A DNA stretch of 64,000 bases from Mobula hypostoma (Eukaryota): positions 11,904,001 to 11,968,000 of the forward strand of contig NC_086109.1 in the NCBI RefSeq assembly GCF_963921235.1. Reading direction: 5' to 3'. The notes under the pieces are model-generated. The model was not told where the DNA came from, did no database searches, and saw nothing but the letters and a program-made list of their open reading frames with translations. Shown one piece after another: positions 1 to 64,000 of this stretch. A program made the translations under genes and the position numbers. Position 1 is the first letter of the stretch; each line of letters opens with the position of its first letter.

Positions 1-14
1 TGTCAAGCTTTTTC

Positions 15-263
15 CTAGTCCTGTGGAGTAGCAGGAGAGAAAGCTTTCTGTTTGGGCTTTGCGCAATGCGTTTGAAATTTGATATCTGCATAGGTGACGT
101 TGTCCACATCAGTAACGGTGTGGACTGCTCTTGATTTCCTTTTAAATTTCACATCTGCATACACAATTCCAGTTTCATTTCTGGCCGACTGGACAGCTGC
201 CTCATTGTTTCGAACATGGTGTAGTTCTGTATAAACGACATTTTCTTCCAACGTGGCCATTTC
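15..263 (-). CDS. Terminal coding exon of an inhibitory Ig receptor: cytoplasmic tail with three ITIM-type motifs
   Basis: Acceptor tttttttatttcag|GAA at 263 (phase 0). Reads EMATLEENVVYTEL...IVYADV...VTYADI...PQD, with stop TAG at 15-17. In frame with the 47-nt exon at 1960-2006. Confidence 0.88.
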   Translation of the reverse strand, partial: EMATLEENVVYTELHHVRNNEAAVQSARNETGIVYADVKFKRKSRAVHTVTDVDNVTYADIKFQTHCAKPKQKAFSPATPQD

Positions 264-1319
264 CTGAAATAAAAAAATAAATTCCGAGATCTATTTTATG
301 ACTGATGGATGTGAAAGTTGAGGGTGTGAAAAGCTACAGGGAGAAAGCAGCATAATAGGTGAGAGGGAAAATAAATCAACTGTGATTGAAGGACGGAGCA
401 GTCTTGATGGGCCAAATGGACTAATTCTGATCCTATACCATATGGTCTATGGTCTATGGTCTTAATTTCCGGATTATTTTTTTCATTATCTATTTTATGT
501 TTATAGCCCAAGTTCCACTCTCATCCATATGTGGAAACACCTTTATTCAATAAAACAATTTGATACTCTTTCAGGCAACTACCAGATCACCCTCAGTTTT
601 CTGTTTTTAAATAACCTGTGATCCTTTCAATCAGCTTGTAGAATTTCGTTTTCCAGAGTGTTTGATAACAGCTTAGTGAGGACCTAATACTAACTGTGCA
701 ACAACAGCATGTTGCTTTACAACACCAACACATGAAGTCGGTAGTTGGTGTTTCACAGGGGTTTACTGAGAGTAGAGGTTGAAAATAAACTTGGGAATTA
801 TTTGGGCAAATTACAATACTTTTAGGGTTTACAGTCATAATGGTTTGTTGTAGCAGGTTAATTGATCACATGGGTGTAATTGGCTGGTCTGTGGACTGGA
901 AGGACCGGTTACTCTGCTGTATCTCTAACAAACAGAAGTTAAGAGGACGGAATTGCAGGAGTTCATGGGGTTGAGTCCAGTGCGTGGGATTTGGGCAGCT
1001 GAAGCTACTGACATTGGTGGTGGGATTCAGAGACTGGAGGATGCACAAGAGGAACACACAGTTCTCTGAGGGTACAGATCTTGGAGAGAAAATGATGCCC
1101 TCAAGGGAAAATGTACAGCAGAGCAGAATCCTCCAACAATCTCCACCCTCCAGTTACCGTGCACGATGAAAATTGTGGATGGTATCACAAACAAAGACTG
1201 CTGATAACAGACCTAAGACTCAATAGACTATTCATACTGGTGTCAGGATTAAGGGGTAGCATGAGAAAGTGGGTGGGCGGGGTCAGCACAGAACAGATAT
1301 TTACTTATTTAGAGATACA

Positions 1320-1505
1320 GCATGGTAACAGGCCATTCTGGCCCAACAAGCTGCACTATCCAATTAAACCCATGTGACCAAATTAACATACTAACATTGG
1401 AATGTGGGAGGAAACCCACAAGGTCCCAGGGAGAACACGCAAACTCTTTACAGACAGCAACCGGAGTGATCCAGTTTGTTACGCAAACCGCTACACTACT
1501 GTGCC
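1320..1505 (-). mobile_element. V-SINE-like fragment
   Basis: Shares the central motif (ctggg..cc..gtgggtttcctcccaca.tccaa) with the SINE copies at 2060-2370 and 2570-2885. Boundaries approximate. Confidence 0.55.
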
Positions 1506-1959
1506 ATCCCCAATTTATTGTTCTGAATAGACCTGCCCCAATTTTTTCTGATTTCACTGCAGAGTTTGAGACGCTGAGGGACTATCCAAAAATTTAACTG
1601 AAAAGTCATTGAACACAAAGACAGATTTACATAATTGGACGTTCCATCTCTAACAGTAGAGGGAGGACCAACCCCACTTTTCACCATTCAGTGATGATAA
1701 CCAAGGCTGGAGCCACTTTGAAGAATAGTCACATAAAATATTATGAATAGAATTAAGGAAAATCAGGATGAGCAGAAGAGAAAGGAACAAATAACCAGAA
1801 GGATATGCCAATAGGATTCAATGAGAGGAGTGTTCGGAGGTTTGTGTAAAATATTAATACTGGACTGAACTAGTGCAGAAGAATGAACTGTAAACTCCCA
1901 TGTAATCCCATTTTTAAACATTCTGAAACATTCAGATAATTTACACTTCACGTCCATAC

Positions 1960-2006
1960 CTGGGTATCATTGTTGCCTTCTCCGTGAGATGTGTTGGGCT
2001 TGGATT
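1960..2006 (-). CDS. Short cytoplasmic exon of the Ig receptor (ESKPNTSHGEGNNDTQ)
   Basis: Acceptor gtattttccag|, donor CAG|gtatgg. The 47-nt exon runs phase 1 to phase 0 and bridges the TM exon and the ITIM exon in frame. Confidence 0.78.
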
Positions 2007-2059
2007 CTGGAAAATACAACATTACTGCTAAAAATTCCATGGCTGTTACAGACATAAAC

Positions 2060-2370
2060 ATTTATTTATTTATTGATCGATTGATACAGCACAGAGTCGG
2101 CCCCAGCAGCCTTTTGAGCTTCGCCACCCCAGTAACCCCTGACAAACCAGATTAACCCTATCCTAATCACGGGACAATTTCCATTGACCAATTCACCTAC
2201 CTGGTACGTCTTTGGACTGTGGGAGGAAACTGGAGGACCCAGAGTGTATCCATGCATCCCACAGGGAGGACATACAGAGACTCATTTCAGAACGGCACTG
2301 GAATTGAACTGCAAACTACGGAATGCCCCGAGCTGTAATAGCTTTACGTGAACCGCTAGGTTACCATGAC
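2060..2370 (-). mobile_element. tRNA-derived V-SINE (HE1-like)
   Basis: B-box-like GTTCAATTCC (2300-2309 on minus), V-domain-like core ggtcctccagtttcctcccacagtccaaagacgt, A-rich tail (tttattt on plus). Confidence 0.7.
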
Positions 2371-2569
2371 ACCCATACTGAATCTCAGAACCACGGGAAC
2401 CCCAGCTGCAACACAGTAATGATTCTCCACACAGAGCAAACCTCTGCTCTGGTTACTGCACGATGTTCAGAAAGGATCATGTTGTTGTATACCCCACCTG
2501 ATAATAACACACAGGTGATCATGATACTCACAGTTCGCTTCACTAGTTTACAAAGTCTATTTAAAAGAG

Positions 2570-2885
2570 AAGATTATTTCTTTATGGATTCATTTGGTGA
2601 TATACCACAGAGTAAGCCCTTCCAGCCCTTCGAGCCACACCGACACAGCAACCCCGACAAGTCTGATTAACCTGAACCTAATCATGGGACAATTTACAAT
2701 GACCAAATAACATACTTGGTGTGTCTTTGGACTGCGGGAAGAAATTGGAGCACCCTGGAAAAACCCACACATTCAATGGGGAGGACGTAGAGACCCTTTA
2801 CAGAATTTCACTGGAATTGACCTCTGAACTCCAAAATGCCCCGAGGAGTAATCACATCACACTAACCTCCACGTTACGGTGGTGC
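2570..2885 (-). mobile_element. Second V-SINE copy
   Basis: Aligns by eye with 2060-2370 (GTTCAATTCC, ccaatttcttcccgcagtccaaagac). Confidence 0.65.
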
Positions 2886-3090
2886 CCATCTCAGGATCAT
2901 CTCAATAAACCAGATCACTGACTTAATCTACGGCAACTTTTTGCAACCAAAGCAGGGTAATTTTGCCAGTGACATGCAGTGAGTGGTAGATTGGTAAAAG
3001 ATACACCTGATCTTTTTTTTAAGAATTACACAAGAGTACGATTTTAGACATACATTGTCCAAATGATTGCATTTAATTGGAGGTTGTACT

Positions 3091-3331
3091 TGTGGTAAAC
3101 CATATATATATGTTGCAACTGGGTTACTTGTCTGGACATGCCTGGACATGCCCCTCTGCTGACTGCTCCTGTGGCTCCTCCCACCGACCCCTGAATAAAG
3201 GTGATTGTGCCACTGCTCTTCCCTCAGTCCAAGGCAGATACTCAGCATGGACGTTGGACCATTTGCTGTTAATAAAAGCCTTTCAGTATTTACTCTACTT
3301 CCAGTCTTTTGGAGTAATTGATAGTGCCTCA
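3091..3331 (+). mobile_element. Solo LTR (241 bp) with 5-bp TSD GTACT
   Basis: TG...CA termini, GTACT at 3086-3090 and 3332-3336, AATAAA near the 3' end. Confidence 0.8.
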
Positions 3332-3399
3332 GTACTGAGGAACAGCTTATTGAATACACTTTCAAATACAACAGCTAATTCTCCAAAACTGAGTAGTAC

Positions 3400-6395
3400 A
3401 GGTGAGACCATCTAAATCTTTCTAAAAGTGGCAGGCCGACAAATCCAGGGCAAGCATTAAAAAGGGCCACTTTTCAACATAATTGTATAAGGGCTAAGAG
3501 CGTTGTAAAAGAGCGCCTGAAGGCTTTGGGTGTCAATGCAAGGAGCATTTGTAATAAGGTGGATGAATTGAAAGTGCAGATTGTTATTAATGATTATGAT
3601 ATAGTTGGGATCACAGAGATATGGCTCCAGGGTGACCAAGGATGGGAGCTCAACGTTCAGGGATATTCAATATTCAGGAGGGATAGACATGAAAGAAAAG
3701 GAGGTGGGGTGGCGTTGCTGGTTAAAGAGGAGATTAACGCAGTAGAAAGGAAGGACATAAGCCGGGAAGATGTGGAATCGATATGGGTAGAGCTGCGTAA
3801 AACGCTGGTGGGAGTTGTGTACAGGCCACCTAACAGTAGTAGTGAGGTCGGAGATGGTATTAAACAGGAAATTAGAAATGTGTGCAATAAAGGAACAGCA
3901 GTTATAATGAGTGACTTCAATCTACATGTAGATTGGGTGAACCAAATTGGTAAAGGTGCTGAGGAAGAGGATTTCTTGGAACGTATGCGGGATGGTTTTT
4001 TGAACCAACATGTCGAGGAACCAACTGGAGAGCAGGTTATTCTATACTGGGTTTTGAGCAATGAGGAAGGGTTAATTAGCAATCTTGTCGTGAGAGGCCC
4101 CTTGGGTAAGAGTGACCATAATATGGTGGAATTCATCATTAAGATGGAGAGTGACATAGTTAATTCAGAAACAAAGGTTCTGAACTTAAAGAGGGGTAAC
4201 TTTGAAGGTATGAGACGTGAATTAGCTAAGATAGACTGGCAAATGACACTTAAAGGATTGACAGTGGATATGCAATGGCAAGCATTTAAAGGTTACATGG
4301 ATGAACTACAACAATTGTTCCTCCCAGTTTGGCAAAAGAATAAATCAAGGAAGGTAGTGCACCCGTGGCTGACAAGAGAAATTAGGGATAGTATCAATTC
4401 CAAAGAAGAAGCATACAAATTAGCCAGAAAAAGTGGCTCACCTGAGGACTGGGAGAAATTCAGAGTTCAGCAGAGGAGGGCAAAGGGCTTAATTAGGAAG
4501 GGGCAAAAAGATTATGAGGGAAAACTGGTAGGGAACATAAAAACTGACTGTAAAAGCTTTTATAGATATGTAAAAAGGAAAAGACTGGTAAAGACAAATG
4601 TAGGTCCCCTACAGACAGAAACAGGTGAATTGATTATGGGGAGCAAGGACATGGCAGGCCAATTGAATAATTACTTTGGTTCTGTCTTCACTAAAGAGGA
4701 CATAAATAATCTTCCAGAAATAGTACGGGACAGGGGTCCAGTGAGATGGAGGAACTGAGCGAAATACGTGTTAGTAGGGAAGTGGTGTTAGGTAAATTGA
4801 AGGGATTGAAGGCAGATAAATCCCCAGGGCCAGATGGTCTGCATCCCAGAGTGCTTAAGGAAGTAGCCCAAGAAATAGTGGATGCATTAGTGATAATTTT
4901 TCAAAACTCGTTAGATTCTGGACTAGTTCCTGAGGATTGGAGGGTGGCTAATGTAACCCCACTTTTTAAAAAAGGAGGGAGAGAGAAACCAGGGAATTAT
5001 AGACCGGTTAGACTAACGTCGGTGGTGGGGAAACTGCTGGAGTCAGTTATCAAAGATGTGATAACAGCACATTTGGAAAGCGGTGAAATCATCGGACAAA
5101 GTCAGCATGGATTTGTGAAAGGAAAATCATGTCTGACGAATCTCATAGAATTTTTTGAGGATGTAACTAGTAGAGTGGATAGGGGAGAACCAGTGGATGT
5201 GGTATATTTGGATTTTCAAAAGGCTTTTGACAAGGTCCCACACAGGAGATTAGTGTGCAAACTTAAAGCACACGGTATTGGGGGTAAGGTATTGATGTGG
5301 ATAGAGAATTGGTTAGCAGACAGGAAGCAAAGAGTGGGAATAAATGGGACCTTTTCAGAATGGCAGGCGGTGACTAGTGGGGTACCGCAAGGCTCAGTGC
5401 TGGGACCCCAGTTGTTTACAATATATATTAATGACTTGGATGAGGGAATTAAATGCAGCATCTCCAAGTTTGCGGATGACACGAAGCTGGGTGGCAGTGT
5501 TAGCTGTGAGGAGGATGCTAAGAGGATGCAGAGTGACTTGGATAGGTTGGGTGAGTGGGCAAATTTATGGCAGATGCAATTTAATGTGGATAAGTGTGAA
5601 GTTATCCACTTTGGTGGCAAAAATAGGAAAACAGATTATTATCTGAATGGTGGCCGATGAGGAAAAGGGGAGGTGCAACGAGACCTGGGTGTCATTATAC
5701 ACCAGTCATTGAAAGTGGGCATGCAGGTACAGCAGGCGGTGAAAAAGGCGAATGGTATGCTGGCATTTATAGCAAGAGTATTCGAGTACAGGAGCGGGGA
5801 GGTACTACTGCAGTTGTACAAGGCCTTGGTGAGACCACACCTGGAGTATTGTGTGCAGTTTTGGTCCCCTAATCTGAGGAAAGACATCCTTGCCATAGAG
5901 GGAGTACAAAGAAGGTTCACCAGATTGATTCCTGGGATGGCAGGACTTTCATATGAAGAAAGACTGGATGAACTGGGCTTGTACTCGTTGGAATTTAGAA
6001 GATTGAGAGGGGATCTGATTGAAACGTATAAAATCCTAAAGGGATTGGACAGGCTAGATGCAGGAAGATTGTTCCCGATGTTGGGGAAGTCCAGAACGAG
6101 GGGTCACAGTTTGAGGATAAAGGGGAAGCCTTTTAGGACCGAGATTAGGAAAAACTTCTTCACACAGAGAGTGGTGAATCTGTGGAATTCTCTGCCACAG
6201 GAAACAGTTGAGGCCAGTTCATTGGCTATATTTAAGAGGGAGTTAGATATGGCCCTTGTGGCTACGGGGATCAGGGGGTATGGAGGGAAGGCTGGGGCAG
6301 GGTTCTGAGTTGGATGATCAGCCATGATCATAATAAATGGCGGTGCAGTCTCGAAGGGCCGAATGGCCTACTCCCGCACCTATTTTCTATGTTTC
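3400..6395 (+). mobile_element. CR1 LINE, near-complete ORF2 (APE endonuclease + RT), inactivated
   Basis: ORFs 3526-4758, 4746-5660 and 5673-6308 carry NARS, YRPP, SDH, KSPGPDG, DFQKAFDKV, GVPQGS and FADD. One frameshift near 4750 and an in-frame TGA at 5658-5660. The 3' tail is ttctatgtttctac. Confidence 0.95.
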
Positions 6396-6644
6396 TACGT
6401 TTACACAACCTCGTGGTTCTCTGCCATTGCACAGTTGATGTGAGATTCCATCACCTGAAGTTTCAGGAATAATGGAGTCACCAGGTTACAGTGGAAGCAA
6501 CACCATTCATTGATGTGTTGTAAACCAACACATTGGCACTCTAAACCTGTCTTTTTGTTGACTGCAACCAAATCAAGTTCCTAAAGATTCAGCAGCTAGT
6601 TATCATTTTCATCATGAAATAACGAAAGCAAAAACAAAACCTAC

Positions 6645-6736
6645 CCCTGTTTTTTCTCTTCAGGTAGCAAAGGAGACAAACGACAAGTAGTATGAGAAGA
6701 ATTCCAATGATACTGAGCACAATTATGTAAGTGTGG
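6645..6736 (-). CDS. Transmembrane exon (HTYIIVLSIIGILLILLVVCLLCYLKRKNR)
   Basis: Strong acceptor cctttccttttctttaccacag|, donor AGGG|gtaggt. About 22 uncharged hydrophobic residues followed by a KRKNR stop-transfer stretch. Runs phase 2 to phase 1. Absent from the ORF track. Confidence 0.88.
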
Positions 6737-6998
6737 CTGTGGTAAAGAAAAGGAAAGGGTTAGTTCTTGTTCACCATTTATTCTTGGCCATTTGTAAAGT
6801 CTGACATTTACACAGCATTTTTCCTGAGCTCAGGATGTCTGCAGCTCAGAAAATGAACATTAGACACTGTTGACAGTGTGGGAAATTGATAAAGCCAATC
6901 TGCTCTCAGCAAGGTCTCCAAGTAGAAAAGTGATCACGGCCAATGATAGTGATGTTGGTTGAAGAGTAACCATTGTCCAGGCCATCTGGGAACCCTAC

Positions 6999-7188
6999 CA
7001 TGTCCTTTGCAAACATTTCATCAGAACTGTTGCATTAGAAGATTGATCCATGGCTTCTTCTCTGACAGACAGCATTGCTGACCATGTAGCCGAACCTCTT
7101 CTTTGAAAGGGTTCCATGGCTTTTTTTGTTTCATAGCTGTCTGGACTATTGTTTGGCTTGGATAAGTCAGGCTGAGGGGCTTGTTTTT
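6999..7188 (-). CDS. Candidate stalk exon (unconfirmed)
   Basis: 190-nt stop-free segment (KQAPQPDLSKPNNSPDSYET...SSNATVLMKCLQRT) bounded by tattag| and TG|gtaggg. It gives the phase 1 to phase 2 change needed between the C2 and TM exons, but the acceptor is weak. Confidence 0.25.
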
Positions 7189-7279
7189 CTAATACATAAC
7201 AATGACTTTATAACTCAGAACATGAGCTTCAACTGCATAACTTAAATTATTAAATATCTTGTGTAAGAAAATGATCTTC

Positions 7280-9213
7280 TTTTAATCGAGGCACGACTGC
7301 GCAGGTGCATGGATATCAGTGAGTTAGACCGGTGGGAAGAATTTAAAAGGAGAGGGTTTTTTCTTCAGCAGTTTGATCGAGGCACAACTGCAGGCGCGGA
7401 GGTGCCAGCAAGTTAGACCGGAGGGAAGAATTTAAAAAGTAGACAGCTTTATAGAGCGGGCGCCAGAGGAGCGTGTGTAGAGAGAGTCAGAGTAGGAGGG
7501 CTTTGGCTCAACGGGACATCGGCAATAGTGGGCTGAGAGGAGGTAAATTACTTGTGAAGAATAGGAATAGGGAGTATGTCTGTGAGGCCAGTGTTCTGTA
7601 CTGGGTGTCAGATGTGGGATGACTCCCAGCCTCCCGGATGGCCACATCTGCACCAGGTGCATTGAGCTGCAGCTCCTTAGGGACAGGATTAGGGAACTGG
7701 AGATGCAGCTCAATGATCTTCGTCTGGTCAGGGAAAGTGAGGAAGTGATAAAGAGGAGCTAAAGGCAAGTAGACGCACTGGGGCCTTGGGAGACAGATAA
7801 TTGGGTAACAGTCAGAAGAGGGAAGGGCAAGATAGTACCCCTGTGGCGGTCCCCCTTAACAATAAGTAATCCTGTTTGAATACTGTTGGGGAAGCAATAG
7901 TGGCCGCGCCTCTGGCACAGAGACTGGCCCTGTGGCTCAGAAGGGTAGGGAAAGGAAGAGGATGGCATCAGTGATAGGGGACTCTATAGATAGGGGGACA
8001 GACAGACGATTCTGTGGACACAGTAAAGGAACATAGATGGTAGTTTGCCTCCCAGGTGCCAGGGTCCAGGATGTTTCTGATCGTGTCCACGATATCCTTA
8101 AGTGGGAAGGTGAATAGCCAGAGGTTGTGGTCATATCAGTACCAATGACATAGGTAGCAAAAGGGAGGAGGTACTGAAAACAAACTACAGAGACTTAGGA
8201 AGGAAACTGAGAAGCAGGACCTCAGAGGTAGTAGTCTTGGGATTACTGCCTGTGCCATGCGACAGTGAGTATAGCAATAGAGTGAGGTGGAATATAAGTG
8301 CGTGGCTGAGGGATTGGAGTGGGGGCAGGGATTCAGATCTCTGGATCACTGGGACCTCATTTGCAGCAGGCGTGACCTGTACATAAAGGACGGTTTGCGC
8401 TTGAATCCGAGGGGGACCAATATCCTGGCAGGGAGGTTTGCTAAGGCTGTTGGGGAGAGTTTAAACTAGAATTGCTGGGGGTGGGAACCGAAATGAAGAG
8501 ACGGAGGAAGGGGAGGTTGGCACACAAATAGAGAAAGCTCGTAGGCAGTTTGAGAGGGAGAATACGCAGGTGATAGAGAAGGGGGCTCAGCCGATGGTTT
8601 GAGATGTGTCTATTTTAATGCAAGGAGTATTATCAACAATGAGGATGAGCTTAGAGCATAGATCAGAACTTGGAGCTATGATGTTCTGGCCATTACAGAG
8701 ACTTGGATGGCTCAGGGGCAGGAATGGCTACTTAGAGTGCCAGGCTTTGGATATTTCAGAAAGGACAGGAGGGAGGCAAAAGAGGTGGGGGCGTGGCACT
8801 GCTGATTAGAGATAGTGTCATGGTTGCAGAAAAGGAGGAAGTCATGGATCGATTGCTGACTGAGTTGCTGTGGGTGGAATTTAGAAACAGGAAGGGGTCA
8901 ATAACTGTATTGAGTGTTTTTTATAGACCACCCAATAGTAACAGGGACATTGAGGAGTGGATAGGGAGACAGATTCTTGAACAGTGCAGTAATAACAGGG
9001 TTGTGGTGATGAGGGATTTTAATTTTCCCAATATTGATTGGCATCTCCTTGGAGTGAGCATTTTAGATGGGGTGAAGTTTGCTTGGTGTGTTCAGGAAGG
9101 TTTCCTGACACAATATGTAGAAAAGTCCACAATGGGAGAGGCTGTACTTGATCTGGTACTGGGAAATGAACCTGGTCAGGTGTCAGATCTCTCAGTGGGA
9201 GAGCATTTTTTTT
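7280..9213 (+). mobile_element. CR1 LINE 5' part (5'UTR repeats, ORF1 Zn-finger/esterase, start of ORF2), degenerate
   Basis: Decayed ORF1 (FCTGCQMW; GDS...GTDRRFCG) and endonuclease ORF 8793-9215 (FYRPPN, DFNFP). The sequence breaks off after GEHF. Confidence 0.85.
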
Positions 9214-9900
9214 GAGATTATGTGTCCTCATTCATCAGTCCTCGTTTCTTGTCATTTAGAAGTGCATGCATTAAAAAATGATACAATGTTCCTCTAGAAT
9301 GATATCACAAGAAACACTGGACAAAACCAAGACTAAAGCTGACAAAACCACATAATTATAACATATAGTTACAACAGTGCAAAGCAATACCGTAATTTGA
9401 TAAAGAGCAGACCATGGGCATGGTAAAAAAAAGTTTCAAAGTTCCGATAGCCTCATCATCTCACGCAGGTGGTAGAAAGGAAAAACTCTCCCTGCCATGA
9501 ACCTCCAAGCGCCGCGAACTTGCCGATGCAGCACTATTGGAAGCACCCGACCGCAGCCGAGTCTGAGTCCGTCCGAAAACTTCAAGCCTCCGACCAGCCC
9601 TCCGACACAGCCTCTCCGAGCACCATCCTCTGCCGAGCGCTTCGACCCCGCCCCGGCCGCCGAGCAACAAGCAACGTCGAGGACTCGGGGCCTTCTCCTC
9701 CGGAGCTGCTGGACCACACAGTAGCAGCAGCAGCAAAGCAGGCATTTCAGAAGTCTCACCAGATGTTCCACCGTGCTCTCACGTCCGTCTCCATCAAATC
9801 AGGATTGTGCATGTCACCCTATTTGACAAATATCAGACAACACCACCAGGGTGGCCAATGCGAGTTGCGTTGCGCCGCCATCTTCTCCTCCCTTATTCTC
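9214..9900 (-). mobile_element. Non-autonomous interspersed repeat starting GAAGATGGCGGCG
   Basis: Homologous by eye to 24790-25130 (tcctgatttgatggagac..cgtgaga..gaacatctgg...aatgcctgc). No credible coding ORF. Family unassigned. Confidence 0.6.
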
Positions 9901-9905
9901 CTCCC

Positions 9906-10880
9906 TGTTGTTCCCTTATTCAAGAAAGGAAGTAGAGATAGCCCAGGAAATTATACACCAGTGAGTCTTACTTCAGTGGTTGGTAAGTTGATGGAGAAGA
10001 TCCTGAGAGTCAAGATTTATGATCATTTGGAGAGGCATAATATGATTAGGAATAGTCAACATGGATTTGTCAAAGGTAGGTTGTGCCTTACGAGCCTGAT
10101 TGAATTTTTGGAGGATATGACTAAACACATTGATGAAGGTAAAGCAGTAGATGTAGTGTATATGGATTTCAGCAAGGCATTTGATAAGGTACCCCATGCA
10201 AGGCTTATTGAGAAAGTAAGGAGGCATGGGATCCAAGGGGACATTGCCTTGTGGACCCAGAACTGGCTTGCACACGGAAGGCAAAGAGTGGTTGTAGATG
10301 GGTCATATTCTGCATGGAGTTTAGTGACCTGTGGTGTGCCTCAGGGACCTGTTCTGGGACCCCTTCTGTTCATAATTTTTTAAATGACCTAGATGAGGAA
10401 ATGGAGAGATGGGTTAGTAAATTTGCTGATGACACAAAGGTTGGGGGTGTTGTGCATAGTGTGGAGGGCTGTCAGAGGCTACAGTGGGACATTGATAGGA
10501 TACAAAACTGGACTGAGAAGTGTCAGATGGAGTTCAACCCAGATAAGTGTGAGGTGGTTCATTTTGGTAGGTCAAATATGATAGCAGAATATAGCATTAA
10601 TGTAAGACTCTTGGCAGTGTGGAGGATCAGAGGGACCTTAGGGTCCAAGTCCATAGGACACTCAAAGCTGCTGCGCAGTTTGACTCTGTGGTTAAGAAGG
10701 CATACAGCATATTGGCCTTCATCAACCGTGGCATTGAGTTCAAGAGCTGAGAGGTATTGATACAGCTATACAGGACCCTGGTCAGAAACCACTTGAAGTA
10801 CTGTGCTCAGTTCTGGTCACCTCGCTACAGGAAAGATGTGGAAACTATAGAAAGGGTTCACAGGAGATTTACAAGGATTG
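9906..10880 (+). mobile_element. CR1 RT fragment
   Basis: VVPLFKKG, SQHGF, DFSKAFDKV, GVPQG and FADD motifs, with stops and frameshifts. Confidence 0.9.
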
Positions 10881-11794
10881 TGCTTGGATTGGTTCTACAT
10901 TTGAATTCTACATTGACTGAAAAGCCAAAAGCATCGTCCCTCATCTTGTGCTCCCAGCTCTTTACATGTAATGATTTTTATTCGATTGGAGTCATCATTG
11001 TCACTGCCCACTAATGTCTCAGTGTGTTTCCACATTCCTGAGTCAATAGGTTACTGATCCAGTCCCATTTCAGGCAGGAGAGCACAAGATCAGTGGTGGG
11101 TAACTTACTGGAGGTGACAGTATGGGACAGGATCTACCTGAATTTGAAAAGGCAAGATCTGATTTGGGATCATCAACATGATTTTGTGCATGGGAAATCT
11201 TCTCTCAAGAAAATTGACAAAAATTGATATTTTTACTCACTAAAAATACGACTGAGTTTTTTGATGATGGAAGCAGTCAGATTGTGATAGTGTGGAGTTG
11301 TTTTCTGACAACATCAGACTTTATCACCAGTGGTGTACCATTGGGATCAGTGCTGTTATTTAATAACCACTGTTATTTGTCATCAATATGAATAGTTTGT
11401 AATGATAATGTCAGTAACATGATTAATAATGTGTGGATGACACTGTAGTGCAGTGGACAGTGGAAAGAGTTGTTGAAGTTTACAAAGGGACCTGAAAAAT
11501 GATCCAGTGTTCAGCCCCATTACTCTGTGCCAGCAACGACCCCCAGTTGAGCCTGTTCCATCTGCCTGCATTTGACCCGTCTCCCTCTCCTCTCGCTACT
11601 ACCATCAGGTGGGAGGTGCTGGAGTCTTGGGGCCCACGCCACCAGGTTTGTCAGCACTTGGTGATCTGCAGCTATCGGGCTCCTGGATTGGCTTCACTCA
11701 TCTCAGTGTGAACGGACTCTGCAGTTGCGGATTCACTTTCAGGGACTCTGCGTCTCATGCTCCATGTATTCATTGTTTACATATTTTTATCAGA

Positions 11795-13812
11795 ACCATA
11801 GAACCATAGAAACTACAGCACAGAAACAGGCCTTTTGGCCCTTCTTGGCTGTGCCGAACCATTTTCTGCCTAGTCCCACTGACCTGCACACGGACCATAT
11901 CCCTCCATACACCTCCCATCCATGTATCTGTCCAATTTATTCTTAAATGTTAAAAAGGAACCCGCATTTACCACCTCGTCTGGCAGCTCATTCCATACTC
12001 CCACCACTCTCTGTGTGAAGAAGCCCCCCCTAATGTTCCCTTTAAACTTTTCCCCCCTCACCCTTAACCCATGTCCTCTGTTTTTTTTCTCCCCTTGCCT
12101 CAGTGGAAAAAGCCTGCTTGCATTCACTCTGTCTGTACCCATCATAATTTTATATACCTCTATCAAATCTCCCCTCATTCTTCTACGCTCCAGGGAATAA
12201 AGTCCTAACCTATTCAACCTTTCTCTGTAACTGAGTTTCTCAAGTCCCGGCAACATCCTTGTAAACCTTCTCTGCACTCTTTCAACCTTATTTATATCCT
12301 TCCTGTAATTTGGGGACCAAAACTGAACACAATATTCCAGATTCGGCCTCACCAATGCCGTATACAACCTCATCATAACATTCCAGCTTTTATACTCAAT
12401 ACTTCGATTAATAAAGGCCAATGTACCAAAAGCTCTCTTTACAACCCTATCTACCTGTGACGACACTCTTAGGGAATTTTGTATCTGTATTCCCAGATCC
12501 CACTGTTCCACTGCACTCCTCAGTGCCTTACCATTAACCCTGTATGTTCTACGTTGGTTTGTCCTTCCAACGTGCAATACCTCACACTTGTCAGTATTAA
12601 ACTCCATCTACCATTTTTCAGCCCATTTTTTCAGATGGTCCAAGTCCCTCTGCAGGCTCTGAAAACCTTCCTCACTGTCTACTACACCTCCAATCTTTGT
12701 ATCATCAGCAAACTTGCTGATCCAATTTACCACATTATCATCCAGATCATTGATATAGATGACAAATAACACCCAGCACTGATCCCTGTGGCACACCACT
12801 AGTCACAGGCCTCCACTCAGAGAAGCAATTCTCTACCACCACTCTCTGGCTTCTTCCATCGAGCCAATGTCTAATCCAATTTACCACCTCTCCATGTATA
12901 CCTAGCGACTGAATTTTCCTAACTAACCTCCCATGCGGGACCTTGTCAAAGGCCTTACTGAAGTCCATGTAGACAATATCCACTGCCTTCCCTTCATCCA
13001 CTTTCCTGGTAACCTCCTCGAAAAACTCCAACATTTGGTCAAACATGACCTACCACGCACAAAGCCATGTTGACTCTCCCTAATAAGCCCCTGTCTATGC
13101 AAATGCTTGTAGATTCTGTCTCTTAGTACTCCCTCCAATAACTTACCTACTACTGACGTTAAACTCACCGGCCTATAATTTCCCGGATTACTTTTCGATC
13201 CTTTTTTAAACAACAGAACACGTGAGCCACTCTCCAATCCTCCGGCACTTCACCCGTAGACAGCGACATTTTAAATATTTCTGCCAGGGCCCCCGCAATT
13301 TCAACACGAGTCTCCTTCAAGGTCCGAGGGAATACCCTGTCAGGTCCTGGGGATTTATCCACTTTAATTTTCCTCAAGACAGCAAGCACCTCCTCCTTTT
13401 CAATCTGTATAGTTTCCATGGTCTCACTACTTGATTCCCTCAATTCCATAGATTTCATGCCAGCTTCCTTAGTAAATACAGACGCAAAAAACCTGTTTAA
13501 GATCTCCCCCATTTCCTTTGGTTCCGCACAAAGCCGACCACTCTGATCTTCAAGAGGACCAATTTTATCCCTTACAATCCTTTTGCTCTTAATATACTTG
13601 TAAAAGCTCTTTGGATTATCCTTCACTTTGACTGCCAAGGCAACCTCATGTCTTCTTTTAGCCCTCCTGATTTCTTTCTTAAGTATTTTCTTGCACTTCT
13701 TATACTCCTCAAGCACCTGATTTACCCCTGTTTCCTATACATTTCATACAACTCCCTCTTCTTCTTTATCAGAGTTGCAATATCCCTTGAGAACCAAGGT
13801 TCCTTATTTCTA
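11795..13812 (-). mobile_element. 5'-truncated CR1 LINE (RT half)
   Basis: Minus ORFs 13165-13716, 12923-13237, 12747-13046, 12608-12799 and 11870-12607 carry CR1 RT motifs. The 3' tail is (ttctatgg)n. Confidence 0.93.
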
Positions 13813-14099
13813 TTCAATTATTTACACCATTCATCCTCTTTTGCACATTAGATGTTTGTCCGTCTTTGTAGTGTGTGGTTTGTTGTGGATTCTATTGTGT
13901 TACTTTGTTTTGTGGGTATCTGCAAAAAGACAAATCTCTAGATTGTTTATGGTATACAGAGTCTGGTAATAAAATTACTTTGAATTTTGAACTAGGAAAG
14001 TGGCCAATGGAACAGGAAATGGAATTGAACTCAGGCATTTTCAGAAGTTGAACAAGGACACAACTTACACTGTAGGGAACGAGGTGTGCAACTACATTG

Positions 14100-14740
14100 G
14101 TCCCTGTTAGTGGCAACACAGGTGGACAAAGTGTTGAACAAGGAGAATGACTGGTTTGCCTTCTTTGGATGGTGCATTAAGTACAGTTGGAATGGCATGT
14201 TACAACTATAAAGGACGTTGACATGATCTCACCTTATCTACCCTGTGCAGTTCCAGAGGAAGAGTATGATTAAATTAGAGAAGGTACAGAAAACATTCAC
14301 AAAGATGCTGCTGGAACTGGAGGGTCTGGGTTATCCATAGGCTGGGACAGTTTTTTCTGAAGTGAACACAGCTGAGGGGTGACCTTATAAAGGTTTACAA
14401 ATTAAGAGGGGCAAAGGTATGGTGGATAATCACGGTCTTTATCCCAGGGTAGGGGATTTGGAAACTAGAGAGCATTGGGTTAAGGTGAGAGGGCAAAGAC
14501 TTGGAGGGGCAGTGTTTTCCACACAGAGCAGTGCAGTGTGTACGTAGAAAAGGCTGCCAGAGGTACTGCTAGTTGGTGGGTACACATACAATAATTCAAA
14601 TATATTGGTACACATTCATGGACAGGAAAGCTCCAGAAGGATACCAGCCAATTGTGAGGAAATGGGGGAAGCTCAGGAAGACACTGTGGTCAGCATGGAC
14701 GATTTAGGCCGAAGCACCTGTTTCCATAGCCTATATCTCT
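14100..14740 (+). mobile_element. Old degenerate CR1 3' fragment
   Basis: Decayed similarity to the CR1 3' region (gaggggtgaccttataaaggtttacaaaatt; gggccgaa..cctgtttcc). Confidence 0.6.
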
Positions 14741-15699
14741 ATGACTCTGCTGCATCCTCTCTAAACTGTAGCATACTTTTGAAAGGTTAAAATCAGAATT
14801 CTATTTCATTGCATTGGTGTGACAGCTTATTGGATCACAGCCAATCATACTGCAGTTCAATTTCAAAATTCAAAGTACATTTAATGACAAAGTATGAATA
14901 CTATATACAGCCTTCAGATTTTTTCTTTACAAGCAGCCGCGAAACAAAAAAAACTCTAGAATCCTTTAAAAACACTGTCAAACACAGAATGTGTAGTAAA
15001 CAAAAATAAATCAAGCAAAGAATAAAAGTAAGTAAATAAATTTGGAACTGAAATTCACAAATGTGAGTCCACAGCCATAAAGCCAATCATCACTGCAGCC
15101 AGTTAAGGAACCGTTAATTACAGGCTAACGGCTCAGTTCAGCACAGAAACTGGTAAACCTCGTGGAGCAGCAAACTGATGACTTGCCCATCCTTCGCATA
15201 GGACTGACCGTTTTACGTGAATTTTGAAAGCTTATTACCCTGTTCACAGCCATGAAATGCCGCAGCCTCGTTCATATCTGTACATAGACTCAAATAGAAG
15301 GTATGGGTTCCCTTCCCGTATCTCAAAGTGAGCGAGGTATTTTAATCAGCAACCTGAATCTCAGTTTAAGTAGTCAATGATTTACTTGGACTGCTCATGA
15401 AATTCTAAGGATAGTCATGACCATAAGACAATGGGACCATAAGACACAGGAACGGCATCAAACCATTTTGCCCATAGAGTCTGCCCCACCATTCCATCAA
15501 GGTTGAGTTATTATCCCACTCAATCCCATTCTCCTGATTTCTCCCCGTAATCTTTGATGCCTTTACTAAACACAAAACTCTCGTGCTCCATTTTCAATAA
15601 ACCCAAACAGTTAGCCTCAGAAGCCGGCTGTGGTAATTAATTCCACAGATTCAACACCCGCTGGCTAAATAAATTCTTCCTCATCTCCATTCTAATGAA

Positions 15700-15915
15700 T
15701 GGAGTCGGTACGTTGTACATGTGGAATGCGTGGTGTTTCCCCTGGGTGGTCCCGTTTCCTCCCACAGTCCACAGACAATTTGGAAAGATTAACTGGTCTT
15801 TGTTGATTGTCCTGTGATGATGATGTAGTTAATCGGGTTTGTCGAGGGTCGCTGGGCCTGTGTGGCTTGAAGGGCCAGAAGGACCTACTCTGCACTCTAA
15901 CAGTAAATAAATAAA
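15700..15915 (+). mobile_element. V-SINE fragment
   Basis: Core gtgtttcccctgggtggtcccgtttcctcccacagtcc and tail gaagggccagaaggacctactctgcact...aaataaataaa. Confidence 0.6.
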
Positions 15916-16080
15916 GGAAAGGATCATCCTTGCTTTCTGAGGATGATTTTTCAGACAAGATTTCCCCATATGGAAACCATATTTTATCAAATCCCTCTAA
16001 GTACCCCAAAATCTTGTTCTTAACAATGGACTCGGAGGTTGGAGCAAAGTCAAGATGGTGCTAAATGGCAATTGCTTTGA

Positions 16081-16622
16081 AACATGGAAACATAGAAAAC
16101 CTACAGCACAATACAGGCCCTTCGGCCCACAATACGGTGCTGAACGTGTACATATTTTAGAAATTACCTAGGGTTACATTTACCTATCTAGGAGTCTCTT
16201 AAAAGACCCTATCCACCACTGTCGCCAGCAGCCCATTCCACACACTCACTACTCTCTGCATAAAAGACTTACCCCTGACATCACTTCTGTACCTACTTCC
16301 AAGAAACTTAAAACTGTGCCCTCTTGTGTTAGCCATTTCAGCCCTGGGAAAAAACCTCTGACTATCCACACGATCAATGCCTGTCATCATCTTATACACC
16401 TCTATCAGGTCACCTCTCATCCTCCGCCACTCCAAGGAGAAAAGGCCGAGTTCATTCAACCTATTCTCATAGGGCATGCTCCCCAATCCAGGCAACATCC
16501 TTGTAATTCTCCTCTGCACACTTTCTATAGTTTCCACATCCTTCCTGTAGAGTGGTGACCAGAAATGAGCACAGTACTCCAAGTGGGGTCTGACCAGGGT
16601 CCTATATAGCTGTAACATTACC
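16081..16622 (-). mobile_element. CR1 3' fragment inserted in another repeat
   Basis: ORF 16199-16624 (RPHLEYC, RGDLIEVYK). Tail tttctatgtttc. Confidence 0.85.
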
Positions 16623-17946
16623 ACTTTGCTTGCATCTTTGGAAATGGTTCTATTCCTGTTTTTTATATATATATATTTTTTCCTTATTAAGGTTCTTTGG
16701 AAGACTCTGACTCCGGATATTTGCGGAAATGGGACCCACTATCAGGGCCTTATGATAGGCCGCTTTTTGATATCCCAAGGACGCGGCCTGGAAGACTAGC
16801 GTGTATTCAGGGTGCCGGATTTTTGTGTCTCTGGGGACATGCTGATTCTAGGCTGTTGCCCCTGACTGAGGCGTCACTGGAGAACATGGAGCATGGAACA
16901 TCGGGAGCAGTGGGTTAGCTGCCGGCTGTGTGTCCTGAGACCTGAGCCCTGGGGCCAACTCTCTGGGCACAGAGCTCAGAAAAGCGACGCAACAACCATT
17001 TAACATTATAAATCAATGAGTTGTTTGTTATGTGTCCCCTCTCGTTGAGATACAGGGACACCTCTTTTTCCCTTATGAGGGAGAGAGAGACCCTGTAGTA
17101 TATTGAATAACGCTGCGAACGAGTAGTCTTTGGGGTTCTGCAAGTCTGTGTCTTTATTGATGCTTTGCTGCATGTTTGAGTGCTCGGTGGAGGGTGCTGG
17201 TGCTTTTTTTGCTCATGTGGGAAGGAGAGGGGTCATTGCCGTGCTGCTGCTTGTGAATGGGAGGGAGGAGCTGGGGGGGGGCTTTGGGGTTCTAATGTTT
17301 AACTGTCATTCATTCTTTGGCTCACTCATCTGTTTTCGTGGATGTTTGCAAAGAAAAAGCTTGTTCTTAATAATGGACACCAACATCTTCCCAACCACTG
17401 ATGTCATGCTAACCGGTCTATAATTTCCTTCCTTTTGCCTCCCTTCCTTCTTAAAGAGTGGAGTGACACTTTCAAATTTCCAGTGCTCTGGAACATTCCA
17501 GAGTCTTGTTCTTCTTGAAAGTTCACCACTAATGCCTTCATAACCTTTTCAGCTATCTCTTTCAGAACGTTGGGGTGCAGTCTATCTGGTCCAGGTGATT
17601 TATCTACTTGCAGATCTGTCCTTCCTTTTCATTTTATGAGTGTCACAGTCTCACAACTCAATGCCTATTCTGGCCTTTTCAAAGCACAAGCCGGAAGTAT
17701 GAATGGAATTGTCTCAATTTGTCTGGAAGTGCAATTCCAACTATGTTTGAGAGGCTCCACACCTTCATCGAGGAAGTGACGGATCTGACTGTTCACTACA
17801 CTTTATTTCTACCCCAAGGTGTCTGCAAAGTGTAGCTTCTACAAATGCAAAGAAATACCGTACTCTCACTAGAAGTGTAAGAGCAGCAGTAACAGAGGAA
17901 CAAAAAGAAATATTTAAACGTATCCTCTCTTGAAAGGAGGACTTAC

Positions 17947-18267
17947 TAGTGCCATTGATTTCTGTCACGTAGCTGCAGATCTCTCCGTTGTTGAAGACTG
18001 TCACATCAACCATTGCACTGGATCTCGCTCCAATCCAATTCGAGGCACTACAGTAATATTGATGGTGCAGCTGTTTGAAGGATTGACAATGTAGAGCCAG
18101 TTTATTGGTATCTGAGATCTTCGGATGCCCAGATGAGGTTTGTTCATACCATGTGTACTGAATGGGAAGGGATCCCTGGAGAGACTCACAGGAAACTGAC
18201 ATTGAGCCCCCGAGACGGGAGACATTTGCCGATGACAGATATCGAAGCACAGGAACAGACACAGGAT
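17947..18267 (-). CDS. Second extracellular Ig domain exon (C2 / FcR-like type)
   Basis: Acceptor ttctttcccacag|AT, donor ACTA|gtaagt. 321 nt, phase 1-1. Motifs VSVPVL, SCES.QGSLPIQYTWY and YYCSASN. N-glycosylation sequons NVS and NGT. Confidence 0.9.
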
Positions 18268-18319
18268 CTGTGGGAAAGAATTAAACAATCAGACACTGAA
18301 TGAACATCTGAAAATCAAA

Positions 18320-18883
18320 CACTCTTCTGCCACTTTATTAGACACACCTGTTCACCTGCTCATTAATCCAAATATCTAATTGGTCAATCATGTGGCAGCA
18401 ATACAGTCCATTTAAGCATGCAGACAGAGTCAAGAAGTTCTGTCTCTGTTTAGGCCGGACATCAGAATGAGGAAGAAAGGTGATCTAATGTGACTTTGAC
18501 CATGAAATATTTGTTGGGGGCCAGATGGTGTAGTTGGATAATCTCAGAAACTACTGATCTTCTGGGGTTTTCACCCACAACGGTTTCTAGAGGTTACAGA
18601 GAATGGTGTGAACAACATAAATAAAACATCCAGTGAGCAGCAATTCTGTGAACAAAAATACCTTGTTAATGAGAGAGGTCAGAGGAGAAAGACCAGACTG
18701 GTTCAAGCTGACAGAAACTGACAGGAATTCAAATAACCGTGTGTTATGACAGTGGTGCGCTGAAGAGCATCTGAAAATACAACATATTGAACCTTGAAGT
18801 GGATGGGCCACAGAAGCAGAAGACCAGGAACATCCAATCATTGGCCACTTTATTAGGTATAGGAGGTACCAAATAAAGTGGCC
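18320..18883 (+). mobile_element. Internally deleted Tc1-family element (MITE-like)
   Basis: Inverted ends ccactttatta / aataaagtggcc. Decayed transposase N-terminus from 18467 (MRKKGDL...ISETTDLLGFS). Lies in the V-C2 intron. Confidence 0.75.
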
Positions 18884-19261
18884 CCTTCTTGTTTAAAGAC
18901 AGTGATGTGAGATATCTGTCACATGTTTGGTGTTTTTCAGGAGAAAACGATATTGTGACTGGGTTTATGTGAGGGATGGACAGGATGGGGACAAAGATCA
19001 GGAGACATTTACTTTACTTGTAGATGTAAATTAAATCTCCTATTGAAAACTGGTCTTATAATTCCACAGTAATGTGAGATATCTGTTTGGTGGCTTTCAG
19101 GAGATAATTAATTTGTGACTGGGTTCAATGACCTACCATAAAGAAGTGAACATTTGGCACTGATGTGAATGCAGAGATAGTGAGGCATTGACAATGCTTG
19201 GATAAAGATCAAGAGACACTTACTTTATGGAAGGCACAAAGTCAATCCCTGAGAAACCTAC

Positions 19262-19582
19262 CATCAGATACTTGTAGATGTACACTAGATCTCGTATCGA
19301 CACCTGCTGTTGTAATTCCACAGCTGTACCACCTTGTATCTCCAGAGCGAAGATCCTCCGTAGTAACAGTAAATATTCTCCGTTCTGGGTTATCTGTGAT
19401 TGACACTCGTCCTTTCCGTCTGTGTTGCCCATTTGTTTCCACTACAACTGAACATTGGTGAATCCATCCATCGCACCAATACTTTGTGTGTGAGCGGTAC
19501 TTTTCTTCATAGTGACAATCGACTGTGATCGCTCTTCCGACGACTTCTCTTACATATTTCTCTGCCCACAATGCACCTGAAA
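19262..19582 (-). CDS. N-terminal V-type Ig domain exon, CD300/pIgR/TREM-like
   Basis: Acceptor tctccctcag|TT, donor GATG|gtaggt. 321 nt, phase 1-1. Motifs DCHY, KYWC, QC, GRVSITD and WYSC. The four-Cys pattern with the extra C-C' pair is typical of CD300/pIgR. Confidence 0.93.
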
Positions 19583-20937
19583 CTGAGGGAGACATTTTCA
19601 GATTTGACAGGAACAATTCAATGCAAACAAATATTTTTGAACATGATGGTAAAAACATATCCAGGTCACATCCAACACATGTGGTCCATGACACCACAGC
19701 CAATAATTTTGGTCTGAAGTGCGGTCAGTGCTGTTACTGTGTCAGCTGTGTCAGTGCTCTCTCCCCTGTGTCAGTACATTGTGGGTTCACTTCCCACTCC
19801 AGAGTCCTGAGCAGAAACCCAGGGCTGACCTTCTAGTGCAGTACTGAGGGAGAGCAGCAGTATTGAACTTTCCACTTACTTCAGAATATTTCAGCCTTTG
19901 AAATGTCGACAAAGATCCCAGCTGTTTCATTTGGGATGCATCTGCGTCTCAGATTTCAGGGAACTCCAGGATTCAGATGGGGTTGATGGGATCTCTTGAG
20001 GTGAATGTCCTGACTTCCTCCCCACTTACAGACGAATTTATAAACTGCAGAAAGAAACCCTTCATAATGCCCGAAACTGTGCCTTCTGATTCCAAAGGAA
20101 ATATTATATTTTGTACCTGTCAAATACTTGTATGTGCAGTTAGAAGGTGCTGCAACAAAGGTTGTTACTTTAGTATGCAGAAATCCAGTTTGATTTCAAA
20201 TTCTGTAAAAATATATTGTATGTTTTGATCAAATTTATTAATTATATCTGGAATTAAAAACCACATATTGATAATAATAATGACGAATTGCCAGATTGCA
20301 GAATTCCATCTGGATCAGAAAGTCCTTGAAGGAGAGAAATCTTTCATCCCTACCCACCCTAGTTTACCTTGGACTCCAGTTCCAGTAATGTTCTTTACTG
20401 ATTGCCCCACTGACCCAGGAAAGACAATGATTTCAAGACAATAAAGTCGATTGTCATAGTGATTCTTACAGAGGAAGATCAGATTCCAGCAATGGAAGAC
20501 CTGATGTTTCCACTTAACAGCCTCAAGAGGACTTCTTCAGCTGGATGTATTCTTCCCTCACCTGCACGACTCCCCTTTTCTCCTGATCTGTTTCAACCTC
20601 TCACCAGCCTCCAAAGGCCACCCCTTTTCTTCCCCATTCCATTTGCATGTTGTGCTTCACCTCTCCTCAGTCCTGAACCACCTAATGGACCCAGTCTCAC
20701 ACCTCCTCCTGTCCTATTTACTTTATCTCATTCTCCACTCACACTTGATGCAGGGTCTCGATCCAAACCCTTGACATTTCCCCTCCCCTTGACAGGTGCT
20801 GCTTGACCCGTTGAATTCCGAACTCCAGTTTCTGACGTCTTTAGTGTTGACGGGTATTTGAGCATTGTTGTGGGAATGGTGTACAACTCTCAAACCAACA
20901 TTGATTTTGCAAATATCCAGAGCTGTCTGTAAATCAC

Positions 20938-20977
20938 AGGGGAGGAAACCAATCCAAACAAGCAAAGTCCACAGCAT
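20938..20977 (-). CDS. Possible alternative signal-peptide exon (MLWTLLVWIGFLP)
   Basis: ATG at 20977, 13 hydrophobic codons plus 1 nt, phase 1. The donor T|gtgatt is weak. Confidence 0.25.
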
Positions 20978-21029
20978 TTTATTCACAGAGACCCAGCCAG
21001 GAACTGTCTGTCCTCAAAAGATGACCAGG

Positions 21030-22045
21030 CAGCATCTATGGAACAGAGAATAGTCGACGTTTTGGGCCAAGACCCTTCATCAGGACTGAAGAAAAAGGAT
21101 GAGGAATCAGAGATAAAAGTTGGGGTGAGGGGAGGAAGAAACACAAGATGATAGGTGAAACTGGGGGAGGGGGGATGTGTGAAATGAAGAGCTGGGAAGT
21201 TGTTTGGTGAAACCTATACAGGGCTGGAGAAGGGAGATTCTAATAGGAGATGATAGAAGGCCATGGAAGAAAAAAAGGGGGAAGAGCACCAGAGGGAGGT
21301 GATGGGCAGGTAAGGAGATAAGGTGAGAAGGGAAAGGGGAATTGGGAATGGTGAAAGGGGCAGGGCAATACTGGAAGCTGGAGAAATCGATGTTCATACC
21401 ATCAAGTTGGAGGCCACATAGATGGATTATAAAAGTGTTGTTCCTCTAATCTATGTGTAGCCTAATTACGACAGTGGAGGACGCCATTGATTGACGTGTC
21501 AGAATGAGAATGGGAAGTGGAAGTAAAACGGGCGGCCACTGGGATATCCCACTTTTTCTGCCAGACGGAGTATAGGTGCTCGGCGAGGCAGTCTCCCAAC
21601 CTATGTCAGGTCACCCCAATATACAGGAGGCTGCACCTGGAGCACCGGATTCAGTTGATGGCCCCAACAGATTCACAGGTAACGTGTTGCCTTACTTGGA
21701 AGGGCTGTTTGGGGCCCTGAATGGTGGTGAAGGAGGAACTGCAGGGGCAGGTGAGGCGTTTGTTCTTCTTGCAAGGATAAGTGCCAGGAGGGAGATCAGT
21801 GGAGGGGGATGGATGGACAAGGGAGTTACGTAGGAAGCGGTTGCTGTGGATAGCAGAAAGTGGGGGAGAGGGAAAGATGTGCATGGTGGTGAGATCCCAC
21901 CGGAGGTGGTGGAAGTTACAGAGACCTCTGTGCTGGACATGGAAGCTGGTGGGTGGTAAGCCTTGAGTCTCCACGTCCAGCACATAATTCTTCAGAACTT
22001 CTGACATCTCCAATGGGATCCCACCACTGGGCACATATTGCCTCC
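21030..22045 (-). mobile_element. Degenerate Penelope-like element (GIY-YIG end and 3' repeat)
   Basis: Homologous to 49530-50400 (QGPKQPFQVRQHVTCES). Mutated hammerhead at 21052-21087. Confidence 0.8.
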
Positions 22046-22534
22046 CCACTTTCTGACAAAGTCCTATAGATGCACAGTGGACAGTACGCTTATTGACTGC
22101 ATCATGGCATGATATGAAAACATCATTCCTTGACTGGAAAAACCACAAAAGATAGTGCGTACAGCCCTGTCCATCACTGGTAAACCCCTCTTCATTGCTG
22201 AGCACATTGCGGTACTAAAACCAGCATCCATCATCCAGGCCATGCTCTCTTCTTGCTGTTGCCATCAGGAAGCTGGTACAGGAGCCTCATGTCCCACACC
22301 ACCAGGTTCAGGAACAGATTCTGAACCAGAGTTGATAATTTCACCTATCACTGAACTGACTTCACAACCTATGGGCTCAATTTTAAGGACTCTACAACTC
22401 ATGTTCTGAAATAGTATTTATTCCTTATTTACCTATCATTGTTATTATTATTTTGTTTTCTTTTGGTATTTGCATAATTGTTTGTCTTTTACACATTTGT
22501 TGTTTGTCTGTCTTTGTTCATGGGTACTTTTTCT

Positions 22535-25500
22535 TTTTGTAAGAATAGCAGAATGAACAGGATAAGAACAAACAGACAGGGTCATCAAGGGTGAAGTAAA
22601 ATCCGTATCTTATAATAGAAAAAATGAATAGAGAAATGGGTTATATTGCTGTATCAAGGTTAACCAAACTCTTATGTCCATAATTGTCCTTCAAAGTCTC
22701 AGGGGACCTTAAGATCCATGACTTTAAAGTCCATTCTGCAGGTTCCTTCATAGGAAGAAATAAAACAAAGTTCTTCAAACCAAATAAATGTACAATGATG
22801 AAGTCATTTCAGGTTCAACTAAAATGTCCAATTTTCCTAGTATCTTTCAAATTTTTTCGTGGCATGTCTCAGAAAGAAAGTCAATCGTTCCATAACATAA
22901 TTTTCTTGAACTTTTTCTATCCATTCCAGGACTGTAGGAGACTCTTTGCTTAGCCATTTCCTGGTAATCGCTTTCTTACTGGCTGCCAGTAGTATTTGTA
23001 ACAAATCTCTTTCATGTTTTTTGAGCCCATTTGGTACATTACCGAAATAGATAACGTTAAAGTCAAAATTAATCTCTGGGATGATTATTGACCTTATCTT
23101 TTTTACCACATCTAACCAACAAGACAAAGTCTTGGACACTCCCAGAAAATATGAAAATGATCAGCAAACACATTCTCCAATATTGACCTTGTTCAGGTCT
23201 GTTAATTTGTAACTTTATTTTTGGCGTTATGAAAAATCTTAAGGTATTTTTCCAGGTGAATTCCCTCCACAGACCTGAGCTTGAAGTAATTGAATGTGTT
23301 CTGCATATGTTTAACCCATCATCTTCTGTCAATTTTATGTTGGCTTCTTTCTCCCATTTTGATTTAACATACATTGTGGAGAGATTGTAAAATCGAGTAA
23401 ATCCTGGTTATCAGTTTCTTTTTAATATTACCTTTATACACATCAATGAATATATTAACCAGACTTAACCCCATCTCTCCAATAGTTTTAATATTTTTAT
23501 TAAAATATTGTCTTAGTTAAAGATATCTAAAGAAGTCTTGTTTCTCTAAGTGATATGTTTCTGTGAGTTGTTGAAAGGACTCCAAACGCTTAATGGAGGA
23601 TATTGTACAGAATGAAGTGATTCTCTTACTTGTCCAATGTGCAAATCTACTATCCAATTGTGCTGGGATAAATTCTGTGTTATGTGCCACTCAACTTAGT
23701 ATTCTTACATTTCTTTCAAATTTTGGGTCTTTAAATTCTTTATACCAGATGCTTAGAGGGACTGTTGTCCACAGAGTCAATTTGATTAAATGCTTCTTTT
23801 GGAGTGTTTTATCTCCCAGTAAAGATTGGAGAGGGATATTTATTAGACTTTGTTCTAAATCCTTCCACTTTGCCTCACAATGAGGGTCACACCAACAGAC
23901 CAGACTGCGCAGCTGTACTGCTCTATAATAATCTTCAAAGCAAGGCACAGCAAATCCTCCTTTATCCTTATGCAGCTGTAATGTCTGAAATCTAATTCTT
24001 GTTTTCTGTTTTCCCCAAATAAATGTTGAAATCATTCTTTTCCATTCATTAAATTGCTTAAAAGGTACTTCAACAGGCAATGATTGAAAAAGAAAGAGCA
24101 ATCTAGATAATACATTCATCTTTACGGCTTCTATTTGATTATACAAATGAATTGGCAGCAATGGCCATCTATTTAAGTCTGCCTTAATATCAGCTGTTAT
24201 GGGAATATGATTATTTTCGTACATAGTAAATAAGTCTTCAGGTATTTGCACTCCTAGGTGCTTAATAATATTACCTTTCCATTTGAATTTACTCATTCTG
24301 TAAATGTTTCCTTGTGGTTCATAATTAAAATTTAAAGTTTGGGTTTTAAATAAATTTAATTTATAGCCAGAGTAGGAATCGAATTCTTTCAGAAGGGATA
24401 AAAATTTTGGGCAAACCTGCACTGGGGACTGGTAAGAGTCACGAGAATGTCATCCGCATATGGACAAATCTTATATTCTGTATCTCTGATCAGTACACCT
24501 GTTATAATATTGTCTTCTCTAACTGCCTGGGCCAATGGCTCAATAAAAAGAGTGAAAAGCATGGGGCTTAGGGGGCACCCTTGTCGACATCCCCTTTCAA
24601 GAAATATTATTTTAGATAAATTCCCATTTATTTTGATTCTGGCTGTAGGGGAAGAATATGAAGATTTCAGACATCCAACTACCCGATTATTAAAGCCAAA
24701 CCGCTTAAGTACCAAGTAGAGATATTCCCATTGTACCGAGTCAAAGGCCTTTTCAGCATCAAGGCTAATTACTACAGATTCCAGGTTGTAGGAGGGGAGG
24801 AGAAGATGGCGGCGCGATGCAGTGCTCGCGGCCACTCTGAATTGATAGCGTGTTTGTGATGTAGGATGCCGTGCACATTCCTGATTTGATGGAGACAGCC
24901 GTGAGAAGCACCGAGGAACATCTGGAGAAACTTCTGTAATGCCTGCTTCGCTGCTGCTGCGCGATCGAGAATCTCCGGAGGAGAAGGCCCCAGATCCTCG
25001 GCTTTGCCTATTGCCTGTTGAAGGGGCCGGGGTCCAAGCGCTCGGCAGAGATGGTGCTCAGTGTTGGAGAGCTGGTCGGAGGCTCAGAGTTTTCGGACGG
25101 ACTCGGAGTTGGACTGTGGTAAGGACGTTAAGAAATTAGATATGTCTGCTAACTCTGCAGCTTTGGGTTGAGCGTATAACATTGTGCAGTACTTTTCCAA
25201 AGATTTTTGAAAATCTTCCAATTTGTGAAGCATCTTATTAGTCAGGGTGTCTTTCACCCTATGTATAGATCTCTCAGCCTGTTGTTTACGTATTCTCCAT
25301 GCAAGTAATTTCTTAGATTTCGGACCATTCTCATAGAAATTTTGTTTAACAAACTTAGCTCTCTTCTCAACTTCACTTTCATAAATATTATAGAGTTCAT
25401 TTTGTATCCAGAATTTGATTCAAGACATTACTGTCATTATACTCCATATGCTTACTCTCCAAAAATTGTAATTTTTCACTAAGATCCTTGATTTGTTTGT

Positions 25501-28428
25501 CTCTTTCCTTTTTCTTCTGAGCTGACTACTTTATGAGTTTACCCCTAATAACAGCTTTTGCAGCATCCCACAGAGTGCTGGGGGACACTGTTCCTTATCA
25601 TTATATATCATATAATCTTCAAACTCTTTTTTTAGGTATTTTAAACATAGGGGTTCATTCAAAAGACTGGTATTAAGTCCCACCAGGTACCTTTGCATTT
25701 GTTGTCCAAATGTAATGTTAAGTAAACCCCTGTCTGGTCAGCGTTGTCTCTTACCCCTATATCGCATTTTATAATCCTTTGTCTCTCTGAATTGAACATA
25801 AAAAAATTAATTCTTGAGCACACGGAGTGGGTGTGAGAAAAAAAGGTGAATGGTTTATCAAGTGGGTGTAACTCACTCCATATATCTATCATGCCTATTT
25901 CTTTGAGCAGTTTCTTGACGTGTAATGTTTCTGGGTTTATCTTTTTTGTTCTATTTGAGGAGCCCAGGGAAGGATGTAATTGAATATTCCAGTTCCCCCC
26001 ACATATTACCACACCAGATGTTTCCATAGATATCATATTAAAAACCATCTTAATCAACTGTTTATCATTTTCTGGTGGTCCGTAAACATTCAGTAGTGTA
26101 ACTTCTTTATGATCAATAAAAACCTTCACCAGTAAATAACACCCTTCTTTGTCTGTAATCTGCAAGGAAAACTGGAAATTTACTTTATTTGAGATTAATA
26201 TTGCAACTCCCCTTGTATTTCCCCTCTCAAAAGAAGAGTAAGAACAATTTTTAAATCTCATTTTGCGTAACTTCTCATGTTCAATCTTTGAAAGGTGAGT
26301 TTCTTGCCAAAAAATTATATCTTGGTTTTCTCTCTTCATTTTAGCTATAGCCTTACTCCTTTTGATTGGGTTCTGTAACCCATTCATATTAAGGGTGATT
26401 ACTCTGTATTCTTGTTATGGCATTCCACACCAATAAAAAAAGGGTTTATATAAATAGTTAAATATCCCTAGATGACCTAAACAAATGAACTTCTGTCTGT
26501 ACAACACACTAACATTTAACATATAAGCAAGACATATAACATCTGTGACTTCCATCCTTGAAGTTTAAACTAAACTTCTAAGTCAGGGGTGGAGGGGGAG
26601 CCCTTAAACCCGAAGGGGCCCCTCCTAGTGCAGGTTGATGCCTCTGAGTAATTGAAATCAGGACTGTGTACAAACAAAAACAGAGTCAAACATCAGCTCC
26701 CAGGTTTGTGGTCAGTTATAGTAATAAGAGCTTACAGAGGAAAGATTGTTTATGTTCTATTTTTAAGTTCTTAATACAAAGTCAATTATAGTTTGGTGTT
26801 AAGGTACATCAAGTCAAGTCAAGTCATCACTTTTTATTGTCACTTCAACCATAACTGCTCGTACAAAACATAGTAAAAATGAGACAATGTTTTCTAGGAC
26901 CATGGTACTACATGAAACAACACAAAAACTACACTGAACTATGTAAGAAAAAACACAAAAACTACACTAGACTACAGACCTATCCAGGACTGCATAAAGT
27001 GCACAAAACAGTGCAGGCACTACAATAAATAATAATTAATAATAAACAAGACAGTAGGTGCCTTTTTCCAGGTGGCAGGAGGGAGAAGAGTTTATACGAG
27101 GGGTGCGTGGGGTCCTTCATAATGCTGTTTGCTTTGCGGATGCAGCGTGTGGTGTAAATGTCTGTGATGGTGGGAAGAGAGACCCCAATAATCTTCTCAG
27201 CTGACCGACCTGGCTGATGGATATTTCATCACTATACCTTTAAGAGCTCTCATGCAGTATCTTTGTTGCGTTGAAATTCCTTTAGCTTGTCCTGGATGCT
27301 TTTCAGATGTGTTTCTCGGTCCCAGCGGGATTTTGTAGAAGCTGCCTCCCAGGAAAGTTGTCTCAGTTTCGCGTGGCCGTGCCTTCCGCAGAAGCCACGA
27401 TTCAGGGACAGTCCAGGAAAAATTCCTCTGTTCTTCAAGTCTTCTGTCACCTCCGATGCGTTATTGCAGATGACTTGTCCAGTGTCAAAAAACACTTGAA
27501 GTTTGGCTGGGTAAAGAGTCTGGAACCGGAGCCCCTTTTCTTTAAGCGTCTTTCTGATGGTGGAGCAAGCTTTTCTTTTCATAAGTATTTCGGTCGGGTA
27601 GCCTTGATCAAAAAATACTCTTTTCCTGTCATAATAAATCTCTCGTTTTTCCCAAGCAGAGCGAAGCACCAACTCTTTAATTTTATACTCCAGAAAGTAG
27701 ATGACCACGGACCTTGGGTTGGAACCTTGTGGTGGTTTGAATCCAAGAGATCGATGGCAGTGTTGTATGCCGAGGGCGGCATCGGGAAGGAACAATTCTA
27801 TTTTAATAATTTTTTTCCAGGAACTCCTGTATGTTGTCTCTTTCCACCCACTCGGAATTTCCGTCCATATGTATGTTATTCCTCCGTGAACGCACCTCCA
27901 GGTCCGTTAGTTAAGCTTGAATGATCTCCTGAAGTTCCAGTGTGTGGAAATGAACCTCCCTGGCTTCAGCATTCCATTCCTCCACTTCTGCCATCCTTTG
28001 CTCCATATCCTCAAATCTACCCATTATTTCTTTTAAATCACCAACAATAGCATTCAGCTTCTGGTTAATTTCTTCTCTGAAAATCCACCAGTTTCTTCTT
28101 CAGAAAACCCAAAGTATCACTCAGTTCTTTTTTCATGTCCGACCGAAGCGTCTCTATTTCGGCCATGATGTTATTAAGAACAGCCTCCATATCCTTGTGT
28201 TCAGCTTGATTGCTCGAGCCGTCGTCAGTGTCCTCGCTGTCAGTCGGTATTTTATCCCTTTTCTTTGGGTTTTGTTGCGGTTTTCCTCGTCTTTCTTTTG
28301 TTTCCCCCTTTCATGCTACAGGACACACTTTTCTATTTAAATAACCGTTCATTATTTAGGGGGAAATAAGACCATCTGGGAGCCCTTACTGATTATGCTA
28401 CTGGCTGTATCTACGCCATACCGGAAGT
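22535..28428 (-). mobile_element. L1/Tx1-clade LINE, near full length, degenerate
   Basis: 5' end ACTTCCGG. ORF1 remnants 27250-28310 (HRSLG, VFFD, FQTLYPAKL), endonuclease 25659-26387 (NGLQNPIKR, QETH), RT 24389-24835 and 23691-24422 (SLDAEKAFD, GCRQGCPLSP, YADD). Confidence 0.92.
24790..25130 (+). mobile_element. Second copy (5' part) of the GAAGATGGCGGCG repeat, inside the L1
   Basis: Homology to 9214-9900. Sits at a junction where part of L1 ORF2 is missing. Confidence 0.6.
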
Positions 28429-28879
28429 CTGTTCATGGGTACTTTTTCATTGATGATATTGTCTTACTTTGTATTTACTGTGAATGAATGCCCAAAAGTA
28501 AATGTATGTAAGGATAGTATATGGTGACAAATGTAGTATGTACTTTAATAATAAATTTAAGTTTCTTTTCTGAGAATGATGCAACAATTTGATCAACATA
28601 ACATTAAAAATGATTGAAATCGGGTATATTTCCAGTCAATATTCAAAGGTCTTAAAAATGATTGAACAATGGAATTAAAAGTTGGGCATTGACAAAATGA
28701 GTGGTTACAGCTTGATGCAGCTTGCAGTGGTCAGTGGAGTGTGAATCTGCAAATAGAAGTTGCTACTTCTCTTCGAGTTGACATGTGACTGTAACCCATG
28801 GATGTACAATTAGCCTCTCAGCAGCTACATGAAGGGAGCTACAGTACCTCTGCTATCTCCTCCGCTTCCAGACACACTT

Positions 28880-31200
28880 TTCCACTGTCACACTTGATTG
28901 GTCCTATTCTCTCATGTCCTATCCTCTTGCTCTTCACATACTTGTAAAATGCCTTGGGGTTTTCCTTAATCCTGCTCGCCAAGGCCCTCTCATGGCCCCT
29001 TCTGGCTCTCCTAATTTCCTCCTTCCTGCCAGTCTTATAATTTTCTAGATCTCTATCATTACCTAGTTTTTTGAATCTTTCGTAAGCTTTTCTTTTCTTT
29101 CTGACTAGATCTTCTGCTGCCTTTGTACACCACAGATCCTGTACCCTACCATCTTTTCCCTGTCATTGGAACAAACAATGCAGAACGTCACACAAATATC
29201 CCCTGAACATCTGCCACATTTCTGCCGTACATTTCCCTAAGAACATCTGTTCCCAATTTATGCTTCCAAGTTCCTGCCTGATAGCTTCATATTTCCCCTT
29301 ACTCCAATTAAATGCTTTCTGAACTTGTCTGTTCCTATCTCTCTCCAATGCTATGGTAAAGGAGTTAGAATTAAGATCATTATCTCCAAAAATCTCTGCC
29401 ACTGAGAGACCTGACACCTGACCAGGTTCTTTTCCCAATACCAGATCAAGTACAGCCTCTCCTCTTGTAGGCACATCTACAAATTGTATCAGGAAACCTT
29501 CCTGAACACACCTAACAAACTTCACCCCAACTAAACCCCTTGCTCTAGGGAGATGCCAATCAATAGTTGGGAAATTAAGATCTCCCACTACGACACCCCT
29601 CTTATTATTACACCTTTCCAGAATCTGTCTCCCTAAGTGCTCCTTGAAGTCCATGTTACTATTGGGTGGTCTATAATAAACACCCAGTTGAGTTATTGAC
29701 CCCTTCCTGTTCCTAATTTCCACCCACAGAGACTCAATGGACAATCCCTCTATGAATTCCTCCTTTTCTGCAGCTGTGACACTATCTCTGATCAGCAATG
29801 CCACGCCCCCACCTCTTTTGCCTCCCTCCCTTTCATTCTAAAACATCTAAAGCCTGGCACTCTAAGTAACCATTCCTGCCTCTGAGCCATCCAAGTTCCT
29901 GTAATGGCCACAACAACATAACTCCAAGTACTGATCCACGCTCTAAGCTCATCTGCTTTGTTCATGATGCCTTTTGCATTCAAATAGACACATCTCAAAC
30001 CATCGGACTGAACGCACCCCTTCTCTATAACCTGCCTATCCTCCCTCTCACACTGTCTACAAGCTTTCTCAATTTGTCAGCCAACTGTCCCTTCTTCTGT
30101 CCCTTCAGTTTGGTTCCCACCCCCCCAGCAACTTTTGTTTAAACTCTCACCAATAGCCTTAGCAATCCTCCCTGCCAGGATATTGTTCCCCATCGGATTC
30201 AAGTGCAACCTGTCCATTTTGTACAGGGCACACCTGCCGCAAAAGAGCTCCCAATGATTCAGAAATCTGAATCCCTGCCCTCTGCTCCAATCCCTCAGCT
30301 ACGCATTTATCCTCCGCCTCACTCTATTGCTGTACTCACTGTCGCGTGGCACAGGTAGTAATCCCAAGATCACTACATTTGAGGTCCTGCTTCTCAGCTT
30401 CTTTCCTAACTCCCTGTAGACTGTTTTCAAGACTCCCTCCCTTTTCCTTCCTCTGTCATTGGTACCAATATGTACCACGACCTCTGGCTATTCACTTTCC
30501 CACTTCAGGGTATCCTGGACGTGATCAGAAACATCCCAGACCCTGGACCTAGGAGGCAAATTACCATCCATGTGTATTTCCTGCATCCAGAGAATCTCCT
30601 GTCTGACCCCCAACTATAAAGTCCTCTATCACTGCCGCCATCCTCTTTCTTTCCCTATCCTTCTGAGCCACAGGGCTAGACTCTGTGCCAGAGGCAAGGC
30701 CACTGTTGCTTCCCACAGTTAGGTCATTCCCTCCACCCCCCCTCCAACAGTACTGAAACAGGAGCACTTATTGTTAAGAGTGACAGCCACAGGGATACTC
30801 TCTAGTATCTGACTCTTGCCCTTCCCTCTCCTAACTGTTACCACTTAAATGTCTCCCGAGGCCCCAGTGTGACTACTTGCCTATAGCTCCTCTGTATCAC
30901 CTCCTCATTTTCCCTGACCAGGCAAAGATCATTGAGCTGCACCTCCAGTTCCCTAACTCTCAACCTAAGGAGCTGCAGCTCGACGCATGTGGCGCAGATG
31001 TGGCCATCCGGGAGGCTGGGAGTCTCCTGGACATCCCACATCTGACATCCAGTACAGAACACCAGCCACACAGAGATACTTCTTATTCCACCCAAATAAC
31101 TTACCTTGCTTCAACTCCTTATTGCATAAGCCCATTGAGCCAAAGCCCTCCTACTCCGTCTCCCTCTACTCTGTGCCCACTCTATGAAGCTGTCATCGCG
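28880..31200 (-). mobile_element. CR1 LINE with ORF1 and endonuclease, internally deleted
   Basis: ORF 30838-31095 (FCTGCQMWD...CATCVEL), esterase remnants, endonuclease ORFs 29792-29998 and 29163-29804. Confidence 0.88.
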
Positions 31201-31994
31201 AATATAAGCAGGTGAAACTCTTCTTCAGCCACTCTAAAGGCTCCACATTCTTCCTGTTATGCAGCAACCAGAACTACCCACATTCTCCAAATATGGCTTA
31301 AGCAAAGTTTTATACAGCCACTACATGCTTTCCTGATATTTTTTTGTCTTAAGTCCAGACTGCAGCCTGTTCTACCACTGACATTACATCTGTTGGCGTT
31401 GCCACCTTCAAGAAGTTATAGATTTGCACTCCAGGGTGTGTACGTCCTTCTGGACCTATCTTGGTGATAATTCAGTCAAATCTGTTTTGGAGAACTTGCC
31501 ACTGAGGAAATAACAAAGCAGGACACAGATGTGATGTAGAAGGAGCTTTTCATGTGTACTCAGCATCCAACACTTGGCTTCATTCCCTCTAAAGGCTCTG
31601 TCAGTTCCTTGAAGCAAACTTTAAAACTCACCTCTTCTGAAATATATTCCATTGGTCAGTGCAATTTCAAGAGCTATGATGGGATTTCACTTTACTTCAG
31701 TTCAATGTTGGGGGAGGGGGGACAGCTGATTGGAATTACACATTCATGCACTGTGGTGACATGGATTTTATCACAGTGGTAAAATCCATATCAGCTCTGT
31801 TCTTGAGTCAAATCAAATCCATTTTGACATGAAATGGTCTCTGTGAGTCGCTTAAGTATTTCTCACAGAATGATACCGGACAAACATTGAAGAGGTCACA
31901 TATACAGTATCTATCTCCCCCTATAGACACTCTTACCTCTAATCTGCATCCCTTCACTCACCTTCTCAGCTAATAAAAGTTACCACTTCCACAA

Positions 31995-32400
31995 TACATG
32001 AACACAACAAATTCTGCAGATACTGGAATTCCAAAGCAACGTACACAAAATGTTGGAGGAGCTCAGCAGTTGAGAGCATCTATGGAAGTGAATAAACAGT
32101 CGATGTTTTGGGCCAAGACTTTTCTTCAGGACTGGGCAGGAAGGGGGAAAGACAGCAGAATAAAATGCAGGGGGGAGGAGGGAAAGAAGATATCTCGAAG
32201 GTGATAGGTGAAACCAGGTGAATAGGAAAGACAAAGGTCTGGAGAGGAAGGGATCTGATTGAAAAAGAGAGTGGACCCATGGGAGGAAGAGGAGTGGGAG
32301 AGAACCCGGGGGGAGGTGATAAGCATCTGAGAAGAGGTAAGAGGCGATACTGAGGCACAGAAGAAGTGGTGAGGTAGAGTGAGTTTTTCACAATATATCA
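31995..32400 (-). mobile_element. Penelope-like 3' terminal fragment
   Basis: Homologous to 49530-49950. Degenerate hammerhead at 32098-32133. Confidence 0.7.
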
Positions 32401-34839
32401 CAATATTTCATGATAATCCAGTTCTGAAAAAGTGTCTCCGCCTAAAACCTTAACTGCTTTTTCCTTTCCATAGATACTGCATGACTGGCTGAATTCCATC
32501 AGCATTTTTTGTCTGTTGCTCTGGGTTTCCAGCATCTATAGATTCTCTTGGGTTTGTAAATCTACCTTATCACTGTTTACCTGGTTAGAACTTTAGATGT
32601 TATTCGAAGTGGGATCTATCCAGTTTGTGCTGTGTGATTCTCTGCAGCAGATAAAATCCCAGTACAAGGGATAACAGTTGCCATGAATTTACACATATTG
32701 GAGAAGTAATGCATTCCGTCTAACTGTTGCATGATGATTTCATTGTAGTGTGAAAGCTGATGTGATCTGAAAAATAGTTTATTTATATTCACTCAAAACT
32801 TGAGGGCAATGTCAAAGTACTATATATGCAGAAAATGTTAAACCCCAAAATAATCCTCACACTTTTTGGTTTCGTAATTTAGCAAAAAAGAAAACTGACA
32901 TATGTAACCAGAATTTCCTGTCAATAAAAATAACCAGTTTCACTTCTGTTTTTCTGGTCAGGATCATAGAATTTACAACGTAGGAGGCTGTTCAGCCCTC
33001 TATTCAGTACTGGTCGAAAAAGCACTCAATGTTTTGGTCTTCCCTGGGTCCTCTGCCTGGCAGGTGACGGCTCTTCAAATACACCTTCCAGGCTCTGTTT
33101 TTGTGCTGAAGGTTCCTGCCTCTACAAACCCTTCAGGAAGTGAGATCCAGAATTGCACCACTTCCTCACTTCTCGGTGGATTGTCACCTTGTCATGTTGG
33201 AGAGACTTGTGAGTGATGTTGTCCAGGGGGTAGCTCCTGGTCTGGTCTCCGTTGGTGGAAAATTCAATGGGGGGTTCCAGACAACAAGGGATCCAAGTAA
33301 GACCTCAAAGGTGCAACTAATGGAAGATGATGACATCACAACGGCAGAGATGGCGGAGGAAGGCAGCAGCAGTGAAGGGTCCATCAGTCATCTTGTATTC
33401 CATGATATTGGACCCAAACCGAAATCTGTCAAGGACCAAGTTGTGGCTGCCCATGCATCAGCCTCCCTACATTAAACAAGATCCTGCACAGGTGTCCTCC
33501 ATTAAGGAAATCCACCATATCATGTCAGATTGACACAGCAAGTGGTGTAGGGGTCAGAATTGTGATGATGTGGATCTTACAGCCACCTGAGGACCCACCA
33601 ATAGACATACATGAGTCGAGTGATTATGTTACTACTACCGCTCCCTGGGAGAAAAGTGTTCTCCTCATTCCCCCTCTAATCCTAACAACAGTTAACTTTT
33701 AACCCAGGACCCCTATTTTTAACACCTCATCTAAGTGATCACAATTATTCGTGTTCAAACTTTTGATGCTCTTTATAATTTTTCACAAGTCAATTAAGTC
33801 TCCTCTTTGCCTCTTTAGTTTCAGACAAATTAACCCCAGCCAATCCAATCAATCCAATGGGTGAAGCACTCATTCCCAGGCAGCAGTCTCCCCAATGCAT
33901 TCTTGTCTTTCTGGTAATGTGGTGACCACAAATGACCACAGTGTTCAAGCCATGGGCATAACCACACTTCCCCTATATCCTTGGAATGTGCATATCAAGG
34001 AAGCTGTTTTGTCTGCCTTTCTAATCACCTTATCTACATCTTCAGTCACACTCAATGATCAGTGATCAAACTCAACAAGGTCCAACATCATCCTCACATT
34101 CCTCAATATCCTTGTATTTGCTTATCCATTAATACACTGGTGGTGGGGTGGAGATTCCTCTCCACCAAAGGAAGTGTAAGAAGCGCCTTACCTCTGGTAC
34201 CCTGTGGAGGTCACCCCTGGGCAAGGTGTAGCACCTGCTCAGTAACCCTCAGTCAGGGTCACGTGAAGCCATGGGAGCTGGTGGTAGATGGTCATATCAG
34301 CAGCTGGAGCATATCATGAATCCTGATTCTGCAACCACTGACATCAGTCAGACAAACTCTGGATGGGGCGTGACTGCATTCGGATATCACGCAAGTGTGG
34401 AGAGAGAGGGAGAGGGAGAGAAGGTGAGAGGAAGAGAGAGGGGAGGGAACGGGGAGAGAGAGAGAGAGAGAGCGATTGAAAGATTATCTGCCTCATTGCT
34501 TCAGTCGCTTCACACAGAAGAGAGTCAATCACCTGTAGCTTGTCCCCTGCCTGACCAATGAAGCTCAGGGCCAAGATCAGCTGTTTTTACTCTCTGCTGG
34601 ATCTCACTTTGGTGGTCTGAGACTTGCTGTCACGATGTTCGAATATGGCCAAAGTGCAGAGAGAGAGAGAGACACTGAAGCAGGTCAATAGTTCACAGAC
34701 TTTAACACAAACAGGATTTGAAGGGAAAAGTAAACAATAAACATGAGGCCAAACAGCGCCATTTACTGAAACTCTCAAAAGGAAAACTAGATGCCAACTC
34801 CACGGCTGAAAGGAATATCTAAATATAAAACGAATATTG

Positions 34840-35600
34840 CTCATCTCCAGCATCAGTCAACTGAATACTCCACTTTCTCAAGCAAGGCCCACCAAACTCT
34901 GGACATGTTTATATGTAGACTGCACAGGTCCATTGGACAGTCGGATGCTACTGGTTGTCATCGATGCGCTTTCTAAATGGAATGATGCCAAAGCGGTGAT
35001 GACATGGACTAGAATCCTCGATACTGTAATCTATGATAATGATCCCACGTTTACAAGTGAGGAATTCAAATTATTTTTTACAGGACAATGGAATTTGATC
35101 GCAACAACCCCCCCCCCCCCCGTCACCCATCATCAAACGGTATGACTGAGAGAGCTGTTCAGACTGTCAAGCAGGGGATACAAAAGTTGAATGGGGACAT
35201 ACACAACAGGATGAACAGTTTTTTTCAGGTACCTGATAACTTCACAAACCACCAGAGGTTTCATCTGAGCTAGTGATGGGCCACTGATGCATTCCCAATT
35301 GGATTTATTGTGCCTTGAGCCGGAAAACCAAGTAAGACACAGACAACAGAAAGGAAGTGCGGTACGATTCAAAAACAGAACATCGGAACTTTGAGGCAGG
35401 AGAGCCAGTTTATGCTCACCCAAATCCTGAGAGCTGAATGTGGATGAAAGGAGAAGTCATGGTGAAAGAGGGCCAGTAGGTTACTTCAGCGCTTGAGGAT
35501 GGTAGTGTATGCCATCGACATCTAGACCACATCAGGAAACAGAAAGTATATCCATTGTTGCCGAACAAGTTGGTGAACAAGACCAGTTAGCCCCAACAGG
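34840..35600 (+). mobile_element. Gypsy/Ty3 integrase relic
   Basis: Decayed core: LYVDCTGP..MLLVVIDALSKW, DNDPTFTSEEF, HPSSNGMTERAVQTVKQG. Confidence 0.8.
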
Positions 35601-36223
35601 TTAACCCCACAACCTATCAAAGTGGAATTCCCATTTGAAAGCACCGAATCTGGACCAACACTCAATCCTGTAGTTTCTGGATTGCGTAGATCAGAACGGA
35701 CCAGAAAACCAGTGAAATATTATTAGGCTGGTTTCCCCTAAAATCTTACAGGTGGGGAGGTGTCCTATCCACTGAGCTACTGTTTATTGGTTTGTCATGA
35801 GACATCACGGGATTGGCCAATTTCATCAGCTTGTCCAGCTATCAATTAAAGTTTGACCAACTGATTCCGTGCTTGTGAACGTGTTCGGTGTTTCTCGGTG
35901 ACTATGAATCAAGCAGATTTATTCTGCGACACTGTGTATAATAAATGTTCTTTCATTGTAAGAGACTGTGGATGATGAGGGAGAGGGTGAGGAAAGAGAG
36001 TGATCAGACTGTAAGAAGCTTGAGACATTTTCTTCCCTGCGCCACTCAGTTACTGGGTTGTCAACTCAAATAGCTAAATTAATCAGGTTATCCAGACTAT
36101 TCTGCTTGTCACGATGTTCTGCTGGACCCCTGCGTTCAGTCTATGTTGGAAGGCAGTGATGAGAGATCTCTTATTCCATCTCGTCTCTTCTGCAAGTGTG
36201 CTAAACATTTTCTAAATTATTTC

Positions 36224-36916
36224 TGTAGCCTCCCCCCGGCCACCCTCAGGGTCGCTCGGCTCGCTGTCGTCTAGGGAAACAGCCTCGGCCCCGGCAAACT
36301 GGGTAATTCGTTTGTGTGGATGCTGTGTGAGGTACCCCACCCCGCCCAAATAACAGACAATACACCAGATGCAATAAATAATATACAGTTTATAGATATT
36401 ACTGTTACTATATAATTAAGAGAGAATAAAATATAAAAGGAAAATAAAAGGCGCCACTTTTATCAAAGTTCAATCTCTTCGTGCACAAAACCCGTTGGAG
36501 CTCAAGGACCTTCTTCTTCACCCTGCGACCCCCTCGGACCACCTCCACCGGGCGCTTGGGATCAACAACGGTGGTCGACCAGACGCTCCACACGAGTCCG
36601 TCTCCGTCTCCTCGCCGAACGTCCCGCTCGGGGTCCGACCCCGTTAGCGGACTCACAGCACCTCGTCCATCCTCTGTCTCGCTCTCCCGCCTTCTGCCAC
36701 AAACCCCCCGCATACAGTATCTTCAAATACACCAAAACCATAACAACTATCCCAATTGGTTAACGCACTCTCTTATCACCCTCTTAAAAAAAACAAGCTA
36801 CTACCGTAAACTTTCTCAGCGTTTAACACAACAAAGCCACATTCCCCAGATTAACATTACAAAGACGCCATTTTAATTAGCCTCCGCAGTAACATAAAAG
36901 TCGGAACCCCCTTACA
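36224..36916 (-). mobile_element. Solo LTR (693 bp) with 4-bp TSD TTTC
   Basis: TG...CA termini, TTTC at 36220-36223 and 36917-36920. Strand is inferred, not certain. Confidence 0.75.
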
Positions 36917-37766
36917 TTTCCAATAATACTGGATGCTGATGAGTAAAACAAATGTTCACAGTTTGAGGAATAGAACGGGAAGGAAATGGATTCTGAGTGC
37001 AAGTTAGCCCTCAACCCACACAGAACTGAAGAACAAGATATTTCAATAACAGGAACAGCTGTCTATCAGAGATTAACTTACTTTTCATGTATATTTTCTA
37101 TGCTGATTTTAGTGAGTACAAGGCAGCATGAAAATGATGTTTCATGGATGGAAAGGATGCCTTTGTACTTACATCTGCAAACTTCTGCAAATTAATGTTC
37201 CCTGGGCAGCAACACTCTCTGCCAAGATTATTCAGAACACTGGTGCAAGAGACCAAGGTGTGTCCTCAGCTCCCTTCTCTCCTCCCTGCACACTCACAAC
37301 TGCAGGTTGGGTATTGTTTCTTTCTCCCCCCCCCCCACCCCCAGCCCTGATACAGGGTCTCCAACTGGAACACCTTTTGCCTCTATAGATGCTGCTGGAC
37401 CCATACAATTCTTCCAGCATCGTGTCAATGGTTCCACACCCCAATACTGTTGAACTTATTTATGGAGCATTTTCTGTCTCTACATATTTGCACATACTTT
37501 CCCATCTCTGCTACAGAAATGGTGCACTAGACCCAAATTGACACTGATCATTTGAATGAACAAGTAAACTGCAGATGTTGGAAATTTGAGACAAAAACAG
37601 AACGTGCTGGAAATACTGCGTATGTCAGGCTGAATCTCTGGGAAGTGAAACAGAGTCAAAGGGTCTTGGGTCTAAAACTTTCACTGTTTCCTTTTCTATG
37701 GGTACAGCCTGACCTGCTGAGTATTTCCTGCATTCTCTGTAACATCCCACGCAAGTTGTCACTCAC

Positions 37767-37803
37767 CGGGCAGTGAACAGATGAAAAGAACCAGAATCCA
37801 CAT
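37767..37803 (-). CDS. Signal-peptide exon (MWILVLFICSLP|V) of the Ig receptor
   Basis: ATG at 37803, 12 codons plus G, strong donor CCG|gtgagt. Splicing to 19582 gives MWILVLFICSLPVSGALWAEK. Absent from the ORF track. Confidence 0.85.
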
Positions 37804-38019
37804 TGTTCAAACCGGAGTGAGCTTGTTAGCACTAGTCTATCGTTTAGCTCGCAGCTCGAATATCTAAATAGCTGACAATGAACAATAGGGCGTAGTTGAA
37901 CAATAGGAAGTTGAATGAGGACGCAGGCAGCAAGAAATTCAGTTGTGAAACCACAGTGAGCTGGACACTGTAATCTGATGCCTTAGAATTTGAGTTCCTT
38001 TCAGCTGAGCTGACTGGAT

Positions 38020-38162
38020 GGATCGCTCTTTGTCTGGAGGCTCCCATTTGACCATACCGCATGGGTGACGTACCAGGAGTTAAACTCAGACAGCAACACT
38101 CCCGGGATCTCAGGAACTCAAAAGGCAGCCCACCACGACAAGGTTACGATCCTCGGAGAAGG
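38020..38162 (+). mobile_element. Old LINE (RTE-like) 5' fragment
   Basis: Similar to the inverted segment at about 33150-33300 (ctggag..cc..ttga..accaggag). Family assignment tentative. Confidence 0.4.
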
Positions 38163-38218
38163 GTATCATGTTCAGTGGGTGGGGCTTGCTTCAATTGGCA
38201 ATCCTCCAAAGAACTTAC

Positions 38219-38339
38219 TTGCGGCTTGCAGCAAATTCAGGACATGTTCTGCCTTGCCAGGCTTTCCTGAGCCTCTCCACTGGGGCAATGTCAGGCAGTT
38301 GTGCTTTGGTGTCTCCAAGCTCACACACGCACCAGGGTG
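38219..38339 (-). other. Candidate non-coding 5'UTR exon
   Basis: Strong acceptor ttacttctgctccccgcag| and donor CAA|gtaagt bracket 121 nt in non-repeat-looking DNA upstream of the signal-peptide exon. Confidence 0.45.
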
Positions 38340-41299
38340 CTGCGGGGAGCAGAAGTAAAGCCCGTAACTTAACTTGGAATTCATTCAGTGAGACTGAGTG
38401 AGTAAATTGACTGGGGGAAAATTGCTCTCAGTTTTACTCACCCCAACACTGAACTGCTCCCACAACCGATGGAGATATGTTCAAGGACACCATCTCATAT
38501 TCTCGATATTTTTTGCTGACTTAAATATTATTATTTTTTGATGTATTTGTTCAGCTTGTTGCATTTTGCACATTGTTTTTTTGTCTGCCTTGGGTGTGGT
38601 TTTTCATTGACTCTGTGGTGTTTCTTTGTATTTACTGTGAATGCATCACGACCAGGAGTCTTTGTTAAAGAAGAAGAGTTAATTTTTTCATTTGTAATGT
38701 GAATTGTATTTTCTGGTGTAACCTTGTGGCTAAGTGGTGTCCCTTGGGTTGTTTACCTTTTACGTCTAGTTGTTTGTCTTTGGACTCATTCTGCATTTTT
38801 CACTTTGTTTTGCAGGTGTCTCATTTAGGATCATGGGGATTTTTAAGCTCTCTGTATTTATCACTTTTATTCAATTTGGGATAATTTAATTAGCATGGTA
38901 TTTTGAATATATTGTTGTCTTTGGGGATTATTGTTTCATTTGGACACCTATGTTGTTCGATTGACATGGAATTCCTGTGTGCTCCAGGGTGTATTTTTGG
39001 GGTGTATGACAATCTCTCTTTGCTCTGTCATTGTGGATCCTTGGCTGATGAAACTCAAACCGAGTTCTTCTGTGTATTGTGAGTGAATTCAGATCTTCAA
39101 ATTCTGTAGAGCTCACCTGAGGTCCTGGTAGTTTTGCTGGTTAATTTCTATAATAAAACTTCTGTTTTGATTGAGTTGCTGAAGTTACTGTGATTTCTGC
39201 ACTTGAATTCACTAGTGAATCTTACAGAATACCTACGAGAAAATTAACCTAGGGTTGTGTATGTACTTCGATACTAAATTTATTTTGAACATTGAAATCC
39301 ATCCCATTTGAACAAGACCTGCCCATGGGAACACCTCTGACATCCCAGCCACCAGAACAAAGCTGGACAATGAGACCAAGCTCTACTCACAAGGAATGCC
39401 TTGTGAGTAAAACTGCACCTACAGTTTTCTCCCATCATAAGCCCCACCTATGATCTGACCCCTATCCATGAGCCATCAGAGAGGCAGGTGTGTGTCTGTG
39501 CAGTCTGCCACGGGGATCTCTGCAGCCAACATGCAGCATACAAATGGCAGAGCCAGCGTCGGGAATGGTGATGGTGAACATCATGGAAGCACCTAACGGA
39601 TTTGATCAGTCTGTGCTCTGCTAATGTTACTTTTCGCATGTAGCAATTAGCATAACACTGTTACTGCACCAGTGACCCTGATACATTCACTCCATGACCA
39701 TGTGGGTTTCCTCTGGGTGCTCCGGTTTCCTCCCACATTCCAAGGACCCACAAGTTAGTAGGTTAATTTGGCAGTTGATTCTTGTTGGGTCAGATGGGCC
39801 TCTTAATGTGCTATATCTCTAAATATAATTAAATTAAAAATAAAAATTATTCAGGTCCTGCAGCAATTGGGATGTCCCACTGTTTGAGCAGATTCAGCAG
39901 AGTGGGGAGGACTTTGAAGAAAACTGCTGAATGCCTTTCTACAGGAACCAGCTGTGACAACAACTGTAAACTCGACATGAACTCCAACTGTGAGTTCAGA
40001 TGTTCCTCCACTGCCAACAAGCTCTGTTCCAACTGCTTGATCTGTGGCTGTCATTTACATCTCCTGTGCTTCTGGGAGTGAGGCAGGTGTGATGCTCAAC
40101 ATGTTATCTTTACTGGGTCTGCCCACAATTCACCAGAATCCCATTGCTTGAGTGTTATCACTCAGTCCTGCTAACATTTTAACACTCATCACAAATTTTC
40201 AATCATTTGTTGCAAATTAATGTTATGTTTTTGTTACATATACTTAACAAACCTGAAACATTTGGATGTCTGATATCATCAGCTGGCTCACTGTGATTTC
40301 TAATCCGTCTTCCTCCTGTATAATTCCTTATTGTTATTCCAAGAAATCATTTCAGTATACTGGCCTTCATCAGTCAGGGCACTGAGTATTGGAATTGGGA
40401 TGTTATGTTGCAGTTGTATAATTCCTTGTTGAGGCCTGTGTATAGTTGGAGTACTGTGTACAGTTTCTGTCACCCTGTTATGGGAAAGAATTGGTTAAAA
40501 TGGAAACAGTGCAGAGAAGATTTACAACTCAAGGGCATTGAGTTATTGGGACAGGTTGGCCAGGTTAGATCTTTATCCCTCAGAATGCTGGAAAATGAAG
40601 AGTGACCTTGTAGAAGTGTTTAAAATTATGGGAGGCATAGTTAAGATGGGTAGCAACAGTTTTATTCCCCCCCCCCCCCAGAGCAGGGGAGTCCAAAACC
40701 AGGGACATAGATTTTGGGTGAGAGAGGGACCCGAGGGGCAACTTTTTTCACGCAGAGCATAGTGACTGCATGGAAAGTTCAAAGCAAATTGATTATCAAA
40801 TAAATACATGTGATCACATATAACCCTGAGATGCATTCTCCTGTGGGTAAACAGAAAGAATCACAAGAGAAGCAACGAAAAACTGCAAACAACAGAGATG
40901 GACAAAGAACTAATGTACAAATGCAAAAAGAAAAGTAGCGATAATAAAAATAATAATAATAGCAGCGCCTGAACAGATGGCCATGCAGCAGCACCGGAAC
41001 CAGGGGCGGCCAGCAGCACCACCACCGTGGACTGGACGAGATGACAGCACCAGCCTCCGGCAGCGGGTGCCAGAATTTGGAGAACTCGAAGGACAGTGAG
41101 CTGCTGAGTGGCATGGACTCGGAGGACAGGTGAGGAGCCGTGGCTCGGTTTCGGGATCCGCAGGATGGTCTCGGACATCAAGGTGCGGGGAGAAGTCATC
41201 CACAGGTGTCAAGTCAAACTAGAGTTTCTAGAAAGTATTGGGACCTAGAGGCAAAAGAAAATAAAATTTAAAGTAATAGCAAGAACCCACTGATAGACC

Positions 41300-41610
41300 G
41301 GATGGAACTCACTGCCTGAGTGGAACACCGGGAGGACGCGGCAGTCCGGGAGCAGCGCTGGAATCTGCGATAAGATGCTGAACTTTTATGTAACTTCAGA
41401 GACGGTTTCACGGAGAAGCGCACTGACGTCACTGCGCTTTGGGTCAGCGCGGGCTTCGCGTCACGTCACGGGGATCCTCGCGCGCAGGCGCCTCTGGGAA
41501 ATGGCGCGAGGTTTGAGAAGAACCTTCGGGAAGGGTCGCCCGGTTTGAAAATTTAACGGTCTCCGGGGGAGCGGAGAGGTGCCGGTCAGAATCCGTCTAC
41601 AAAGTCCGCA
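41300..41610. promoter_or_regulatory. CpG-island promoter
   Basis: The only clearly CpG-dense non-repeat segment seen by eye. CATAAAAG (minus, 41383-41390), CRE TGACGTCA 41424-41431, TGACGTGA (minus) 41461-41468, NRF1-like GCGCAGGCGC 41482-41491, YY1 AAATGGCG 41499-41506. Confidence 0.8.
41313..41359 (-). other. Candidate first (non-coding) exon
   Basis: Predicted transcription start about 30 nt downstream of CATAAAAG. Strong donor GGCA|gtgagt at 41313. No ATG. Confidence 0.5.
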
Positions 41611-41759
41611 GAGAGAGCCAGTTTTTTCACCTAAATGACTAATAACTTACGACTAGAGACAAGTGACTAATGTCTAACGGTTGAGGAACTATCAAACTGC
41701 TGCACTTGCGAAAAATAGGAGGAAAAAGGAAAAGTTGTTTGGTCATTCACTGGAATCCA

Positions 41760-44700
41760 GTTGAAAAACCTCCGGGTAGACACATTCAATCCCTTTCAAG
41801 TGGGGAAGCGGCACATGTTCAAAGAAGAATAAGAAATCCAACCTGACAGTGAAAAACTGGCTACTTCGCAGGACTTTGGACAGCGATAAAAACCGGTTGA
41901 CCGTGAAACTGGAGGGCCGGGAAACAGAAATCTGGGAGAGCTTTGAGCTGGAACAGCAGGAGCAGTAACTTGGAAGAAAATCAAGTTAAGATAAAACAAC
42001 ATCAAAGCATCATTAAAAAGTTGTACTTACCTTCTCACCTATGAACAGCCTGCAGAGGAAATCAAACATGGCTGATCAAACTATTTGGAAATCAGTTGAG
42101 CAACTCAAGGTAGACAACAAAAAAGATTATTTTCTAGTCTGGTCAACAATATTACCAGGACCTATGAAGACATGTCTGAAGAAGAGCTCGGAGTCAGTTT
42201 CACTAAACTCACAATAGAAGCCAAGAAAGCCATGGAAACCAATGACGATGTGGAGGCCGGACTCATTGCAGAACTGGAAGTGGAGCTGAACACAGAGGAA
42301 GTAGCTGTGTTAACTGAACAGCAAAAAGCCAACCTGGCAAAGACAGCGAGTGAGTGTGAGTTGAAACTAAAGGAGGTCAGAAGCCTAATCCAGGAGACTC
42401 TTTGGACCAACTTTGGAAATGTTGAATTGTTCACAGCACTTGTGCAAGCAGCAGAGGATGAATGTGAAAACGTCGCTGCTGTACAACCCAATGGCGACCA
42501 GGAGGCGTATGACTTCATGCTTAGCCACCTGCAAGGACTGGTAAAGACAGCGAAGGGGGTGCATGGTGGATGGAAACGATGGATCCCGCCAGGGGATCAG
42601 AAGGACCTTCAGAGTCACCTAAAGGGGCTTGAACTCCACATCCCCAAGTTGGTTTCCAAGAAGGCCCACTTCATACAGGCAAGGAGAAAGGAGGATGCTG
42701 AAAGACTAACCCCGACGACGTGGGGCTTTTCCTCCAATTTTCCCAATGCCAGCCATTAGATTGAAACCAATGGCCCCTCCCAAGTTTACTGGCAGCAAAC
42801 GTGATTTTCACAGGTGGAGAAAGGACTGGGAAGCACTCCAGAGGCAGGGTGAGCCGACCGGTTCAAGAGAGGTGAAAAAGGTTCAACTACTGGACAGTCT
42901 TGACAACAAAATCAGAAGAGACCTTCGCCTCACTACTGATAACACTGCAGATGACATCTTTCGTGTTCTAGAAAATCGCTATGGAAATCAAACGTGCATT
43001 GCTATTGAAATAGTGGAAGAGTCACAGAAAATGCCAGCTGTCAGAAGTCATCAGTCATGGAAAATAGTGGAATTAATTCAAACCGTGGAGACACGGGTGC
43101 TATCAAAAATCCACTGGTGACAAAATCAATTGAAAGTAAACTTCCAGAAACTCACAAAAAGGAATGGCTGGTCTATGTCGCTGACAAGAGAACTGCTGTG
43201 GCACCAGATAATCAGTTTGACAGTCTCTTGGAATTGCTCAAAGGGCAAGAGAGCATATATGAGCAGCTTGAGCAACTGAGGGATGAAGAGTCAAGTAGAA
43301 GAGAAACCAGGGCTGAGCCAAGACATGCCAGAACCAAATCTACCAAGTCAGACGACGACCATGCAGGGTGTGTAGTCTGCGGTGATGGAAAGCACAAAAG
43401 GAAGCTCTACTTTTGCAAACAGTTTCAAGTGCTAAAGCTACCAGAGAAAAAGGCTGCAGTAAGAAAGTTGGGGGCATGCAAGAGGTGTCTTGAGGTTCAT
43501 AATGACAGTTCATACTGCAAACCCGCCTATCTGTGTGAAAACCAAGACTGCAAGGATGAGCATACTCCTGAGCATCATTACTATCTGTGCCCCAGTGCTG
43601 AAATAAAGAAAAGCAGCGCAGGTCAGAAAGAGAGCAGATTTGGTCCAGAGGAAGATAAAGGCGGGAGGAAATATACAGAGGACCAAGAGGAGTTCTTCAG
43701 CAAACTTTCACCAGAATTGGCCAAACAATGTGCGATGTATTTTCAAACACTGCATCCAGAGCCTTCAGCACTGTGAAAGATAAACCGGGCCTTCTGGTGG
43801 AAAGTGGATTGCAAGAGCTGCCAGTGATTATGATGCTTCTTGAGGTCGCAGCTAATGCTGGACAAAAAATCGGGACATTAACTGACTTGGCTTCAGACGC
43901 CAATTACATAACCCACAAGGCTGCAAGCAGACTGAACCTCAGAAGTGAGGAAATCACTCTCGTCGTCCATGGATTTGGGGGAGCGGTGATGAAGGTTCAT
44001 GTGGAGACAAAGCGGTACCTTCTAAAAATCAGAGTAAACACTCCCAAGGGCACTCTCAGATCACACCAATTAGTTTGTGATGGACGAGGCAGCACTGCAA
44101 ATGTCCACAAATATGTGACACCGAAGCAACTGCAGAAATTCTTCCCAGACATAGCGCTTGATGAACTTGTGAGACCCAGAGAAATAAATTTACTCATAAG
44201 CCATAGAGAAGGTCAGCTAGCACCTCAGAGAACCAGGGCTGTTGGAGACCTCGTGCTGTGGGATGAACCACTGGGGAAGATGGTCAGAGGAGCACATCCT
44301 GATCTGTTTGAGGAGCTGTCTGTGTCAGCCCACATGTCCAAGGCACCTTTTGCGAAGTCAATGAGAGTGGCTGCTGTAAAGTACGAGGAGCTCACCAGCA
44401 GAGTCCCAGAGCAACTTCCACCAAACAAAGAGGATGGCATCAAGCTCCAGGAGTCAGGTACTTCAAGCACCAACCAGGACTTCCTAGAGTGGTGGAAGTG
44501 GGACAGTATTGGCGCAGCATGGGAACCAAAATGCGGGGGTTGCTGCTGCGGGAACTGCCAGCCAGCCGGCAAAGGAATGACTCTTGCTGAGGAGAAGGAA
44601 CTTGAATTTGTAAGAAGAGGCCTCACCTATGTCACAGGTGACCGCCACATTGGCACGCCAGATATCCTTGGTTAGAAGATCCAGCTTCCTTGCCAATCAA

Positions 44701-45090
44701 TAAAAGAACAATCGAGGCTACATTTCTCAGGTCGGAAAAGCAACTCGCCAAAGAACCTGAGTGGAAAACTGCCTCTACACTGCTCCAGTGTGTGACATGG
44801 TCGATCGAAGGACTGCAATGAAATTGTCCAAAGGCACGGTCATCAACTAGAACAGGCCAGTCAAGTACGTGAGTCACCTTATTGCTCTGAACCCGCACTC
44901 TGTCACGACCCCAGTGAGACTCGTGTGGAACAGCAGCCAAAAGTTCAGAGGCGTGAGCTTGAACGACCTGCTAATGAAAGGTCCAGATGTCCTCAGCCAG
45001 ATTCAGGGGTGGAGTATACGCTGCTCTGGGTGACATAAAAAAAAGATGTACAATTCGGTTTGGTTGGAAGACCGAGAAGTGCACCTGCAC
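41760..45090 (+). mobile_element. BEL/Pao LTR retrotransposon, 5' half (gag, protease, start of RT), degenerate
   Basis: Coiled-coil ORF 42172-42759, PKFTGSKRDFHRW in 42746-43120, three Cys/His knuckles in 43057-43776, protease-like TLTDLASD in 43728-44675, BEL RT start (WNSSQKFRGVSLNDLLMKGPD). Truncated at about 45090. LTR boundary uncertain. Confidence 0.88.
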
Positions 45091-46800
45091 GTCAAATTAC
45101 TAAGATTCATAAATATGATGATACTTTGACAGTTGATCATGACAAGATAAACAAAACCTTTCAAGAATTTTGTACCTCTTTATACCATTCTGACCTTCGT
45201 CATGATTTTAACATCATGCATGATTTTCTAAGAAAATAGAATTTTCCGAAATTATCACCTGAAGACTGTTTAACATTAGAAACTCCTATTACAGAGGACG
45301 AAATAACAGCTGTAATCTCATCAATGAATTCTGGTAAAGTGCCTGGTCTGGGTGGTTTTACAGTGGAATTTTTGAAGTCTTTTTCCTCTGTTCGCTCTCC
45401 TTGGTTGTGTAATATTCAAAGAAGCAATCAGTTTAGGTAAATTACCACAAACACTTTATGAAGCTTCTATTTCTTTAATTCTTAAAAAGAATAAAGATCC
45501 TACTGATTGTGCATCATATAGACCGATATCTCTTTTGAATGTAGATTCAAAAATTTAGCAACTAGGTTAGAGAAGGTATTACCTCAAATTATATCTGTGG
45601 ACCAAACAGGATTTATTAAAAACTGTTATTCATCTTTTAATATCAGGAGGTTAATGAATATTGTTTATACCCCCTCACTTGACACTCCAGAATGTATTAT
45701 CTCATCAGATGCCGAGAAAGCATTCGACAGTTGAATGGCCATATTTATTTAGTGTGTTTGAGAAATTTAATTTTAGTCCGATATTTATATCCTGGATTAG
45801 ATTGTTATATTATACCCCTGTAGCTTCGGTTTGTACTAATAATCAAAGATCTCCCTTTTTTCATCTATCTTGCGGTACTAGGCAAGGATGCCCTCTTAGT
45901 CCTTTATTATTTAATATTGCCCTTGAACCTTTAGCAATTCCTATCCATGACTCGCCCAACATTTTTGGTATTACCTGCGGAAATGAAATACATAAATTAT
46001 CATTATATGCAGATGATTTGTTATTATATATCTCTAATCCGGAGAAATCAATTCCTGTTATTTTATCTTTGTTGGCTCAATTTAGTAATTTTTCGGGTTA
46101 TAAATTGAACCTTAATAAGAGTGAATTATTTCCTCTAAATAAGCAGGTTCCTATTTATGGATGTTTACCACTTAAATTGGTTACTGACTCTTTTATATAT
46201 TTAGGGATTAAAATCACAAAAAAGCATAAAGATTTACTTAAGCTAATTTTTTTACCTTTAATTGATCAGATTAAACTTTTGTTTACTAAATGGTCACCAA
46301 TGTCTTTGTCTCTGATCGGTTGGTCAATGCTATCAAGATGATTATTTTGCCTAAATTTTTATATGTATTTCAATTGATACCAATTTTTATTCCAAAATCT
46401 TTTTCTGATAATGTTGATTCAGAAATTTCTTCATCTATATGGCAGAACAAAAACCCTAGGCTAGATGAAAGGCATTTACAGAAATCTAAAAAAGATGGGG
46501 GGGTTAGCGCTCCCGAATCTTGGGTTTTACTATTGGGCAATTAATATTTGATGCTTAAAATTTTAGTTACGGGACTTGGATGTAATTTCATTGGTTAGAT
46601 CTTGAATTTAAAGCTTTTTTTAGGGATTTAATATTAAATTTTAAAATGCCGCTGGTTTTTCTTTCTAAGAGATAACATTATTTTGATTCTTTCTTGTTTA
46701 AAAAAAGATTAAATATAAACATGGAATAGTTTGTAGATGCTGGAATATAAACACTTTCCTTTGTTGAGACTTTGTTGTTCGTCTTACAAGGTTAGTGAGT
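45090..46800 (+). mobile_element. L1/Tx1-clade LINE RT fragment
   Basis: GTRQGCPLSPLLF, LYADD and IILPKFLY motifs in ORFs 45661-46341 and 46290-46544. Confidence 0.88.
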
Positions 46801-48309
46801 TTTGTTGTTTTTTTTAACTAGGGGAGGAAGAGAGAATCCGTTTAATTTTTTTTTGTACAGACAGAGCAGTCCCTGGCTTCGTATTCTATCATAGGGGGCC
46901 TGCTTTTTTTCAGGCTATGGGGGGAGAGGGATGGGGTTAGAGTTAGGGGTTTTTTCCCATTGGGTGGTTCCGGAGCATGCGTGTTTTCTATGTGGTTGTA
47001 TTCTTCATCGCTACCATTTTTGATCATCCCATATCGGTATGTGCTCTGTGCATATGTAGAGTAGAATGAAATTATAGTATGGTATTTAAATGGATTAATG
47101 TAATAAGTTGGAATGTACGTGGTTGGAATCATCCTATCAAACAAGAAAAGACTTTTAAAACCATTTACCGATTCCAACCGGACGTAATCTTTGCCAAAGA
47201 GACACATATCAAGGTGGGAGATCAAAATAGATTTTTTGGATGGTGGAGGGGTGTGTTTCACTCCACTTCTCAAAGTAAAGCTAAGGGTGTGCTATCTTTA
47301 TTAAATCCAATATATTTACTCGAGGATATTGAGTCAGACTTTAATGGTAGATTTTTAATTGTTAAAGGAGTAATCTGTAACAGAAAAGTTGTTTTGATCA
47401 ATTTGTACGGTCCTAACTTAGGTGATCCTTTTTTTAAAAAGGTATTTGCTTTACTGCCTGATTTAAATGAATATATGTTGATAATGGGTGGGGATTTTAA
47501 CTGTTATTTAAATCCTTTGATTGTTAAGAGCTCAACCAATCAGCGACTTCCAAGTTGCTCCGCGTCACTTATTAACTCCTTTTTGACTGATTTTAGATTG
47601 ATTGAATTATGGAGATATCTACACCCTAATAACAGAGAATATTCTTTCTATTCACATGTTTATAAAAAATATTTGAGGATTGATTATATTATAATCGAAT
47701 CCTGCTTCTTGCCTAGTGTTAAAAATTGTGAATATGACGCTATTGCTATATCTGATCATGCGCCTCTGAGTTTGTCTTTTGAATTTGATGATGTCATTCT
47801 TGCCCGCCCACCATGGTGCATGTCTCAGGCATTATTGCAAAACTCTGACTTTATTGAAACCCAGATAAAAGATTTTTTTCTTTTTAATGATATGGGGGTA
47901 CATCTAAATTAATCACATGGGATACATTTAAAGCATTTTTACGTGGTCAGATTATTTCTTATTCAGCTAAGCTTAAAAAACAGACTAAAGTAGAATTAGA
48001 TAAGATTTCAAAACAAATTAAAGACTTAGATAATATTTATGCAATTTCCCCTAATATTGATTTGTTCAAACAAAGGGTGGAACTCCAATCATAATATAAT
48101 CTATTATTAATTCATCCTATTGAATGCTATTTTCTTAAGTTGAAGAGCCAATTTTATATGTTTGGAGATAAAAATAATAAACTGCTTGCATCTCAATTAA
48201 AAACAGCTAGAGCCAAAAGGCAAAGTTTGAAAATCCGTAGGAAAGATGGTACCCTGATTTGGGAATATGAAGAGATTAATAAGATTTTTGAAGATTTTTA
48301 TACTGAATT

Positions 48310-49060
48310 GGGACTCAGTGCTTTCATCTCCTGCCTGATGTTGTGGATCCTCAATGCTCTTTGGTTCTTCGAGTAGGATGTTTTGGAGCCTTCCTTCTCC
48401 TCTTCTCCGAACCGTTCAGCTGCAATACTGACAATAATTGTTGTCATGGCTTGCAGCTTCCTATCAATCCCTCCCTTCGCCGTTGCCTCCAGAATTTGGT
48501 TAGCTTCTTCATCAAACTGCTTCCACAGTGAAGTCATGTTAGCTGCAGGCCATTTGATCCACCTCCTGTTAGACTTCATGTTAGAAGGATTAGTTTGCAA
48601 CACTTGGAGGTTCCGGGCACTGCAGGGTGACTCCGGGCCTGGCCCCTCCTTCGTCTCACCAGGTTGGACACCTGCACGTTGTGCTGCTCCTGCTCCCGCC
48701 AAACACTTCATCCTCGCTTGGTGGATCTTCAAGCTGCGATCGTTCTTGCAGATTTTGCCACATGCACACTGCTTCCTCATCATCGTTTGTTCATTGCCTG
48801 GGTCTGATGTCGTTGTGTCCATCTGACTGGGGTGCTCATTCTCCCCCCACCCTTCTCGGGCACCCCTGGGGCTATCTTTCCCTTAGATTCATTGTAGCTT
48901 TTGTGGGGGTTCTCCTCTCAGAGGACACAGATTGGGTTGCCAGCCCGTTCTGCCCCGGTTGCTGTCTCTCCGGGCTGTCACTGACTCTCCAGTCGTCACC
49001 ACTCTTTTCGCGGTTGTCACCCAGTCTTTCCTGGTTGTCACTGATGAACTCAGGGTGTAA
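48310..49060 (-). mobile_element. HERO/NeSL-like (restriction-like endonuclease clade) non-LTR 5' fragment
   Basis: ORF 48298-48822 with a CACGKICKN..SLKIHQARMKC zinc finger and IKWPAAN..WKQFDE..ERFG. Confidence 0.7.
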
Positions 49061-49529
49061 GCCCTCTACTTTCTATGAAGCTTCTATTTCTTTAATTCTT
49101 AAAAAGGATAAAGATCCTCCTGATTGTGCCTCATATAGACCTATTTCATTATTGAATGCCGATGCTAAGATTCTGTCAAAGATAATGGCCAATCGGTTGA
49201 AGAATATCTTGGGTAAAATTATTTTTAAAGATCAAATAGGCTTTATAAAGGGTCGTTATTCTTTTTCAAATGTTTGGAGGTTATTTAATATTGTATATTC
49301 GTCCTCTTTTAAAACTCCACAATGCGTCGTCTCTTTGGATGCTGAAAAAGCGTTCGATCGAGTCGAATGGAAATATTTATTTAATGTTTTAGAGAAATTT
49401 GGCTTTGGTGTTACTTTAAATAATTGGATTGGAATGATATATAAAACTCCTATTGCTACTGTTATTACTAATAACTGTAGGTCTCCTTTTTTCAGCTTTC
49501 ACGGGGGACAAGACAAGGTTGTCCATTAA

Positions 49530-51720
49530 CAACAGGAATTCTGCAGATGCTGGAAATTCAAGCAACACACATCAAAGTTGCTGGTGAACGCAGCAGGCCA
49601 GGCAGCATCTATAGGAAGAGGCGCAGTCGACGTTTCAGGCCGAGACCCTTCGTCAGGACTAACTGAAGGAAGAGTGAGTAAGGGATTTGAAAGCTGGAGG
49701 GGGAGGGGGAGATCCAAAATGATAGGAGAAGACAGGAGGGGGAGGGATGGAGCCGAGAGCTGGACAGGTGATAGGCAGAAGGGGATACGAGAGGATCATG
49801 GGACAGGAGGTCCGGGAAGAAAGACGGGGGGGGGTGACCCAGAGGATGGGCAAGAGGTATATTCAGAGGGACAGAGGGAGAAAAAGGAGAGTGAGAGAAA
49901 GAATGTGTGCATAAAAAAGAGTAACAGATGAGGTACGAGGGGGAGGTGGGGCCTAGCGGAAGTTAGAGAAGTCAATGTTCATGCCATCAGGTTGGAGGCT
50001 ACCCATACAGAATATAAGGTGTTGTTCCTCCAACCTGAGTGTGGCTTCATCTTTACAGTAGAGGAGGCCGTGGATAGACATGTCAGAATGGGAATGGGAT
50101 GTGGAATTAAAATGTGTGGCCACTGGGAGATCCTGCTTTCTCTGGCGGACAGAGCGTAGATGTTCAGCGAAGCGGTCTCCCAGTCTGCGTCGGGTCTCAC
50201 CAATATATAAAAGGCCACATCGGGAGCACCGGACGCAGTATATCACCCCAGTCGACTCACAGGTGAAGTGATGCCTCACCTGGAAGGACTGTTTGGGGCC
50301 CTGAATGTGGTAAGGGAGGAAGTGTAAAGGCATGTGTAGCACTTGTTCCGCTTACACGGATAAGTGCCAGGAGGGAGATCAGTGGGGAGGGATGGGGGGG
50401 ACGAATGGACAAGGGAGTTGTGTAGGGAGCGATCCCTGCGGAATGCAGAGAGAGGGGGGAGGGAAAGATATGCTTAGTGGTGGGATCCCGTTGGAGGTGG
50501 CGGAAGTTACGGAGAATAATATGTTGGACCCGGAGGCTGGTGGGGTGGTAGGTGAGGACCAGGGGAACCCTATTCCTAGTGGGGTGGTGGGAGGATGGAG
50601 TGAGAGCAGATGTACGTGAAATGGGGGAGATGCGTTTAAGAGCAGAGTTGATAGTGGAGGAAGGGAAGCCCCTTTCTTTAAAAAATGAAGACATCTCCCT
50701 CGTCCTAGAATGAAAAGCCTCATCCTGAGAGCAGATGCGGCGGAGACGGAGGAATTGCGAGAAGGGGATGGCGTTTTTGCAAGAGACAGGGTGAGAAGAG
50801 GAATAGTCCAGATAGCTGTGAGAGTCAGTAGGCTTATAGTAGACATCAGTGGATAAGCTGTCTCCAGAGACAGAGACAGAAAGATCTAGAAAGGGGAGGG
50901 AGGTGTCGGAAATGGACCAGGTAAACTTGAGGGCAGGGTGAAAGTTGGAGGCAAAGTTAATAAAGTCAACGAGTTCTGCATGCGTGCAGGAAGCAGCGCC
51001 AATGCAGTCGTCGATGTAGCGAAGGAAAAGTGGGGGACAGATACCAGAATAGGCACAGAACATAGATTGTTCCACAAACCCAACAAAAAGGCAGGCATAG
51101 CTAGGACCCATACGGGTACCCATAGCTACACCTTTAGTTTGGAGGAAATGGGAGGAGCAAAAGGAGAAATTATTAAGAGTAAGGACTAATTCTGCTAGAC
51201 GGAGCAGAGTGGTGGTAGAGGGGAACTGATTAGGTCTGGAATCCAAAAAGAAGCGTAGAGCTTTGAGACCTTCCTGATGGGGGATGGAAGTATATAGGGA
51301 CTGGACATCCATGGTGAAAATAAAGCGGTGGGGGCCAGGGAACTTAAAATCATCAAAAAGTTTAAGAGCGTGAGAAGTGTCACGAACATAGGTCGGAAGG
51401 GATTGAACAAGGGGTGATAAAACAGTGTCGAGGTATGCAGAAACGAGTTCGGTGGGGCAGGAGCAAGCTGAGACAATAGGTCGGCCAGGACAGGCAGGTT
51501 TGTGGATCTTGGGTAGGAGGTAGAAACGGGAAGTGCGGGGTGTGGGAACTATAAGGTTGGTAGCAGTGGATGGGAGATCCCCTGAGCGGATAAAGTCGTT
51601 GATAGTGTGGGAGACAATGGCCTGGTGCTCCTTAGTGGGGTCACGATCGAGGGGTAAATAAGAGGAGGTATCCGCGAGTTGTCGCTGTGCCTCGGCAAGG
51701 TAGAGGTCAGTACGCCAGAG
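49530..51720 (-). mobile_element. 5'-truncated Penelope-like element (RT + GIY-YIG) with 13-bp TSD
   Basis: RT ORF 50257-51312 (DVQSLYTSIP, GVAMG, RYIDD), GIY-YIG ORF 49953-50342 (VIYCVRC..YIGET). GGTTGTCCATTAA at 49517-49529 and 51721-51733. Confidence 0.95.
49625..49660 (-). ncRNA. Minimal type I hammerhead ribozyme
   Basis: AGUC-CUGACGA-AGG(GUCUCGG)CCU-GAAACGUC-GACU. Intact core, stem I AGUC/GACU, palindromic ACGU stem III. Confidence 0.8.
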
Positions 51721-53828
51721 GGTTGTCCATTAAGTCCTTTGCTATTTAATTTAATATTAGAACCCCTTGCTATTGCTGTTTGTGAAGCTAAAGATATTTA
51801 TGGGATTTTTGTAACTGAGACCATTCATAAGATTTCTCTTTACGCTGACGATTTACTGGTTTATATATCCAATCCCGAGGAATCTATTCTGCCTTGCTAA
51901 AATTAGTTAATGAATTTGGGGATCTTTCAGGATATAAAATATATTTTAGTAAAAGTGAACTGTTTCCTTTAAATAAATCTGTTTCTATATATGATAATAC
52001 TCCTTTCAAAGTCATGGATTCTTTTAGATATTTAGGTATTATAATCACTAAAAAATATAAGGATCTTTATAAAGCTAATTTTGTTCCCTTGGTAGATTCT
52101 ATGAAGTATTTATTTAGTAGATGGAGTCCACTTACATTTTCACTTGTTGGTTGCATCCATATAGTCAAAATGATGATTTTACCAAAGTTTTTATATTTAT
52201 TTCAGGATATCCCTGTTTTTTTGACTAAGAAGTTTTTTGATCAGATTGATTCTATTATTTTATCTTTTATTGGGAATAATAAAGGACCAAGAATTAGTAA
52301 ATGTCTCTTACAAAAGTTGAAAAAGGATGGAGGTCTCGAATTGCTTAATTTAAGAATGTATTACTGGGTTGTTAATGTGCGATGCATTTCCTTTTAGTTA
52401 CATTGGGTTGATAAGAACGATCAGACTTGGAATTGAAAGCTGTGAAACAGTTTTATTTAACCTCGTTATTGGGAGCTGCTTTACCTATACAATTAGCTAA
52501 AGTTGCTAATTTAAATTTATACCCTGTGATTAAGAATTCTTTACAAACTTGGCTCCAGTTCCGCAATTGTTTTAATCTTAAAAAATTTAAACTTTGTAGT
52601 TTAATTTATCAAAATTACTTTTTTAAGCCTTCTTTAAGTGATCCATTTTTTTTACTTTGGAAAAATAAATGTATTAATTCTTTTTTGGATTTATTTAAAG
52701 AAGATAGACTGATGTCTTTTGAACAATTAGTTGATAAATATTCTCTTTCAGACTCACACTTTCTACAATACCTTCAAGTTAGACATTTCTTACAAAAATA
52801 TTTAAGTAATTTTCCTTACATATTGGATGCTGACCTGTTAGATAATATTATGAGTATGAACCCTTCGATGAAGGGTTCCACTGGAAGAACTTATAATTTA
52901 CTATTACAATGGGATAAGCTTCCTTTATTTAAGACTAAATAAGATTGGGAAAAGGAACAATTTGACTTTTATTGCGGAGGATTGGACACAGATTCTGAAA
53001 CTGGTTAACTCTTCTTCGATCTGTGCTAGTCATTCACTGATTCAATTTAAAATTGTACATCGTTACCATTTGACGAAGGAGAGATTGTCTAAAATATTCC
53101 CTAATGTTGATAGTTATTGTGATAGATGTAAAACTGAGACAGCTATACTGAAACAACAAACAACAGGAATTCTGCAGATGCTGGAAATTCAAGCAGCACA
53201 CATCAAAGTTGCTGGTGAACGCAGCAGGCATTTAAAATTAATTTACAACCTAACAAATTAACTGTGCTTTTTGGAATGATTTCTCAAAATATCCGCGGTA
53301 TCTACTTCGTATTTGTCTGACCAACATGTTATTGCATTTGTTACATTGATAGCTAGGAGGGCCATTTTGTTGCAGTGGAAGGCTACATCGGCTCCCACTT
53401 TGTCACAATAGTTCTCTCAAGTGATGCTATGTCTTAGTTTGGAGAAAATTAGAAGTCGAACCTTTGAACCTATGTTTGATTTTGAGAAAAGATGGGGTTC
53501 ATTTGCTCGTTATTATCATTTGTGTTAATTGATAGATTTCTTACACAATCTAATTGTAAATCTTTGGTACTTTTTTTCTTGCTGGCAGTTTGATGTTTAT
53601 CTTTAGAAGTTTTTTGTATGACGCATGGCTCCGGGGTTGAACACCTAATGGTTTTTTTTTCCTTACCTTTTTCTTGCTTAGTAGGGGCTTTTTCCTCTTT
53701 TATTTTAATCACCAAAATTTTTTCAATCTTTAAAATAATGCTTTTTTTCTTGAGACATTGTAAGTGTTGCTTACTTCGATGTACTCTTGTTAATTTTGGG
53801 TAATAATAATAATAAAAAGTTTTGAAAA

Positions 53829-54776
53829 TGTGAGGGGATTCGAGAGTGCCCCTATTAACTGTTTGAAGAGAGACAGAGAGAGACATTTATCATTGATGGT
53901 TTGTTTGGAAAGGAGAGAGAGACAAAGATCGACAGTTGGACTGACACAGGAGTTAACTTTGGAGTTTTACTTTGGAGATAAAAACTGAGCAGCTCGAAGG
54001 TTGCTATGGTGATCAACAGGACATTATTGATGTCACCTCCAAGGACTTGTTGCCTGCTCGCATTCCTTTACAGACAAAGGAAGGAAGGACTCTTTGAATG
54101 ACAGGTGATGCTCAGCCCGGTGAGATAAATAGGTGGTCAGATGATACAGACCTCAGACACGTGATCTGGATACTGAACGAGCATTGTTGTGCCCTCAGAG
54201 AAAGTGGGTTTTGGAGGATCGATCAGGCGGATCGATCCAAATTGCTCTTCCAGTGAAGGAGAAGGGGTTGACTGGTGGGGAGTTGTCTATGTGTCCACCC
54301 TTGCCAGGGTGATAGCTCCACCACAGGAAAACCGGTCCCCCTTGTTAAGGTCACAGTCGGTGACTTGTGGAGGNNNNNNNNNNNNNNNNNNNNNNNNNNN
54401 NNNNNNNNNNNNNNNNNNNNNNNNNNNNNNNNNNNNNNNNNNNNNNNNNNNNNNNNNNNNNNNNNNNNNNNNNNNNNNNNNNNNNNNNNNNNNNNNNNNN
54501 NNNNNNNNNNNNNNNNNNNNNNNNNNNNNNNNNNNNNNNNNNNNNNNNNNNNNNNNNNNNNNNNNNNNNNNNNNNNNNNNNNNNNNNNNNNNNNNNNNNN
54601 NNNNNNNNNNNNNNNNNNNNNNNNNNNNNNNNNNNNNNNNNNNNNNNNNNNNNNNNNNNNNNNNNNNNNNNNNNNNNNNAACTGAACTTTACTCATCATC
54701 GTAAGACTGTATCTTTTACCCCTAGACTTAAAGAAGCTTGGTTTTCATACATATATTTCCACACTTACTGATTTAC

Positions 54777-54819
<43 letters not shown>

Positions 54820-54961
54820 CATTGCTAATCTGTGTGATTTATCTTCATTTATATTACTGTATTGCATAGTTACTAATAAATATTAGTTTATAGCAATGCT
54901 GGACTCCAATGTGGTTTCTATTTCTGCTGGTTTCTTTATCCCCATCACAGGGTACATAACA
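53829..54961 (+). mobile_element. Probable solo LTR spanning the assembly gap
   Basis: TG...CA ends with AAAA on both flanks, internal (TA)n and AATAAA. The low-complexity TSD and the gap limit certainty. Confidence 0.5.
54374..54679. other. Assembly gap (run of N)
   Basis: Undetermined bases. Confidence 1.
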
Positions 54962-55429
54962 AAAAGAAAGAAGTTTTTGGTGATGGATACTGAAGTGGTT
55001 CAAGGGTTTTCTTTAGTGTGTGATGAGGAGAGAAGAAACCTGTGAGAACCCATAAGTATATTGGACACATCGGCTTTTGGAAGATTTGAACTCCAAACTG
55101 TGCACATCTGAATTAATTATAATGGGCCATTGTTTCTTTTAATTAATCACTTTTTAGTTCAATTAACATTCATAAATATACATTCTTTGTCATTGTATGC
55201 AGCGTATAATCTGTTATTTCTTGCCAACGGACGATTGAATGGGTCAGTAAATTACACAGTATTCACACCAACTGGGGTTCACATGGGCGGGACATCCCAA
55301 CCTCAATGGTTTGGCAGGGCCCAAGTCTCTTCTACCCTAGACATACGGAACCTGGTAAAGGTGGTTTTCTCATGGCCGAGTTCGATAGCTGTTAGAGAGG
55401 GTCTAATGAGTTGCATCTCCAGACACGCC

Positions 55430-56236
55430 CAGTTCAAAGGGGTTTCAATAGTAACAGAAGAGCAGAAAGGATGCCATTGGGGTATGAAAAGATGTAAAGA
55501 ACAACTGATAATCAATTCCATGATTCTAAATCAAGCCCAATGGAAAAGCAGAAATCTTTCATCTTGCTACATTGACTACCATAAGGCATTTGACTTCATC
55601 ACACACTCATGGTTAATAGAAGTTTTAATGTACAAAAACCACACCACTCACTTGTGAAATTCCTGCAACATCTGATGTAGCATTGGCATACTGTAATCAC
55701 CCTATTAACAAACAAAAAAGGGACAGCCACTGTTTTCAAAGTAAACCAAGGCGACTCTCTAGATCCACTATGGTTATGTCTAGCTTTATGCCCACTCTCC
55801 AATTTACTGATTTGGATGGAAATTGGGTGTGAAATCAGAAACAATGAGATGAGCACACCTTAACACACCATTTATACATGGATAATTTGAAATTGTATGC
55901 TCCTTCAACAGTTAAGCTGAAGCAACTTATTCAAACAGTAGAATGATTTTTGAAAGATATAAACATGAATTTTGGATTGGATAAATGCAGAACACTAAAC
56001 ATTAAAAAATGTGCAAAAGAACTAATAGAATACAAAACAGAGCAGCAAGATACAATACAGCCAATCGATAAGTATGAAACGTAAGTATCTGGGATATCAA
56101 CAAGGAAAGTAAATTGATCATAGTGCGATAAAGGAAAAACTTCTGTCAGAATTTACTTCAAGACTTAAGGAAATCTGCCAAACAGAGCTCAACAGAAGAA
56201 ATATAACAAGGGCATTAAACACTTTTGCTTTACCTA
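55430..56236 (+). mobile_element. R4/Dong-like non-LTR RT relic (resumes at 60345 after the Tc1)
   Basis: EEQKGC..G...CKEQL and YIDYHKAFD...HSWL. The FALP | LMYSFGI motif is split by the Tc1 insertion. Confidence 0.75.
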
Positions 56237-56942
56237 CAGTGGCATGCAAAAGTTTGGGCACCCCAGTCAAAATTTCTGTTACTGTGAATAATTGAGTAGA
56301 AGAAGAACTGATCACCAAAAGTCATAAAGTTAAAGATGAAACATTCATTTCAACATTTTAAGCAAGATTAGTGTATTTTTTGTCCAATTTTAGAGTGGAA
56401 AAAAAGGAAAGGAGCACCATGCAAAAGTTTGGGCACCCCAAGAGATTTGAGCTCTCGGATAAATTTTACCAAGTTCTCAGACCTGCATTAGCTTGTTAGG
56501 GCTGTGGCTTGTTCACAATCATCATTAGGAAAGGCCAGGTTATGCAAATTTCAAAGCTTTATAAATACCCTGACTCCTCAAACCTTGTCCCAACAATCAG
56601 CAGCCATGGGCTCCTCTAAGCAGCTGCTTAGCACTCTGAAAATTAAAATAATTGATGCCCACAAAGCAGGAGAAGGCTGTAAGAAGATAGCAAAGTGTTT
56701 TCAGGTAGCTGTTTGCTCAGTTGGTAATGTAATTAAGAAATGGCAGTTAATAGGAATGGTAGAGGTCAAGTTGAGGTCTGGAAGACAAAGAAAACTTTCC
56801 GAGCGAACTGCTCATAAGATTGCTAGAAAGGCAAATCAAAACCCCTGTTTGACTGCAAAAGAAATTTAGGAAGATTTAGCAGACTCTGGAGTGGTGGTGC
56901 ACTGTAGTACTATGCAGCGACACCTGCACAAATATAACCTTC

Positions 56943-58641
56943 TGTCATGCTCCGGTCCGTGAAGTCTGCATTCCGGTTCATGGTCCGGTCCGTGGACTCA
57001 GGACTCCGGGTCTTCCAGCTGTCCCTCGTTTGAGTTAATCATAGGCACCTGATTCCCACCTTGGGCTTGGAATATAAGTAGCCTTAGGGTTGAGTTTGTG
57101 CTGCTGGTTTGTCTTGTCAGTCCCCCATGGAACAACCTGCTGATGGAAGGCTAGTGAAACGGTTTGTGATCTCTAGGCCTGATTGGAGGACCACCGCTTC
57201 ATGGAGCCTTTTTGCTACTCGTTGGAGTTGTCTTTGTGGTATGGATTTGGCTGTTTCCCAGGCCAGTTGAGTGGCTGCTAGCCACTCTGAACTAGGTAGG
57301 GATCCGGCTGTTTCCATAGCCAGCTGAGGTTGCTGGCTGAACTGAGACTCGGAGCTACTCCGAAGCAGAGATGGAACTGTCTGTTGTTCTTTGGTGTTTG
57401 TCTCTTCTTGTCCTCGCCTCTGTGGGGTAAGTCTGGCTGTTTTGCTGTTGTCCTGCGGGGGAATCTATCTTGTCTTCTCCTCACCTCCTTGGGGTAAGCC
57501 AGGCCGCTCTGCCATTGCCCTGCAGGGGAATCTGTCTTGTCTTGTCTTTGTCTCTGTTGGGTAAGTCTGGCCGTTCTGCCATTACCCAACATGTGGACCT
57601 GTCCCACCTTGGTGTGGAGATAAAGTTGAGTCCCAGCTCTATGTCAATGTTCTGTCCAGTCGCATGTTAGTGTCATGCTAAAGATGAGTTCCGGCTTTTC
57701 GAAGGATAAGTCCCGCTCTATGCTGATGTACAGTCTGTCTCTGAGCTCCAGCCTCCGAGTTATCAGCCTCTACATTCCGAGACCCCAGCCAGCAGCCAAG
57801 CTCAAGATCCCAGGCCCCAAGCCTCGAGGATCCCAAGCCAAGCTCCAAGACCCCAAGCCTCGAGGATCCCAAGCTCAAGAACCAAGATCCCAAGCCTCGA
57901 GGATCCCAAGCCAAGCTAAAGCACCCAAGCCTTGAGGATCCCAAGCCAAGCTCCAAGACCCCAAGCTTCAAGGATCCCAAGCTCAAGATCTAAGATCCCA
58001 AGCCTCGAGCATCCTAAGCCAAGCTAAAGAACCCAAGCCTTGAGGATCCCAAGCCAAGCTCCAAGACCCCAAGCCTTGAGGATCCCAATCCCAGCTCCAA
58101 GACCCCAAACCTCGAGGATCCTAAGCCAAGTTCCAAGACCCCAAGCCTCGAGGATCACAAGCTCAAGATCCCAAGCCTCAAGGATCCCAAGCCAAGCTCC
58201 AAAAACCCAAGCCTCAAGGATCGCAAGTCAGGCTCCAAGAACACAAGCCTGAAGTCCCCAGCCTGCAGCCAAGCTCAAGACCCAAGACCCCAGCCTCAGG
58301 CCTCAAGAGCAAAGACCCCAGCCCGTCTCCAATCTCCGGCCTCTAGACCCCAGCTCCATCCTGTCCTGAAGCCATGCCATGTCCTTGCCTGGTTCTGGGG
58401 TCTGAGCCTGAGGCAAGACCCAGGTTCTGGTTCCTTGTCCAGTCTGAGGCTCGGAGTCGAAGCCTTGTCTCCTAGTCCATGGTTTTGAGTCCTATTCCCA
58501 CTTTCCCTAGCCCAAGTCTGCATTCTTGTCCCTGCTCCTGGTCTGAATCCTGTCACATCCCTACTCTAGTCAAGTCCTGATCCTTGTACTTCAGTGTCTG
58601 TGTCTCGCATTTGGGTCCGTTCCCAGCACACCTCTGTGACA
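56943..58641 (+). mobile_element. 1.7-kb solo-LTR-like element with 5-bp TSD CCTTC
   Basis: TGTCA...TGACA termini, CCTTC at 56938-56942 and 58642-58646. Confidence 0.8.
57780..58330. repeat. Minisatellite (about 35-bp unit ccaagcctcgaggatcccaagccaagctccaagacc)
   Basis: More than a dozen imperfect tandem units visible inside the LTR-like element. Confidence 0.9.
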
Positions 58642-59048
58642 CCTTCATGGAAGAGTCATCAGAAGAAAACCTTTCCTGCATCCTGACCACAAAATTCATG
58701 GTGAGAACTTTGCAAAGGAACAACTAAACAAGCCTGATGCATTTTGAAAACAAGTCCTGTGGACTGATGAAGTTAAAATAGAACTTTTTGGCCGCAATAC
58801 GCAAAGGTATGTTTGGAGAAAAAAGGGTGCAGAATTTCATGAAAAGAACACCTCTTCAACTGTTAAGCACGGGAGTGGATCAATCATGCTTTGGGCTTGT
58901 GTTGCAGCTAGTGGCACAGGGAATATTTTCACTGGTAGAGGGAAGAATGAATTCAATTAAATACCAGCAAATTCTGGAAGCAAACATCACACCGTCTGTA
59001 AAAAAGCTGAAGATGAAAAGAGGATGGTTTTTACAACAGGATAATGAT

Positions 59049-59840
59049 AGAAACATAGAAACATAGAAAATAGGTGCAGGAGTAGGCCATTCAGCCCTTC
59101 GAGCCTGCACCGCCATTTATTATGATCATGGCTGATCATCCAACTCAGAACCCTGCTCCGGCCTTCCCTCCATACCCCCAGATCCCCGTAGCCACAAGGG
59201 CCATATCTAACTCCCTCTTAAATATAGCCAATGAACTGGCCTCAACTGTTTCCTGTGGCAGAGAATTCCACAGATTCACCATTCTCTGTGTGAAGAAGTT
59301 TTTCCTAATCTCGGTCCTAAAAGGCTTCCCCTTTATCCTCAGACTGTGACCCCTTGTTCTGGACTTCCCCAACATCGGGAACAATCTTCCTGCATCTAGC
59401 CTGTCCAATCCCTTTAGGATTTTATACGTTTCAATCAGATCCCCCCTCAATCTTCTAAATTCCAACGAGTACAAGCCCAGTTCATCCAGTCTTTCTTCAT
59501 ATGAAAGTCCTGCCATCCCAGGAATCAATCTGGTGAACCTTCTTTGTACTCCCTCTATGGCAAAGATGTCTTTCCTCAGATTAGGGGACCTAAACCGCAC
59601 ACAATACTCCAGGTGTGGTCTCACCAAGGCCTTGTACAACTGCAGTAGTACCTCCCTGCTCCTGTACTCGAATTCTCTCGCTATAAATGCCAGCATACCA
59701 TTCGCCTTTTTCACCGCCTGCTGTGCCTGCATGCCCACTTTCAATGACTGGTGTATAATGACACCCAGGTCTCGTTGCACCTCCCCTTTTCCTAATCGGC
59801 CACCATTCAGATAATAATCTGTTTTCCTATTTTTGCCACC
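59049..59840 (-). mobile_element. CR1 3' fragment nested in the Tc1
   Basis: Nearly identical by eye to about 5610-6390. Splits the transposase DND|PKHTSK motif. Confidence 0.93.
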
Positions 59841-60419
59841 TAAGCACACCTCAAAATCAAGATGGACTACCTTAAGAGGCGCAAGCTGAAAGGTTTTGCC
59901 ATGGCCCTCACAGTCACCCGACCAAAACATCATCGATGAATCTGTGGATAGACCTCAAAAGAGCAGTGCATGCAAGACGGCCCAAGAATCTTACAGAACT
60001 AGAAGCCTTTTGCGAGGAAGAATGGGGGAAAATCCCTCAAACAAGAATTGAAGGACACTTAGCTGGCTACAAAAAGCACTTACAAGCTGTGATACTTGCC
60101 AAAGGGGGTGTTACTAAGTACTGACCATGCAGGGTGCCAAAATTTTTGCTTCGGGCCCTTTTCCTTTTCTATTATTTTGAAACTGTAAAAGATGGAAATA
60201 AAAAAGTAATTTTGCTTAAAATATTAAAGAAACGTGTCATCTTTAACTTCATGCCTTTTGGAAATCAGGTCATCTTTTACTCACTTAGCTATTCACAATA
60301 ACAGAAATTTTGACCAGGGGTGCCCAAACTTTTGCATGCCACTGTATATTGATGTACTCGTTTGGCATAAATACAAGCCTGATTCAGTTTTAGAGTCGGA
60401 GCCCAGACTATACTGAGGA

Positions 60420-63400
60420 GTTGATATACTGATATACTGACTATACTGAGGAGTTGATAGAGAGGAGTTACAGGCAGATGATCACACCGGGGCCATGGGA
60501 GGCAGACAAGTGGGTCACGACTTGGAGGGGGAAGAGGAAGAGTCAGGTAATAGAGAGTACCCCAGTGGCTGCTGGGGGGGACAGCTTACCTGGGGAAAGC
60601 AACAGTGGCCGTGCCTCCGGCGCAGAGTACGGCCCTGTAGCTCAGAAAGGTAGGGAAAGGAAGGGGAGGGCAGTTGTGATAGGGGACTCGATAGTAAGGG
60701 GGTCAGATAGGCGATTCTGTGGACGCAGTCCGGAGACCCGGATGGTAGTTTGCCTCCCTGGTGCCAGGGTCCGGGATATTTCTGATCACGTCCAAGATAT
60801 CCTGAAGTGGGAGAGAGAGGAGCCAGAGGTCGTGGTGCATATAGGTACCAATGACATAGGTAGGAAAAGGGGAGAGGTCCTGAAAGGAGAATATAGAGAG
60901 TCAAGAAGGGAGTTGAGAAAAAGGACCGCAAAGGTAGTAATCTCGGGAATACTACCTGTGCTATGCGACAGTGAGAGTAGGAATGCAATGAGGTGGAAGA
61001 TAAATGCATGGCTGAGGGATTGGAGCAGGGGGCAGGGATCCAAGTTTTTGGGTCATTGGGACCTCTTTTGGCGCAGGTGTGACCTGTACAAAAAGGACGG
61101 GTTACACTTGAATCCCAGGGGGACCAATATCCTGGCAGGGAGATTTGCGAGGGCTACTGAGGTGACTTTAAACTAGAATGTTTGTGGGGGTGGGAATCAA
61201 GAGACTAGGAGAGAGGAGGTTAGTTCACAAATAGAAAAAGCTAGTAGACAGTGTGTGAGGGAGGATAGGCTGGGGACAGAGATCAGGAGCACTCAGACCA
61301 AAGATGTAGGGGACAAGGAAGAAAAAGATAAAGTTGTTTGCTCCATTAAGGATAAAAAGAGAGTAAGAGGTGGAGAGTTTCTTAAATGCATCTATTTTAA
61401 TGCTAGGAGCCTTGTAAGAAAGGTGGATGAGTTTAGAGCATGGATTGGCACCTGGAAATATGATGTTGTAGCTATTAGTGAAACGTGGTTGCAGGAGGGG
61501 TGTGATTGGCAACTAAATATTCCAGGATTTTATTGCTTCAGGTGTGATAGAATAGGAGGGCCAAGAGGGGGAGGTGTTGCATTGCTTGTCAGAGAAAATA
61601 TAACAGCGGTCCTCTGGCAGGATAGATTAGTGGACTCATCCAGGGAGGCTATTTGGGTGGAATTGAGAAATAGGAAAGGTGTAGTGATGCTTATAGGGGT
61701 GTATTATAGACCACCTAATGGGGACCGAGAACTGGAGGAGCAAATTTGTAAGGAGATAGCAGATATTTGTAGTAAGCACAAGGTTGTGATTGTGGGAGAT
61801 TTTAATTTTCCACACATAGACTGGGAAGCCCAATCTGTAAAAGGGCTGGATGGTTTGGAGTTTGTCAAATGTGTGCAAGATAGTTTTTTTGCAGCAATAC
61901 ATAGAGGTACCAACTAGAGAAGGGACAGTGTGGATCTCCTGTTAGGGAATGAGATAGGGCAGGTGACAGAGGTATGTGTTGGGGAGCACTTCGGGTCCAG
62001 TGATCACAATACCATTAGTTTCAATATGGAGAAGGATAGGACTGAACGCAGAGTTGAGATTTTTGATTGGAGAAAGGTTAACTTTCAGGAGATGCGAAAG
62101 GATTTAGAAGGAGTGGATTGGGACAATTTGTTTTATGGGAAGGATGTAATAGAGAAATGGAGGTCATTTAAAGGTGAAATTTTGAGGGTACGGGATCTTT
62201 ATGTTCCTGTTAGGTTGAAAGGAAAGGTTAAAAGTTTGAGAGAGCCATGGTTTTCAAGGGATATAGGAAACTTGGTTTGGAAAAAGAGAGGGATTTACAA
62301 TAAATATAGGCAGCTTAGAGTTAATGAGGTGCTCGAGGAGTATAGAGAATGTAAAAAGAATCATAAGAAGGAAATTAGAAAAGGTAAAAGAAGATATGAG
62401 GCAGCTTTAGCAAGTAAGGTGAAAATAAATCTAAAGGGTTTCTACAATTATATAAATAGCAAAAGGATAGTGAGGGGTAAAATTGGTCCCTTAGAGAATC
62501 GGAGTGGACAGCTCTGTGTGGAGCCAAAAGAGATGGGGGAGATTTCGAACAATTTCTTTTCTTCGGTATTCACTAAGGAGAAGGATATTGAATTGTGTAA
62601 GGTAAAGGAAACAAGAAGGGTAGTTATGGAAAGGATGACTATTAAAGAAGAGGAAGTACTTGCACTTTTAAGGAATATAAAAGTGGATAAGTCTCTGGGT
62701 CCAGACAAGATATTCCCTAGAACCTTGAGGGAAGTTAGTGTGGAAATAGCAGGGGCTCTGACAGAAATATTTCAAATGTCATTAGAAGCAGGGTTGGTGC
62801 CGGGGGATTGGCGTATTGCTCATGTGGTTCCATTGTTTAAAAAGGGTTCTAAGAGCAAACCTAGCAATTATCGGCCTGTGAGTTTGACATCAGTGGTGGG
62901 TAAATTGATGGAAAGTATTCTTAGAGGTGGTATATATAATTATCTGGATAGACAGGGTCTGATTAGGAACAGTCAACATGGATTTGTGCGTGGAAGGTCA
63001 GTTTGACAAATCATTGAATTTTTTGATGAGGTTACTAAGAAAGTTGAGGAGGGTAAAGTGGTGGATGTTATCTATATGGACTTCAGTAAGGCCTTTGTCA
63101 AGGTTCCACATGGAAGGTTAGTTAGGAAGGTTCCATCGTTAGGCATTAATATCGAAGTAGTAAAATGGATTCAGCAGTGGCTGGATGGGAGATGCCAGAG
63201 AGTAGTGGTGGATAACTGTGTGTCAGATTGGAGGACGGTGTGTAGCGGTGTGCCTCAGGGATCTGTACTGGGTCCAATGTTGTTTGTCATATATATTAAT
63301 GATCTGGATGATGGAGTGGTAAATTGGATTAGTAAGTATGCAGATGATACTAAAATAGGTGGTGTTGTGGATGATGAAGTAGGTTTTCAAAGCTTGCAGA

Positions 63401-64000
63401 GAGATTTAGGCCAGTTAGAAGAGTGGGCTGAAAGATGGCAGATGGAGTTTAATGCTGAAAAATGTGAGATGCTACATTTTGGTACGACAAATTAAAATAG
63501 GACATACATGGTAAATGGCAGGGCATTGAAGAATGCTGTAGAACAGAGGGATCTAGGAATAATGGCGCATAGTTCCCTGAAGGTGGAATCTCATGTGGAT
63601 TGGTGGTGAAGAAAGCTTATGGTATGCTGGCCTTTATCAATCAGAGCATTGAGTATAGGAGTTGGGATGTAATGTTGAAATTGTATAAGGCATTGGTAAG
63701 GCCAAATTTGGATTATTGTGCACAGTTCTGGTCACCGAATTATAGGAAAGATGTCAATGAAATTGAGGAAGTACAGAGGAGGTTTACTAAAATGTTGCCT
63801 GGGTTTCACCTCCTAAGTTACAGAGAAAGGTTGAACAAGTTAGGTCTCTATTCTTTGGAGCGTAGAAGGTTGAGAGGGGACTTGACAGAGGTGTTTAAAA
63901 TTATGAGGAGCATTGATCGAGTTGACGTGAATAGGCTTTTTCCATTGAGAGTGGGGGAAATTCAAACAAGAGGACATGAGTTGAGAGTTAAAGGGCAAAA
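60420..64000 (+). mobile_element. CR1 LINE (SGNH-esterase ORF1 + ORF2), degenerate, runs off the window
   Basis: ORF 60454-61176 (VIGDSIVRG, HIGTND, DGLHLN). ORF2 pieces 61255-61917, 61930-63006 and 63058-63495. Confidence 0.95.

Follow-up and report, generated by a model that had tools for sequence, protein, structure and literature searches.

The 64-kb window of Mobula hypostoma DNA analysed here (the whole stretch of 64,000 nucleotides) carries on its minus strand a copy of the CD300/pIgR-like multigene family of MDIRs (modular domain immune-type receptors) in cartilaginous fishes. We consider it moderately probable that this locus is a young, exon-deleted and decaying MDIR copy of the inhibitory type. 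A preliminary description had read six small exons as one full-length inhibitory receptor. The exons are present and the MDIR-like family was rightly named, but they do not encode such a receptor, since the stalk exon is absent and the C2 and transmembrane (TM) exons are out of frame.

In cartilaginous fishes, MDIRs correspond to the CD300/pIgR/TREM group. Each combines a V domain of CD300/pIgR type, at the N-terminus, with C2 domains resembling those of FCRL. Inhibitory members finish with an uncharged TM segment and an ITIM tail, those of activating type with an arginine-bearing TM segment and a short tail. We know of no functional study of MDIRs since 2006.

Results

Sequence inspection located all six of the proposed minus-strand exons, with canonical AG/GT sites and the phases ascribed to them (Table 1); the junctions placed at 37767, 19582 and 18267 are exact. 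The leader exon L1 codes for M-W-I-L-V-L-F-I-C-S-L-P plus one base, has a donor of 6.3 bits on a weight matrix and resembles the leaders of relatives (e.g. MRILILLICSLP of P0037), and is by itself too short for statistical significance. Its junction codon with the V exon, G+TT, specifies Val, the same residue as in almost all relatives (..LPVSGALW). The V domain carries a G-to-R substitution in the conserved D-T-G-W-Y-S-C motif. The TM exon, examined by sequence and by a hydropathy scan, codes for an uncharged TM segment, and the tail exon encodes the ITIMs VVYTEL, IVYADV and VTYADI, its 3' UTR extending past the window edge. Homologous proteins align to every exon, and by this measure the exon set is far beyond chance. 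The phase clash already noted between C2 and TM is real, with C2 leaving one base where TM needs two. Spliced straight to TM, C2 continues as T-T-L-T-stop, i.e. four codons and then a stop, and the six exons together encode a 230-residue V-C2 product that terminates within the TM exon.

Table 1. Features of the MDIR locus, in window coordinates; a slash marks the exon border in splice donors.
Feature	Position	Strand	Details
Leader exon L1, coding part	37803-37767	-	ATG at 37803; phase 1; donor CCCG/GTGAGT
Second leader exon L2, alternative or decayed	20977-20938	-	M-L-W-T-L-L-V-W-I-G-F-L-P + 1 base; donor CCCT/GTGATT
IgV exon, CD300/pIgR type	19582-19262	-	321 nt; phase 1 to 1; acceptor ...ctccctcag; donor GATG/GTAGGT
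Relic of V exon 3' end, inside V-C2 intron	19092-19015	-	..CGIIRPVFNRRFNLHLQV then gtaaag
IgC2 exon, FCRL5-like	18267-17947	-	321 nt; phase 1 to 1; acceptor ...tttcccacag; donor ACTA/GTAAGT
C2-TM intron, expected stalk site	17946-6737	-	11.2 kb; LINE remnants
TM exon	6736-6645	-	92 nt; in at phase 2, out at phase 1; ..YIIVLSIIGILLILLVVCLLCYL-KRKNR
47-nt cytoplasmic exon	2006-1960	-	phase 1 to 0; E-S-K-P-N-T-S-H-G-E-G-N-N-D-T-Q
Cytoplasmic tail exon	263-15	-	ORF; stop TAG at 17-15; three ITIMs

The domain-wise similarity searches proposed in the preliminary description returned CD300, pIgR, FCRL5 and MDIR sequences. The V exon matches Pfam V-set with E 7.8e-11. Among PDB chains, the V domain matched CLM-1/CD300LF (phmmer E 7e-18) and CD300A (2e-16), and it resembles pIgR domain 1 at the single-domain level only (best single domain 1.2e-9); NKp44 and TREM2 were likewise matched. 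Its extra cysteine pair (K-Y-W-C...C) aligns with that of pIgR, and an extra C-C' disulfide is also a feature of the V domains of CD300A and CD300LF/CLM-1, a group whose inhibitory members bear ITIM tails. The C2 domain matched FCRL5 in the PDB with E 7.5e-32 over six domains, a likeness to the repeated FCRL5 domains that holds at the single-domain level only (best 1.3e-4), while Pfam Ig_3 and Ig_C17orf99 fell slightly below their cut-offs.

The combination of domains sets the locus apart from each of these receptors. Mammalian CD300 has one V domain and no C2, and each CD300 chain matched is one V domain, 110-126 residues long; here, a C2 exon follows the V exon in compatible phase. pIgR has several domains, all of V type, and a long tail free of ITIMs, as against one V, one C2 and three ITIMs in this copy. 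The FCRL ectodomain consists of C2 domains only, and FCRL5 is without a CD300-type V domain, whereas at this locus only the C2 is FCRL5-like and the N-terminal domain is of CD300/pIgR type. Of the inhibitory MDIR type by their uncharged TM segment and their three ITIMs, the TM and tail exons are out of frame with the ectodomain exons.

Clearnose skate MDIR2, for which PMC3031540 gives the accession ABC86796.1, was retrieved with a 76%-identical relative as query, and is 64.4% identical to the window across V-C2 (about 208 residues) and 41% identical from TM to tail. It shares with this copy a leader of the same type (MWIPILVVCSLPVSGAVW), a CD300/pIgR-type V, a C2, an uncharged TM and a tyrosine-motif tail; it differs in its longer and diverged cytoplasmic tail, and in a stalk of ~40 residues (..ASGYSCGTSTTETM..) that this copy does not have. 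MDIR3 and MDIR5 also appear in the family match list, and 80 V-C2 units were counted across the family proteins.

The receptor had been presented as hidden, yet its architecture is already in RefSeq, where many such ray and shark proteins are predicted. Dozens of relatives are listed from rays, sharks and one chimaera under the names CMRF35-like, pIgR-like and FCRL5-like. Among the matches, which span 84-1045 residues, there is no annotated protein of this copy, and none was flagged as window-encoded. The V exon is 72-83% identical to homologous proteins, the range for ray proteins being 76-83%. Identity of the C2 reaches 93% with P0206 of M. hypostoma and 91% with P0014 of M. birostris, and 29 of the 30 TM-exon residues are shared with M. 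hypostoma P0237. Taken as a single piece, the TM, 47-nt and tail exons are 87% identical to P0206; the tail exon is 88% identical to P0206 and 74% to P0015, and the C-terminal part 76% to P0015 of Hemitrygon akajei. The 47-nt exon has aligned counterparts in P0043 (ESKSNTHHRGKANGTQ) and P0015 (SKHNISHRGGNNETQ). The nearest relatives differ by part: P0208/P0179 for V, P0206 for C2 and tail, and P0237 for TM.

The nearest sequences overall are the M. hypostoma 'polymeric immunoglobulin receptor-like' proteins P0206 (948 aa) and P0237 (479 aa), which are built from the same exon modules and have the same three ITIMs, but contain extra V and C2 modules and a stalk (GPIHFCENTVTES.. or GSNHFSENTVTK..); in this copy the first C2 leads directly to the TM exon, out of frame. 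Two H. akajei proteins, XP_072886819.1 (P0172, 371 aa) and XP_072886823.1 (P0165, 376 aa), have exactly the architecture proposed in the preliminary description, in the order leader-V-C2-short stalk-TM-16 residues-ITIM tail. They are 76% identical to this copy in V-C2 and 70% in the C-terminal part, and differ from it in possessing a stalk, which is in frame and 19 to 24 residues long.

A bracketed stalk had been pencilled in between C2 and TM. The conserved exon is in fact absent from the whole window, and not just unseen. In almost every full-length relative checked, P0206, P0237 and P0015 included, a stalk exon (usually G-P-x-Y/H-x-C-E) separates the last Ig domain from the TM, and its motif occurs in about 30 family members. 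No stalk exon was found in the window by motif regular expression, tblastn, a family HMM, Smith-Waterman comparison with shuffled queries or an ab initio exon scan. In the Smith-Waterman comparison, neither a short stalk of P0172 type nor the stalks of the three nearest Mobula proteins outscored shuffled queries. The ab initio scan produced no candidate with acceptable sites; its 16 weak candidates lay mostly in LINE-type ORF regions. Absence of the stalk argues against an intact member of the MDIR family, not against descent from it.

Two stalk candidates were considered and set aside. One, at 10841-10791 (PHLSCSEVTRTEHSTSS; HMM E 0.71), lies antisense to a LINE reverse-transcriptase remnant and was attributed to chance; the other, at 10002-9972 (31 nt, RSSPSTYQPLN), is weak and lies inside a LINE.

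The stalk of P0172 is non-canonical and 19 residues long, and stalks in the family are short and variable, so a non-homologous stalk exon could escape such searches. The locus might be a working full-length inhibitory MDIR, its frame restored either by an unrecognised stalk exon of this kind in the 11-kb intron or by a second GT at the C2 donor, and the resulting V-C2-TM receptor would recruit SHP phosphatases via its three ITIMs. In its favour, every exon, splice site and ITIM is intact, and P0172 shows that short non-canonical stalks occur in the family. We nonetheless consider it unlikely, given the weakness of all candidates in the ab initio scan. In the second-GT variant, the C2 exon would end at 17943 (GT at 17942), gaining 4 nt and reading ..INGT-S-N-HTYIIVL... 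in the correct phase; its score is -8.9 bits where the normal donor reaches 3.3, and it falls within that donor's own GTAAGT.

LINE endonuclease/reverse-transcriptase remnants fill the introns, with a reverse-transcriptase domain confirmed at 9469-10383 in the C2-TM intron, where translations point to more RT-like ORFs at 11870-13716 and 16199-16624. A homologous leader that the preliminary description did not contain, L2, sits 1.4 kb upstream of the V exon. It is 58% identical to the leader and 5' region of P0004 over 24 residues (tblastn, E 1.7e-5), and it also matches the leaders of P0003 and P0016 by tblastn. Its donor has no G at -1 or +5 and scores about -1 bit when scored by hand with the matrix used for L1; its junction codon with V would be Phe, against Val in the family. 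The V-exon relic in the V-C2 intron gave tblastn matches to P0037, P0016, P0024 and P0004, each weak (48-56% over 18-27 residues), and the intron start that follows it resembles that after the real V exon.

These features bear on a further reading, in which the locus comprises two unrelated remnants from different MDIR copies, a 5' fragment (leaders, V and C2) and a 3' fragment (TM, 47-nt exon and tail), juxtaposed by transposon-driven rearrangement. The two leader exons, the V relic, the 11 kb of LINE remnants between the fragments and the different nearest relatives of V, C2/tail and TM all favour such an origin. We judge it distinctly unlikely, however, as both fragments lie on the same strand in the correct order, and the rest of the 64 kb yielded no further MDIR-family exon, whether V, C2, stalk or TM. 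In a family as modular as this, mosaic similarity is moreover the norm, and P0206 itself unites these types of C2 and tail.

With a profile built from 21 activating TM segments, no activating-type TM was detected in the six-frame translation of the window (best E 0.58). The 60 open codons that run through the C2 donor (17947-17768) were rejected as an activating-TM relic, not being among the top-listed matches of the profile; they contain a short match of IKCSEQSDP to KKRSDQSDP (E 0.02-0.07).

For the RNA comparison, contigs of four RNA-like runs were compared with 15101-21100 (6000 letters); run searches yielded small shares only. Relatives are represented by RNA-like contigs of 85-96% identity, whose ends fall on the borders of the V and C2 exons or a few bases away and which include the V-C2 splice. 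Two records of relatives' contigs align to exactly 19262-19583 at the V exon, and the contig joints 18263 to 19262 and 19553 to 17947 use the same V/C2 borders. No contig of this copy itself was among those listed for the four runs, all listed V- and C2-exon contigs being different from it. Like the missing annotated protein among the matches, this counts against a working receptor, although as evidence it is weak because contigs drop rare transcripts.

Discussion

In the decaying copy that we favour, the stalk exon would have been lost, and with it, probably, a second V-C2 unit still present in the closest paralogues. The stalk is the only exon to change phase from 1 to 2, and its loss would frame-shift the C2-to-TM splice into a stop. 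As that stop comes after no more than four codons, the exons for TM and ITIMs would be stranded, and the most that the locus could give is a secreted V-C2 fragment of 230 residues, whose mRNA would be a likely target of nonsense-mediated decay. The G-to-R substitution in the V domain also speaks for this reading, in which the past deletion and the lost function are inferred. Against decay stand the open frames and canonical splice sites of all six exons and the survival of all three ITIMs. Since intact exons of this kind would decay in an old pseudogene, either the loss would be recent or the exons would still be used.

The locus adds a devil-ray copy to the known MDIR family, and leaves what is known of that family unchanged. 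It illustrates how, in a phase 1-1 modular design, Ig modules would be expendable, and how losing the sole phase-changing stalk exon would strand an intact inhibitory end. This should be of use in annotating MDIR clusters and in telling working receptors from fresh pseudogenes.

A functional soluble receptor is also conceivable, the locus being retained as the source of a secreted V-C2 protein, a decoy or an opsonin, while the shifted TM exon supplies only the stop. There is precedent in carp SITR, which are soluble two-Ig relatives of CD300/MDIR (PMC3031540), and in the RefSeq isoforms X1 and X2 of Hypanus sabinus 'CMRF35-like molecule 7' (XP_059806129 and XP_059806130), V-C2 proteins without an in-frame TM whose V and C2 are each 76-77% identical to those of this copy. 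The Hypanus models are, however, automatic predictions. In this copy the stop falls two exon junctions before the last exon, a position from which nonsense-mediated decay is normally triggered, no selection would then act on the intact ITIM tail, and the four RNA-like runs gave no listed contig of this copy. We therefore hold a soluble function to be quite unlikely.

Broader still is the idea that stalk skipping or loss is a recurrent and used switch in stingray and devil-ray MDIRs, converting a membrane inhibitory receptor into a secreted V-C2 decoy with the shifted TM exon as terminator, this locus and H. sabinus X2 being two instances; we regard it as highly unlikely. The lack of an in-frame TM in the two H. 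sabinus isoforms was also counted in favour of the decaying copy. X2 (P0002) ends in the shifted TM-exon reading, as predicted for this copy, and the shifted frame of our TM exon matches its C-terminus at 65% over 20 residues; in H. sabinus that frame is open for ~22 codons, whereas in this copy it stops after 4.

Exon structure and family membership

All six exons that the preliminary description had placed on the minus strand, from leader to tail, are present on reading of the sequence (see table), and their order and strand are consistent with a single transcription unit. Remnants of LINE endonuclease and reverse transcriptase lie inside the introns, and the sole run of N in the window falls outside the gene. 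The V exon matches the Pfam V-set model (E 7.8e-11) and, among solved structures, pIgR domain 1, CLM-1/CD300LF (7e-18), CD300A (2e-16), NKp44 and TREM2. The additional Cys pair shared by that group aligns too. Within the D-T-G-W-Y-S-C of the family, the window V domain has Arg where the family has Gly. For the C2 exon the top match is to the repeat domains of FCRL5, with an overall E of 7.5e-32 and 1.3e-4 for the best individual domain; titin, CAR, VSIG4 and CD22 come after it. The exon scores slightly below the cut-offs of the generic Pfam Ig models.

Features of the locus and its surroundings (window positions)
Feature	Position	Strand	Description
Leader L1	37803-37767	-	leaves phase 1; ATG at 37803; donor CCCG/GTGAGT
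V exon	19582-19262	-	321 nt, phase 1 to 1
C2 exon	18267-17947	-	321 nt, phase 1 to 1; donor ACTA/GTAAGT
TM exon	6736-6645	-	92 nt; phase 2 in, phase 1 out; uncharged hydrophobic core
47-nt exon	2006-1960	-	phase 1 to 0
Tail exon	263-15	-	VVYTEL, IVYADV, VTYADI, then TAG
Leader L2	20977-20938	-	1.36 kb upstream of V exon
V relic	19092-19015	-	within V-C2 intron; partial duplicate of V-exon 3' end and its intron start
Shifted V-exon frame	19220-19432	-	matches start of P0014
Open stretch	17768-17947	-	60 codons in frame beyond C2 donor
ORF	27250-27795	-	contains ..FFDTGQVICNNASEVTEDLKNRGIFPG..
LINE	60454-63006	+	two ORFs
N run	54374-54679		outside gene
Contig alignment, V exon	19262-19583		extra base is the G common to leader end and acceptor
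Contig alignments, C2 exon	17950-18188 and 18065-18265		

With the V part as query, a search matched ray proteins that are 65-76% identical to it and annotated as 'CMRF35-like molecule' or 'pIgR-like'; several of these combine a V with an Ig_3 domain. Searching exhaustively with the C2 domain gave 374 proteins at E <= 0.001 (29 of them at E < 1e-30). Named members of the family come from Hemitrygon, Mobula, Hypanus, Pristis, Rhinoraja, Leucoraja, Heptranchias, Mustelus, Scyliorhinus and Callorhinchus. The family matches include the clearnose skate type proteins MDIR2 (ABC86796.1, the accession given for MDIR2 in PMC3031540), MDIR3 and MDIR5. MDIR2 shares 64% identity with the window V-C2 unit; the earlier guess that the gene belongs to the MDIR family was therefore right. 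The V+C2 design itself is not new, as many RefSeq predictions already contain it under misleading names.

The modules of the window exons recur, in matching order, in full-length relatives, which read leader-V-C2-stalk-TM-16 residues-ITIM tail; examples are P0043 of Rhinoraja (409 aa), P0037 of Heptranchias (418 aa), and P0172 (371 aa) and P0165 (376 aa) of Hemitrygon. Read as one translation, the window TM, 47-nt and tail exons share 87% identity with the C-terminal end of the M. hypostoma protein P0206 and 76% with Hemitrygon P0015. The TM exon alone is identical to that of P0237, also of M. hypostoma, at 29 of 30 residues. The nearest matches of the gene are Mobula proteins.

The missing stalk exon

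In nearly all full-length relatives checked, a short stalk exon separates the last Ig exon from the TM exon. A G-P/R-x-Y/H-x-C-E motif marks the stalk in about 30 relatives; that of P0237 reads GSNHFSEN.., and that of P0172 is a variant of 19 residues. An Ig exon ends in phase 1 and the TM exon must be entered in phase 2, so the length of a stalk here must be 3n+1. None was found in the window by motif regex, by tblastn (queries: eight complete proteins and seven stalks), by a family HMM run on the six-frame translation, or by Smith-Waterman alignment of the closest stalks against shuffled controls. Ab initio scanning for phase-compatible AG..GT exons gave 0 at normal stringency and 16 weak candidates when relaxed, most within regions with LINE-type ORFs. 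An intact receptor with an unseen stalk exon is an unlikely reading.

The phase clash between C2 and TM noted in the preliminary description is real: direct splicing reads T-T-L-T-stop and yields a 230-residue leader-V-C2 product. The only alternative that restores the frame uses the donor's second GT (exon end 17943), whose score is -8.9 bits, compared with 3.3 bits at the normal donor. Of the rival readings, we regard two unrelated remnants as the least probable.

Both RefSeq isoforms of the Hypanus sabinus 'CMRF35-like molecule 7' (P0203 and P0002) likewise end after V-C2, and the C-terminus of X2 (P0002) is a shifted reading of its TM exon, 65% identical to the shifted frame of the window TM exon. 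Stalk-less messages therefore occur elsewhere in the family, be they noise or a soluble form. That the window locus is kept for a soluble V-C2 form we consider improbable, if marginally less so than two unrelated remnants.

Our preferred reading, held with modest confidence, is an inhibitory-type MDIR copy that the loss of its stalk exon has crippled. In P0206, the closest paralogue, a V, a C2 and the stalk lie between the TM and the C2 that matches the window; deletion of these three exons from such a layout would give exactly the window locus. As for the inhibitory receptor proposed earlier, its exons and family are borne out; a full-length receptor is not, with no recognisable stalk exon in the window.

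Leader choice

The coding part and 5' flank of L2 are homologous to those of the relatives P0003, P0004 and P0016. Its donor has T instead of G at -1 and +5 and scores about -1 bit (by hand, with the same weight matrix) against 6.3 bits for L1, and splicing from it would yield Phe at a position that is Val in almost all relatives. From these sequence features, L1 is more likely the leader in use, and L2 may be the ancestral leader of the window V exon, now decaying.

RNA evidence

None of the indexed runs covers the stretch well; four RNA-like runs were aligned to 15101-21100. They contain contigs at 85-96% identity whose alignments stop exactly at the V borders and a few bases from the C2 borders. 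One contig joint (18263>19262) has the V-C2 intron spliced out; another (19553>17947, 29 letters intervening) links the C2 donor with the 5' end of a second V exon, which is of SGALWAEDK type. The four runs contain spliced RNA of relatives, and the proposed V and C2 borders are those that relatives use. The predicted V-C2 junction is seen in relatives' contigs, and no spliced contig matching the window copy is listed. At the exon positions listed, nearly every contig, if not every one, departs from that copy (nearest piece 96%), and such contigs cannot prove absence.

One run (X2) has a contig of about 86% identity across 17770-17976, and another of about 84% across 19084-19266, so that some RNA of a relative must be unspliced or retain introns. 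The open stretch beyond the C2 donor gave no homology to an activating-type TM exon. Contig depth is very high in all four runs at 18301-18900, 16101-16700 and 20901-21100, which are abundant transcribed repeat families.

Other annotated models and repeats

The shifted V-exon frame matches the start of M. birostris P0014 ('Fc receptor-like protein 5'; MDGVDECQSQITRN.. vs MGNTDGKDECQSQITQN..), and this RefSeq model probably starts in the wrong frame inside a V exon. The ORF at 27250-27795 is probably transposon-derived and lacks any Pfam match. The N-terminus of the P0206 model is similar to it, so that model appears to begin in a similar repeat copy. In the LINE, a first ORF with a GDSL/SGNH esterase-like domain (E 1.7e-12) is followed by an endonuclease ORF, a pairing typical of fish CR1/L2-type elements.
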